Of a stretch of 64,000 nt of DNA, positions 1 through 64,000 are shown piece after piece. The position numbers and the translations under genes are program-made. Origin of the DNA: Eledone cirrhosa (Eukaryota). How positions within the stretch are numbered: position 1 is the stretch's first letter; the number at the start of each line of letters is the position of its first letter. The DNA is taken from contig OZ024743.1 in NCBI GenBank assembly GCA_964016885.1, positions 72,354,001-72,418,000 on the forward strand, given 5' to 3'. The notes under the pieces are model-generated. The model was not told where the DNA came from and made no database searches. It saw only the letters and a list, made by a program, of their open reading frames with translations.

Positions 1-91
1 AAAAGGGAAAGCTAGTAGAAATATCTGGAAGGTACATCTTACTATAGAGTAAAGCGTAGCTTTATTTATGTCGATATACTTAAACACATAG

Positions 92-224
<133 letters not shown>

Positions 225-529
225 GGAGTGAGTGTGTGCATTTTTCTGCAACTGAGATCTTACCCTTCTTACTTTCTAAAAGGTCAGTTTTCAAAGAACG
301 TTTGCCTACACTACAAATCAAAACTAAAATAACATAGATATCATTTTAACATGATAGCTCCTCTATTTCATAACATATGTAGACGATAATATGTTATTAC
401 GTTTTGTTATTAAGCTTAATTAGATTAATCAATATCTTAGTTAATCTATTTTTTGCCAAAACCAAGTAGTTCATCATTGTTTTCTTAAATCTCTACTTCT
501 CTTCGCATTTTATGAGGGATGTAGTTCTA

Positions 530-945
530 AAATCGAAATTGACCATCCTCAATTTGTACTCGTACAAAACCTTACCTATGGTCACAAATCGTAGGTAATG
601 ACCGAAAGAATACGATCGCGAGTACTAGCTACCGAAATGCGGTTCATCGGAAAGGTCTTTGGAGACACGTTAGTGATAAAGTGCATAGCCCGGAGATCAG
701 AGAGTCACTTCAGGTAGAGCCGCTATTTCTCCGATTTGAGAGAACAAAGCTTTTACAGAATTTACAGGGAAAACAAAACGACAAGAGATCTTGGGGCAGA
801 CCTAGAACAAGATGGTTGAATATCATACATGATTTCGGCTGATTTCGCTTCGGGACCCAGCCAGATCAAATTGGAGACGGTTGCTTCTGCCAGGACCCGC
901 TGGAAGGAGTGTTTGCAGATTCTGCCACCACTCCGAACACCCTAG

Positions 946-946
<1 letters not shown>
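530..946 (+). mobile_element. Degenerate 3' fragment of an RTE-clade LINE ending in the (TAA)n tract
   Basis: Frameshifted translation gives RTE C-terminal motifs: LTYGH..VMTERIRSRV.ATEMRF, EIRESLQVEPLFLRFER, GRPRTRWL, RTRWKECLQILPP. A related fragment lies at ~52900-53220. Confidence 0.7.

Positions 947-1008
<62 letters not shown>
947..1008. repeat. (AAT)n tract, left boundary of the retrotransposon nest
   Basis: Perfect trinucleotide run. Confidence 0.98.
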
Positions 1009-1010
<2 letters not shown>

Positions 1011-1258
1011 TTTCTTTATTAACCACAAAGGTTTACATAAAGTAGACATTAAGGACAGTGCAGGACAATACAGGACGGTACAAATGGGCATTTCTGCGTG
1101 TAAAAAACAAAAACAGAGGATGTAACAAAAAATAACAATGAAAAATTCCCCAATATGGGGGAGACTTCGGAGGGACATTTGTGGAGAAAGCCCAGTAAAA
1201 GGCCAAAATGACCCTGACCACCAAGGCAAGTGCCCTCTCCCAGTTTTCCACCTTTAAT

Positions 1259-4200
1259 TTACAGATATATACTCAGAGTAGGCCCATTCACTCGAGCCAT
1301 TCTTGCTTCTCTCACCCATCTTTCAACAAAATGCTGGGAAGAGAGCACTTCCCTCTCTACTCTGATTTTCCTTTTCAAATGAAATTTGAAAAAGTCAATC
1401 AGAGCATCACCGAAGAGGTAAGTGCTCGTCTTCAGCCCTTTCAAACGTGTCCACCATACTATATCTTTCGCCATGGCCACAAGACAGATAAAAACTGCCT
1501 GCCCTTCCTGGCTAAAGGAGGAGGGCGGGGCAATCCTCACGATGGACTCAGATGATAGCCGGATCCGTCCTAAACGCGACAGCAGGTGTTCGACATAAAC
1601 CCACAAGTCAGGAATTTTCGGACACTGCAAGAGTGCGTGCAGGACGGTTTCGTCGCCCTGCGCGCTTCTCGGACATGCCCGGCTGACGGCACCTCCTAGA
1701 GTTTATCCCGAACTGGCAAGGCTCCTCGGTAGCACTGCCAGGCCAGAGATTTCTGGAAGTTGTCCATAGGCCTTGGCCCGAAAGTTCTTCCGAAGAGATT
1801 GGCTAGTTGATTTTCGTCAACGCCTAGATTTTCCCCAAGTATGGCGTTGCACTTCCCCTCCACTAATCCTCTATAGAACGCCGAGGTGGAGTTTCCACCG
1901 ATCACATTGCCCGATTGGTCGAGGGCTGTGAGCGCCTGAAGACATTCCAGTCTTCAGGCGCTCCCTCTCGGTCTTCGCTTGACCCAGGACTGCAGCTCCG
2001 TCAAGGAAACGAGCTGGGGAAATACGTGTCTAGCAAACGGCGACCACACCTGATCACCGTCGAGGAAGAGGTGGAGATGTCGTAGCCTCAGCGCGTGCTT
2101 GCGCATCATCAGCCACGGCATGCCCAGCCCTTCACGTAGCGGGTGTTGGCAACAGATGGACCGCCTGACAATCGGAGCGCGTCCCTTCCACAAAAAGCGA
2201 AAGATCAAACGCTCCAGCGCAGTCAGGCGAGGCTTAGGACAAGGTACGACGGTCAGGCGGTAGCAGATGACAGACGCGATGTACGCGTTAGCCACCTCCG
2301 CTCGACTTTCAGGGATAGCTTCCTCCCCGCCCATTTCTGGGTGAGAGAAGCCACCCTGCTCGTTACCTCGTCCCAGTTTTTGTCCGTCTGGAGGTCCGGA
2401 CCTAACCAGACCCCTAGCAATTTCACCGGTCCGTTCGTCCAGCGTCCGACGACGCTGTTGGACGGCATGGACCTGCTTCTCCAGGTGCCGAGCTGCAGGC
2501 CCACTGACTTTTCCTGGTTGATCATTGCTCCTGTCACCGCTTCGTATTCTCTTAGTGTAGTGCCGATCGCCTCGATGTGTTTGGCGTTCAACACCACTAC
2601 GGTGACATCGTCCGCATATGCTGACACGGATCTTCCGCATCTTAGTTCGCCCGGGACGCCTCTCAATGTCTCCAGTTTGTGCAGTAATGGCTCGAGGGTC
2701 AATACGTACAAGAGGGACGAGAGGGGACATCCTTGGCTGACCGAGCGCATGATGTTGAACGGTTCCGAAAGGTGATCGTTCACTCTCACCACAGAGAAGA
2801 TGTCGCTGTGCATAGCAGCGATCCACCCTCTGAGGATGGGTCCAAAGCCAGCCGCCCTCAGGACTGCCGCTAGGTAACGATGGTCGACCCTATCGAAAGC
2901 TTTAGACTGATCTAAATTGATCAAGAACCCACCCGTGCCAGGTTACCTAGCTACCCAATCTACGATGTATCGCATGAGCTGGAGGTTGTCGTGGATGAAT
3001 CTGTCGGGAATGGCGCATGTCTGCGCCTCTCCCACCAGACCACCAACGACAAGCGCCAACCTCTTTGCTAGCACCTTGGCCAAAATCTTGAACTCTGTGT
3101 TTAGCAGTGTTATGGGCCTGAAATTATCTATGTTATCCCCCTTGTTCGGATCCTTTCTCAGCAGTGCCACCGCTCCTCGGCTCACAGAACTGGGAATTCT
3201 CCCGTTCTGTTGCCAGTTGCAGTAGACGTCCGCCAAGAGGCCTCCGAACAAGTCTGGCATCTGTACGTAAAGTTCATAGGGCAGACCATCCAAACCAGGC
3301 GATTTACCCCTTGTGCAGCCAGTCATTGCCTCCATTACTTCAGCAGCTGTTATCGGCTTTTCGCAACACTTCGCCTCAGTGGCCGAGAACCGCGGCAGTC
3401 CGTCGAGGTAGACACTAAAGTCCATCCCTCGACCCGGCCCACCGATTCCCCCGAACAGCTGAGCGAAGTGTCGCTGAAAAGCTTCACACATTTGCCCGGG
3501 ATCGAGTAGCATGCGCCCGTCGTGGTCCACCAAAGACCGGATCGTGGCTTTGTTTCCACGACTCACCTCCGCCACTCGGGCCCATTGAACGGCTTTCGTC
3601 CCCTCGTGTCTGAGAGCACGCACCCTTGCTCTGACAACGCAGCCTTCGTGCTTTGCATTGAAGAATTGGTCAAGGGCCAATTTCGCCGCAAGCACGTCGG
3701 TCGCAATGCCTTTGCTAAGCGCCTCGTCTAATTTTCTAACTAGTTCTCCCTCTGCTCTATTTTTCTCTATTGCTAAAGCCTTACTAAACCTAATGGATTC
3801 TATTCTAATCGCTCTTTTCAGAGCAAACCACCACTTGTTGTTGACGATGGTCCCCGTCAACGCCCGCTTAACTAGTTCGCTAATCCGGTCTCTGTAGGCC
3901 TTGCGCGCTGGTAAGGATGCGTTTAGCTTCCAGTAGCCGGGTCCTCGTCTATGAAGCCTATCTAAGTCAAGCACACAGATCACGAATTTGTGGTCCCTGT
4001 AGCTGACTATCTTGAATTGTGGACAGCCTATGCTAGACCTATCTATTTCCCTACAAAATACTCTATGTAGATATGATCTGGATGACCCAATGCGATTTGT
4101 GCAAGTCCACATTGGCACATTCGGGAAATCCAATCGGTACCTTTCAGACAGTTCAAAACGCCTGAGCAGATTGGTGAGGCTCTTGCACCCTCCACCCCTA

Positions 4201-4668
4201 TCCGCTAATCCCACACAGTCCCAGCGTGCATCTAAGATCCCGTTCCATTCGCCCACTAACACTAAAGAGCGGGACGTTCCAAGAAAGGTCTCCAGACGCC
4301 GGAAGAAATCAGGCCGCCCTGCTCCTGTCGGGGCATAGACGGCCACTAGCCTGAAAGCTTGCCCGTCTCCGCTGGTCACGTCCAGCACCAACAACTTACC
4401 CTCTGGGTCCAGGAAGAAGGCCCGTATGGCGAGATCCAAATCTCTCCGAAAAAGCACAGCAACTCCTCCCCCCGATCCAGGACGGCTGGGAGATGCGTAC
4501 ACATCGTAGCCGCCAAAGATCGGTGCGAAGGCCCGTGCTTCGGAGATTCTGGTCTCGCTGATGGCCACTACATCTGTTTAGTGACCTGAGGTCGTTGAGC
4601 AAGTGACCCTGCTTCCATGACAACCCCAAGCCACGCGCTTTTATGCTGCCTATTCTGAGTGAGGTCAT
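1259..4668 (-). pseudogene. Tx1-A ORF2: apurinic-like endonuclease + reverse transcriptase, disrupted
   Basis: Starts MTSLRIGSIKARGL. APE motifs AISETR, VYAP, GEWNG, DHK. RT motifs KSPGLDG, FRPITLLN, LDQSKAFDRVDH, QGCPLS, YADD. C-terminal C..ETVLHALLQCP. Frameshift near 4575, stop at 2943-2945, further frameshifts downstream. Confidence 0.92.
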
Positions 4669-4689
4669 GTTTAAAATAGAGTGGAAAAG

Positions 4690-6811
4690 ATGGGAAAGAC
4701 CACTTACCGTACTTTTCGTAGAGGAGGGATGGTTTTTACATCCCTTTTCACTTAATCGTCTGGTGAAGGGACCGTTGAATCGTCCCTTCGGCTGGCCATC
4801 GGCTCTTCTATGAGTATGTCCGAATATACTCTTCGGTTGATAGTTCCTCCTAGGTCTCTGAAATCACCAACTGCGTTGGGGAATTTCGTTTTAATGTTTG
4901 TGTATTGTTTCTGTGCTATTTTTACCAGTCTTATGTTAGTTGGCGTTTTGATTGGTGCTGGTATTATGTAGTCGTGTTGTGAAATGTCTGTGTGTTCAAT
5001 TATGTAAGTCCTTAGTTTCTTGTTGTGTGTATTTATTGCCGTGCATTTGTTTTTCTGGGGGTAGGGTGTGGTTCTGCTATTTTCTTGTCGTTTTTGCTGG
5101 GTGTGTGTGTTTTGTTGTTGTGTTTCCGATGTTGGTGCTTGTGGTGGTGGTGTTGAAGGTGTTGTTGTTGTTGGCGGTGGGGTTGTCGCCGATGGTGATG
5201 GTGGTGCTAGTGTGGGTGGTGATGGTGTTGGTGGTGTTGCTGCTGTGAGTCTCTTTGCAGTAGACTTTACCCTTTTTTCATTTCTTTACTCCCTTTTCAA
5301 AGGCGACGATGCGCTGCTTCTGCGTTTGTGCCTTCTTACAACCTTTTGCCATCCCTCTCCCACCTCACACTCCATGTATGATTCTGTGAGGTCGGGGAGG
5401 GGTACCAGCTCCACTCTTTCACATGTTGTTGTTGGTGATGTTTGCACTGGAGTCTCTGTTGCAGCTGCATTTGGTATTGCTGTTGTTGTTGTTGTTAATA
5501 CTTCCACTGCTGCTGCTGTTTTTGATTTCCGTGGCGTGGGTATGGGTGCCACGGACCTATCGTTCCTGGTTGGCGCTTGTCCTGTTGCTGGTAGCCGTGG
5601 AGCCGGTTTCGGAAGGAGGGGGGTTTTCTCCTTTCTCAGGGTCTTCTCGTTGCAGAAGGCCCTGAGGTGAGTCTTCGATCCACAGCGAAAGCATTTCGGG
5701 CGTTTGCCCTCAATACTTATGGGCAGTTGAGTGCCGTTATCGAAGTCTATCACATCCGGGATAGCTTCGATGCACTCCTGGTTGGTTTGGATTAACATCT
5801 CAATAGAGGTGCCGACCCAATCTTCTCTTACTTTTTTCTGTACTTGCAGTACAGTTGTTTTGTCCTCGATTCCGACGAGGACAGACGCGGCCAGCCAAGA
5901 AGGGGCCATCCCGGGGTGGACGTGGGTCAGTTTGACCCTCACAATTTTTTGCCCGCAGTAGGAGGGCACCAACACCATTTCCTCGCTCCTTAGGGTCACT
6001 ACGGATTGAGCCTTTGCCTCCTGGGGTGTGGCAAAAAGTACGTCTACGGTGGCATATTTCTTGCCTCGGGTGATGTGTGTTTTCCGCTGCCACACAGACA
6101 CCAAGGCTTTTTGTATTTGAGCCTCTGTGGCACTTTCCACCCTACGGGATTTTGTACTTACTGTACGGTACGTGACCGTACAGTGCTGTTGGGTTTTGAA
6201 AAAATTTTCCGCTGCCTTGCAGATTGCTCGGTGTCCGGTTTTTGTCACCATCTTCTTCGCTTCCTCTAATTCCTAATTTGTTATGAGGATTGTTTCCAGG
6301 TTCTTCGCGATACCTGCAAACAAGATTGTTTTTTTTGCTGCTGTTGTTGTTGTTGTTGTTGACGTCAGAGCTGCTGTTACTTTTGTTGTTGCTGCAGGTA
6401 CTACGACTACTGCCGCTGTTGCTGTGGTTGTTGTTGTTGTTGCTGCAGCTAATGCTGTTGTTGTTTATGCTGCTGCTGATGCTGTTGCGGCTGCTACTGT
6501 TGTTTTCATTGTCACTGTTCCTGTTGTTACTATGGCTGCTACTGCTATTATTCCTGACGTCAGACGAATGAAATGGGTTTTCGTATTTCCCGCACACCTG
6601 TTTCGTCGTCGTTGTCGTCGTGGAGAAATCTTGCACGCTTTGCACGAGACTTTTCTTTTCTGTCGTCGCTTGTGGAAAGAGAAAGGAGGGAGAGAGACAC
6701 ATTTAAAGAAGGGAGGGAGAGAGACAATCTTCTCTCTGCTGTAGTGACGATTGAGGAAGAAGAAGCCGGAATGAGTGGGAGTGACCTATGAAAATTATTT
6801 TTCGTAGCCAT
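4690..6811 (-). pseudogene. Tx1-A ORF1 (gag-like nucleic-acid-binding protein), disrupted
   Basis: Core ORF 5286-6251 contains the CX2CX4HX4C knuckle CFRCGSKTHLRAFC and Thr/Ala-rich low-complexity flanks, and is homologous to ORF1 of copy E. Ends are approximate. Confidence 0.75.
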
Positions 6812-7029
6812 GTTGTTTTTTTTTTGTTTAAAATAAATATTGGGCACAAAACCCCAATAAGCAGTTATTTAACCCCGAAGGGCCAAATAACGGGCAGAAA
6901 GACACCTCTCTCTCGAGGAGGGTGTTTTTTGTCTACAAGTTGGTAAAAGTTTTAAACAATTTACAATTGTTATAGCGTTCAAAATTTACAATACCTTACA
7001 TAGCCGAGCCTCCGTCAACCATAGCATTC

Positions 7030-7067
<38 letters not shown>

Positions 7068-7077
7068 TAATAATAAC
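7030..7077. repeat. (AAT)n spacer between Tx1-A 5' end and Dong-B
   Basis: Trinucleotide run with one AAC variant. Confidence 0.95.
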
Positions 7078-10000
7078 TAGACAATATACGAAGAAATATT
7101 GTAAGAAAAAAGTTACTAACTGATATAGAAATTGATCAGATCAAGCTATTAGCACAAAGTCAGCGAAGGGAAAATGAAACATGTGTCAGTGAAAACGAGG
7201 TAAATTGTAACACTTCGAATCCCAGGGTTGGGGCGGAATCACTGGCAACAGAACAAATTAAAGAATGGATCGAAAAAGTGGAGGGAATGCATGCTCAAAA
7301 TGAAACTCCAAATGAAAATAATGAGATCGTAAATGATAAAGAAATGAATGATAATGAATTTGCCAACTTGAAGGAGGAAATTATGATCGAATGGATGAAA
7401 ATGAAAGAATCTGACATGGGGCAACGAGACACCCTCCCTAAGATCCAGAACTCCAAACAGAACCAAAAGATAATACACAAGACTAACATAATTCTCAAAA
7501 ACATTATCATCACAAACAAACTAAACATTTCTGATTTAAATCATCTCTATTATGCATCGGCTAAAGTCACCACTCACTTATGTGGAGTGAAGATGAAAAA
7601 ACAAAGGAATTCCCACAAGAAATCTACTTGGCAAGAGAACATCAATCGCCAAATAAACCTTCTCCAAACTGACATAGAAATTTTAACAAACTATAAAGTA
7701 GGTGAACATGTTAAACAAACTAAACTTAGAAAATTGAAAAAAAGTACAGTATAAAATCAACAAGTGACATAGACATGCTGATAGAAATAATCAAGCAAAA
7801 AGTGTCGGCCAAAGCTGCTCGTATAAGGCGCTTTGAAAAACGATCTAGATTCTATAAGGACAATAATATGTTCAAAACCAACCAAAGAAACTTCTACTGT
7901 AAAATTGGTTAGTCAACAATAACTGCTAAATCAATACCACCCAAGGAGGAAGTGCAAGAATTCTGGGAAAAGATCTGGGCCGAAGAAAAAGTTCATAACA
8001 TACATGCCCCATGGATAGACAGACAAATGAAAGATACAGCTCACCTTGAGGAACAAATATGGGAAAATATAACAGTTGAACAGTTGCGCTTGGCTCTAAG
8101 AAAAACCAGCAAATGGAAATCCCCAGGAAAAGACAAAATACAAAATTTTTGGATAAATGCCTTCACAGTCTCATGAGCTGTTAGCCCAACTTTACAATGA
8201 AATAGTTAAGGAGCCAGAAAAGATACCATCATGGCTAGTTAACGGCATTACATTCCTGCTTCCGAAGAATGATGAGACAAACAATCCCAAAAATTACAGA
8301 CCGATAACTTGCTTGACCACAATGTATAAAATGTTAACATCAGTCCTAACTGAATACACGTATGACCACCTGATAACAAATGACCTATTTCCCATTGAGC
8401 AGAAAGGGTGTAAACAAGGCTCATATGGCTGTAAGGATCAGCTTTTGGTTAACAAAATGATACTGGATGATTGTCATAATAGACACAAAAATCTATCGAT
8501 TGCTTGGATAGATTATAAAAAAGAATTCGATAGTTTGCCACACAGTTGGATTGAAAAATGTTTAGAGATTTTCAAAATATCCCCCGTTGTCAGGAGGTTT
8601 TTGTCATTCAGTATGAAGACATGGAAAACGACACTCCTTCTGAATAGTGAAACAAAATCACTGGAAGCTGGAGAAGTTAATATTAATTGTGGAATTTTTC
8701 AGGGTGACTCTTTATCACCGCTTTTATTCTGCATCGCACTTATACCATTAAGTAAAATGCTCAATGAAACAAAACATGGATATAAAGTCTATGACAAAAC
8801 CATTAATCACTTGTTCTACATGGATGACCTGAAACTATTTGCAAAAAATGATGAACAATTGCAAGGGCTATTATCAACTGTGGAGCAGTTCAGTGATGGC
8901 ATTAAAATGGAGTTTGGACTAGACAAATGCGCCAAAGCAACGTTCACCAGAGGAAAGCTGCTGAAGAGTTCAGACATTAATCTTGATCGGGGGAACGTGA
9001 TAAGAGAATTTGATCAAGAAAAAACTTACAAATATCTAGGTGTTTCTGAAGGAGACGGAATCAAGCACTCGACAATCTTAAGAACGGAATTGAATGCAAG
9101 GAATAGGATCGATGCCATAAACACGCTTGCCATACCAATAGTAACCTACAGTTACAATGTCATCAACTGGTCAAGCACAGAGATCCGTAGGCTCGATACA
9201 AAAATTCGAAAATTCTTAACCATGCACAGAATTCATCACCCTAAGGCAGATATAGATAGAATATATCTCCCTAGGAAAGAAGGAGGACGTGGGTTAATCC
9301 AGTTAGACATTGCCTTGAAAACTGCAACAATTGGATTATCTACATATCTAAGGGAATCACATGATTGGATGATCAAACTCGTTTTGAAACACGAAAGCAT
9401 CAAAAGATCATATTCCATTACAAAAGATGCGCAAAGATACAGTAATGGACTACAAATTTCAGAAGTCCCATTTACTGCTGAAATGGAAAACACAGAAAAA
9501 GCAAAGCAGGTAAAAGTAACTGCAAAGAAAGAACTGCTACAGAAACTGGCTAAGAAATGGCAAGAAAAGCCTCTGTATGGAAAATACCCAGAGCGAGCTA
9601 ACAATCCTGATGTTGACAAAACTTTAATTCATCAGTGGTTGGCATCCTCTGGACTGAAATCGGAGACTGAAGGACTGATTATATCAGCACAAGATCAGTG
9701 TCTGCCAACAAAAAATTACCAAGCCAACATAATAAAAGATGGATGCAGCCCATTATGCCGTGTATGCAAAAAACAACCAGAGACCATTGACCATATAATT
9801 TCAATGTGCAGTCCTATAGCTACCACCGAATACCTAAACAGGCATGACAGAGCTGCACAATACATACATTGGATAATGTGTAAGCATTTTGACCTGCCCC
9901 ATCAAAAGAATTGGTGGGAGCATCAACCACCTCCTATACTTGACAAAGATCACATCTCAATCTTGTGGAACTTTAGTATCCAAACAGACCGAAAAATAGA

Positions 10001-10466
10001 TGCAAATAGACCTGATATAATATTGAAGGACTTTAAAAAGAGGGTATGCCTGCTAATTGATATGTCTGTTCCAATAGACAAGAATGTATCTATAAAAACA
10101 TTTGAAAAATTGAGCAAGTATAAGGACCTGGAGATAGAAATTGGAAAAATGTGGAAATTGAGAACTAAAACAATACCAGTGGTTGTAGGCGCTCTGGGAA
10201 TGATACATAAGGGGTCTAATGATTACTTATCGCAAATCCCAGGAAACCCGCGTATAGGAGAAATAAAAAAGATAGTACTAATGGGAACTGCCCATATACT
10301 AAGGAAGATTCTGTCAATATAAGTACATCACAAGTGTAAACACTAAAGATGCATGTGTGAGTATGTATGTTCTTTCTTGAACATGGCGGACCTTGTTGTC
10401 TCTTGAGGTCACTGGTTGTGACTTGGTGATAACTCGCATGAACATAAAACAAGATAAATGCAACTG
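7078..10466 (+). mobile_element. R4/Dong-clade RLE non-LTR retrotransposon, family B, 5'-truncated
   Basis: Begins mid-ORF directly after (AAT)n. RT, CCHC and PD-(D/E)xK nuclease domains, a short 3' UTR and a (TAA)n tail at 10467-10487. Confidence 0.9.
7080..10322 (+). pseudogene. Dong-B RT-RLE polyprotein, frameshifted
   Basis: KSPGKD, YRPITCL, GIFQGDSLSPLLF, YMDDLKL, CRVC..ETIDHIISMC, RHD, NRPDI..D..K..KY.DL. Frameshifts near 7745 and 8165. Apparent in-frame deletion of ~15 aa near 9070 relative to family C. Confidence 0.88.
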
Positions 10467-10483
10467 TAATAATAATAATAATA

Positions 10484-12608
10484 ATAACATCCCTCCACCC
10501 GAAACTGACAACCATGTTCAATAACTGCTTGATGTCAGGTGAGGTACCAGAGTGGTTGACAAAAGGTACCACAGTTCTGATAATGAAAGACCGAATCAAG
10601 GGTAATGTTGTTACCAACTATAGACCTATCACATGTCTGTCCGTAATGTGGAAACTGTTGACAAGCATTATGTCTGAGGAAATCTACCATCACCTCCACA
10701 CAAACAACTCGTTACCGGACGAACAGAAAGGATGCCGAAAGAAGTCACGTGGTACAGAGGACCAGTTACTTATTGATAAGAAGGTAATGAGGAATTGCAA
10801 GAGGAGACACACTTGTCTTACCATGGGATGGATAGACTACAAACAGGCATTTGACATGGTGCCTCATTCTTGGATCACCAAAAGCCTGGAGATCTTCAAG
10901 GTGGCAGATATCATAAGACAGTTGTTGGGCAAAAGTATGAAGACCTGGGAAACAGAGTTAACATCAACTGGAGAATCCTTGGGAAGCGTGAAGATCAAGA
11001 GAGGTATCTTCCAGGGAGATAGTCTGTCCCCTCTGTTGTTTGTCCTTGCCCTGATGCCCCTGACCAGTTTACTGCGAAAAGTGAGAGCAGGATACAGGTT
11101 GGGAAAGGGAGAGCTTACCATCAATCACCTCCACTTCATGGACGATCTTAAGCTCTTCGGGAGAAGTGAGAAGGAGTTGGATGTGCTTGTTGACACTGTC
11201 GGTATTTTCAGCAATGATATATGTATGCAATTCAGTATTAGTAAGTGTGGAGTCATTGTGATGAAGAGGGGTAAATTGAGCAGAAGTAACGGAATCCGGG
11301 TAGCAACAGGTGAGATGATAAAGGAAATTGACTCTGAAGAAGGATACAAGTATTTGGGCGTTCTGGAGTCTGATGACATCAAGAACAAAAAAATGAAGGA
11401 ATTGATAAGAACTGAATACATTCGGAGAGTAAGGAGCGTATTAAAGTCACATCTGAACAGTAGGGATGCCATAAGTGCAGTAAATTCCCGAGCTGTGTCT
11501 ATTATTAGGTACAGTGCGGGAATTCTGAGATGGAATGTTGCTGAACAAAAAGAAATGGATAGGAAGACCAGGAAGCTATTGACTATCTACAACATGTTCC
11601 ACAAGATGTCGATAGACTCTAGTTAAGGAGATCTGAAGGTGGAAGAGATGTTATCAGCATAGAGGACTGTGTTCAGATGGAGAAAAACAACCTACACAAA
11701 TACGTGACTGATAGTAAGGAGCCAATGCTGAGAACTGTACTGAAGGAGGGGACAATAGGCCAGGGATGTCCAAGGAGGAAATAACATCAAGGAGAAAGAG
11801 CAGCCTTCAGGAAAAATCCCTTCATAGTACCTTCTTTGAGAAAACTGAATTTAGAGATCCACAGACATGGAACTGGTTGAAAAGAGGAGACCTTAAAAAG
11901 GCTACAGAAGGAATGTTAATGGCTGCGCAGGAGCAGGCCCTCAAAACGAAGTGGTTGAAATACCATATTTACAAGGAGGAGACTAGCCCACTGTGCAGGA
12001 TCTGTGGAGAGAGAGAGGAGACTGTGGCTCACATTGTATCCGAGTGTAAACACCTAGCCCAGACTCACTATAAGGGTTGGAGACATGATGTGATGGGCAG
12101 GGTGATCCACTGGCACCTATGCAAAGTAAACAATTTACCACATTCTGAGAAGTGGTATGAGCATAAGCCAGAGTCGGTGATAGAAAACGATCAGGTGAAG
12201 GTGCTGTGGGATTTTAGGATAAGGTGCTGTGGGATTTTAAAGAAAAAATATCGTGCCTGATTGTGGATGTGGCCTGCCCATTCGACACGAGAGTGCAAGA
12301 GAAGGAGAGTGAGAAAATTAACCGATACCAGGACTTAAAGTGTGAGGTAAAAAGGATTTGGAATTGCCATGAAGTCAAAGTGATCCCGATTGTCATAGGC
12401 GCACTAGGGACTATCTCAAAAAGTTTCCAGGCATGGTTAAAGAAAACTGGCCCCTTCACGCTTTTTGGAACGCTTAAAAAGGCATGCTTGCTGGGAATAG
12501 TAAAAACCCTCTGATACGTCCTGAATATCTGAGTCTGCAGGTAGTGGCTTGCTATTCATTTCAACAAACTTTCCAGTTAACTAACATAAATGACTGAGAC
12601 TCAAAGAG
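10484..12608 (+). mobile_element. Dong family C, copy C1, 5'-truncated and defective
   Basis: Roughly 90% identical by eye to 27215-29379. Frameshift and TAG near 11605-11622. The RPD catalytic segment is replaced by a short duplication near 12200-12240. (AAC/AAT)n tail at 12609-12648. Confidence 0.93.
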
Positions 12609-12648
12609 TAATAACAACAACAATAATAATAATAATAATAATAATAAT

Positions 12649-13995
12649 GATTTAATCTATTAGCCACAAGGGCCGACATGTAGAGGACAATACAAAGACA
12701 GGGACAGTGGGGGTTTACAATAAGGTCGAGTAAAAGTGCACAATGGCAAGACTAATTTAACAATGAAGATATAAAAATATAAAATAAACTATGCATAAAT
12801 ATAACAAAATAAATTCCCCGATATGGGGTGGACGACCCTCGGGTGACTCGGGTACCCACCCAATCCTGAACCACCCTGCACTCTAGGGCAACCAGAGAGA
12901 GCACCCCTCTCCTCAAGTTAGCTAGCCTATAGGCGCATGGTCAGAGTAAGCCCATTCACATGAGACATTCTCGCCACATTCACCCACCTTTTAGCAAATG
13001 TACTGGGGGGCAGCACTTGTCTCTCCACCCTCACTTTCCTTTTCAGGTGAAATTTGAAGAAGTTGATGAGGGATTGGCTGAAGAGAAAAGTGTCTGTCTT
13101 CAGTCCTTTTAACCTGGTCCACCATATAACTTTTTTCGCAACTGCCACCAGACAGAGGAAAATTTTCTGCTCTTCCTGATCTAAGGAAGTCGGTGGGTCG
13201 ATCTTCACTATGGACTAGCCGATAGCCGGATTCGTTCCACATGCGACAGTAGCTGTTCGACTTAACTCCACAAGTCATTAATGCACGGACATTGGACAAG
13301 TGTGTGCAGAACGGTTTCGTCGTTCTGTGCGCATCTTGGGCAGGTCCGTCTGACAGCACTTCTGTGCCTGTAGAGTTTATCCCGAACCGGCAGAGCCCCC
13401 CCGGTAGCACTGCCAAGCGAGGGATTTCTGGAAATTTTCCATCGTCCCCGGCTCAAAATTCCTCCGGTACAGATTGGTCAGTTCGACTTCGTCGAGGCCC
13501 AAAGCTTCTCCGAGTGCGTCATGGCACTTTCCCACCACTAATCCTCTATAGAACTCGAAAGTGAAAGTTCCACTGATTGCATTGCCCGCTTGGTAGAGGG
13601 CATTGAGTGCCTGGCAACATTCCAGGTGATGTCACCCAGTCTCGGTCTCTTCTTGACCCAGGACTGCAGCTCAGTTAAAGAAATGAGCTGCGGAAAGGTT
13701 CGTCTGATAAACGGCGACCACACCTGTTCACCGTTGAGGCAGAATATCTGGAGATGTCGAAGCCTCAACGCATGTCTGCGCATCATTAGCCACGGAATGC
13801 CCAGCACTCCGCGTAGAGGGTGCTGGCAGCAGATGGACCGCCTCACCAACGTAACTTGTCCCTCCATAAGAATTTGAAGAGGAGCCGTTTCAACTTGACG
13901 AGGCGTGGACGGGGGCAAGGCACGACGGTCAGGCGGTAGTATATGACGGACGCGATGTACGCATTCGCGACCTCCGCGCGACTTTTCAGTGATAG
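12649..13995 (-). mobile_element. Tx1-type element, diverged family D, 3' fragment (5'-truncated)
   Basis: Translates to LSLKSRAEVANAY, VRRSICCQHPLRG.LG.PWLMMRRHALRLRHL, CPRCAQNDETVLH..VQCP, homologous to A/E ORF2 but with a different 3' UTR. Its 3' end abuts (AAT)n. Confidence 0.88.
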
Positions 13996-14039
13996 AGAAG
14001 ATACGCACATGGTGGATAGGGTATTATGGAATCGCTCCC

Positions 14040-14986
14040 GTAAGATTTTGATTTTTTACATATTTAAAACAATTGTGATAGAATCATTCTTATTACAAAT
14101 GAAACGTAAGATATCAGTCTCGACTCTCAGGAAGTGGCAACGCATCACATTGCGGCATAGGGCTCCAATATGTAATATTTAATTTAATATTTAATTTTGT
14201 ACCAGAAATCTTATAGTCAGAAAAGGAAATGGCTAGAAAATAACAGCCAAATAACTTCACCACCAACACCACCACCACCGCCGCCGCCACCATCACCATA
14301 ACCACTACCACAACAAATCTAGCCAAATACAGACCAGCACCATCCCTATGGCGGTGCTGTCCCATCACCACCGCTGCCGCCACTGTTCCCTCAGTGCTTG
14401 AGAGAGAGTTGTTGATGCCGCTATGAATGAAGGAAAGCGAGCAAGGTATCAAAATATATAAATAGACTGGGTTAGTGACTCGGTCAAATAGCTAACAACA
14501 ACAACAACAACACCAAAATAATTATGTTGTTATATCTCTAAACTCTCTCAAAATGTTTAGTTTAAACAATATCAAATCTAAACTATAATATAATAATAAT
14601 AAGTGCTTCTGCTTTGGGCACGGGGCCAGCAATTTTCCCGGTGTGTTGCAGGTGCTTTGTGGTGTCGGCCACGTAGGGATGAGAGGGAAAAATATTATAG
14701 ACAGAGGCAAAGGCAACAACGGACACGGGTTTCAAAAGTTTTGAGCACAACTACCCATACTTCCCTTAGCAGCAGCAGCAACAGCAACACTAGTAACCGA
14801 TGTTACTGGCCTTGTAAAACGAAAAACGCAAAGGAGAAAAACAAACAAAAGAGGGAGAGAGAAAAAGGAAAGAAAAGCTAAGTCAGACATTCAAACATTA
14901 CAATGAAACTTGTGTTTGTTTTTGTTGTGTTTTTTTTTTTAGGTTTTTATCTATTTGTTTGTTTGTTTATGTATATTCGTCTACAG
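14040..14986 (+). other. Candidate GT-AG intron in Dong-C2 5' UTR
   Basis: Donor CC|GTAAGA at 14040. U-rich tract plus CTACAG|CGTG acceptor ending 14986. Homologous sites in C3. Confidence 0.4.
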
Positions 14987-15111
14987 CGTGATGGTGCCAC
15001 GCTAAAATCACCGGGGGTGATGAAATCACCGTTAGTTATGTAACCATACATTCACCAATCCTCGATATGAGTGCTTAAGTGTCGAACCTAAACAGTTCGA
15101 ATAACGGTGAA

Positions 15112-18100
15112 GTGGAGACTGGAATATCATGTGACAGACTCTCACCCAGCAGGTGTTCCCTGGCCCAGCAGCAGGGACGTGTCTGTCAACCAAATACTGC
15201 TGGTGTCAGAGGAAAAAGAAGAAGGAAAGGGACCAGAACCAACTGGACGAAATAATTGAATAGAGCTGTTATGCAATGTTACCTGAAGAGTAACCCCAAG
15301 GAAAAATGCTATGGGAAACGGATGCATAACATCTGGAACGAGATTGGTCTATTTAAATTAGATGAACAAAAATTGGTTGTGCAGGGTCGGGTAATAAGAA
15401 CTAATGGGTGGATAAGCGAGCTGGAACTGGAGGAACTGAGCAGAGAGATTAGGTTGGAAATGGAGAGTGGAGTATGCCAGGCAAACGAGCCAGTGGGAAA
15501 TGAAGGTGAAGAGGTTGAGAGAACGGGGGAACCATCCGAAGCAGACAATGATCTGAATGTTGAAATAAATAATACCTGGAACAAAGATACGGCCATTGAG
15601 GAAATGAATGCTGACCGGCTAGGACAAGATTTGGTTGATATCCTAAACTTAGTGGTAGATGAAATGAACAATGATAGTGGGAAACCTATGAACCTAAGAT
15701 TTGTAGTCAGGAAAAAGTTAAAAGAAACAAGAGCTAAGATAAACAAAGTCATCCCATACCTTGAGGCGAGGAGCCTTCACCAGTGGAACAATATCCCCAA
15801 AGCAACAGCAAAAAGGTGAGGAAATTACTTGGCATAAAAGCGAGAGGAAACAATAAACAAGAAAGATCAGAACCTTGGTGGAAGAAACAACTGAATGGTC
15901 AAATCAGGGAAATGAGAAATGACATTGGAAAGCTTGAGTCCCTACTGAATGGGACACTAAAAAACATAGACACTAAAAATAGACTGGAAATAAAGTACAA
16001 GACTAGGAGGAAAAGGCTAAATATTATCATAAAGGAACTGAAGCAACGCATTGTAGCAAAGAGTGCAAAAATTAGGCGATACGAGAGCAGAGTCAGTCAG
16101 AACCGCATGTTTGACAACAACCAGAAGTTGTTTGGACAGCTTGAATGGAAAGAAAGAGGCAACGACTTGATCCCTGAGGTGGAACAAACTAAGACATTCT
16201 GGAGAGCAATATGGGAGCAGGATGTTAAACATAATGACCAGGCAGAGTGGATTGAGACAGTACAAAGGGAGATTAGTGAACAGGCACACCAACAAACTGA
16301 TTTGAGTATCACAGTTGAAACTCTTAAGGCGCAGGCCAAAAAACTAACCAACTGGAAATCACCAGGCCCAGATGGTGTGCAGGGGTATTGGATTAAAAAT
16401 ATAACATCCCTCCGCCCGAAACTGACAACCATGTTCAATTACTGCTTGATGTCAGGTGAGGTACCAGAGTGGTTGACAAAAGGTACCACAGTTCTGATAA
16501 TGAAAGACCGAATCAAGGGTAATGATGTTACCAACTATAGACCTATCACATGTCAGTCCGTAATGTGGAAACTGTTGACAAGCATTATGTCTGAGGAAAT
16601 CTACCATCACCTCCACACAAACAACTTGTTACCGGACGAACAGAAAGGATGCCGAAAGAAGTCCCGTGGTACAAAGGACCAGTTACTTCTTGATAAGAAG
16701 GTAATGAGGAATTGCAAGAGGAGACACACTGGTCTTGCCATGGGATGGATAGACTACAAAAGGGCATTTGACATGGTGCCTCATTCTTGGATCACCAAAA
16801 GCCTAGAGATCTTCAAGGTGGCAGATAACATCAGACAGCTGTTGGGCAAATGTATGAAGTCCTTGTAAACAGAGTTAACATCAGCTGGAGAATCTTTGGG
16901 AGGCGTGAGGATCAAGAGAGGTATCTTGCAAGGAGATAGTCTGTCCCCTCTGTTGTTTGTCCTTGCCCTGATGCCCCTGACCATTATACTGCGAACAGTG
17001 AGAGCAGGATACAAGTTGGGAAAGGAAGAGCTTACCATCAATCACCTCTTCTTCATGGACGATCTTAAGCTCTTCGGGAAGAGTGAGAAGGAGTTGGATG
17101 TGCTTGTTGACACTGTCCGTATTTTCAGCAATGATATATGTATGCAATTTGGTATTAGTAAGTGTGGAGTCCTTGTAATGAAGAGGGGTAAATTGAGCAG
17201 AAGCAACGGAATCCAGGTACCAACAGGTGAGATGATAAAGGAAATTGACACTGAAGAAGGATACAAGTATTTGGGTGTTCTGGAGGCTGATGACATCAAG
17301 AAGAAAAAAATGAACGAATTGATAAGATCTGTATATATTCGGAGAGTAAGGAGAGTATTAAAATTACATCTGAACAGTAGGAATGCCATAAGTGCAGTAA
17401 ATTCCCGAGCTGTTTCTATTATTAGGTACAGTGCGGGAATTCTGAGATGGAGTGTTGCTGATCATAAAGAAATGGATAGGAAGACCAGGAAGCTATTGAC
17501 TATCTACAACATGTTCCACAAGATAGACTCTAGTTAAGGAGATCTGAAGGTGGAAGATATGTTATCAGCATAGAGGACTGTGTTCAGATGGAGAAAAACA
17601 ACCTACACAAATACGTGACTGATAGTAGGGAGCCAATGCTCAGAATTGTACTGAAGGAGAGGACAATAGACCAGGGGATATCCAAGTAGTAAATAACAAG
17701 GGGGAAGAGCAACCTTCATGAAAAATCCCTTCATAGTACTTTCTTTGAGAAAACTGATTTCAGAGTCCACAGACATGGAACTGGTTGAAAAGAGGAGACC
17801 TTAAAAAGGCTACAGAAGGAATGCTAATCGCTGCGCGAGAGCAGGCCCTCAAAACGAAGTGGCTGAAACACCATATTTACAAGGAGGAGGCTAGCCCACT
17901 GTGCAGGATCTGTGGAGAGAGAGAGGAGACTGTGGCTCACATTGTATCCGAGTGTAAACACCTAGCCCAGACTCACTATAAAGGCTGGACACATGATGTG
18001 ATGGGCAGGGTGATCCACTGGCACCTATGCAAAGTAAACAATCTACCACATTCTGAGAAGTGGTATGAGCATAACCCAGAGTCGGTGATAGAAAACGATC

Positions 18101-18463
18101 AGGTGAAGGTGCTATGGGATTTTAGGATACAGACGGACAAGAAACTGGAACACAATAGACCTGACCTGGTGGTTTTGGACAAGGAAAAAAGATTGTGCCT
18201 GATTGAAGATGTAGCTTGCCCATTTGACACGAGATTGCAAGAAAAGGAGAGGGAGAAAATTAACCGATATCAGGACGTAAAGTAGGAGGTAAAAAGGATT
18301 TGGAACTGCCATGATGTCAGATTGCCATAGGCGCACTAGCTACTATCTCAAAGAGTTTCCAATGATGGTTAAACAAAATTAGTCCAGCCCCGCATTTTGG
18401 AACACTTCAAAAGGCATGCTTGCTGGAACAGCAAGAACCCTCCGATACGTCCTGAATATCTGA
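15112..18463 (+). pseudogene. Dong-C2 RT-RLE ORF (start GTG where C3 has ATG; multiple lesions)
   Basis: Collinear with CDS 25913-29305. Fragments 15256-15819, 15783-16868, 16896-17537, 17785-18285. Confidence 0.9.
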
Positions 18464-18823
18464 GGCTGCAGGTAGTGGCTTGATATTTATTTCAACTAAC
18501 TTTCCAGTTAACCAGCATCAATGAGTGAGACTCAAAGAACAATAATAATAATAATAATAATAATTATAATTATGCTTTCTTTATTAACCACAAAGGTTTA
18601 ATAAAGTAGACATTAAGAACAGTACGGGACAATACAGGACGGTACAAATGGGCATTTCTGCGTGTAAAAAACAAAAACAGAGGATGTAACAAAAAATTAA
18701 CAATGAAAAATTCCCCAATAGGGGGGAGACTTCCGAGGAACATTTGTGGAAAAAGCCCATTAAAAGACCACAGTGACCTTGACCACCAGGGCAAGTGTCC
18801 TCTCCCAGTTTTCCACCTTTAAT

Positions 18824-21800
18824 TTATAGACACATACTCAGAGAAAGCCCATTCACTCGGGCGATACTTGCTTCTCTCACCCATCTTGCAACAAAATGTT
18901 GGGAAGAGAGCACTTCCCTCTCTACCCTGATTTTCTTTTCAAATGAAATTTGAAAAAGTCAATCAGGGCATCACCGAAGAGGTAAGTGCTCGTCTTCAGC
19001 CCTTTCAAACGTGTCCACCATACTATATCTTTCGCCATGGCCACCAGACAGATAAAAACTGCCTGTCCTTCCCGGCTAAAGTAAGATGGCGGGACAATCG
19101 TCACGATGGACTCAGCTGATAGCTGGATCCGTCCTACACGCAACAACAGGTGTTCGATATAAACCCACAAGTCAGCAATGCTCGGACACTGGACGAGTGC
19201 ATGAAGGACGGTTTCGTCGCCCTGTGCGCATCTCGGACATGACCGGCTGACGGCACCTCCATGCCTGTAGGGTTTATCCCGAACTGGCAAAGCTCCTTGG
19301 TAGCACTGCCAGGCCACGGATTTCTGGAAGTTGTCCCTAGGCCCCGGCCCGAAAGTTCTTCCGAAGAGATTGGCTAGTTGATTTTCGTCGACGCCTAGAA
19401 TTTCTTCAAGTATGTCGTCGCTCTTCCCCTCCACTAATTCTCTATAGAACGCCAAGGTGGAGTTTCCACCTATTACATTGCCCGATTGGTCGAAGGCTGC
19501 GAGCGCCTGAAGACATTTCAGTCTCCAAGCGCTAGTTCTCGGTCTTCGCTGGACCCTGGACTGCAGCTCCGTCAAGGAGACGAGCTGGGGTATGACGCGT
19601 CTAGCAAACGGCGACCACACCTGATCACCGTGGAGGAAGAGGGGGAGATGTCGTAGCCTGAGCGCGTGTCTGCGTATCATCAGCCACGGCATGCCCAGCC
19701 CTCCACCTAGCGGTTTTGACAGCAGATGGACCACCTGACCATCGAGGCGCGTCCCTTCCACGAAATTGCAAACGCTCCAGCTCAGTCACGCGGGGCTTAG
19801 GACAAGGTACGACGGTCAGGCGGTAGCAGATGACGGACGCGATGTACGCGTTAGCCACCTCCGCACGACCTTTCATGGATAGCTTCCACTCCATCCATTT
19901 CTGGGTGAGAGAAGCCACCCTGCTCGTCACTTCGTCCCAGTTTTTGTCCGTCTGGAAGTCTGGACCGACCAGACCCCTAGCAATTTAACCGGTACGTCCG
20001 TCCAGCGCCCGACGACGCTGTTGGACGGCATGGACCTGTCTCTCCAGGTACTGAGCTGCAGGCCCACTGACTTTTCCTGGTTGATCATTGCTCCTGTCAC
20101 CGCTTCGTATTCTTTTCGTGTAATGCCGATCGCCTCGATGTATTTGGCGTTCGACACCACTACGGTGACATCGTCCGCATATAGTGACACGGATCTTTCG
20201 CATCCTAGTTCGCGCGGGATCCTCCTCAACGTCTCCAGTTTGTGCAGTAATGGCTCGAGAGTCAATATGTATAAGAGGGGCGAGAGGGGACATCCTTGGC
20301 GGACAGAGCGCATGATGTTGAACGGTTCCGAAAGGTGACCGTTCACTCTCACTACAGAGCAGATGACGGTGTGCATGGCAGCGATCCAGCCTCTGAAGAC
20401 AGGCCCAAAGCCAGCCGCCCTCAGAACGGCCGCTAGGAAACGATGGTCGACCCTATCGAAAGCTTTCGACTGATCTAAATTGATCAAGGACCCACCCGTG
20501 CCAGGTTCCCTAGCTACCCAATCTACGATGTATCGCATGAGCTGGAGGTTGTCGTGGATGAATCTGTCGGGAATGGCGCATGTCAGCGCCTCTCCCACCA
20601 GACCACCAGCGACAAGCGACAACCTCTTTGCTAGCACCTTGGCCAAAATCTTGAACTCTGTGTTTAGCAGAGTTATGGGCCTGAAATTATCTATGTTATC
20701 CCCATTGTTCGGATCCTTTCTCAGCAGCGCCACAGCTTCTCGGCTCACAGAGCTGGGAAATCTCCCGTTCTGTTGCCAGTTGCAGTAGACGTCCGCCAAG
20801 AGGTCTGCGAACAAGTCTGGCATCTGTACGTAAAGTTTATAAGGCAGACCACCAAACCAGGCGATTTACCCCTTGTGCAGCCAGTCATTGCCTCCCGTAC
20901 TTCAGCTGCTGTTACCGGCTTTGCGCAACACTCCGCCTCAGTGGCCGAGAGCCGTGTCAGTCGGTCTAGGTAAACACTAAAGTCCATCCCTCGAGCCGGT
21001 CCACCGCTGCCCACGAACAGCTGTGCGAAGTGTCGCTGAAAAGCTTCACACATTTGCCCGGGATCGAGTAGCATCCGCCCGTCGTGGTCCACCAAAGACC
21101 GTATCGTGGCTTTGTTACCACGACTCGCCTCAGCCAATCGGGCCCATTGAACGGCTTTCGTCCCCTCGTGTCTGAGAGCACGCACCCTAGCTCTGACAAG
21201 CAGCCTTCGTGCTTTCCATTGAAGAATTGGTCAAGGGCAAATTTCGCCGCCAGAACGTCGGTCGCGATGCCTTTGCTAAGCGCCTCGTCTAATTTTCTAA
21301 CTAGTTCTACCACTGCTCTATTTTTTCTCTATTGCTAAAGCCTTACTAAACCTAATGGACTCTATTCTAATCGCTCTTTTCAGAGCAAACGACCACTTGT
21401 TGCTGAAGATGGCCCCCGTCAACGCCCGCTTAACTATTTCGCTAATCTTGTCTGTGTAGGCTTATCGCGCTGGTAAGGACGCGTTTAGCTTCCAGTAGCC
21501 GGGTCCTCGTCTATGAAGCCTATCTAAGTCAAGGACACAGATCACGAATCTGTGGTCCGTGCAGCTAACTATCTTGAATTGTGGACAGCCTATGGTAGAC
21601 CTACCTATTTCCCTACAAAATACTCTATCTAGATATGATCTTGATGACCCTATGAGATTTGTCCAAGTCCACATTGGCACATTCGGGAAATCCAATCGGT
21701 ACCTGTCAGACAATTCAAAACGCCTGAGCAGGTTGGTGAGGCTCTTGTACCCTCCTCCCTTATCTGCTAATCCCACACAGTCCCAGCGTGCATCTAAGAT

Positions 21801-22209
21801 CCCGTTCCAGTCGCCCACAAACACTAAAGAGCGGACGTTCTAAGAAAGCTCCCCAGACGCTGGAAGAAATCAGGCTGCACTGCTCCTGTCGGAGCATAGA
21901 CGCCCACTAGCCTATAAGCTTGCCCGTCTCCGCTGGTTACGTCCAGCACCACCAACTTACTTTCTGGGTCCAGGAAGATGGCCCGTATGGCGCAATCCAA
22001 ACCTCTCCGTAAAAGCACAGCAATTTCTCCCCCCGATCCAGGACGGCTGGGAGATGCGTACATATCGTAGCCGCCGAAGATCGGTGCGAAGGCCCGTGCT
22101 TCGGAGATTCTGGTCTCGCTGATTGCCACTATATCTATGTTTAGTGACCTGAGGTCCATGACAACCCCAAGCCACGCGTATTTATGCTGCCTATTATGAG
22201 TGAGGTCAT
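18824..22209 (-). pseudogene. Tx1-E ORF2 (APE + RT), disrupted
   Basis: DIVAISETR, GDWNG, SYLDRV, TDHR, LDQSKAFDRVDH, VRQGCPLSPLLY, YADD, CPRC..ETVLHALVQC. Several frameshifts. Confidence 0.9.
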
Positions 22210-22248
22210 GTTGAAATGGAGAGGAAAAGATGGTAAAGACCACTTACC

Positions 22249-24138
22249 TTACTTCTCGTAGAGGAATGATTGTTTCTCCATCCTTTTCACTGCTTGTGGC
22301 CTCCTCCTGGAGAGTGCCTGTCGGAATTCTCCGATGTCCTTGGGGAATTTTTGTTTTAGTGTCGTGTACGTTTTCTCTGTGATGCGAGTGATTTTTATGT
22401 GTGGAGGCATGTGAACTTTTGGTTTGTTGTGTAGTCTTTTTCTGTGATGCTGTTGTTGTGTTGGGCGTAGTGTAATAATTGGTTGTTGTTCAAATTTAAT
22501 GCTGTGTAGTGTGTATCGTTTTGGTTGTTTTGTTTTGTTTGCGTTTGTTTTAGGTTTGTTTCTGTTTCGCTTTTTGGTGACTTTTGGGGTGTTGGTGATG
22601 GTGGTGTTGGGGTCAATGATGGTGATGGTGTTGGTGTTTGTGGTCATGGGGTTGGTGATGCTGGTGTGGATGGTGGCATATCTGTCCTAACTTTTTTGTT
22701 TGATAGTATATTTGTTTCTCTCTGTATTTTGCTTTTGGAGGGGGAAGGAAGAGGACTTTTTCTCTTTTGGTTTCTTTTTCTTTTAATCTTTTTTCCTGGT
22801 ACCGTTTCCCACTCCTCGTCGTCAAAATCTGTCTTGCGATAGATCGGGGAGTAGAAAATCCTCCACAGGCGCTGGTTATGGTTGTGCTGTGGTGGATGGT
22901 GTAGGCGCTGGTGCTAGTTCTGGCGCGTTGGGTGGTGGTGGTGTTGGTTTTGCTACTGTTGCTGGGATTGTTGCTGTTACAGTTGCTACTGTTGTTGCTG
23001 CTACATTTGTTGCTGCTATTTCAGCTGCTGGTGGTGTTGATGGCTGATTCACTGGGGTGGGTAAGAGAGGTGGCCTCAACCTTTTAGCCTGAGGGCAGAA
23101 AACCCTTAGGTGGGTTCCTTCACCACAAACGACAATTACGGTGAGGTGGCTGCCATCAGTGAGGTCTATTACCTCTGGGATCTCCTCAATGCTTTTTTGG
23201 TCCGCTTGGATCAGGAGCTCCATCCCAGATCCGGACCAGTTATCCTGCTTTTATTTCGCTATTTCGATTATCTTGGTGTTGGCTTCGATGCCGGCGAGGA
23301 CGGTAGCCATTAGCCAGGGAATTTCGATGGCCGGTGGAACGTGGGTCACTCTGATCTTCACTAGTCTCTGGCCACAATAGCTTGGGACGAGTGTGAAGTC
23401 ATCACTTCTTAATGGGGCCATGGAGTGTTCTCTGGCCTCCTGTGGTGTTTCAAAGAACATGTCCCCGGTTCCATATTTCTGCCCACGTCTGATGTGGCGT
23501 TTTTTGCCCACACATGTCCCAAAGCTTTTTTGGATTTAGCACTCGGATGCCCGTTCCACTCGGTGCGATTTTATGTTAATCGTCCGATAAGACACGGTGC
23601 ATAGGCGCCGATGCTCCATTTTATTAGGTGTGTGGGGGGGGGGGGGGCTGGACCTGTACCCATCTTTCTTTACCATTCTTTTGGCTTCATCTAATTCCTC
23701 CCTAGTTAATTGGAATGCTTCGCACATTTTTGCTACTCTGGCAAAAGCCGGTAGTTTTTTTATTTCATTGTTGCTGTTGTTGTTATCGTTATTTTTGTTA
23801 TTGTTAATTTTAGTTTCAGTTGTGGTGGTGGTGGTGACGTCAGTGGTGTTCTGTGTGGAAGAGTTCATTTTGGGTGAATTCTTTTCGATATCACGAGATA
23901 ATTTATATTTTTCTTTTGTCTCTGTTGTCGCTGTGGTGGTGGTGGCGGCTTCAACACCTGCAGTCATTGGTAATGGCGGGAAACGAATGTCTGCCTGAGA
24001 CAAATTTAAAATATTGCTACTGCTTATATTTTTAGTGTTGGCAAACGTAGTACTATTTACAATGGTGGTGTCGGTGTGAGGTGTTAGTTTGTGAGGAAGG
24101 TGTGACCCTGAGTCGTCCATGATTTTTTCAAAGAACAT
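22249..24138 (-). pseudogene. Tx1-E ORF1, disrupted
   Basis: CTVSYRT..KS.RVE.A, TPQEA, LVPSYCGQ, and partial knuckle CGEGTHLRVFC, homologous to A ORF1. Confidence 0.75.
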
Positions 24139-24335
24139 TTTTTTATTTGATAATTATATAAGTTTAAATTTTGGGCTCAAGGCCCCAATCTTTTTAAGTG
24201 TGCTTTTCAGATAATAATGTATGTGCACTTATATACAGTTAACAATAAGAAATTCCATAAATGGCAATTTTAAACAACTGAAAATAACAAACCTTTGCGC
24301 ATCTCACGATAATACGATTTACTACGTAGGTCGCC

Positions 24336-24409
<74 letters not shown>

Positions 24410-24461
24410 GAATAATAACAATTATAATTATAATAATAACAATCATAATTATAATAATAAT

Positions 24462-24517
<56 letters not shown>
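24336..24517. repeat. Long imperfect (AAT)n tract between the 5' ends of Tx1-E and Dong-C3
   Basis: Direct observation. Confidence 0.97.
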
Positions 24518-24561
24518 GGGAAGAAGACGCACGAGGTGACGGAGGTCATGAAATAGCTCCC

Positions 24562-25784
24562 GTAAGTTTTGAATTTTTAACATATTTAAATCATTTGTGA
24601 AATAACAACTCTTAGTACAAATGCTACGTAAAGCACCCGGCTTGAGCCCCAAAAAATTCGGACCCAAAATATATTGTTATAAGGCTCAAATATTCAAATA
24701 TTCAACTTTGTATTGTACACTGTATATCCAAAAAAAAATGGCTATAAATGGAAGAAGAAGAACCCCCCCCCCCCCTCCTCTCCTCTGGCTACACTATATA
24801 GGACAGCTAAACTCACCAACACCAGAAACTAGATACACTACCCACCCCATCATCTGTGTACACTAAACACAACAGCATTTTCACCTTCACCGCCACCGCT
24901 CACTACGGCCATCATTACCACCACTATCCCATCACCGCCGCCACCACCCCTTGACTCCTTCACTGCTGCTGCCACCGCTACAGCACCATCACTACAGTAA
25001 TACGGCTCAAATATTCAAATATTCAACTTTGTATTGTACACTGTATATCCCAAAAAAAATAAAATGGCTATAAATGGAAGAAGAAGAACCCCCCCCCCCC
25101 CCCCTCCTCTCCTCTGGCTACACTATATAGGACAGCTAAACTCACCAACACCAGAAACTAGATACACCACCCACCCCATCATCTGTGTACACTAAACACA
25201 ACAGCATTTTCACCTTCACCGCCACCGCTCACTACGGCCATCATTACCACCACTATCCCATCACCGCCGCCACCACCCCTTGACTCCTTCACTGCTGCTG
25301 CCACCGCTACAGCACCATCACTACAGTAATACGGTCGCATCACCGCCACCACTGCCTCGGTATCGACATCACCACCACCACTGTCTCAGTATCGCCAACG
25401 CCGCCATTCTCTGCTGGCTGCCACTTCCACATTATAGAATTCCTACTACTAACAAAGAGGAAGGCATCAAAATATATAGATAGACTCAAAAGAAAAAAGA
25501 AAAAACAAACAACAAAACCAAAGCAGCACAGCAACAACAGCAAAAAACGAGAAAAACAAACAGAGAAAAACAAAAACAAAAAAAGAAACCCCCAAAACGT
25601 AAAGAAAATAAGAATGAAGAGAGAAGCAGGCGGACGGACAGAGAAGAGGGGGGAAAAAGTAAAACTTAAAAAACAAAAACTAAGTCAGACATTCGAATAC
25701 TACATTACAATGAAACTTATGCTTATTCATTTTTGGGGCCCTTTCTGTCCGTGTGTTTGTTTGTTTATGTGTGTCCGTATACAG
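24562..25784 (+). other. Candidate GT-AG intron in Dong-C3 5' UTR
   Basis: Consensus donor CC|GTAAGT at 24562. U-rich tract and ATACAG|CGTG acceptor ending 25784. Confidence 0.45.
24683..25332. repeat. Tandem duplication (~321 + ~329 bp) inside the C3 5' UTR
   Basis: GGCTCAAATATTCAAATATTC starts at 24683 and again at 25004. Copies differ mainly in homopolymer lengths. Confidence 0.95.
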
Positions 25785-25912
25785 CGTGGTGATAATGCCA
25801 CACAAGGGCCAAGTGGGATGGCGGATCCACAGATGGCTATGTAAACATACATTCGCCAATCCTCGATAAGAGTGTTTAAATATCGAACATAAACAGTTCG
25901 AATAACGGTGAA

Positions 25913-28900
25913 ATGGAGACTAGAACGTCATGTGACAGACTCTCACCCAACAGGTGCCCCCTGGCTCAGCAGCAGGAACCTGACTGTCAACCAAATACTG
26001 CTGATGTTGGAGGAAGAAGAAGAAGGAAAGGGGCCAGAACCAACTGGACGAAAGAATTGAATAGAACTGTTATGCAATGCTACCTGAAAAGTAACCCCAA
26101 GGAGAGGGGCTACAGGAGACGGATGCATAACATCTGGAACGAGATTGGTTTATTTAAATTAGATGAACAAAAATTGGCCGGGCAGGCTCGGGTAATAAGA
26201 ACTAATGGGTGGATAAGCGAGCTGGAACTGGAGGAACTGAGCAGAGAGAATGGCTTGGAGATGGCGGGTGTAGTATGCCAGACAAGCGAGCCGGCGGGAA
26301 ATGAAGGTGAGGAGGTCCTGAGAACGGAGGAACCACCCGAAGCAGACAATGATCTGAATACTGAGATAAATAATACCTGGAACAGAGATACGGCCACTGA
26401 GGAGATGAATGCTGACGGGCTAGGACAAGATTCGGTTGACATCCTAAATTTAGTGGTAGATGAGTTGAACAATGATAGTGGGAGACCTATGAACCTAAGA
26501 TTTGTAGACAGGAAAAAGTTAAAAGAAACAACAGCTAAGGTAAACAAAGTCATCCCATACCTTGAGGCGAGGAGTCTTCACCAGTGCAACAATATCCTCA
26601 AAGCAACAGCAAATACGGTGAGGAAACTACTTGGTATAAAAGCGAGAGGAAACAACAGACAAGAAAGAGCAGAGCCGTGGTGGAAGAAGCGACTGAGTGG
26701 GCAAATCGGGGAAATGAGAAATGACATAGGAAAGCTTGAGTCACTACTGAATGGGACACTAAAAAACATAGGCACTAAAAATAGACTGGAAATAAAATAC
26801 AAAACTAGGAGTAAAAAGCTAAATATTATCATAGAGGAATTGAAGCAACGCATTGTAGCAAAGAGTGCCAAAATCAGGCGATACGAGAACAGAGTCAGTC
26901 AGTATAAACAGAACCGCATGTTCGACAACAACCAGAAGATGCTGTTTGGCCAGCTTGAGGGGAAAGAAAGAGGCAACGACTTGATCCCTGGGGCGGAACA
27001 AGCTAAAACATTCTGGAGAGGAATATGGGAGCAGGATGTTAGACACAATGCCCAGGCAGGGTGGATTGAGACAGTACAGAGGGAGATCGGTGAGCAGGCA
27101 CAACAACAGACTGATTTGAGTATCACAGTTGAAACTCTTAAGGGGCAAGCCAAAAAACTAACCAACTGGAAATCACCAGGCCCAGATGGTGTGCAGGGGT
27201 ATTGGATTAAACATTTAACATCCCTCCACCCGAAGCTGACGGCCATGTTCAATGACTGCTTGGTGTCGGGTGAGGTGCCAGAGTGGTTGACAAAAGGTAC
27301 CACAGTTCTGATAATGAAAGACCGAATCAAGGGTAATGATGTTACCAACTATAGACCTATCACATGTCTGCCCGTAATGTGGAAACTGTTGACGAGCATT
27401 GTGTCTGAGGAAATCTACCATCACCTCCACACAAACAACTTGTTACCGGACGAACAGAAAGGATGCCGAAAGAAGTCACGTGGTACAAAGGACCAGTTGC
27501 TTATTGATAAGATGGTAATGGGGAATTGCAGGAGGAGACACACTGATCTTGCCATGGGATGGATAGACTACAGAAAGGCATTTGACATGGTGCCTCATTC
27601 CTGGATCACCAAAAGCCTGGAGATCTTCAGGGTGGCAGATAACATCAGACAGTTGCTGGGCAGGAGTATGGGGTCCTGGGAGACAGAGTTGACATCAACT
27701 GGAGTATCCTTGGGAAGCGTGAAGATCAAGAGAGGTATCTTCCAGGGAGATAGCCTGTCCCCTCTGTTGTTTGTCCTTGCCCTGATGCCCTTGACCATTA
27801 TGCTGCGAAAAGTGAGAGCAGGATACAAGTTGGGAAGGGGAGAGCTTACCATCAATCACCTCCTCTTCATGGACGATCTTAAGCTCTTCGGGAAAAGTGA
27901 GAAGGAGTTGGATGTGCTTGTTGACACTGTCCGTATTTTCAGCAGTGATATATGTATGCAGTTTGGTATTGGTAAATGTGGAGTCATTGTGATGAGGAGG
28001 GGTAGGTTGAGCAGAAGTAACGGGATCCAGATACCAACAGGTGAGATGATAAAGGAAATTGACTCTGAGGAAGAATACAAGTATTTGGGCGTTCTGGAGG
28101 CTGATGGCATAAAGAACAAAAAAATGAAGGAATTGTTAAGAAATGAATACATTCGGAGAGTAAGGAGCGTATTGAAGTCACATCTGAACAGCAGAAATGC
28201 CATAAGCGCAGTAAATTCCCGAGCTGTGTCTATTATTAGGTACAGTGCGGGAATTCTGAGATGGAATGTTGCTGAACAAAAAGAAATGGATAGGAAGACT
28301 AGGAAGCTATTGACTATCTACAACATGTTCCACAAGAGGAGTGATGTCGATAGACTCTACCTAAGGAGATCTGAGGGTGGAAGAGGTCTTATCAGCATAG
28401 AGGACTGTGTTCAGATGGAGAAAAACAACCTATACAAATACGTGACCTATAGTAAGGAGCCAATGCTCAGAGCTGTACGGAAGGAGGGGACAGTAGGCCA
28501 GGGGATATCCAAGGAGGAAATAACATCAAGGAGGAAGAGCAGCCTTAAGGGAAAATCCCTTTATAGTACCTTCTTTGAGAAAACTGAATTTAGAGATCCA
28601 CAGACATGGAACTGGTTGAGAAGAGGAGACCTCAAAAAGGCTACAGAAGGAATGCTAATGGCTGCGCAGGAGCAGGCCCTCAAAACGAAGTGGTTGAAGC
28701 ACCATATCTACAAGGAGGAGGCTAGCCCACTGTGCAGGATCTGTGGAGAGAGAGAGGAGACTGTGGCTCACATTGTGTCCGAGTGTAAACACCTAGCCCA
28801 GACCCACTATAAGGGCTGGAGACACGATGTGATGGGCAGGGTGATCCACTGGCACCTGTGCAAAGTAAACAATCTACCACATTCTGAGAAATGGTATGAG

Positions 28901-29305
28901 CATAGGCCAGAGGCGGTGATGGAGAACAGTCAGGTGAAGGTGCTGTGGGATTTTAGGATACAGACGGACAAAAAACTGGAACACAATAGACCTGACCTGG
29001 TGGTTGTGGACAAAGAAAAAAGATCGTGCCTGATTGTGGATGTGGCCTGCCCGTTCGACACGAGAGTGCAAGAGAAGGAGAGGGAGAAAATTAACAGATA
29101 CCAGGACCTAAAGTGGGAGGTGAAAAGGATTTGGAACTGCCATGAAGTCAAAGTGATCCCGATTGTCATAGGCGCACTGGGGACTATCTCCAAAGGTTTC
29201 CAGGGATGGTTAAAGAAAATCGGCCCCTTCACGCTTTTTGGAACGCTTCAAAAGGCATGCTTGCTTGGAACGGCAAGAACCCTCCGATACGTCCTGAATA
29301 TCTGA
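25913..29305 (+). CDS. R4/Dong-type polyprotein: reverse transcriptase + CCHC zinc finger + restriction-like endonuclease (1130 aa)
   Basis: Uninterrupted ORF with WKSPGPDG, YRPITCL, GIFQGDSLSPLLF, FMDDLKL, YKYLG, CRICGEREETVAHIVSEC, RHD, NRPDLV..IVDVACP..EKINRYQDL. Confidence 0.95.
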   Translation: METRTSCDRLSPNRCPLAQQQEPDCQPNTADVGGRRRRKGARTNWTKELNRTVMQCYLKSNPKERGYRRRMHNIWNEIGLFKLDEQKLAGQARVIRTNGWISELELEELSRENGLEMAGVVCQTSEPAGNEGEEVLRTEEPPEADNDLNTEINNTWNRDTATEEMNADGLGQDSVDILNLVVDELNNDSGRPMNLRFVDRKKLKETTAKVNKVIPYLEARSLHQCNNILKATANTVRKLLGIKARGNNRQERAEPWWKKRLSGQIGEMRNDIGKLESLLNGTLKNIGTKNRLEIKYKTRSKKLNIIIEELKQRIVAKSAKIRRYENRVSQYKQNRMFDNNQKMLFGQLEGKERGNDLIPGAEQAKTFWRGIWEQDVRHNAQAGWIETVQREIGEQAQQQTDLSITVETLKGQAKKLTNWKSPGPDGVQGYWIKHLTSLHPKLTAMFNDCLVSGEVPEWLTKGTTVLIMKDRIKGNDVTNYRPITCLPVMWKLLTSIVSEEIYHHLHTNNLLPDEQKGCRKKSRGTKDQLLIDKMVMGNCRRRHTDLAMGWIDYRKAFDMVPHSWITKSLEIFRVADNIRQLLGRSMGSWETELTSTGVSLGSVKIKRGIFQGDSLSPLLFVLALMPLTIMLRKVRAGYKLGRGELTINHLLFMDDLKLFGKSEKELDVLVDTVRIFSSDICMQFGIGKCGVIVMRRGRLSRSNGIQIPTGEMIKEIDSEEEYKYLGVLEADGIKNKKMKELLRNEYIRRVRSVLKSHLNSRNAISAVNSRAVSIIRYSAGILRWNVAEQKEMDRKTRKLLTIYNMFHKRSDVDRLYLRRSEGGRGLISIEDCVQMEKNNLYKYVTYSKEPMLRAVRKEGTVGQGISKEEITSRRKSSLKGKSLYSTFFEKTEFRDPQTWNWLRRGDLKKATEGMLMAAQEQALKTKWLKHHIYKEEASPLCRICGEREETVAHIVSECKHLAQTHYKGWRHDVMGRVIHWHLCKVNNLPHSEKWYEHRPEAVMENSQVKVLWDFRIQTDKKLEHNRPDLVVVDKEKRSCLIVDVACPFDTRVQEKEREKINRYQDLKWEVKRIWNCHEVKVIPIVIGALGTISKGFQGWLKKIGPFTLFGTLQKACLLGTARTLRYVLNI

Positions 29306-29385
29306 GGCTGCAGGTAGTGGCTTGATATTCAATCCAACGGACTTTCCAGTTAACCAACATCAATGACTGAGATTCAAGGAATAAC

Positions 29386-29418
<33 letters not shown>

Positions 29419-32299
29419 GAAGTTGTATATAATATCAATTATTCGTGCCCTCAAATACAAAATATTCTGGTATATTACGAGTTACATAATTCAAAATTCG
29501 TTTTAGAATAGGGTAAATAAAGTTTGATTTTCGATTAAAGATCTATATAGCTTGAATTGAAGGTTGGAAAGACAACTTAAATTAATTTAGCAATTTTAGA
29601 CGATCGACACTCTGAATTGACACTTCTAATATTGTTGGTCCATTGGGAGATAAAAATAATGTTACAAATATAATTAGGAAATTGTATATAATCAACTCCT
29701 TGATGTGTATGCCCATACGCTACGCCTGTAACTGCTATAGGCTTCCTTTGATTTATCTATATTAATGAGTTACAAATAATTTAGAATATTCATGATGCCT
29801 CAATCTTATAATCTTGAAGGCTGTATCTATACACTATCTAACAAACCAACGCATTCCTTAGTTTTTTGTAAAAATATTTTTTTGATAAAGTAAAATAAAC
29901 GTTGTTGTCTCGAAAATAGAGTCGATGCGTGGGTGTATTTATAGTTCATAAATATAATTAGAAATTTGAACGAATGGATAGCTGTTAAAAGAACCAAATG
30001 TCTATTCTGTCCGCCCGGGCCACGGGACTGCCAGCGCGTTGGGCCCATTTGCTTATAATAGTGAGAGATGGGAAGAGCGAGAGAGACAGCGACAGTAACT
30101 ATACCAGTTTGCTGAAGTATTTTTTAAAGATAAAATGTATTTTGTTGGTTTGTGTCAAAGGAATGTTCAACCATTTACTTGTTAAGCACACTGTTGTATT
30201 GATCGTATAACTGGGAATACTCATCGTCAAACCTGATGGAGGTCTATTCCATATGTAAAAGAAAAGTAAAGCCATGTAAAAATAATTATTATTTGAAAGA
30301 ATATAAAATGTCGATGAAATGATTGAATAAGAGATGCAAATATTTAATCGAGCTCCTATATATTTCCAATAGGTTATTTCCAAGTATGTTAGTATAAAGT
30401 GGATATCAATCATGAAATTATAATGTTTAGACCACTTTTGACTACATGGTTAATAAATCGTGTTGCTTTTATAAAAAAAAACTCAAATATTGCCTATTGA
30501 GAATGTGTGAGAAAAATCAAAGGAGTAGGAATATAAGAAAAATATTAAGACGATAAAAGTTGCGATTGGCGGATCAATGGTAGGCTTGCCCCAGTAAAAT
30601 AATAATTAGATGACAAAATATTTTCATGAAAAATACTTGTAGATATTTATTTGAAAACCTCATAATGGATCATATGTGAATGTATTAGTATTTCCTTTTA
30701 GTCACCAATATATATTCTATGAACTTCAAATGTGGTATTTCCAATATAACAATTTGATATACTTACAGGGCTTTTAGAACCGTTTGCTTTTAGCAGGGGC
30801 AGAAATTTACAGATTTAATAAATATTATTAATATGGGGATTATGGATTTAATACCTTGCGCCAATATATATCATATAATTTATAAACAGAAGCGAGGGAT
30901 AACACTTATTAGGTTGCATTATATTCAGCTGTTGAAATAAGCGAAATTTAACCGAAATGAAATATTTGGTTGTCATTTAACAGAATTCAGGTTTTTTCTT
31001 TCTATAATATGTTATTGTCTTCTTTGTGATAAGAATATATAGGATATTGGATGTTCTAGACAGTTAGTCAATAACACTATATAGCAACGGTTCTGCATAT
31101 ATACTTAAACAAATATTATATCAATATCAAATTCGGAATGTTTTCTGTCAATATCCATTTCTATCTGAACATGTTATAACTTTTTACTTGCTTCCTTTGA
31201 ATACTGCTTCAGAGAGGCCAAATCACAACCAATTTCTCCATTGGATTTTAAATTGCATTGAGTGATAAATATTAACAAAATAATTTGTTCTGAGTATATT
31301 ACTGGTAATGATTATAATCGAATTGTAACATCAGTTATGACTTAATTTCCGTCGATACTTTGGCAGATATTAACAACGTCATTAGAACATTTCTGATCCA
31401 TATAAACAAGACTTACCCAAACATGCTAGTGTAAATGCCATACCCTTTAAGTTCTGTTGATATCATTTCCAGTATTTAAATATATGAATTTATAGATAAT
31501 GAGTTCATATAGTTCTAACCACAATACGAGCAGTCGTATAATATAAATGGATCTGTTCTTCGTTCAATATTTATTTTTTCAATTACTATATTCACTTATT
31601 TTACGGAAGCTTTTCTTTATTAAATACCAAAATATGGTATGTTCTGCCTCCAATTGAATTAGAATTAAACCAGTGATGATGTAAGTGGAGTCGCAGCCTC
31701 TTTTCATTCTCCATTTTATTCTAATAATTGTAATTAAATCCTAATTACGCAATTGAGCAGAATTGCTGCTGGAATTTCTCGGCGTGTTAGAGGTAGTGAT
31801 AATTGGACAGTATTCGCTATTTCAAGTAACATTCCACTAAATGCAGCTAAAAGATCGATGAAAGGCCATATAATTCTAAACAGAATACAATTTCTAAATT
31901 AATACATAGACATTTTCTCACTTTCGCTCCAAATGTTGAATAGCTAAAATGGCGAGTGTTGTTTTATATCTATATATTTTCTGTCTTATTTAAAGTCATT
32001 GGCAAACGATTATAGAACAAAAGCAACTGGAAAGAATATAATTTTTCTCAGTACAAATATATATTTTTTCTTTATTTAGTTGTTGACTTTGCTTCATAAT
32101 ATTAAATTGAAAATAATTGTATAAATTATTTTAGAAAGCGTTGTTAGAGTTACGTTACATTATTTTAATTTTGGCACGTTATAGTTAGTTTGGCAGTTGC
32201 AGAGGACTAAATATGGATTGTAATGGCTGTATTGTAACAAAGCATGGTGTCATTACGGACAATATTTATTCTATACTATGGATAGATACAATGGAGGCG

Positions 32300-32452
32300 G
32301 TGACTTTACAGTCGTTAGAGCATCAGGCAGAAACTTTGTGGTATTCGCCTAAGCTATCTACTTTCTCATTTCAAATCCCACCGAGATCAACTTTGCCTTT
32401 CATCAATTCAATATCGATAACAAAAGTACGAGTCTAGTACTGGGGTCGATTC
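32300..32452 (+). mobile_element. Degenerate SINE fragment (octopus-like, central GTCRACTTTGCCTTTCATC domain)
   Basis: TTCAAATCCCACCGAGATCAACTTTGCCTTTCATC..GATAA..AGTAC..TACTGGGGTCGAT. An inverted relative lies at 55975-56130. Family recognised from memory. Confidence 0.6.
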
Positions 32453-32639
32453 TTCCTCTATATCTCTTTCTCATTTCCATTCTGTCATGCTTTCTTTCTT
32501 ACTCTGGAAGAAATGTATTATATTCATACATAGAGAGGAATGGGCACCACCAGATTTTAAATGCCATAGAAACGCCGTATATAATTAGGTCGCCCCTACG
32601 ACTCTATCAGGAGGCACGGGATTGAAATAAAACGTATAG

Positions 32640-32745
32640 ATGCATATTTGGCTGTGTAGTTGTGGGTTCAGTCCCATTTCGTGGCACACTGTCTTCGACT
32701 ATAGACTCGAGTTGACCAATGATTTGCAAATGGAATTTGTACATA
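32640..32745 (+). mobile_element. Degenerate, internally deleted tRNA-derived SINE followed by (TG)n
   Basis: GGCTGTGT..GGGTTCAGTCCCA..CGTGGCAC..TGTCTTC.ACTATAG.CTCG with a B-box-like GGTTCAGTCCC. Confidence 0.5.
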
Positions 32746-33134
32746 CATACATAGACATAAATATACGTGTGTGCGTCTGTGTGTGTGTGTGCTTGTGTGT
32801 GTGTGTGTGTCTGTGTGTATGTGTGTGTGCATGTGTGTCCGTGTGTCTGTGTGTGTCAGAAATAAATGATTGGTTGATGTGAATGTCTAAATCTCTTCCG
32901 GTTTATGTCGGAGCATAGCCGAGGTTTAATGACTAAAACCTGTGAAAGAATAAGAGAGATGAAACAAGCTATAGTTTGTGTCAGTAGAATATCATTCTTG
33001 TCATGCTTAACTGGTAATCAGTGAACGTGAATAAATATTTTGCTGAAGACGAGAACCAGCCTGTTGCTAAAGATTTCTTAATATGGTGTGTGCACACACA
33101 TTTCTAATTAGACCTATTGATTTTTAAATTGTGA

Positions 33135-33400
33135 AAGCTTGTGGCTTAGTGCTGATTGTGTTCGGTCGGCTGACGATTGTTAAGTTGTGAGTTCGATATC
33201 TGGTGGCGCGTTGTGTCCCTGATCACGACCGTTAACCACTGTCTCCAGTCTTCACCGTGTTTGTTCATATATTGTAGCCCCCTTGTAATTGAGGATGACT
33301 TAGTATATCATGCACCATGCCTTCGCTTCTTTTTGTATGGAGTGTGAAGTCGTGAGGAAACACACCTCCCACACTCGTCTCTCTGAAGCTTTCTTCATGT
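33135..33400 (+). mobile_element. Degenerate tRNA-derived SINE
   Basis: A-box-like GTGGCTTAGTG, B-box-like GAGTTCGATATC, then GCGTTGTGTCCCTGA as in the SINE at 57750. Confidence 0.45.
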
Positions 33401-35153
33401 GACAGTTGGATATATACAATTACTGTACTCCTATTTGAATGGCGAGCAAACGTATAAAAAGCACACATGTTAACGGTGAGATTTAGAATTTGTCCGAAAA
33501 GCTACGGATTAATTATCACCACACTTTCTATTCAACGCCATATTGCTGTTGTCACACACTTAAACACACACATACTTACACACACCGACATATACACACG
33601 CGCGCAGACATACACACGCACACACGCGCAAACACACACACATTTCCTGTTAAACTGATAACCAGAGCCATAAAGGAATCCCTGCACCCATAGTTAATTT
33701 AAAACGCTTTCTTTTAAAACCCATATTCAACATGGTGTCATCCTTACATATACAATCATGTTGTCCATTTTAGAAGAAAAGAAAATATCGTTTAGATCCC
33801 ATCTGCAGCGTACCATTACATCCGGTAAATCCACTTAAAAACATTCTGATGCTATTTCGCTTTGTATTTAAGATTATGTGCATTTCGAAATTATGAGGAT
33901 AACAGAGGATATAGTCGTTTAAACCAGGTGCAGTGTTATCTATAGCTGAACGATAAAACGCAGTGTTACCGTTTGAAATGTAAATATTTAAAGAGGAAGG
34001 TTAAATGTTCAAATGCATTTACTCACATCTAAAGCTACTAAATAATATTCGTCGTTTTCCCCTTGGTTCTGTTTTTAAGTAATTACCATGTATATATATA
34101 ATTCCTTTTTGCAAATACAACAATTACAAAAGGTCTGAGGAAGAAGATAACATTTAAACGGAAAGTAAAACTGTCTTTATACTTGTCGCCGTAAGTGTCT
34201 GGCTAACGAAATAATACTCTGTTTATTAATCTAAGAGATTGTTGCCGAATTTCAAAGCTTTCTAGGTCTTCTATCATATAATAAAGACAACTTAGATGTT
34301 AAATATACTATAATTATAGTTTGAGAAATATATTTTCTTTTCATGTCTCTGCAAACTAGTTTATTCCCTGTGAACTGCTCCAACAAAGAAACGCTCCAAC
34401 ACATCACTCTATGTGTGTCTTTCAGGAAAATGCATTCATTTTAGCAGTATCCCCAGGTTATACGACTTGCTATACAATTACGTCTGCAGTTTATTTCTGG
34501 AGAGTCTGTTCTTTCTGAAACTACACGTTCACCCAGTGTGATGTTAATTAAATGTTTAAAGTTCAATTCACAGATATTTGGATGTTACCTTCTTGATTAG
34601 AATTCAATGTCGTATATTCTCAATTTGCTATAACAATAAACTAATTACTTCATCGAATATCTGATATCATTATATATCGTGAATTGGTGATATAACCCCG
34701 ACATTATCATAGATCAATAGATTTATCTGCAAATATCCTCGTTGCACAGCCTCCTCTCTTTGTTGAATTAAACCATTAAATTCACATGCAACCTGCAACT
34801 AAACTTCAATTATAACTCATGGGTTTATCAATACCTTTACATGACACACACAAATATATTGCCTGATAAGCGGTCTCTGTGTCAATGTCTTGACCTCTTT
34901 ACTAATAACATCATAAGACACATCACATCTGTTTATTATTCTCAACGTATGTTTTAAATTATTAGAATAAATTTGTGCTAATATGAGCTAAAGTTGAAGT
35001 TAGTAATTAACTGGAGGATACTGATACAATGTATGACGGTCAAAAGCTAGAATTAACTATATGCACTATCATAATGTTCACATTTCTGCAGAGTTTAAAT
35101 TGATTTTCATTGTTTGCTTACCTGTATAACCATCTCAATGCACATGTGTATAT

Positions 35154-35160
<7 letters not shown>

Positions 35161-35249
<89 letters not shown>

Positions 35250-35280
35250 CCTCTCTCTCTCTCTCTCTCTCTCTTTCAAT

Positions 35281-35375
<95 letters not shown>

Positions 35376-35460
35376 TAATTATTAATTATATATTATTTAT
35401 ATATATATATTTTTTTATTATATATATATATATTTTTTATTTATATATATATATATTTTT
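35161..35460. repeat. (CT)n followed by degenerate (TA)n
   Basis: Direct observation. Confidence 0.95.
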
Positions 35461-35898
35461 TTATCTTTATTCTTATTTTCACTTTTATCCTCCTTTATAT
35501 TTTACCTTATTCTTACTTTTATACCTTATTATAGTGTAATCTTCCCCATGCCTTATTATACATTATTAATTATAGATTATTATTATTACTCTTTTTCCAT
35601 TTCTAACTACCTCATGTACTTTCTCCTCCGTTATATATATATTGTATGCCCTTTGTGTGTGTGTAGCCTCTGCACACCCTCTGCACCCTACTATCGACGC
35701 CACCCCATCTATGGCTCAACTAACCACTCGACTCCGAGGAATGAATATGACCACAGCTAGTAAACAATGACCCACTCCACACCCTCCCGCACCAAAATTA
35801 GACTTATCATCCCCTGCTTTTGCTCTTTACTCTCTTTACTCTTTGTTCTTGAATGTTTGGTTGGTAGAGTCCATAACACCAATCAAACCCCTTTTATA

Positions 35899-35943
35899 GC
35901 TCTGACGAATCCTATGGTTACGTAAGGAAGAAATATTGTAAGC
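35899..35943 (+). ncRNA. Minimal type I hammerhead ribozyme in a PLE 3'-end remnant
   Basis: GCT-CTGACGA-aTCCT..AGGAa-GAAA-TATT-GTA-AGC, followed by AATAAA and (TA)n at ~35990. Confidence 0.55.
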
Positions 35944-36117
35944 CAATAAAAATCTGTTGATGTTGTAGACGCTCTTGTGTTCTTTATCATATATGTATAT
36001 ATATATATATATATAATACATATATATGTATGTAAAAGGTAAACAGAAATAACGGCACAATCGGTACAGTATATGGAAGGGATATATTAGGTTAACGCTC
36101 TATATAGCAGGAAGAGA

Positions 36118-36155
36118 GTCTTAACGGTTCAGACGCTAGTCCTTCATCAGAAGAA
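36118..36155 (-). ncRNA. Degenerate minimal hammerhead (PLE pLTR remnant)
   Basis: Reverse complement TCTT-CTGATGA-AGGAC-TAGC-GTCT-GAAC-CGTTA-AGA; the GAAA core has one substitution. Confidence 0.45.
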
Positions 36156-36444
36156 ATAATGAGAAATAAAATAGATTCAGGGGACGGGCGGGATGGAATT
36201 AGAAAAAGCGTCTTTAGATATAAATAACAGGTCCATTCCTGTTGGGTAACAAGAGTAAATGAGGTACTCAATACATTAGTAGACTGTAAACATCAACTTT
36301 AATAAAGAAATGGCACCTATAGGACTAGAACTGTTTCATTCAAACGAACGAAATACAACCGTAATAGAATAATAGTCCGATTTCCTAATGATTTCTTTTG
36401 AATGATCCAGTTCTTGTTCTGTAGAAGTCATTTATATATTAAAT

Positions 36445-36561
<117 letters not shown>

Positions 36562-36851
36562 GTGAGTGTATACATATATATATTTTAGGAGAAGGCAACT
36601 CAGGAAACCGGGATAACTCCGATATAAAACATGCCGCTCAGTAGTTACCGATGATGTTGATGTTTTCTTCTTTTCGGGTTATAGCTACTGTCTCTCAGAG
36701 ATTGGGTTTGGCTCAGTGCACAGTCTTTCCTCACTTTAAAAAATATATTCATGCAAAGGTATTACACGATAGAATTAATTGATAATTATTAATAATGGTA
36801 TATCATGCAATGGCCATACTCGATAACGAGGGGGCAGCCATCATCATCATC

Positions 36852-36931
<80 letters not shown>

Positions 36932-37190
36932 CTTTGAATAATGTTAAACCTTCACTGCTATGTACATATATATATCAATCATATCATATTTTGTTTGACC
37001 CGTTTAGCTTGTTCGATTTTTTTGGCTCTGGTGGTTAATAGCTTCTTAACCATCGTCTCAGTTTGTATGACCTCTTTAACTTATGCTTATAGCTCTGGTA
37101 TATTCATATACATGGAGCGCGTGTCTGCACAATACGGAAGTTGCGTTTCGCTAATTTCTACCCGCCGAAATGCCATTCTCGCTAAATTTA

Positions 37191-37240
<50 letters not shown>

Positions 37241-38009
37241 GGATAATAAACAATACAATATAATTACCTCATTACCAGAGGTTTCCCGAATAAGACGCAT
37301 ACGAAATGAACGTCCTCATTCGTTCGTCGGACAATGTAATATAAAACATAGTGAAATATTTGGAAAGTCTCCTCAAGAAATGCAAAAAATATATAAATAA
37401 AAGTAATGCAAGAGGTATATTAAAAAATATAAAGAAATATATATAAAATATAAGGAAATATAGTTAGGTATGTGTATATGTATGTATATACACTCAAAAA
37501 TGTACATATGTGTGTATGTACAAATGCATGTGTATGCTGAACATGTGTACGTAAGTACATATATGAGGGCAAGTATATTTGTGTATATGTGACCACAAAT
37601 ACGGATATAATATGAGTTGAAAAAGAAAATGATAATATAATTGACACGCATCCAGATACAGGTATTAAATACACATACGAGTATGAATGCACGCGTATAA
37701 ACACACACACACGTGCGGCCACTTATATGTGGAAGATAAAGAGGGAAGGGAGTGTAATAGTAAAAAGAAATGTCATTCTCGATATATGTATAAAAATGAA
37801 ACAGTATATGAGAATGAAAAAAAAATGTTTAAATGAAAGAGAAAGTAATCAATTAACACTAGAGAAAAGAAAACAAACATAGGTACGCACGTACATACAC
37901 ATATATCTATAAATATATATCTATAAAAAACATATATCTATAAAAAATATTTATACACACAAATACGTACAGACAAAAGCGCATGCATGCATACATACAC
38001 ACGAGACAC

Positions 38010-38079
<70 letters not shown>

Positions 38080-39367
38080 CCCCATGTATATCTAATCACA
38101 CGCACGTACGCGACTATATATACATACATACACATACACACACACACCCATACATACATACATATACATATATACACACATACATACACATTCACGTACA
38201 TTCATCCGCTTACACACACACGTAAAAATAAGAATGTAAAAAACATAGATGTAAAAACATAGATATAAAATACACATACACACATATATATATATACACG
38301 TACGCACGCACGCACACATACGGAGCCGCTCGTATACAGATACAGAAGGTATACACACATAAGCACACTCAGACACATAGATAAAGCAGCCTTATGAATA
38401 AATGAGTACAAATATAAAATCGGCTGCGAAACAACAGAATATATCTTGAGTGGAAAACGCAAGTGACCTGTGAAATCAAGTAGTGAAAGAAAATGGGGAA
38501 GTAAAATGTGGAATGTGAAGATATTAGGTAAGTGAATTGAAGAGTAGGGGGAGGAGTTTACTGGTGGATGTGAAGTAAAAATAAAAATAAAAATAAAATT
38601 AAAAATAAAGTTAAAAATGAAAGTAAATCAGAAAGAGAAGTCTGTAAAGAGAATAATTTAAGGAAAGTGAAGAATAAGAGTTTATGGAGGATAAGTATTT
38701 GAAAGTGAGTTAAGTATATATGAGCTGGAAAGCAAGTGTGATTTCATGTGTGGGCAACTGGTGAAAATTTCTGTTTTTGTATTTAGGCAGGTTTTTGGTG
38801 ATTTAAGGTTTTGTAAATCCAATATTTTTCACTTATGCAGAGTGTGCATCTTCTTGTTCCTCTTGCATATTCTTTAGATTGGTTCAAAATTGACCAATCC
38901 AATTTATATTGGATACCTTGGTCTTTCAAATCCCATATTCTGCTAGCCAGAGCTGTTGTGAATCTTTTTTCTGGATGTCGCAAAGATGCGACATGTGAGT
39001 AATAACGCGTTTTGAATTTGTCTTGTGTCATACCCACATATCGTTCGCTGGTGGCTGGTTGGTTGTTGCTGATGGTTGTCACTTTAGCCGCATTTACAAT
39101 GGCTTTGGCGTTGAATTTACCTTGTAATGGGCATCTACTTTTGACTCTACAGGAGCAATTTTGATGTTCTCTGGGTGATTTCTTATTGATGATATAAGAT
39201 TTAATAGGGGGACCGCAGTAGTAGCTAATTTTGACACAGTTTCTATTGAAGATCTTATAGTATCTATGTATTCTAGGGAAATGTTTATCTAAGAACTCTA
39301 GGAATTTTTTGTCTACATTAGTTTTAACTGCTAGAGAGTAGGGGTGTGTGAACCAGATTATTTTTCT

Positions 39368-40765
39368 AGAAACACTCTACTCTTTACTGATAATGACACT
39401 TGGGTAAAATATCTAAACCAGAGAACCCATTCGATGTCTCAATGGGCTCTTTGACAGTGCTGATGTTTGTGATTTAGACGGCCTATTCCTCCTACACACA
39501 CTTAAAGAAAAATTCCCTAAACATATTTTGGGGCTTTATCGCGACGATGGTGTAATACTTTTCCATACCACCATAGGCCATAACTTAGATAGATTAAGGA
39601 AAGACTTAATAAAAACCTTTGCTAGTTTTAATCTTAAAATTACTATTGACACTAACCTTTCCAATGTTAATTTTCTAGATATAAACATAGATTTGCCTAC
39701 TGCTTCTTATAAACCATACCATAAACCTAAGGAAAATTTAAAATATATAAATAAAGGCTCTTGCCATCCTCCTATAGATTTTAAAAACCTTATCCCTAAT
39801 ATTAGCCGTAGGATCTCCACCCTCTCTTCCTCAGAAGCTATTTTCAATAAGGCATCCCCCTACTATAATAAAGCCCTTCAAAATAGCGGATTTAGTGAAC
39901 CGATTAAGTACATACCCAACAATACTAACTCTTTTAAACATAATAATAGGAAAAGAAAAATAATCTGTTTCACTCCCCCCCCCCCCCCTACTCTCTAGCA
40001 ATTAAAACTAATGTAGGCAAAACATTCCTAGAGCTCTTAGATAAACATTTCCCTAGAACACATAGATACTATAAGATCTTCAATAGAAACTGTGTCAAAA
40101 TGAGCTACTACTGCGGCCCCTCTATTAAATCTTATATCATCAATAAGAAATCACCCAGAGAACATCAAAATTGCTCCTGTAGAGTCAAAAGTGAATGCCC
40201 ATTACAAGGTAAATTCAACACCAAAGCCATTGTATATGCGGCTAAAGTGACAAACATCAGCAACAACCATCCAGCCACCAGCGAACGATATGTGGGTATG
40301 ACACAAGACAAATTCAAAACGCGTTATTACTCACATGTCGGATCTTTCCGACATCCAGAAAAAAGATTCACAACAGCTCTGGCTAGCAGAATATGGGATT
40401 TGAAAGACCAAGGTATCCAATATAAATTGGATTGGTCAATTTTGAACCAATCTAAAGAATATGCAAGAGGAACAAGAAGATGCACACTCTGCATAAGTGA
40501 AAAATACTGGATTTTACAAAACCTTAAATCACCAAAAACCTGCCTAAATACAAAAACAGAAATTTTCACCAGTTGCCCACACATGAAATCACACTTGCTT
40601 TCCGCTCGTATAAACTTAACTCACTCTCAAATACTTATCCTCCATAAACTCTTATTCTTCACTTTCCTTAAATTATTCTCTTTACAGACTTCTCTTTCTG
40701 ATTTACTTTCATTTTTAACTTTATTTTTAATTTTATTTTTATTTTTACTTCACATCCACCAGTAA
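39368..40765 (+). pseudogene. PLE RT C-terminal half + Zn-linker + GIY-YIG endonuclease, frameshifted
   Basis: FDVSMGS, GLYRDDG, VNFLDI, YKPYHKP, SCHPP, NCSCRVKSECPLQG, IVY..YVGMT..FKTRYYSH, CTLCISEK, CLN..E...CPH. Confidence 0.9.
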
Positions 40766-41232
40766 ACCCCTCCCCCCTACTCTTCGATTCACTTACCTAA
40801 TATCTTCACATTCCACATTTGACTTCCCCATTTTCTTTCACTACTTGATTTCACTTGTCACTTGCGTTTTCCACTCAAGATATATTCTGTTGTTTCGCAG
40901 CCGATTTTATATTTGTACTCATTTATTCATAAGGCTGCTTTATACTCTGTATCTATGTGTATGAGTGTGCTTATGTGTGTATACGTTCTGTATCTGTATA
41001 CGAGCGCCTCCGTATGTGTGCGTGTGTACGTGTATATATATGTGTTTTTATATCAATGTTTTTACATCTATGTTTTTTACATTCTTACTTTTACGTGTGT
41101 GTGTAAGCGGGTGAATGTACGTGAATGTGTATGTATGTGTGTATATATGTATATGTATGTATGGGTGTGTATGTGTATGTGTATATATGTATATATAGTC
41201 GCGTACGTGCGTGTGTTTAGATATACATGGGG

Positions 41233-41270
<38 letters not shown>

Positions 41271-41939
41271 GTGCCTCGTGTGTATGTATGTACGCATGCA
41301 TGCGCTCTTGTCTGTACGTATTTGTGTGTATAAATATTGTTTCATAGATATATTTTTTTTATAGATATATGTTTATGGATATATGTGTATGTGCGTGCGT
41401 ACCTATGTTTCTTTTCTTTTCTCTAGTGTTAATTGATTACTTTCTCTTTCATTTACACATTTTTTTTCATTCTCATATACTGTTTCATTTTTATACATAT
41501 ATCGAGAATGACACTTCTTTTTACTATTACACTCCCTTCCCTCTTTATCTTCCGCATATAAGTGACCGCGTGTGTGTGTGTGTTTATACGCGTGCTTTCA
41601 TAATCGTATGTGTATTTAATACCTGTATCTGGATGCGTGTCAATTATATTATCATTTTCTTTTTCAACTCATATTATATCCGTATTTGTGGTCACATATA
41701 CACAAATATACTTGCCCTTATATATGTACTTATGCACACATTTTCACCATACACATGCATTTGTACATACATACATATGTACATTTGTGAGTGTATATAC
41801 ATACATATACACATACCTAACTATATTTCCTTATATTTTTTATCTATTTTGTTATATTTTTAAATGTATCTCTTGCATTACTTTTATTTATATATATTTT
41901 GCATTTCTTGAGGAGACTTTCCAAATATTTCACTATGTT

Positions 41940-42022
41940 TTATATGTCCGACGAACGAATGAGGACGATTTTTTCGTATTTGTCTTAGTCGGGAAACCTC
42001 TGGTAATGAGGTAATTATATTA
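41940..42022 (+). ncRNA. Hammerhead-like ribozyme with variant core (mirror copy on minus strand at ~37255-37340)
   Basis: CCGACGA, long stem II (CGAATGAGGACG/CGTCTTATTCG, best paired in the left arm), GAAAC-CTC..GAG-GTA. Confidence 0.5.
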
Positions 42023-42114
42023 TATTGTATATTATACATTAAATTTTGCTCTGGTACTTACATAGAGCACTCTTCACTCCTATGACTTTTTCAATTTTCA
42101 ACTGAAACTTCAAT

Positions 42115-42146
<32 letters not shown>

Positions 42147-42147
<1 letters not shown>

Positions 42148-42730
42148 AAGAATAGAGATGTAAAACACGAGTTGTGATATATTGGTAAAAGGAAAAGAAA
42201 ATGCTGACAAATTGTTCCCAGTGAAAAATAGTTTAATTAGTAATAAGTAATAAATAATTAATAAGTATTGGTTCGTATTCAGTTTTAATTTTTAGTTTTT
42301 ACCGGTTGCGTATTTTTAATTCTTTTCAAAAATAATTTTGAGATAGAGCGACCGTGAAGTTTGCTCTAATCTGATTAGTTTTGGAAATTCTACCTGTTTT
42401 ATGTGAAAAAAGTGGCTTCAATGTTATTAAAATAAGTTTCGCGCCAATTCGTGTTGCAAAACTTCTTGTGGTCAAAACAATTTTGATTGGTCGGTAGAGG
42501 TCACATGAATGTTAAACATTGATTTTGCGCCAAATTGGTTCGTCGAAGAGTGTCCTTTTTCGCCTGATTGACAAGTCACTGAAAAATAGGTCTTTTAAGA
42601 CAAATATGTGTGTGTGTAGTTAAGAGGTTCATAGTTGTGATAATGGTCAGTAGGGATGTGTGTGGGATTTGCAGTCATGTTGAAAGGTCAACAGTTCAGG
42701 TGCCTATTAAGACAAATATGTGTGTGTGTA

Positions 42731-42800
<70 letters not shown>

Positions 42801-42942
42801 GTGTGTATGTGTATGTGTGTGTGTGTGTATGTAGCAGAGTAGTTCGTGGTAGAGGGATCAGTCAGTAGGAATGTGTCTGTACGTGTGTGGGGGTTATTTT
42901 AACATGTAGAAAGATATTTTTCAGCTCTTGTCTTATACGGAG

Positions 42943-42980
<38 letters not shown>

Positions 42981-44356
42981 CTTTGTATGTTAGTGTACGC
43001 GTGTGTATGTGTGTATATGTGTGTGGGTGTATATGTGTGTATGTGTGTGTGTGTGTGGCTGGACAGTATTTTTGTGCTGCTTATAAAATTGGTGTACCTT
43101 ATTCGATATTTTCAGCAAAAACGATTCACTCAAGAGAACATCAAAAACATTAATAATAAAAGGTGTGAAATGATATATAGTATTGGGATAATACCAAGGG
43201 GTGTGTGTGTGTGTCCAGATTGTACGTACTGCAAGGGGAATTCATTAGGCCCTGCCGTATTGGAATACTTGTGTACAAATATGTATGTGCCCATCAGTGT
43301 GCAATGCATGTGTGCGTATGTGTATGTGTGTGTGTCGGCAAGTTTATATCTATAGACATCAAAAGGTATGCAGATTTGTGTATATTTGTGTTGCACCATA
43401 GAACATGCGTGTCATTGTGTTTATATGTGGATAGAGATGTATGTAGGATGTATGCTGATGTAGGTATGTATGTTGACGTGTGTATGTTGTGGGTTCGTAT
43501 TAGGTAGAAGTGTTTAGACGGGGTCCGTATTTGTTAATAAAGTGAGATTCCTTGCAGATGCGCTGGTTGTGGGTGACATTATCTTTAAATTTGTAGAGGG
43601 GAAAGATTCTAAAGTTGGGATGATTTTGGGCGGCACGGGTATCACTGTGTTCACTCAGTGCTCTTTTCCTGTATTCCCGTATTTTAATTTGGGATCTATG
43701 GACAGACTTTCCCCTCTACAAATTTAAAGATAATGACACCCACACCCAGCGCATCAGCAAGGAATCTCACTTTATTAACAAATACGGACCCCGTCTAAAC
43801 ACTTCTCGCTAAGACGAACCTTAATAATTTTAATAATACATTTTAATAAATTCCTTTTCGCACATCTTATTAAACCCCTCAAATCTTAAATAAATTTTTC
43901 TCTGTGAGACAGTGTTTCTCAGTATTAAAGGTTATCTCTCTCTCTAACTCTTTTTCTCCTCCTCTCTCATCCTTCCTTCTTATACTCCTCCTCCGTCATC
44001 CTTTCCTTATTATTATATTTTTTCTTCCTCTTCCTTACCTTTTCTTTCCCCCTCCCTTTCCTTTTTTTCAATCTCATATATCCATCTTATTTTATTTTTC
44101 ATATGTTGATTTAATACTTCAATGCTCGCAAGTGTTTTTTAAGCTTCATACCATGTCTCCCTATTTTATCTGATGAGAACGCAAATATAATCCCATGATG
44201 ATATTTGTTTTTGAAATGTGCATAATAAAATACATGAAACTCTTTTAACTATCTTTTGATTTTATATTATTTATACTCCAGTCCTATAAACTGTTGAGTG
44301 GTACTTATCCGGTATTTGCTTTGCTTTATTGTGCTACAATAAAACTCACCTCCTAC

Positions 44357-44358
<2 letters not shown>
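42147..44358. mobile_element. Head-to-head pair of PLE 3' fragments (minus 42147-43700, plus 43706-44358)
   Basis: Both arms encode the GIY-YIG C-terminus FPLYKFKDN.TH.QRI.KESHFINKYGPRLNTS*. Inverted homology 43491-43605 vs 43707-43820. Degenerate hammerhead at 44170-44240. Outer ends in (TA)n. Confidence 0.7.
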
Positions 44359-44420
<62 letters not shown>

Positions 44421-44422
<2 letters not shown>

Positions 44423-44540
44423 TTTTAATATAGAAGAGCTTCTACAGGACTAAAACAGTTTTATTCGTGAGAAATCATCCTGATGATTTCTCTCGAATGA
44501 AACAGTGTTAGTGCTGTAGAAGCTCTTCTATATAGAAACT
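44421..44540. ncRNA. 120-bp imperfect palindrome containing a hammerhead core
   Basis: CTGATGA(44480)-TTTC TCTC GAAT-GAAAC-AG..CT-GTA, with the inverted copy immediately to its left. Confidence 0.55.
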
Positions 44541-44630
44541 TTTATACCCTGCTATGTATTGAATACCTTACTGTCGTTACCTCCGATTCAACCTGGAATA
44601 ACTTATATATATATATATATATATATATAT

Positions 44631-45556
44631 TTCGTTTCTGAATTTGTTTAGCAAGATTCTTTATCTGAAATCGTGTGTTGAAACCGATATTGTTATACTT
44701 TGGGAGGGTCATGTTGCCAATAAGAAACACACGCACCAGTTGCTTTCACTTCAATTTAATTTAATATATATTTATAAATTTACAAATTTATAAATTTCTG
44801 GTTGGTTGGTTGGTTCCACAACCAGATAGTTGTTTATATATATATAGTCATAGTTCTTTCGTCACACACTCTGTGACCTCTTCAGTGACTGGGGATTTCT
44901 TTCTTCGTTTCTGTGCCTTTCCTTTCTTCTATCCTACGCCATTTTGTTTGTGTGTGGGTTGCGTGCTCAGTTTGCGCATGCGCCACATCCGGGTGTCTGT
45001 GTGTGTTTGTGTTCATTTTTCTATTTTTCTATTTTTCTATTTATATTTGTTTGTTTATTTATTTATTTATTGTTGGTTGGTTGTTTGTTCTATGTGTGTG
45101 TGTGTTTTCATTTTGTCTTGTGTGTGTTTTCATTTTGTGTGTGTTTTCAATTGTAAGTTGTTTGTTCTATGTGTGTGTGTGTTTTCATTTTGTCCTTAAT
45201 TATAAGTTGTGATGTTGCTGTTCCACTCATATTTTCTATTTAATTTTGGTTTTAATTCTTTTATGCTTACTGCCTCTGTAATTTGCCTAAACATTGCGTC
45301 TTTCTTGTGTGTGGATTCTATTTTTATTTCTATGCTCTCTAATTTACCCCCAGTCACTGAAGAGGTCACAGAGTGTGTGACGAAAGAACTATGACTATAT
45401 ATATATAAACAACTATCTGGTTGTGGAACCAACCAACCAACCAGAAATTTATAAATTTGTAAATTTATAAATATATATTAAATTAAATTGAAGTGAAAGC
45501 AACTGGTGCGTGTGTTTCTTATTGGCAACATGACCCTCCCAAAGTATAACAATATA
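44631..45556. mobile_element. PLE fragment a (Neptune-like): minus-strand endonuclease end + pLTR, with inverted pLTR
   Basis: Near-identical inverted arms 44688-44894 and 45347-45556. Spacer encodes RQITEAVSIKELKPKLNRKYEWN. Both ends in (TA)n. Confidence 0.82.
45352..45396 (+). ncRNA. Minimal type I hammerhead ribozyme (mirror copy on minus strand at 44846-44890)
   Basis: AGTCA-CTGAAGA-GGTCAC agagtgt GTGAC-GAAA-GAAC-TA-TGACT: stems I and II pair and the core is intact. Confidence 0.8.
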
Positions 45557-45771
45557 TATATATATATATATATATATGAGAATAGAATTAGGATTTAACT
45601 TCATGCATAGCTGTATACAGATACCTATTGCAATTTCTGGTGGTGTCCAGCAGAAGAAAGGGGGAGAATAATCAATGCATTTAGAACTTAACTGGTTCTT
45701 ATCAGGATGATCCCTCCCAACCTTGCGACTGCTTGACTTGAAAATGGTCGAGAATATATATATATATATAT

Positions 45772-47483
<1,712 letters not shown>

Positions 47484-48033
47484 GGATGGTAGCTAAGATT
47501 CTTCCATAGGCGGTGTGCCGGTTGAGCACTCTATGCTCTTATAGAGCAGAGTATGATATAATAGAAAACGAAAAATCAGTGATGCATCTGAATTCAATTT
47601 ATTGTGTTACAATTATTTCGCCGGCGGATAGCTCGAGACACGATCATTGTTAATATTGTTAATATTTTAATGTTTTTAATATATTTCATATTTTTTTTTT
47701 TATATATATGTATATACGTATATGTATGTATATGTATATATATATGTGTATGTATGAATTTTTTTATATGTGTACATATTTAAAACAAGATGCATCTTTT
47801 CATGTACGACCCATTGTGTATCTTTATATGACTTTGCGTGTATATAATGTTTATGTGTATATATATATATGTATACATATATATATATGTATAATATTAT
47901 TTTTTTTATATATTATTTTATACGTGCGTGTGTGTGTATGGGAATATGCGCATATCTGTAGGAGTGTATATGGGCCTGTGTGAGTGTGTGTGTATGCGTG
48001 GGTACAAGCAGCCCTGTAGGGAAAGGGCTTGTT

Positions 48034-48073
<40 letters not shown>

Positions 48074-48457
48074 TGTTTACGAGTGTGTGTGTATCTGTGC
48101 ATGTATATATGGGTACGTGTGTATATATTTGGAGGCGTTACGTCTAGCCGATTTTCCCGAAATTTCAAGGCATGAAATTTCATGCACATAAAATAAATTT
48201 ATTTTCTTTGTCCCCTAGGTGAAAACCTGCATTTTTCCTGCTTCGTCGAGGAATTCTTAAAGATTATCCAGCCATCAGAGTATTTGGTTTATTTTATTTA
48301 CATAGTGTCCAGGCATGCAGTTTTTACACGATTAGGTCTGTTGGCGGCGCGCGTTCCAAAATACCTTATCCCGTGCAACGCCGGGTACCAGTGCTGGTTA
48401 TAAATAAATATATATATATATATATATACATACATATTGATATATATATATATATAA

Positions 48458-48535
<78 letters not shown>

Positions 48536-48541
48536 CATATT

Positions 48542-49098
48542 CGGAAAAAAATGAAATGAGATTTCTTTTCCCCACTCTTAGTACGGCTGTTACTTAAATA
48601 TAAGTATGAACACGTACATACATATGTGTATACAGACGTACAGTAGTATGTATATATATATATATACATATATGCACACACATATATATATATATGTACG
48701 TATGGATTCACCGAATATATATTATAATGCTCGGTGTGTTTCTAAACAAACATCCCGTATTAAGCCGTAGTGTTCAGCAACCATCGTTGCTCGTTTGTTC
48801 AACACCGACAAAGCAACACTGTACTAGTTTCAAGCTCATTAGCTATCCTCAGCAACGTATACCTTCCTGCCAGATTGTTGAACGTATATACTTACATTAT
48901 GCATATTAACGGCTGAGTAGCCCAATTTGCATATCGCGTCGGTTAATCGGCCGGGTGCACCGAAAACGATAAACGGAAAAAATGAAACGAAATTTCATTT
49001 CCCACACTTAGTACGGCTGTTACTTAAATATAAGTATGAACACCTGCATACATATATGTATACAGACGTACAGTAGTATGTATATATATATATACATG

Positions 49099-49159
<61 letters not shown>

Positions 49160-49555
49160 GTATGGATTCACCGAACATTTATTATAATGCTCGGTGTGTT
49201 TGTAAACAAACATCCCCTATTAAGCCGTAGTGTCCAACAACCATCATTCCTCGTTTGTTCGACACTGACAAAGGAACGCTGTACTAGTATCAAGCTTATT
49301 AGCTATCGTCAGCAACGTATACCTTCCTGCCAGATTGTTGAACGTATATAGTTACCTTATGCATATTAACGGCTGAGTAGCCCAATTTGCGTATCGAGTG
49401 GGTTAATCGGCCGGGTGCGCCGAAAACGATAAACGGAAAAAATGAAACGAAATTTCATTTCGCACTCTTAGTACGGCTGTTACTTAAATATAAGTATGAA
49501 CACCTACATACATATATGTATACAGACGTACAGTAGTATGTATATATATATACAT

Positions 49556-49595
<40 letters not shown>

Positions 49596-51142
49596 GTATG
49601 GATTCACCGAACATTTATTATAATGTTCGGTGTGTTTGTAAACAAACATCCCGTATTAAGCCGTACTGTCCAGCAACCATCGTTGCTCGTTTGTTCAACA
49701 CTGACAATAGAACGATGTACTAGTTTCAAGCTTATTAGCTATCGTCAGCAACGTATACCTTCCTGCCAGATTGTTGAACGTATATCCTTACCTTATGCAT
49801 ATTAACTGCTGAGTAGCCCAATTTGCGTATCGATTGGTTTAATCGGCCGGGTGCGCCGAAAACGATAAACGGAAAAAATGAAACGAAATTTAATTTCGCA
49901 CTCTTAGTGAGGCTGTTACTTAAATATAAGTATGAACACATACATACATATATCTATACAGACGTACAGTAGTATATACATATATATACATACATGCACA
50001 CATATAATATATGTACGTATGGATTCAGCGAACATTTATTATAATGCTCGGTGTGTTTGTAAACAAACATCCCGTATTAAGCCGTAGTGTCCAGCAACCA
50101 TCGTTTCTCGTTTGTTCAACACTGACAAAGGAACGCTGTACTAGTTTCAAGCTTGTTAGCTATCGTCAGCAACGTATACCGTCCTGCCAGATTGTTGAAC
50201 GTATATACTTACCTTATGCATATTAACGGCTGAGTAGCCCAATTTGCATATCGAGTGGGTTAATCGGCCGGGTGCACCAAAAACGATAAACGGAAAAAAT
50301 GAAACGAAATTTCATTTCCCACCCTTAGTACGGCTGTTACTTAAATATAAGTATGAACACGTACATACATATATGTATACAGACGTATAGTATTATGTAT
50401 ATATATATACATACATGCACACATATATATATATTTACGTATAGATTCACCGAACATTTATTATAATGCTCGGTGCGTTTGTAAACAAACATCCCGTATT
50501 AAGCCGTAGTGTCCAGCAACCATCGTTGTTCGTTTGTTCAACACTGACAAAGGAACGCTGTACTAGTTTCAAGCTTGTTAGCTATCGTCAGCAACGTATA
50601 TCTTCCTGCCAGATTGTTGAACCTATATACTTACCTTATGCATATTAACGGCTGAGTAGCCCAATTTGCATATCGAGTGGGTTAATCGGCCGGGTGCACC
50701 GAAAACGATAAACGGAAAAAATGAAACGAAATTTCATTTCCCACTCTTAGTACGGCTGTTACTTAAATATAAGTATGAACACGTACATACATATATGTAT
50801 ACAGACGTACAGTAGTATGTATATATATACATACATGCACACATATATATATGTACGTTCAACAATCTGGCAGGAAGGTATACGTTGCTGACGATAGCAA
50901 ATAAGCTTGAAACTAGTACAGCATTCCTTTGTCAGTGTTGAACAAACGAGCAACGATGGTTGCTGGACACTACAGCTTAATACGGGATGTTTGTTTACAA
51001 ACACACCGAGCATTATAATAAATGTTCGGTGAATCCATACGTACATATATATATATATATATGTGTGCATGTATGTATATATATATATACATACTACTGT
51101 ACGCATGTATACATATATGTATGTACGTGTTCATACTTATAT
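48542..51142 (-). mobile_element. Tandem ~420-460-bp repeat (5 full units + partial + inverted partial), each full unit and the inverted partial carrying a minimal hammerhead: candidate non-LTR retrozyme
   Basis: Units start at 48542, 48974, 49434, 49870, 50291, 50713. Inversion at ~50854. Hammerheads at 48816-48858, 49276-49318, 49712-49754, 50133-50175, 50555-50597 (minus) and 50882-50924 (plus). Flanked by (TA)n. Confidence 0.8.
50882..50924 (+). ncRNA. Minimal type I hammerhead ribozyme (representative of the array)
   Basis: ACGTTG-CTGACGA-T-AGC aaataa GCT-T-GAAAC-TAGTA-CAGCAT. Palindromic stem III ACTAGT and a GUA cleavage triplet. Confidence 0.82.
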
Positions 51143-51150
51143 ATACATAT

Positions 51151-51355
<205 letters not shown>

Positions 51356-51976
51356 TGAAGTTTTAAATCTCTCAAAACGAAGTCACTTGGACAGGAATTA
51401 TATTGGATGTATCCATTCATATACGTTCTAACAAATACCACTTATATTGATCCTATGTTTTGTCTTTGTCTATAAGATATCGCACCTTCAGATCGTTAAA
51501 ACATCTGAACTAACAGATAATTAGATAACTAATACATACTTGTCTATCTTAAAGTGCTGTTTTCAATACCTCATAAGACCTATTAGAATGCAGGGCACTG
51601 AGGATTTGCTAACAGGTAATTTTTCACTGCTTGTATACGATATAATCAATAGAATCGGAGAATATATGTTTCTTGATATAGCTATAACCTCACAAGCAGC
51701 ACAACTTCACAGTGTGTCAATATTTGGTGATATATATAGAATAGACTTTTAACATTATTTCTGTTTATGAACATACATCTCTGGACCTTTGCTGTAATGG
51801 TTAAGAATAGTTGGTGCGTTCTTCTGTTGTTGCCTTTTCTGTGTAATAAGTCGATTATGTGGCGGAAGAGGGTCCGATAGGATGTTTATCGTTTTATAAA
51901 ACACCAATGCGTATAATTGAAACAAATCGAGGCGGTGAATCTGTAAATACAACACTTTTTTAAACGTATGGGCTAG

Positions 51977-52007
51977 CACGCACACACACACACATACACA
52001 CACACGC

Positions 52008-52047
<40 letters not shown>

Positions 52048-52232
52048 ACACACACACATACACACACACAAACACACTCAGGCACATATACACACAGGCA
52101 CAGACACACACACACACACACACACACAGGCACACACAGAGACACACACACACAGACACAGACACACATACAGACACATACATAGACAGACAGACAGACA
52201 GAGACACACACACACACATAGACAGACACACA
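51977..52232. repeat. Degenerate (CA)n/(CAGA)n
   Basis: Direct observation. Confidence 0.95.
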
Positions 52233-52565
52233 TATTGAAAGAGAGAGAAAGAGAAATCAATTGTGCTTATATATAAATGTCTCGAGACGCAGTTTCTTGA
52301 AGCATTTCTAATCGTGAAATTAGTTGTCATTTCAGGAAATTACCACGTCTTCTTCAGAGTCCATCAAAATTAGAACACTTTGTTCGTGTTTCTTCTCAAA
52401 GAAATATTCCAATAAATTTAAAATGCGACCGCCATGTAACGTAATTATATTCCTATAGCTGATGTCCTTGATGTATTACTCATTACCTGCTTTTACTTTT
52501 AAATAATCAAATTATCCTCGTTCAATTATGTATTCACTTTGCTTTGTATAAGTTGATTTGACTCT

Positions 52566-52784
52566 TTAACCCTTTAGCATTCACATTACTCTATATATAC
52601 TATTATATTTTCATGGTAAAGGCTTTACCTCGCATAATTATCTCACATAATATCGAATATATGAGATTTTGAAAGTATTTATTTTGAGAACACTACCTTA
52701 ACATCAGTTTGAGTGACCAGTTGCAGCCAGTTTCAACAGAAAAAGGTAGAGAATTCTGGCCGGTTTTGAACATTAAAGTGTTAA
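52566..52784. mobile_element. piggyBac-type MITE remnant
   Basis: TTAA-CCCTTTAGCATTCA ... TGAACATTAAAGTG-TTAA: imperfect TIR (10/14) starting CCC, with TTAA on both sides. Confidence 0.5.
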
Positions 52785-52899
52785 GACGAGATGAACGACG
52801 TCTAAGACCACACAACATGCGTCCATACATATCATTCACTTCTGAAACGTTACATTCTGAATAACGTTACTTTCTTTGCAACGCTACTAGTTCGGGTGA

Positions 52900-53220
52900 T
52901 TAGCAGGGAGATCGGAGAATCAATCCAAATAGATCCGTTACTTCTCCGAATTGAGAGATCACAGCTACGGGCATTTGGTTAGAATATCTCAGGAATGAAT
53001 CGCAGGACAGATTTTAGAGGCGAATCCAACTGTTCCAGTGGTAGACCTCGAGCTAGAAGGGTGGATAACATCCATGAGCTCGGCTAGTCTCACTTCTGGA
53101 TACAGTTGGAGCATTTGGAAAGGGCTGTCTCTGACAGGACCCACTTGATGGCATGTTTAAGGAGTCTGCTCCAACCTTCCTCTTAGGAAAAAGTGTGCGT
53201 GGAAGAAGGCGAAGAAGAAC
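52900..53220 (+). mobile_element. Degenerate RTE-clade LINE 3' fragment
   Basis: SREIGESIQIDPLLLRIERSQLR, GRPRAR.VDNIHELG; related to 530-946. Confidence 0.65.
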
Positions 53221-53762
53221 TTCTAAAACGAAGACCAGCTCATCCAGTCTATTAACCAGGTTAATTATAGTACGAATTTAATCTATATTATCACTTGTTT
53301 TCCATCAGCGATGCTAACAGATACGGCTCGGGTTTTGATTTTCTTCTCTATCCGAGAGTATATTTTGAATATATGAAGTAATTATCATGCAGAAATGTCA
53401 GTGTTCCCTCTAATATATTTAACATTTCTTTATGTTCTCATTCCCTAATGATCTTTGCACTTTTCTTCCTCTTCCTCTCATACCATTAATAGTTATTTCC
53501 AAAACTACTTTCCTTCTCTATATGTTTGATGAAATATTGAATTTTTATTATTTTTATGTAATTTCTCTTAAGAATATATTTGAATATTTTGAAATAAAAT
53601 AGTTTTTCCTTAAAAAAAAGTATTTTTTTGTTATTCAATTGCCAAATTTCAGGCCACTGGCATCTTTGAAAATTTCTCTTTTACTATTAATCACACACAC
53701 AAACTTACCTGTATGTCTGCTGTGTGTGCGTGAATGTATATGGATATATATATATATATATA

Positions 53763-53907
<145 letters not shown>

Positions 53908-53970
53908 ACTTATATTGATCGTATGTTTTGTCTTTGTCTATAAGATATCGCACCTTCAGATCGTTAAAAC

Positions 53971-55438
53971 CTGAATGCAATGTGGCTAGCTAGGTTAGGT
54001 GTTGTGGAGAATGAGATTTTAATGTTATTTTTTATTAAAGAGTTTGTAATATCTATGGTTGGGGGGATATGTTTAGATAGGATAGAGAAGAAGCGTTTAG
54101 GGATAGTAGTGGCTAGATTAGATGAGAATGGGAGGGTTAAGCCAGGTGACATTGCTAGGCCTATTCCTTCTAGGGGTTCTAGTGGAGTTGGTAGGGGCCT
54201 TCTTAGGGTTATTATTACCTGGGCATTTGTTATTTGTCATTCCATTGCTCATTCCTATTCTAGGGTTGATTTTTAGTTTGCTACTTGGAGTGGAAAGCAA
54301 GCCACTGCCACCATTATGGTTCACTGTATAAGTGCTGTTACTGCTAAAATTCAGGCGAATCTGGGTATATGCTAAGGTATTTCTAGTTCTAGTGTTAAGT
54401 TTATTATGGTTGTGGTGAAGTGCTGTGTTATGGCATTTAGGTATGTAGTAAATGTTCATAACCAGATTCAGAAAGAGCCTTATTATAATATGCCGCATGG
54501 TTTATAAATATCTCCTCATTTGCTGATAGCATGGAGATCATATACGAGATAGATTTGATTACTGCTCTGATGACTGCCGGTGGGTGGTTAGAGTGTGGGC
54601 TAATATATGTAAGTATTTCACCTGGTTTATGATAAGGATAATATAAGTTATTGCTAAGATCCAGAGTAACGTCTATGAAGTTTACTACTTCATGGTTCGG
54701 CTCGATGGTGATAGAGAGACCGTTATTTTTAAAGAATTTATGTAATTGTTTTTTGAGCAAGTGAATGCCTCGATTAGTGCAATTGTGGACTGCAAATAGG
54801 GCGTCGACCATATATATTCCGCCTTGCAAGGGTGGGATTTCAGCTCTGATGTTATGTAATAGGTAAATTCCAACCAAATCGGTGATTTGCGCAGAGTCAC
54901 TTCAGTCCATCGTGATATCAAAGTTTTCTGTTCTGTATTTTCTACTCCAGAGTGATCCGTTGAATTCAATGATGATCTGCCTAGCCATAAGTATGATATC
55001 AATCTAATTATTGGTTATGTCAGAGTTGGTTCTGGCTATGGTTAATGCTTTGTTGAGCAGTGCCGGGGTTATTGAAGCGTAATAGCTGTCAATGTCGAAT
55101 TGGAGGAACCTCATAGATTCCTTTGATCTTAGATCGGAGAACCATCTAATCACTTGGCCGGTGTTGGACCACAGCTTGTAGGTGATATCATCTCGTAGCT
55201 CAGGGATGATCCTATCGAGGATGTTCTTACTGATACGACCCAAGTCGGATGTGGTTGGGCTTATAAGTCTAATAGATGGGTTCTCTATAAAGTTTGGCTT
55301 GTGATCCTTGAGAGAAAACCTTGGGGTTGTAGGTACATAAGGGTGGGTAAATCTATCCAGATGCAAGTCCTTAACCAAAGCCTGGGCTTTTCGGTTAAGT
55401 AAGTTTACACTGGAGGGTATAGTTTTTTTATAGTTTTT
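53971..55438 (-). mobile_element. Internal fragment of a Naiad-like PLE (RT domain), truncated at both ends
   Basis: FSLKDHKPNF..PSIRLISP..SDLGRISK.ILDRI, LQFDIDSYYASI, NFDITM..DSAQITDLVGIYLL, VNFIDVTLDL, YPYHKP, SNHPP. Stops present and catalytic DD degraded. Confidence 0.88.
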
Positions 55439-55531
55439 ACAGATGTTTTGCTCAAGTACACAACAAACAACACAGCCCAGGAATCGAACGCACGACATTT
55501 TGATCGTAAGTTCAACACCCTTAACATTATA

Positions 55532-55565
<34 letters not shown>

Positions 55566-55571
<6 letters not shown>

Positions 55572-55800
55572 GTTAAGGGTGTTGAACTTACGATCAAAAT
55601 GTCGTGCGTTCGATTCCTGGGCTGTGTTGTTTGTTGTGAACTTGAGCAAAACATCTGTCACGTGGCTGAAGATGAGTACCAGCAATGGTTGTGGGTTTAA
55701 ACATGCGATGGATTGGGTTCCTCTCCAGGAAAGTGTTGTGTACTCTTATTTTCTTCATGACACGGAAACCAGGATAAGGACCATCCCGATGAGTCTCCGA
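55566..55800 (+). mobile_element. tRNA-derived SINE whose first ~93 bp are duplicated in inverted form at 55439-55531
   Basis: B-box-like GTTCGATTCC, then CTTGAGCAAAACA..GCTGAAGATGAGTACCAGC..TGCGATGGATTGG..TCCAGG..TACTC..CACGGAAACCAGG. Confidence 0.6.
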
Positions 55801-55974
55801 GATCGAGGTAGACGTTAGGTATTTTAGAATGTCTTGATTGAAATGTAACGTTTCTTAGGCATTTCTTTAAAGCCTGGTGGAGCCCATCTCCTCTCCAGAT
55901 CTGAATACAGCATTTTTCTCCGAGGGAAAGAGGGTAAGTGAGAAAGAAGAAATGAAAAATAGATAGAGAAGAGG

Positions 55975-56130
55975 AATCGATCCCAGTGCTTGACTATATA
56001 TTTTTATTGACATGGAAATGATTAAAGGCAAAGTTGACCTCGACGTAATTTGAACTCAGAGAGCAGAGAGCCAACACGAATGTTTCAAAGCATTCCATTT
56101 GACTTTCAAACGACTCTGCCTATTCGTCGC
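55975..56130 (-). mobile_element. Degenerate SINE, same family as 32300-32452
   Basis: Reverse complement reads GGCAGAGTCGTT..CTGAGTTCAAATTACGTCGAGGTCAACTTTGCCTTTAATC..CACTGGGATCGAT. Confidence 0.6.
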
Positions 56131-56843
56131 ATCTATGTATAATGCCTACCATACTGAATATCACTAACCTATGTGAAGTCAAATGAACACACCCACGCAC
56201 ATGTGATTACGGATACAAAAAACGAACAGAATTGAATCATAAATTTGCATGTGTCAAAAGATTTTGGTTCGTTACAATCATGTTATAAGGAAACATCTGG
56301 AATATTAACATCCATTCTTTTGAATTTCCAGAGTTATTAAATATTTAACTTTTCAAATTAACTGTTTCGTCGATATTGTATTGATTACTATGTCGCCATT
56401 TCTGAAAAGAAAATATATAACGAACATTTAAAATGTATTCAGATATCAGGCGTACACATTAATATAGAACATCTGATATTCCTATAACAAAGAAGGTATT
56501 ATCTTGGTTAGAAAAACACACATTTGACAAACAACAGTTATAAACTGAGAGACATTAAAATCAAAACAAAGAATTGTATTATGAACTGAGAAGAAATAAA
56601 TAACCCACATTCACATGAGTTCAAATAATATATTTGACAGTTATTTGACAGCAATTTCAATTAAGTGATTCTTTCTTAAAATCCATTCTCAGAACATTTC
56701 AAAGAATTGTTTCTTTTAAAAAATATAAATATCTGTTAATTGTTTTATTGACAAACATATTTCACTTTTTGTAAAATATTTGCATGAAAAATTGCTTCAC
56801 AATGCTTTTTCAAACTAATTCTACTGGATGTTATCTTTCACAG

Positions 56844-56921
56844 CTGATTCGAGATATAATTTTCTACCACTAATTCAAAACTTTAATTCTATCACACACC
56901 AAACAATTGTCTTCCATGATG
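56844..56921 (+). other. Possible 78-nt host-gene internal exon (phase 1-1)
   Basis: TTATCTTTCACAG acceptor, G|GTAAGT donor, open frame xDSRYNFLPLIQNFNSITHQTIVFHD. No recognisable homology. Confidence 0.25.
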
Positions 56922-57747
56922 GTAAGTATAGATAACATAATAACATATTGAATATATAGTTGCGCAGAATATTTAAAACTAACTCCTTTAAGATCGTATT
57001 CTCCAATATTTCTCAGCAATAATCGTCCATTTAACGTTATTGGGTAGTTGGATTGGTCCTCAAATTTTAGAGCAAAAATTTACTATTCATTAGATGAAAT
57101 CCCATCTGAAACTGACTGGTATATAAATTATTCATGTTTTATATACATAAAACATGAATAATATATTTTTATAAATTAATAAACATTTTTGTCTCTGATG
57201 GAAAGGAAGTGAGAGTATATTTGAATTCATTGAACAACGAGAAAACTCAGCGCGAGAACACTTTTTAAATCAGCATTTAGACGTTTTAACAGGTCTTCAA
57301 GCGTTGCGGTTCCTCATTTTTCTATGGATTTATCTTATATATATGAGAGGATCAGATTGTGGTATAGAGTCTGTCACCCCTCTCCCTTTCTTTCGTTGAT
57401 TCATCCTCTTTCATTTTCATCCTTTCTTTTCCTTTTTTCTTTCTATTTGCTTCCCTTTAATAGTGTGCTTGGTTTTTTTATTAAATAAAAAGTATATTTA
57501 AAATTTCGTTATATTTCCTAAACTTGAGGTTTTTGAGAAATTTTATATTTTTCAAGAAACGGTATAATAATATCTGGTGAAATCCACAACACAAATTCAT
57601 GTCATAGTTATTCTAACCTTTTTCTCACAACTTTTTAAAAATTTTCTCACGAAAATATAAAAAGATAATGAAATTATTCTATCTTTAAAAAATTCATGTG
57701 TATATTAGTATATAAATTATTGATGTCTGTAATATATTAATGATACG

Positions 57748-58070
57748 TGAGGGCACATTTCTTAATCGTTAGCGCGTTGGGGTTGCAATTATAAGATTTT
57801 GAGTTCGATTCTAGAACCCGATGATGCGTTGTTTCCTTGAGCAAGACACTTTATTTCACGTTGCTCCAGTTCACTCAGCTGTAGTTGCAACGTGACTGGT
57901 GCCAAGTTGTTTCAGCCATTGTCTTTGACAACATTGGTGGCATGAGGAGGGGAGACTGATATGCATGGTCGACTGATGGTTTTCTATGAAAAACCTTGCC
58001 AGGAAGAGGAACTTTTGAGGCACAAATACCATGGTTATTCCTGACCGAAAGTGGTTTTTAACCTTTTTAC
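57748..58070 (+). mobile_element. tRNA-derived SINE
   Basis: B-box GAGTTCGATTC, then GTTTCCTTGAGCAAGACACTTTATTTCACGTTGCTCCAGTTCACTCAGCTG, and an ACCTTT-like tail. Confidence 0.65.
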
Positions 58071-59515
58071 TAATGATAAATTCCTATTATTCCATTTCTT
58101 TGACCTTTACGTACATATTAATTTAATACGCTGCTCTGATGTAAAACTGTACGGTAATTTATTAGATTATATAATACCGTAGGAGGCAACGTGTTATATA
58201 ATGAAGCTTAGCTAAATTCGAAAACGAAATACTGGTAATATATACGTACAAATTGATTAAAATAATTAACCTATGTTAATATCTGATTAACAAATCACAC
58301 ATCTGACAGTGAATAGGATCCTTTAGAAGAAAGGAATCATTAAGGACACGAATAAGGTACTTGGAGTAAATTGTCTTAATTCGAGTAGTGATGACACAGA
58401 ATTAATTAACATAACATGATCCCAATATTATTTCACTAACTACGGTATATATATTTATTTGTACAGTTAATATGTTAATAATATTGCAAATAAAGTGTAG
58501 ATTAATGGAGGGGAAATTTCAAATCAAATCCAACACATATAATTGTTAAGAACCGCAAAAACCTTTCGATGAACATAAACAGAAAAATGTTAGTGGCGAG
58601 GCGACCGAGGCGATATACATTAATCCTACACATAAAATAGCAGAGAATGCGTCAATTAAATGCCGAACATCGGAACATATTGAAAACCTAAAAGAGTGAA
58701 ACAGCTTTTGGAAGTCTTTTGAACTAAAATAATGTTTAATGTATGAACTACTTTTAGCAAATACAAACTTCAAATACTCGAAACGTTGCGTACAAGTGTT
58801 GAATAATTTCACAGGTCATTTAAATTATCGGATTTTAAATCAGAATAGTGTATTTCTAGAAATTAGAGTTGTAGATAGCGTGTTAACGTACGTTACACAC
58901 GGGAATTCCCCCAGTAAACATTCGACATTTCCAATTTGAACACTGTCTTTTAAACTACATGTTGGTTAATGGTCTAAAATGAAATTAAACGTTTGAAATA
59001 TTTCCACAGGCGTTATTATAAACAGATTTCAATTAATGGTAAAGAATTTTATTGAAAGTGCTGTTGGCTAAAATATGACGATTATGGTTCAAGGCAAATG
59101 CAACTTAAAATCAATCTCATTATCCTTTACATGCCAAGATAAAGAATAGTAATCGATGCCCTTTGTTGGTGTAGAGGGTTTGTGTGTTCATTAACACATA
59201 TCTCATTGTTTATTTACTTAAAATAGTTATCACTTTCATCCACAAAATACAACATAAACTTGCGTTAATACATGTTTAATATTATGTTTCTATTTACTAA
59301 TATTAATTCGATCTGGGTATAGTTTCATTAAAAACACAAACGAAATGAAATATAAAATAACAGAGGAAAAAAAATATCAAGTTTCTTATATAAAAAAGCG
59401 GTTGATTGGCTCTCTCTGAAACATTTTGTCAACTCTAGAGATCGGAGAGCTGTGAGTAGCCTATCAGAATACTTTTGCACAAAAAGGAAGATGTTTGAGT
59501 GAGACAGAGAAGTGG

Positions 59516-59577
<62 letters not shown>

Positions 59578-60391
59578 TATTTTCCGTTGTGTTGTAATAT
59601 AAATATTACACACAGTAGATTATCAGCTCACGTAGAGTTTGCTCGACGGTTCCAGTTGTAGTTCCAAAAGTAATCCGGAGAAAAATAGAAAGATTTGAAT
59701 GGATACAGTTTAGTTGAAAGGAATTTATTGACACGTGTTTCTATAACAGTTACATAACCTAAAACAGCTATCTACAAACTTTTAGTTATGCAGACATTCC
59801 ATATTTCAATGTTATTATTTACTGTCATTTCATCAGAATAATATTACTGAGGACCTATTTAGTTTTTATAGAGAATATTAGGAGGGAGGGTTGAAGTTGT
59901 TAGAAGAATAGTTGAAGGAGTGGTTTTTCGATAGCAGTGAGAATTCTTGGTGGCAGTGAGTAATTAGATTCCCATCTGTTGTTTTGACATTTTTTATAGA
60001 ATATATAATTGGTTATTTTTCTAAATCTATAGAAGGATTAGAGATAGTGAAGATATGCGTGGTTGGTTTTGTGTTTGCACTTAATTAACATTCAGACTTA
60101 AATTTTTCTTTCAAGTGTACGTATTCTTTCACCCACGCATTCACACACAACTATATTTGCACACCTCTACAAAATACATATACACACAATTCACATATTC
60201 ATACTTACATATATATACACATGCATACACATATATACACACATGTATTTATGTACATACATACGCGCTCATGTGTATACATTTTCATACTCAACTTATC
60301 TTTATATACACACGTATAGACACACACATATATACATACATACTCTAGTCCATGTGTACACACATACACATACATACACATCCATATACAC

Positions 60392-60500
<109 letters not shown>

Positions 60501-60818
60501 TACACATACATACATATACACACATATACATATATATATATATATATAAGCACTTTAATACATGAATACACTTACATCTAACTATACACATCAAACATAT
60601 ATATATATTTACTTATTTATATACATTTTCACATATATATATACATACTTATGGACGTTTTAGACACATTCATTATCGCATATTTGTACCTATTCTCATC
60701 AGCATATCTTTTCATTATTAGTATGGTAATTTAAGGTTATTAATATATGTTGAGAAGAGATTGTTTTTATATTTTTCTAACTAGATTAAGGTTTATATAG
60801 TTGGGGGATGTCCCTCTT

Positions 60819-61919
60819 TTATGTAATATTCGGCTTGTAGTGGGAAAAAAGGGTTTTAGTTCTGTGACGGCAGAATAATGTTCGTTCAATTCTGTTATTC
60901 AGCAGTTTCTTCTTGTGTGTGATTATGTAATAAATCTCAAGATTACACAATTTGCAGAAATTTTGGCTCCTGGAAAAGCTTTGGGTTTTAGCTAATTTTT
61001 CCCATTTTAGGGTAAACTTTTGATCGCTATCCCTGAGCGTCCAAGCTTTTTCTGCTAGAGTTGTTACATTTCTTTGGCTCTGGTGTTTTATTGAGTAAGA
61101 ATGCCTATACAATCGAGATTTAAACGATGTTGCCGTTGATCCCACGTAATACCACTCGTTGCCTCCGGATTTAATGGTACACTTATAAATAATATTTTTT
61201 TCCAGGCAGTTATTGCCGAGGGGGCAGTTGTCAGGATAGGTGCAGTTACAGTTGTGTACGTTGGGTTTTCTCTGGAGTAGTATTGCGGACGAACTTAGGT
61301 GTGGTTTATTTATGTTCTGTAGTGTATTGTCTACTGTTTTTTTTGTGTTCTTTGTACTTAAGTTCTTAGTGTTTTCGTTTAACCTTCTAGTATTGATCTT
61401 TTTTATGTGTTGTTCAAGGTTTAACGCTGTAGAGTATGACAGTCTTATAGTGGTAGGGTTTAGGATTTTGTGGTATTTGTGTGATGTGGGAAAATGTCTT
61501 TTAATTATTTTAAAGAAGAGTACTGGTAAATTTGTACTAATGGAGCTATTGTATTCGGGGTTATACCATAAGTACTCTTTGCATCGCTTTCTATTAGTTT
61601 TGTTTGTTGGTTTACTGGTGTGCATACTATGGTAGTAAGTGTGGTTTGGTGTTGTGTTATTATATCTACCTATGTGGGATTTATTTTGGGTGTTTTGATT
61701 GTTCCCATCTATGTACTCTATTTTGTTGAGGTAGCCTGCTTTACTAAGGGCGTTATCGTAGTACTCGGCGTGTTCCTTAAATACTTGTATGTTAGAAGAT
61801 AGACCCGAGATTCTAAGGGAAATATTTTTAGGGATAGATTTAATTATAGAGATGGGGTGGTTAGACCCAACATTTACGTATTTGAGATTTTCATTCAATT
61901 TATGAAACGGTTTAATCAA
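60819..61919 (-). CDS. PLE polyprotein C-terminal part (RT thumb, Cys linker, GIY-YIG), open but 5'-truncated
   Basis: KPFHK, SNHP, WYNP.Y, NCNCTYPDNCPLGNNCLEKNIIYKC, YYVGST..FKSRLYRH, CKLCNLE, LLNNR.E...CRHR. Confidence 0.88.
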   Translation of the reverse strand: MIKPFHKLNENLKYVNVGSNHPISIIKSIPKNISLRISGLSSNIQVFKEHAEYYDNALSKAGYLNKIEYIDGNNQNTQNKSHIGRYNNTTPNHTYYHSMHTSKPTNKTNRKRCKEYLWYNPEYNSSISTNLPVLFFKIIKRHFPTSHKYHKILNPTTIRLSYSTALNLEQHIKKINTRRLNENTKNLSTKNTKKTVDNTLQNINKPHLSSSAILLQRKPNVHNCNCTYPDNCPLGNNCLEKNIIYKCTIKSGGNEWYYVGSTATSFKSRLYRHSYSIKHQSQRNVTTLAEKAWTLRDSDQKFTLKWEKLAKTQSFSRSQNFCKLCNLEIYYIITHKKKLLNNRIERTLFCRHRTKTLFSHYKPNIT

Positions 61920-62064
61920 ACCAGAGTTTAAATTGTGAAAATGTATATAAATAAGTAAATATATATATATGTTTGATGTGTATAGTTAGATGTAAGTGTA
62001 TTCATGTATTAAAGTGCTTATATATATATATATATGTATATGTGTGTATATGTATGTATGTGTA

Positions 62065-62161
<97 letters not shown>

Positions 62162-62711
62162 GTGTATATGGATGTGTATGTATGTGTATGTGTGTACACA
62201 TGGACTAGAGTATGTATGTATATATGTGTGTGTCTATACGTGTGTATATAAAGATAAGTTGAGTATGAAAATGTATACACATGAGCACGTATGTATGTAC
62301 ATAAATACATGTGTGTATATATGTGTATGCATGTGTATATATATGTAAGTATGAATATGTGAATTGTGTGTATATGTATTTTGTAGAGGTGTGCAAATAT
62401 ATTTGTGTGTGAATGCGTGGGTGAAAGGATACGTACACTTGAAAGAAAAATTTAAGTCTGAATGTTAATTAAGTGCAAACACAAAACCAACCACGCATAT
62501 CTTCACTATCTCTAATCCTTCTATAGATTTAGAAAAATAACCAATAATATATTCTATAAAAAATGTCAAAACAACAGATGGGAATCTAATTACTCACTGC
62601 CACCAAGAATTCTAACTGCTATCGAAAAACCACTCCTTCAACTATTCTTCTAATAACTTCACCCCTCCCTCCTAATATTCTCTATAAAAACTAAATAGGT
62701 CCTCAGTAATA

Positions 62712-62828
62712 TTATTCTGATGAAATGACAGTAAATAATAACATTGAAATATTGAATGTCTGCATAACTAAAAGTTTGTAGATAGCTGTTTTAGGTTATG
62801 TAACTGTTATAGAAACACGTGTCAATAA
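62712..62828 (+). ncRNA. Type I hammerhead ribozyme with large stem II insertion (mirror copy on minus strand at 59725-59841)
   Basis: TTATT-CTGATGA-a-ATGACAGT..[~70 nt]..ACTGTTAT-a-GAAAC-ACGT-GTC-AATAA. Confidence 0.8.
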
Positions 62829-63032
62829 ATTCCTTTCAACTAAACTGTATCCATTCAAATCTTTCTATTTTTCTCCGGATTACTTTTGGAACTACAACTG
62901 GAACCGTCGAGCAAACTCTACGTGAGCTGATAATCTACTGTGTGTAATATTTATATTACAACACAACGGAAAATACTGTATATTTACCTCCTGTAAAGTC
63001 GAGCAACCCACACAGCAAACGCAACCACAACA

Positions 63033-64000
63033 ATGGAAAAACACTACCTGGATATGTCACTCAAAAACATACCAACCCAGGGTAGAAAGGAATATTTATT
63101 GAGCATGATTCAAAAAACTAATGAATTCATTCGACGTGTCAGGTGGAAAACGCTCCACTATGATAGAAGCCGTATGAACTCAACATTAGAAAGTGGTGTA
63201 AACAACAAATTCGGTTTTAGGACTTGTAAAAACCCACCCACCAACCCACTATTAGATGCATTTGAGCAGGACCTTATGAACTTAATCCTTAAAATTAAAT
63301 TCAAAGGACGCAACACCAACAGCAAATTACAGAAAGATATAAAAAACTACTGGACGACCTTAAAAACACCAAAGGAATTGTAGTAAAAGCGGACAAAACA
63401 TCAAACCTGTACACTATGGATTGCACTACATACAACAACTTCATTCGAAAAGAATTACATAAAAAATATAGAAAAACGAGTGAAGTAACCCTTAAGCACA
63501 TCAATGATGAGGCATGCGAAATAGTGAAAAATCTCGGAATCGAAGATAGGACAGGACCACTCTTACCGGCGGTACCCACCTTCAATCTTAAGGACCACAA
63601 GGTAAACTTTGATAATGACCCTAAAATTAGATTAATCTGCCCCTCTAAATCAGATATAGGTAAAATAAGCAAATATATCTTAAATAGAATCATCCCCCAA
63701 ATTAAGGCTAAGGTTAACATTAAACTCTGGGGGAAGACCCAGGAAGCAATAAGATGGTTTAATAGCATTAGCAATAAGAATAAATCTAAGTTTATCCAGT
63801 TTGATATCGATGAATATTACACATCGATATCACCTGAAACTTTGAATAGAGCCATTAAGTTTGCTAAGGATAACTCTGACCTTACAAACGATGAAATTAA
63901 GATTATATTAGAAGCTAGGAAAACTATAGTCAAATTTGAGAACAGTTATTGGGTACGTAAAGATAGACCCTCTAACTTTGACATAACAATGGGCTCTAAC
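63033..64000 (+). pseudogene. PLE polyprotein N-terminus and RT, one frameshift near 63345, truncated by window end
   Basis: MSLKNIP..Y...IQK..EFIRRVRWK, FGFRT.K.PP..L..FEQDL, then ADKTSNLY, LKDHK.NF..PKIRLICPSKSDIGKISK, IQFDIDEYY.SI, NFDITMGS. Confidence 0.9.

Follow-up and report, generated by a model that had tools for sequence, protein, structure and literature searches.

The window, a 64-kb stretch of DNA, carries between positions 947 and 29414 seven LINE copies of four families: three minus-strand elements of the L1/Tx1 group and four plus-strand, Dong-like elements of the R2 group. They follow each other in the order A(−), B(+), C1(+), D(−), C2(+), E(−), C3(+), and no body is interrupted by another element. 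Order, strands and coordinates agreed with those of the initial annotation when recomputed in the window, and so did the junctions: five of the six internal ones consist of (AAT)n in one polarity, as do both outer ends of the array, and only D and C2 are joined directly, without AAT, at 13995/13996. The count of seven holds for the stacked copies, but an eighth LINE, an RTE-like remnant to the left of the first tract (~523–946, plus strand), had been missed.

Runs of at least five AAT, ATA or TAA units occur eight times in the 64 kb, all within 947–29412, and correspond to seven tracts, with 24336–24517 counted twice. The remaining 34.5 kb of the window contain no AAT tract of this length, and ATT-strand runs of at least five units are absent from the entire window, the sole run of four units lying at 35576. 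The first tract, (AAT)20 at 947–1008, is the tail or target of A and possibly also the seed tract. It is followed by (AAT)16 at 7030–7076, placed head-to-head between the 5′ ends of A and B and the tail of neither; (TAA)7 at 10467–10487, which is both the tail of B and the 5′ flank of C1 and shows an ATAAC microhomology with the family C sequence at the truncation point; two tail-to-tail tracts, (AAT/AAC)13 at 12609–12648 between C1 and D and (AAT)~10 at 18538–18570 between C2 and E; an interrupted (AAT)~60 at 24336–24517, head-to-head between E and C3 and again the tail of neither; and (AAT)~12 at 29380–29414, the tail of C3 and right end of the array. Five of the seven tracts measure 21–47 bp, and several are interrupted, each in a distinct way. 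Near-perfect inverted duplications are also present elsewhere in the window.

The Dong-like elements share a layout with a single ORF encoding a reverse transcriptase (RT) followed by a CCHC motif and a PD..D nuclease, and have no APE domain. B (7077–10466) is 5′-truncated within its ORF, with the break exactly at the tract, and retains the RT, the CCHC motif at 9756 and RPD..D at 10008. C1 (10488–12608), recognized by sequence comparison, is likewise cut inside the ORF right at its tract, and its ATAAC overlap is an instance of the microhomology seen at LINE 5′ truncations. C2 is nearly full-length (body 14869–18537; ~13996–18537 including its leader) and differs from C3 by seven stops and eight indels. 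C3 (body 25671–29379; 24518–29379 including its leader) has an unbroken 1130-aa ORF from an ATG at 25913 to 29305, with the RT, CCHC at 28733 and RPD..D at 28988, and could, given this ORF, be a source of a site-specific RLE enzyme. B and C3 are only ~40% identical at the protein level. Among relatives with solved structures, R2 proteins score best (3.7e-30, versus 5.6e-14 for L1), and the alignment covers the RLE stretch; by sequence, B and C1–C3 are thus assigned to the R2 group. Neither the 120 listed homologs nor the Atlas included a named Dong or R4 reference, and the likeness to Dong is one of features and published descriptions. A search for an HDV-like ribozyme at the 5′ end gave no Rfam match and no match of a crude descriptor; a structured, conserved stretch with UCCUCG lies ahead of the ORF (z −2.7 in C3 and −1.4 in C2).

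On the minus strand, A (1009–7029) is a full-length LINE with a 5′ UTR from 7029, an ORF1 from 6811 that contains a CCHC knuckle (CX2CX4HX4C, 5652–5693), and an ORF2 (4668–1259) with APE, RT and a C-terminal Cys motif as well as several stops and frameshifts; its 3′ end reads AATAAA followed by (ATT)n. Alignment with A identified E (18571–24335) as a second full-length copy, 91% alike in ORF2 and 3′ UTR but only ~65–74% alike over aligned columns in the 5′ UTR and ORF1. ORF1 is separate and upstream of ORF2 in both elements, and the CCHC knuckle of E is degenerate. Pfam detected Exo_endo_phos, RVT_1 and zf-RVT in ORF2 and no RRM in ORF1, and searching solved structures with the APE sequence by itself gave no match. 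D (12649–~13995) is a 5′-truncated copy of a separate family (dS 0.73) that retains only the C-terminal part of ORF2, without an APE domain, and its class is taken from its 74% DNA identity to A/E.

A profile built from A and 19 relatives matched human L1 ORF2p at 4e-110 versus 1e-37 for R2, and sequence comparison places A, D and E in the L1 group (L1/Tx1). In a quick tree with 45 rows, without Kibi, Koshi or Tx1L references, A/E fell within a poorly resolved group (SH-aLRT 86) that also holds the U2-flanked loci L003 and L005; four of the 31 picked proteins, including the only TX1-named one, had been left out as too short. A and E form a well-supported branch of their own, with relatives at 36–42% identity. 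A CCHC knuckle has been described as a feature of Tx1-clade type I ORF1 (PMC5203782), and A, D and E likely represent Tx1 rather than another clade of the L1 group.

TAA-sense repeats follow the 3′ ends of all four RLE copies, as initially annotated. The accompanying claim on APE elements, that every one of them reads ATT, is true of the L1/Tx1 group (3/3) but not of the RTE-like remnant, which adjoins the first tract in TAA polarity. Similarly, the reported strict opposite polarity is present in all seven copies but amounts to two family-level facts rather than seven. The chance of this arrangement is 1/128 if each copy is an independent coin toss, and 1/16 with one draw per family (1/8 for either assignment). 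Because polarity is a family property, with two to four draws and not seven, the statistic is modest, and the confinement of AAT tracts to element ends is the stronger sign.

The dN/dS values are 0.31–0.37 for C3 versus C1 and C2, 0.53 for C1 versus C2, 0.52–0.58 for A versus E and 0.24 for A versus D. These codon patterns (0.24–0.58) point to copies derived from replicating lineages under purifying selection and back the earlier view that the insertions were independent rather than products of local duplication. A stop codon and a deletion boundary are common to C1 and C2, so that these two are not fully independent. A Dong|Tx1 pair duplicated locally, in tandem or as a segment, and decayed afterwards could account for this sharing and for the recurrence of tail-to-tail pairs of family C with a Tx1 element. 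However, the dN/dS values are well below 1, A and E differ in ORF1 and 5′ UTR, and D and B each come from another family, making such a duplication highly improbable.

Sense (TAA)n flanks are present at 4/4 3′ ends and 3/4 5′ ends of the Dong-like copies, in line with the published Dong target, TAA (PMC3812793, PMC3774820). For the Tx1-group copies in the window, AAT flanks 3/3 3′ ends and 2/3 5′ ends, the 5′ end of D having none. The two head-to-head tracts (7030–7076 and 24336–24517) are likely target DNA, because they lie between two 5′ ends and therefore cannot be the tail of any element. The 5′ UTRs of A and E are very different, yet both begin ATT|G, and the phase in which the 3′ end adjoins the tract is identical in A, D and E.

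A comparable joint was observed in raw reads. In an independent RAD-seq sample from 2026, 134 reads contain E-family sequence (cut at 21070), followed by TC and about nine AAT units and then family C sequence (cut at 18385). This Tx1(−)|(AAT)n|Dong(+) joint, one among 12 listed of 500 with letters between the two parts, has the same 5′ phase, a 5′-truncated Tx1 end and a location outside the window. The AAT 5′ of A and E, the constant junction phase and this one independent read joint support the suggestion that the Tx1-like family, like Dong, has AAT as target DNA. The evidence for Tx1 targeting thus comprises three 5′ junctions (A, E and the read joint); published microsatellite-specific Tx1 families were defined by more than 20% of family flanks lying in the repeat (PMC4494074).

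One could instead propose that the Tx1-like elements insert broadly and supply (TTA)n tails that Dong fills, the head-to-head tracts being co-transcribed repeats or chance occurrences in a repeat-rich region. The known Dong target alone would explain both tail-to-tail joints, and D has no 5′ tract. This reading is nevertheless quite unlikely, as a separate accident would be needed for each of the three head-to-head tracts, one of them at a 5′-truncated Tx1 end, and AAT tracts are missing from the 34.5 kb outside the array.

Reads of four of the 13 runs listed were aligned to 11.9 of the 28.5 kb of the array and showed all families to be highly multicopy. No aligned record spans the stretch, and these two facts, together with the inverted duplications elsewhere in the window, would fit an array in which the assembly had in part bridged separate loci through (AAT)n tracts. 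None of the 15 of 1952 joints, 12 of 500 joints with letters between and 24 of 9386 loose ends listed falls at the array's element ends. We consider a false join very unlikely: the window contains no N, most tracts are short and distinctly interrupted, one join lacks AAT and another has microhomology, and the same joint type exists in raw reads of another sample. Moreover, AAT in this polarity would still be required at each element end for a false join. For 76,808 reads that start 126 nt upstream of the 3′ end of Dong-C, the fit averages no more than 148 of 150 nt (an upper bound), which is compatible with TAA-sense tails on most Dong-C copies. Of 26 metagenome loci, all distant (best segments mostly 25–42%) and many ending before the flanks, none has a run of TTA close to where ORF2 ends; L022 and L024–L026 do contain short TTA-type runs, at least 2.7 kb from the match. 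Viral contigs contained no related loci.

We favor, with a probability of about 0.62, a model in which the seven copies of four families are separate insertions into one (AAT)n, the Dong-like RLE elements using the (TTA)n strand for priming and the APE elements of the L1/Tx1 group the (AAT)n strand. During target-primed reverse transcription, the Tx1-like APE would cut between two units of the AAT strand (AAT/AAT), at a T-A step of the kind where APEs are known to nick (PMC1950540, PMC7265360). The nicked AAT 3′ end would then pair with an AUU-type RNA end, yielding a copy with (ATT)n in its own sense on both sides, and the Dong RLE would nick the opposite strand to give copies with (TAA)n flanks. 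Each insertion would split the tract into two usable tracts, so that later copies would land between rather than inside earlier ones and create head-to-head, tail-to-tail and head-to-tail joints.

A variant without true endonuclease convergence, which would yield identical arrays, assumes a relaxed Tx1-like endonuclease that cuts any T-A step, with strand and site determined mainly by base pairing between an (AUU)n RNA tail and the nicked AAT strand. RNA-end/primer pairing does shape insertion of RTE and SART1 (PMC6007223, PMC7265360), and T-A steps occur on both (AAT)n strands, of which the TTA strand is closer to the L1 consensus TTTT/AA (PMC1950540), yet the other is used. The constant junction phase argues against this variant, as does the endonuclease specificity credited to known microsatellite-specific Tx1 families (PMC4494074), and we regard it as unlikely.

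C2 and C3 carry low-complexity leaders of 0.9–1.15 kb. X2 (13996–14868, plus strand) is joined to D without AAT and is ~70% like X3 (24518–25670, plus strand), which begins (TAA)n|G and contains a 329-bp tandem duplication (24679–25334). In both, an ATG lies ~220–235 nt in from the 5′ end and leads into a low-complexity, Thr/Pro-rich stretch, a layout also present in A and E. Comparison with the A/E heads gave a weak likeness (z 2.5–4.5 against real controls; A versus E heads reach only z 1.0 in the same test), and tblastx gave no match to A/E among the rows listed. X2-like heads recur beside a SphI-bearing neighbor, with 6,649 RAD molecules ending at 14074. We rejected X2 as a twin-priming inversion of D, as X3 has the same leader and family C join without a truncated Tx1. 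That the leaders are plus-strand Tx1 derivatives breaking the polarity is improbable, the (TAA)n|G phase of X3 being Dong-like. An equally speculative extension would have an APE and an RLE family of this genome splitting the (AAT)n strands and building self-propagating alternating arrays at many loci, with their proximity having allowed Dong-C to capture a Tx1-type 5′ promoter/ORF1-start module (X2/X3); if true, the two deepest LINE groups would have exchanged a module.

At the left edge, the degraded 3′ LINE fragment has a stop codon just before the first tract. It matches P0359 and P0356 in tblastn (E 8e-20 and 1e-20) and has phmmer hits, is unrelated to the Dong and L1/Tx1 sets and contains no detectable Pfam domain; its nearest Atlas family is DUF6451. 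We take it to be RTE-like from its C-terminal motifs, without a named match. Descent of the first tract from its tail is possible but doubtful, because a sister copy (52873–53220) ends in a GAA-rich tail and a search for a target duplication found none.

The targets published for Tx1 families are (TC)n, (TTC)n, (TTCC)n and (TTTC)n (PMC4494074), and our literature searches found no Tx1-group family with (TTA)n sense flanks. The (TTA)n target of a Tx1-group family thus appears to be new, whereas that of Dong was already known. It would extend the Kibi/Koshi series of TC, TTC, TTCC and TTTC, would provide a case of two unrelated nuclease folds on opposite strands of one 3-bp repeat, and opens strand choice, by endonuclease or by RNA tail, to direct testing. 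In octopus, the LINE classes Dong-R4 and L1-Tx1 are both large and have been active recently (PMC13282606, Table 1); passages of that study mention no target preference for them. If this genome resembles such octopus genomes, as its composition and repeat content suggest, microsatellite stacking could explain repeat hotspots and assembly breaks.

Several known systems resemble the array in part. R1 and R2 in 28S rDNA are likewise an APE and an RLE element with a common multicopy target, but they use separate sites in a gene, and their insertion destroys the site rather than regenerating it. R1 and R2 have the same orientation in 28S rDNA. Zepp-type and nested L1/Tx1 stacks are also multi-kilobase LINE piles of alternating orientation; their elements insert into each other's bodies, in contrast to the uninterrupted bodies found here. 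Dong elements of the R4 clade (Bombyx mori, Anopheles gambiae, Biomphalaria glabrata) share the single ORF with RT, CCHC and PD..D nuclease and the sense (TAA)n on both sides, and C3 begins (TAA)n|G in the phase of the B. mori Dong primer, (TAA)7|G (PMC3774820). B. mori Dong carries an HDV-like self-cleaving ribozyme at its 5′ end (PMC3774820), and none was found here by Rfam or the crude descriptor; further differences are the 0.9–1.15 kb low-complexity leader of C2 and C3 and the sharing of one site by two families only ~40% alike. Kibi, Koshi and crocodilian Tx1 families, likened here by description, have an APE-RT ORF2 of ~1140 aa, an ORF1 CCHC knuckle and a T-rich microsatellite at both ends; unlike in Kibi/Koshi, the unit here is (TTA)n and the target is shared with an RLE element. 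The precedent for opposite-direction use of one short tandem repeat by two LINE families is SART1/TRAS1 of B. mori (PMC7265360). Both of these are of the APE type and occupy the telomeric repeat, so that the precedent stays within one endonuclease class, whereas the array described here combines APE and RLE elements in an interstitial microsatellite.

The order of the seven LINE copies proposed in the initial annotation was recovered by a reading of positions 1-31000 together with ORF and Pfam scans, self-BLAST, and tblastn; no element body is interrupted by another element. On the minus strand lie A (1009-7029) and E (18571-24335), both full-length with two ORFs, and D (12649-13995), a 3′ fragment of a family related to A/E. 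The plus strand carries the single-ORF copies B (7077-10466), C1 (10488-12608), C2 (13996-18537), and C3 (24518-29379), the last with an unbroken frame of 1130 aa. Seven AAT tracts are found at both outer ends of the array and at five of the six internal junctions, in agreement with the claim of (AAT)n at every junction but one; the exception is a direct join of D to C2 without an AAT tract. Beyond the array's tracts, the whole 64-kb window harbors no AAT or ATT runs of at least five units.

B and C carry RT, CCHC, and RPD..D motifs, have R2 proteins as their best match among solved structures, and can be assigned by sequence to the R2 group. Their putative Dong label derives from TAA flanks and characteristic motifs; no named Dong sequence turned up among the listed homologues. 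A and E contain APE, RT, and a C-terminal Cys motif, a profile that includes 19 relatives hits human L1 ORF2p at 4e-110, and they are assigned to the L1 group. A CCHC knuckle in ORF1 and the occurrence of U2-flanked relatives would be compatible with the Tx1 clade, a putative placement that a quick tree did not resolve. Among 26 metagenome loci, where relatives are too distant for flank inference, distant L1/Tx1-like elements are followed by U2 snRNA (Keno-like) at L003 4675-4885 and L005 5815-5977, by U1 snRNA at L009 9202-9356, and by an (AT)27 run at L008 4285.

Tail-to-tail tracts prove little about the target, because either neighbouring element could be their source. The tracts at 7030-7076 and 24336-24517 are each flanked by two 5′ ends and are therefore likely target DNA. 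The truncations of B and C1 inside the ORF fall exactly at a tract, with a 5-nt microhomology in C1. Both A and E start at ATT|G, and the 3′ ends of A, D, and E (3/3) share a single phase relative to the tract, as would be expected if the AAT strand were nicked at AAT/AAT. C3 starts at (TAA)n|G, like the primer of Bombyx mori Dong in PMC3774820.

As a whole, the array is best explained by separate insertions that stacked LINE copies in one (AAT)n, with the two groups priming on opposite strands, to which we assign a probability of about 0.6. The data show its layout, phase, and selection. Most likely, copies of both LINE groups would enter (AAT)n by target-primed reverse transcription, with the nick strand and the respective roles of endonuclease and RNA tail being presumed. 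The RLE of the Dong-like copies would prime on the TTA strand, a known target, and the APE on the AAT strand, an apparently new target unit that is T-rich in sense like those of Kibi and Koshi. Each insertion would leave a tract on both sides, so that targets would increase by one, later copies would fall between earlier ones, and the array could grow by itself. The strict polarity of the seven copies holds as layout but not as a 1/128 event: polarity is fixed per family, and the chance is therefore 1/16 to 1/8. An older, eighth LINE remnant (about 523-946, plus strand), a degraded 3′ fragment with TAA polarity, ends at the first tract, (AAT)20, and matches C-terminal LINE fragments without names (E 1e-20), which we take to be RTE-type. 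The claim that all three APE elements read with ATT tails thus applies to the L1/Tx1 group and not to APE elements generally. The remnant may have seeded the first tract; the GAA-rich end of its sister copy, a degraded 3′ fragment at 52873-53220, counts against this.

A decayed local duplication is rejected by the dN/dS values (0.31-0.37 for C3 vs C1 and C2, 0.53 for C1 vs C2, 0.52-0.58 for A vs E, and 0.24 for A vs D) and by the differing 5′ UTRs and ORF1s of A and E. The latter two are 91% alike in ORF2 and 3′ UTR and strongly diverged in 5′ UTR and ORF1 (A 4750-7029 vs E 22290-24335), resembling 5′ module swaps of mammalian L1. C1 and C2 (11605-11622 and 17522-17533; C3 counterpart 28336-28360) have in common a TAC-to-TAG stop and the left edge of deletions of 7 and 13 bp. 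This counts against full independence and suggests either that gene conversion occurred locally or that both were copied in trans from one defective source.

The long, low-complexity leaders of C2 and C3, X2 (13996-14868) and X3 (24518-25670), are collinear, about 70% alike over their first 400 nt, and carry an ATG at about 220-235 nt. They are more diverged than the C2 and C3 ORFs (about 90% alike, dS 0.20). X3 contains a 329-bp tandem duplication and X2 a short AAT-like run (14585-14602); in run X4, contig depth of X2 was 30-100 times below that of the C body. We interpret both as versions of a 5′ leader that varies within family C. Their likeness to A/E heads is weak (z 2.5-4.5 relative to some 480 control stretches of real sequence, 1.8-6.0 relative to shuffled controls). 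Capture from a Tx1 element is possible. X2-like heads recur next to a SphI-bearing neighbour. Within 13797-14074, 6,649 RAD molecules terminate at an AATT site 79 nt into X2, far above the about 120-380 reads of single-locus joints. Upstream of the Dong-C ORF, a conserved structured stretch (14985-15125 and 25780-25920) includes a hairpin, a helix preserved through changes on one side, and UCCUCG as a loop-like motif; it does not fit a canonical HDV-like ribozyme.

Four of 13 listed sequencing runs, mapped on 12450-24350, showed that all families are highly multicopy; none of their records crosses the full stretch, and the array as a whole is therefore putative. In another sample, 134 raw RAD-seq reads join Tx1-E cut at 21070 to Dong-C cut at 18385, with TC and roughly nine AAT units in between, which is the predicted head-to-head joint at a different locus with both ends truncated. 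Among the 12 joints listed of 500 with letters between the parts, this is the one that has an AAT run, and none of these 12 has an ATT run. For reads that begin 126 nt upstream of the Dong-C 3′ end, the match averages no more than 148 of 150 nt, which TAA tails on the majority of copies could explain.

The AT-rich, microsatellite-dense DNA and the mix of Dong, Tx1, and RTE elements make a cephalopod-like host probable. Elsewhere in the window, several large inverted duplications or near-perfect palindromes of 78-100% identity (37234-39367/39954-42044, 59567-60633/61934-62986, 44687-45555, 55439-55658, and 43492-43820) represent foldback elements or assembly artefacts. A tandem array at 48399-51325 (unit about 440-460 bp, 85-93% identity) has one inverted copy at its right end.

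Our literature comparison covered open papers. In these we found neither a Tx1 family in TTA/ATT repeats, which may already be catalogued in Repbase, in subscription papers, or in the flank figures that supplement PMC4494074, nor a target shared by Tx1 and Dong, nor a precedent for the combination of APE and RLE elements on opposite strands of one microsatellite in an uninterrupted stack. Each ingredient of the array has a precedent. Dong inserts in TAA (PMC3812793), as the initial annotation had it for (TAA)n; the targets of Kibi, Koshi, Waldo, and Mino are given in the same source and those of Tx1 in PMC4494074; further comparison is offered by PMC1950540, PMC6007223, PMC4640811, PMC5203782, PMC8967140, PMC11203168, PMC3124438, and PMC13282606; and SART1 and TRAS1 insert in opposite directions (PMC7265360).

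Follow-up and report, generated by a model that had tools for sequence, protein, structure and literature searches.

How did an intact retrotransposon in the octopod Eledone cirrhosa come to differ from its neighbouring copies mainly by A>G changes on the sense strand? The window analysed here, 64,000 nucleotides of contig OZ024743.1 (positions 72,354,001 to 72,418,000), carries three copies of one family, C1, C2 and C3 (Table 1). The initial annotation had read C3 as an intact element bearing the fixed signature of ADAR hyper-editing. The reading frame was confirmed as single and open, with 1141 amino acids from stop to stop; its GC content is 46%, vs 33% for window positions 30000-64000. A recount over the 1001 aligned columns of 27220-28220 matched the reported tally exactly: where C1 and C2 agree and C3 differs, 31 of the 48 changes are A>G, together with 6 T>C, 5 G>A, 1 C>T and 5 transversions. 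The wider span 27220-29305 holds 86 differences (49 A>G, 13 T>C, 7 G>A, 4 C>T, the rest other). The estimate of about five changed A residues with a 5' G also stood, at exactly 5 of 31 (27263, 27521, 27671, 28024 and 28107). C1 and C2 have rare lesions in common at 28360 and at 28388, and their deletions near 28336-28348 overlap; they are therefore not independent witnesses. Close to C2, an older piece of 5' UTR sits at about 14026-14191.

Table 1. Features of the three copies, in window positions.
Feature	Position	Strand	Basis or remark
(AAT)n microsatellite 5' of C3, putative target site	24336..24517	+	Sequence; sister copies likewise in AAT arrays
C3 5' UTR, 1.4 kb, fast-evolving	24518..25912	+	No Rfam family at gathering score
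330-bp tandem duplication inside C3 5' UTR	24676-25005 / 24997-25334	+	
C3 ORF, single, open, non-LTR retrotransposon protein, ATG at 25913	25913..29305	+	Youngest-subfamily member
N-terminal conserved block, W..ELN..VM.CY..S.P..RGY..RM..IW	26030..26240	+	Alignment of homologous proteins (A1)
Putative patch from a single editing event, with A>G at sites 27241, 27242, 27263, 27268, 27277	27241..27277	+	Same-branch gain
Reverse transcriptase domain RVT_1, aa 487-738	27338..28093	+	E 2e-23
CCHC zinc knuckle, C952-C955-H964-C969	28733..28786	+	zf-RVT E 8e-5, below Pfam cut-off
Restriction-like endonuclease motif, PD1038-9, D1054, K1070	28991..29101	+	R2 C-terminal stretch alignment
Short 3' UTR and (AAT)n tail of C3	29306..29415	+	Sequence
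Copy C1, 5'-truncated, decayed	10485..12641	+	Large 'old' A-state subfamily
Copy C2, decayed	14869..18570	+	Older A-state

Judged from its sequence, C3 appears to be an R4/Dong-like non-LTR retrotransposon that targets (AAT)n, a placement made by domain layout, reverse transcriptase (RT) matches and target as described for those elements. AAT arrays flank C3 on both sides, and AAT is present at the 3' end in 14/14 sister copies listed and at the 5' junction in 3/3 truncated ones. The R4/Dong elements, in the part of their description available to us (PMC7998251), likewise have a single ORF, an RT, a CCHC knuckle, a restriction-like endonuclease and a conserved N-terminal block, lack an N-terminal zinc finger and target a (TAA)n microsatellite; the 1.4-kb fast-evolving 5' UTR and the raised R/(R+K) over homologs distinguish C3 from them as described there. 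The same source reports a diverged Myb/SANT-like domain at the position of the N-terminal block. The C3 block, a candidate for such a domain, is conserved and without a Cys/His finger; Pfam Myb matched none of the 28 aligned family members. The CCHC and PD..D..K motifs are kept in the 12 listed of these 28 proteins, and the endonuclease region of C3 matches the R2 C-terminus weakly (second stretch, i-E 0.056). Pfam profiles gave no Exo_endo_phos match, and no APE domain, in C3 or the family proteins. The five best PDB matches of the C3 protein are R2 or RT-like proteins, L1 ranking lower; its nearest database proteins are at most 64% identical and none is named R4 or Dong. Searching the 5' UTR against Rfam returned two chance-level matches only and no ribozyme.

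The G state of C3 is derived, as had been proposed: A is ancestral at 48 of the 49 sites, the exception being 28386, where C1 and C2 carry a G>A change. Regarding C1 and C2 as G>A mutated copies therefore holds at 1/49 sites only. Family B, previously invoked as the outgroup, proved uninformative (41% amino-acid identity, no blastn alignment). Its tree is star-like with 10 internal changes, and one of its copies, L160, with 8/16 tip changes A>G, was rejected as an edited copy, the sites being scattered, partly shared and without a cluster. A polishing artefact was rejected on the evidence of identical dispersed copies and of contigs from an independent run. All 40 places among the matches listed are identical to C3 over 25950-26850 at dispersed loci, and 39 further places match C3 28400-29300 at 1612 of 1626 bits. 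In the independent sequencing run X1, 3/3 contigs have the G state, and none of the 7 other differing letters is G>A; contigs of runs X7 and X13 show A and G states mixed. The Gs of C3 are heritable and shared by daughter copies.

About 250 loci of >3,000 candidates, picked as nearest to seven queries, were sampled, and trees were built with FastTree. The copies fall into nested subfamilies that have G at 1, 2, 23, 44 and 49 of the 49 sites; median private divergence by subfamily is 2.8%, 1.67, 1.15, 1.0, 0.6 and 0.1%, and A>G leads every step. The Gs piled up over at least five nested subfamily steps, so the one-step recoding envisaged earlier is not borne out. The AA>GG doublets cited in its favour do exist; three of four (27663/4, 27671/2 and 28005/6) were acquired in two different steps rather than in a single event. 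Nor does C3 carry a hyper-editing signature of its own: its Gs are shared by the subfamily, its 10 ORF differences from the subfamily majority include no A>G, and runs of at least four uninterrupted private A>G occur in 0 of 288 fragments (721 kb). In the 196-copy tree, the trunk changes are 100 A>G, 39 T>C, 42 G>A, 18 C>T and 43 transversions. Singletons per site are 0.199 for A>G, 0.201 for T>C, 0.297 for G>A and 0.308 for C>T; mutations private to a copy, dating from after its insertion, fall equally on both strands and run toward AT, opposite to the trunk direction, and 40 young copies have private changes at 23/880 A vs 14/615 T, without an A>G excess. The source lineage has therefore gained A>G and T>C stepwise, against the symmetric AT-ward mutation of the genome. 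Family A, an APE-type RT LINE at least as abundant in the same genome, shows neither this drive nor an ADAR-like context (internal branches: 17 A>G, 17 T>C, 43 G>A, 31 C>T). Recombination between subfamilies is visible. The lineage changed K>R 18 times vs R>K once, with repeated S>G and R>G, and the C3 protein has an R/(R+K) of 0.49, its three nearest full-length homologs lying at 0.35-0.39.

Much of the raw A>G surplus is likely a product of the protein filter and of the A-richness of the sense strand. Among possible nonsynonymous changes, 73% of A>G vs 26% of T>C score at least 0 in BLOSUM62, and the nonsynonymous purine surplus is seen in reverse too (G>A 23/621 vs C>T 2/314). At ORF synonymous sites pooled over five steps, A>G (60/1317) exceeds T>C (36/1230) 1.6-fold (p=0.04) and is ahead in each step; fourfold boxes give 21/590 vs 6/441 (p=0.03), and synonymous T>C lies above C>T (p=0.014). 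When synonymous and UTR sites of four steps are combined, A>G (56/591) and T>C (46/497) are level (p=0.92), and W>S exceed S>W transitions (102/1088 vs 32/857, p=8e-7). The three alignable 5' UTR segments, a small and low-complexity sample of 62 events with 3-12 copies per group, gained 20 T>C, 14 A>G, 6 C>T and 4 G>A (per site, T>C 20/221 vs A>G 14/291; A>G:T>C 0.53-fold), that is 44 transitions vs 18 transversions, singletons being 800 vs 1021. The initial annotation had counted an equal rise of T>C as grounds against editing; such a rise is seen for the UTR and for the pool of four steps, and narrowly absent at the five-step ORF synonymous sites.

The explanation that we favour, at about an even chance, is that the young R4/Dong-like C3 owes its stepwise A>G and T>C likely to an RT placing C opposite A, likely together with selection on the protein. 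The trunk would be a fast chain of retrotranspositions, so that copying errors would outnumber genomic mutations. A dC placed opposite template rA during first-strand synthesis would appear as sense A>G; made on the second strand, that error would give sense T>C. The genetic code and the A-rich sense strand would turn this near-symmetric input into the 2.5:1 raw surplus; A>G changes are mostly conservative and T>C mostly radical, so selection would pass far more A>G. A smaller ADAR share on top, as occasional edited patches, is plausible. Since the 40 young copies lack a private A>G excess, the load per cycle can be no more than about the published RT error rates. According to the accessible part of PMC11331410, R2 and L1 RT spectra resemble C3 in that transitions dominate, with T replaced and C misinserted most; for the R2 RT, T accounts for 47% of substitutions, and first- and second-strand error rates are equal. 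In the notation rA->rG/dT->dC, found in the available text of a study with the same first author (PMC6009661), the R2 spectrum would on our own reading correspond to sense A>G. The R2 figure is that of a distant relative's enzyme in vitro and stands in for this RT; more generally, the R2/L1 spectra come from other enzymes in vitro, are given without neighbour context in the text available and leave the five-site patch unexplained. Several observations run against RT error: synonymous A>G is above T>C in all five steps, the third-position context described below is replicated (what is available of PMC6009661 reports no context bias for the errors of retroviral RT on the second strand), A>G falls in more-paired predicted neighbourhoods, and the bias of K>R over R>K goes beyond that of the synonymous changes. 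Nor can the five A>G that one branch gained within 37 nt be independent errors of a single round.

It is rather unlikely that ADAR was the main source of A>G, with light edits (single sites and small patches, short of hyper-editing) being reverse transcribed and repeatedly found source copies, and with T>C arising from U-G wobble at the RT. One argument for it is the 5' neighbour of synonymous A>G, counted per site-step: T 20/204 (9.8%), A 31/475 (6.5%), C 7/272 (2.6%) and G 2/365 (0.55%), an order matching the ADAR preference given in the accessible portion of PMC5663115. An independent older step repeats it at third positions (T 9/31, A 8/54, C 1/30, G 0/41), as it does the 18-fold TA-over-GA contrast; mirrored T>C, singletons and family A show no such context. 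The order is, however, restricted to third codon positions: among first codon positions a 5' G is not disfavoured (8/663 vs 14/1368; the contrast with third positions has p=2e-6), nor is it within the UTR (2/31), where T>C is above A>G. By 3' neighbour, synonymous A>G runs at 5.2% for G, 6.0% for C, 4.5% for T and 3.4% for A (p=0.47).

The five-site patch was gained all-or-none (P=1.5e-4 for its branch): 91 copies are all-A, 87 all-G, and 5 have the five Gs with A at 27235. No donor was found among the older copies listed, but a recombination-like tract at 27798-27843 on the same branch implies that the patch could be an import from an unsampled lineage. Same-branch A>G pairs at most 40 nt apart number 25 vs 11.3 expected (p=0.001), although other change types cluster by branch too (42 vs 26.4, p=0.009). 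Neighbourhoods of A>G sites, unlike those of T>C and G>A, are predicted to be more paired (p=0.016 and 0.035, after covariates). If truncated antisense copies supplied the duplex, A>G/T>C would be expected to change from 5' to 3' along the ORF; the four quarters compared showed no clear trend. In split AA doublets the 3' A changed first in 6/6, an order reported for coleoids in the available part of PMC8891338, but also predicted by synonymous-first or conservative-first (K>R, N>S) selection; being confounded by codon paths, it was set aside as independent ADAR evidence. The host has an ADAR2 gene 95% identical to that of Octopus vulgaris, and coleoids edit repeats widely, to judge from the accessible text of PMC9068888; against this stand the missing runs of private A>G, the young copies without private excess, and family A, which shows no sign. 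Of the proposed ADAR origin, then, an octopod with the enzyme's gene and a 5' context in ADAR order at synonymous sites hold, and ADAR is a possible rather than an established cause. In the ADAR-hypermutated proviruses of Rous-associated virus as well as avian leukosis virus, as far as the available text of PMC12925331 goes, sense A>G was likewise written into DNA by reverse transcription with a 5' U/A preference (in C3, at synonymous sites). There, nearly 50% of A in a region changed at once, whereas C3 changed gradually over at least five subfamilies, and its family has at most one five-site patch, a raised T>C and no hyper-edited copy. APOBEC DNA editing (Carmi 2011, cited in PMC9099904) also fixes strand-biased purine transitions in retroelements; in the portion of PMC9099904 available, however, it runs G>A and hits single copies, not the source lineage.

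Improbable, in our judgement, is that G/C was favoured by selection between competing source copies, acting against A/U-rich RNA or for certain codons, or by gene conversion with a GC bias. Such a force would fit the W>S drive on both strands, the visible recombination between subfamilies, and a context confined to third positions, which could reflect codon choice (NTA>NTG and NAA>NAG, not NGA>NGG). ORF trunk transversions, with W>S about equal to S>W (14 vs 13) against roughly 1:2 per site in singletons, point the same way, and LINE base composition has been argued to be selection-maintained (PMC7140322, in the part available). Yet the drive consists mainly of transitions, a pattern not expected from conversion bias by itself, the single host exon counted favours A/T-ending codons, family A lacks the drive, and radical R>G and S>G were accepted repeatedly. 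Finally, hyper-editing of C3 at one go, G>A mutation of C1/C2 or polishing errors are compatible with the three-copy alignment taken alone, but the nested intermediates, A in all older groups, the 40/40 identical dispersed places among the matches listed, the independent contigs with G and the private differences of C3 without A>G make them very nearly out of the question.

It is possible, at somewhat less than an even chance, that lightly edited transcripts repeatedly found source LINEs, ADAR acting as a directional heritable mutagen that recodes the element, with 27241-27277 as an editing fossil. If ADAR supplies A>G, coleoid RNA editing would have a route by which it turns into heritable changes of DNA; no report of such a route for a LINE lineage was found in literature judged by titles and abstract openings, with few subscription journals covered. 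Whichever cause applies, the C3 family is a readout of the effect of the retrotransposition cycle on sequence: the source lineage heads to G/C, A>G first, and the same sequence, once inserted, decays to A/T. In their available parts, studies of LINE base composition used singletons only, with selection inferred (PMC7140322, PMC9099904). Because the burst of full-length copies is very young, the RT-error and ADAR readings are practical to test, and a bias of the copying cycle is a testable alternative explanation for LINEs staying GC-richer than their host.

The C3 protein, 1130 aa long (1141 aa from stop to stop), contains an RVT_1 domain (Pfam, E 2e-23); its CCHC knuckle and PD..D..K endonuclease motif are kept among the aligned homologs, and its nearest solved-structure relatives are R2 proteins. 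An excerpt of one paper lists as R4/Dong traits a reverse transcriptase (RT) with a restriction-like endonuclease, a (TAA)n target and the lack of a finger at the N-terminus (PMC7998251). By such traits, rather than by a tree including named members, C3 appears to be an R4/Dong-like LINE that is otherwise ordinary-looking. Its 5' UTR changes much more rapidly than its ORF: where the ORFs of two subfamilies agree at 93-97%, their UTRs are 70-85% identical (loci L291-L340). Within the UTR, a 330-bp duplication occurs in only part of the young copies, and near 25815 a repeat unit of 18 nt has been gained and lost among copies.

C3 lies in a retrotransposon nest within AAT arrays (959-29415), together with C1 and C2, older decayed copies of the same family C, and with families A and B. 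Family A is an APE-type LINE with 4411 candidates in the genome; its 3' ends adjoin many family C loci genome-wide, and family C seems often to insert into its tail in the opposite orientation. Family B (L148-L177; 1330 candidates) is star-like at about 1.3% divergence, has third positions much A-richer than those of family C, and may have spread in one burst or arrived recently. An inverted repeat of 1067 bp (97.8%) at 59567-62986, with arms at 59567-60633 and 61934-62986 and microsatellites inside, is possibly a foldback or MITE-like element.

Retrotransposon features in the window
Feature	Position	Strand	Remark
Family A (APE-RT)	959-4835, 18535-22291	minus	
Family B	7075-10487		41% aa to C3
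C1	10485-12641		
71% relative	12604-13995		
C2	14869-18570		
Whole C3 element	24518 to about 29415		(AAT)n at both ends
5' UTR of C3	24518-25912		1.4 kb
ORF of C3	25913-29305		

The initial annotation had counted an excess of sense-strand A>G changes in C3, and a three-way alignment reproduced that count exactly: 31 A>G, 6 T>C, 5 G>A, 1 C>T and 5 transversions, making 48 C3-specific differences in the 1001 columns of 27220-28220. Over 27220-29305, A>G accounts for 49 of 86. The two references are not fully independent, since C1 (11596-11650) and C2 (17513-17561) share an overlapping deletion, one stop and two rare alleles absent from every other copy; they separate in the tree despite these lesions, which are likely due to local gene conversion. 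G>A change in C1/C2 explains the difference at only one of the 49 sites (28386). The G alleles are real, being present in 3/3 contigs of an independent public run (X1), and are common to daughter copies. At least 40 dispersed loci are identical to C3 over 25950-26850 (40/40 among the matches listed), and 39 other loci reach 1612 of 1626 bits across 28400-29300, again among the matches listed. When projected on C3 with insertions left uncounted, the ORF is free of gaps and stops in 31/41 young copies. The loci identical over 901 bases mark a very recent burst, most being full length and some head to tail. At least half of the words of C3 occur in each of twelve public runs (nine organism codes), with low depth in the three whose contigs were inspected; these runs may represent related octopods, traces or transfer.

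The proposal that C3 was recoded in one step is wrong; the Gs were instead accrued by nested subfamilies. Subfamily groups were collected with seven queries, taking 30 (38 for 25950-26850) of the 40 nearest loci for each, so that they lean toward low divergence; the oldest group came from an eighth query. Median private divergence from oldest to youngest was 2.8, 1.67, 1.15, 1.0, 0.6 and 0.1%, and the five younger groups carried G at 1, 2, 23, 44 and 49 of the 49 sites. Three of the four AA>GG doublets named in the initial annotation came in two steps. Four steps over 3387 ORF columns comprised 91 A>G, 34 T>C, 34 G>A, 13 C>T and 38 transversions, and the extra oldest step (1822 columns) 28, 14, 12, 3 and 11, respectively. 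The trunk, or source-lineage branches, in a tree of 196 copies covering 90% of 27150-29305 bore 100 A>G, 39 T>C, 42 G>A, 18 C>T and 43 transversions. No run of at least four uninterrupted private A>G changes occurred in 288 fragments (721 kb, unselected secondary matches included), so each insertion brings only a small A>G load. C3 as an ADAR hyper-edited copy is thus ruled out, the Gs being stepwise and none of these fragments a hyper-edited insert.

The A>G bias is a property of the source lineage, and the genomic background runs the opposite way. Singletons per site were 0.199 for A>G, 0.201 for T>C, 0.297 for G>A and 0.308 for C>T, with synonymous and nonsynonymous rates about equal. Private changes in 40 young copies, counted in 2.8 kb outside the region used to select them, were G>A 44/771, C>T 31/523, A>G 23/880 and T>C 14/615. 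Internal branches of family A gave A>G 17, T>C 17, G>A 43 and C>T 31 (49 copies, after 11 of the initial 60 were removed on coverage; the tree was rooted on a window copy, leaving some directions uncertain). Host-wide editing or a codon effect should have touched family A, and its lack of drive counts against both.

A transition drive from AT to GC on both strands is robust. Pooled synonymous and UTR sites over four steps gave equal A>G (56/591) and T>C (46/497), and pooled W>S transitions exceeded S>W 2.5-fold (p=8e-7). The equal T>C elevation that the initial annotation had set against its own reading thus holds in this pool and in the 5' UTR (T>C 20/221, A>G 14/291, C>T 6/201, G>A 4/101; three alignable segments among 50 fetched flanks), but narrowly fails at synonymous ORF sites, where five steps excluding 9 reversions gave A>G 60/1317, T>C 36/1230, G>A 19/1312 and C>T 14/1272 (p=0.04 for the first against the second). 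Sense A>G leads modestly at free sites: fourfold boxes gave A>G 21/590 and T>C 6/441 (p=0.03), and the A>G/T>C ratio was 1.56 in the ORF vs 0.53 in the UTR (z=2.6). At nonsynonymous sites, purine transitions were raised both ways (A>G 49/891 vs T>C 8/430; G>A 23/621 vs C>T 2/314), which indicates that they are tolerated in either direction; 73% of possible nonsynonymous A>G changes score at least 0 in BLOSUM62, vs 26% of T>C. The drift is visible in the protein: lineage changes included 18 K>R vs 1 R>K, and R/(R+K) was 0.49 in the C3 lineage protein vs 0.35-0.39 in the nearest homologs. These changes lie in columns of low conservation, with 1/47 in columns conserved at 90% or more, vs 18% of all columns so conserved.

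A drive that acts on both strands, is rich in transitions and is specific to this element suggests an origin in the enzyme that the element itself encodes, and we give RT miscopying about an even chance of being the cause. For an R2 RT, an excerpted study reports T as the most substituted base (47%), C as the most misinserted, a predominance of transitions, and equal error in both strands at about 1e-4 (PMC11331410). Read through the rA->rG/dT->dC notation, also seen in excerpt (PMC6009661), a slip in strand one would yield sense A>G and one in strand two sense T>C. Equal errors would place A>G about level with T>C and both above their reverses, and the pool agrees. As a rough estimate, synonymous A>G of 0.15-0.2 per site at no more than 2e-4 per cycle would take about a thousand successive retrotranspositions. 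RT error would leave unaccounted for a third-position context and a patch of five A>G changes (27241, 27242, 27263, 27268, 27277).

Both features suggest ADAR editing, which we consider a possible but rather unlikely main source. Synonymous A>G followed the 5' neighbour order T 20/204, A 31/475, C 7/272, G 2/365, repeated in the oldest step alone (T 9/31, A 8/54, C 1/30, G 0/41); this is ADAR's order according to an excerpt of PMC5663115, and it is absent from mirrored T>C, rare private variants and family A. Counting against ADAR as the main source, first codon positions, whose 5' base is independent of the amino-acid change, showed no avoidance of a 5' G (8/663 vs 14/1368; p=2e-6 compared with the third-position pattern), the UTR showed none either (2/31), and synonymous sites showed no 3' G preference (p=0.47). 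The patch was gained together (91 fragments are A throughout, 87 are G throughout, 5 have these five Gs but not that at 27235, and the remaining few differ at one site each), with P=1.5e-4 for its branch and about 0.004 over some 25 branches, and none of the older copies displayed offers a donor. However, the same branch bears a tract reverting to older alleles (27798-27843), so recombination can import blocks, and same-branch clustering of A>G (25 vs 11.3, p=0.001) is accompanied by clustering of other change types (42 vs 26.4, p=0.009). By its alleles, the tract appears to come from a recombinant source element (template switch or conversion); L012, L017, L072, L073 and L041 are further mosaic copies. 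The surroundings of A>G sites were predicted to be more paired, also once covariates were allowed for (p=0.016 and 0.035 in two natural copies). Split AA pairs changed the 3' A first in 6/6, an order reported for coleoid editing in an excerpt of PMC8891338, but synonymous-first or conservative-change-first paths predict the six orders equally. The host is an octopod, as a fragment of its genome is 95% identical to Octopus vulgaris ADAR2, and the assembly has four A_deamin loci (C6, C1 twice and C25; L208-L219), of which that on C6, ADAR2, is the sole one assigned. Selection or gene conversion is an improbable cause of the drive. With RT miscopying still the leading candidate, a smaller ADAR share is about equally likely to be present or absent, since the third-position context and the patch fall outside what RT error predicts.

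Repeats are described as widely edited in coleoids (PMC9068888, excerpt), and ADAR1 is reported to restrict L1 (PMC5224506, listing). C3 is unlike the ADAR-hyper-edited avian proviruses, in which nearly 50% of A are changed (PMC12925331, excerpt), and is not a case of APOBEC editing as excerpted from PMC9099904. LINE composition was studied on singletons only, with selection inferred, in the part seen of PMC7140322. If editing were shown, this would be a LINE lineage that has fixed ADAR edits, for which we found no prior report judging by titles and abstract openings. What is less ordinary here is a directly polarised source-lineage spectrum that runs opposite to the genome's.
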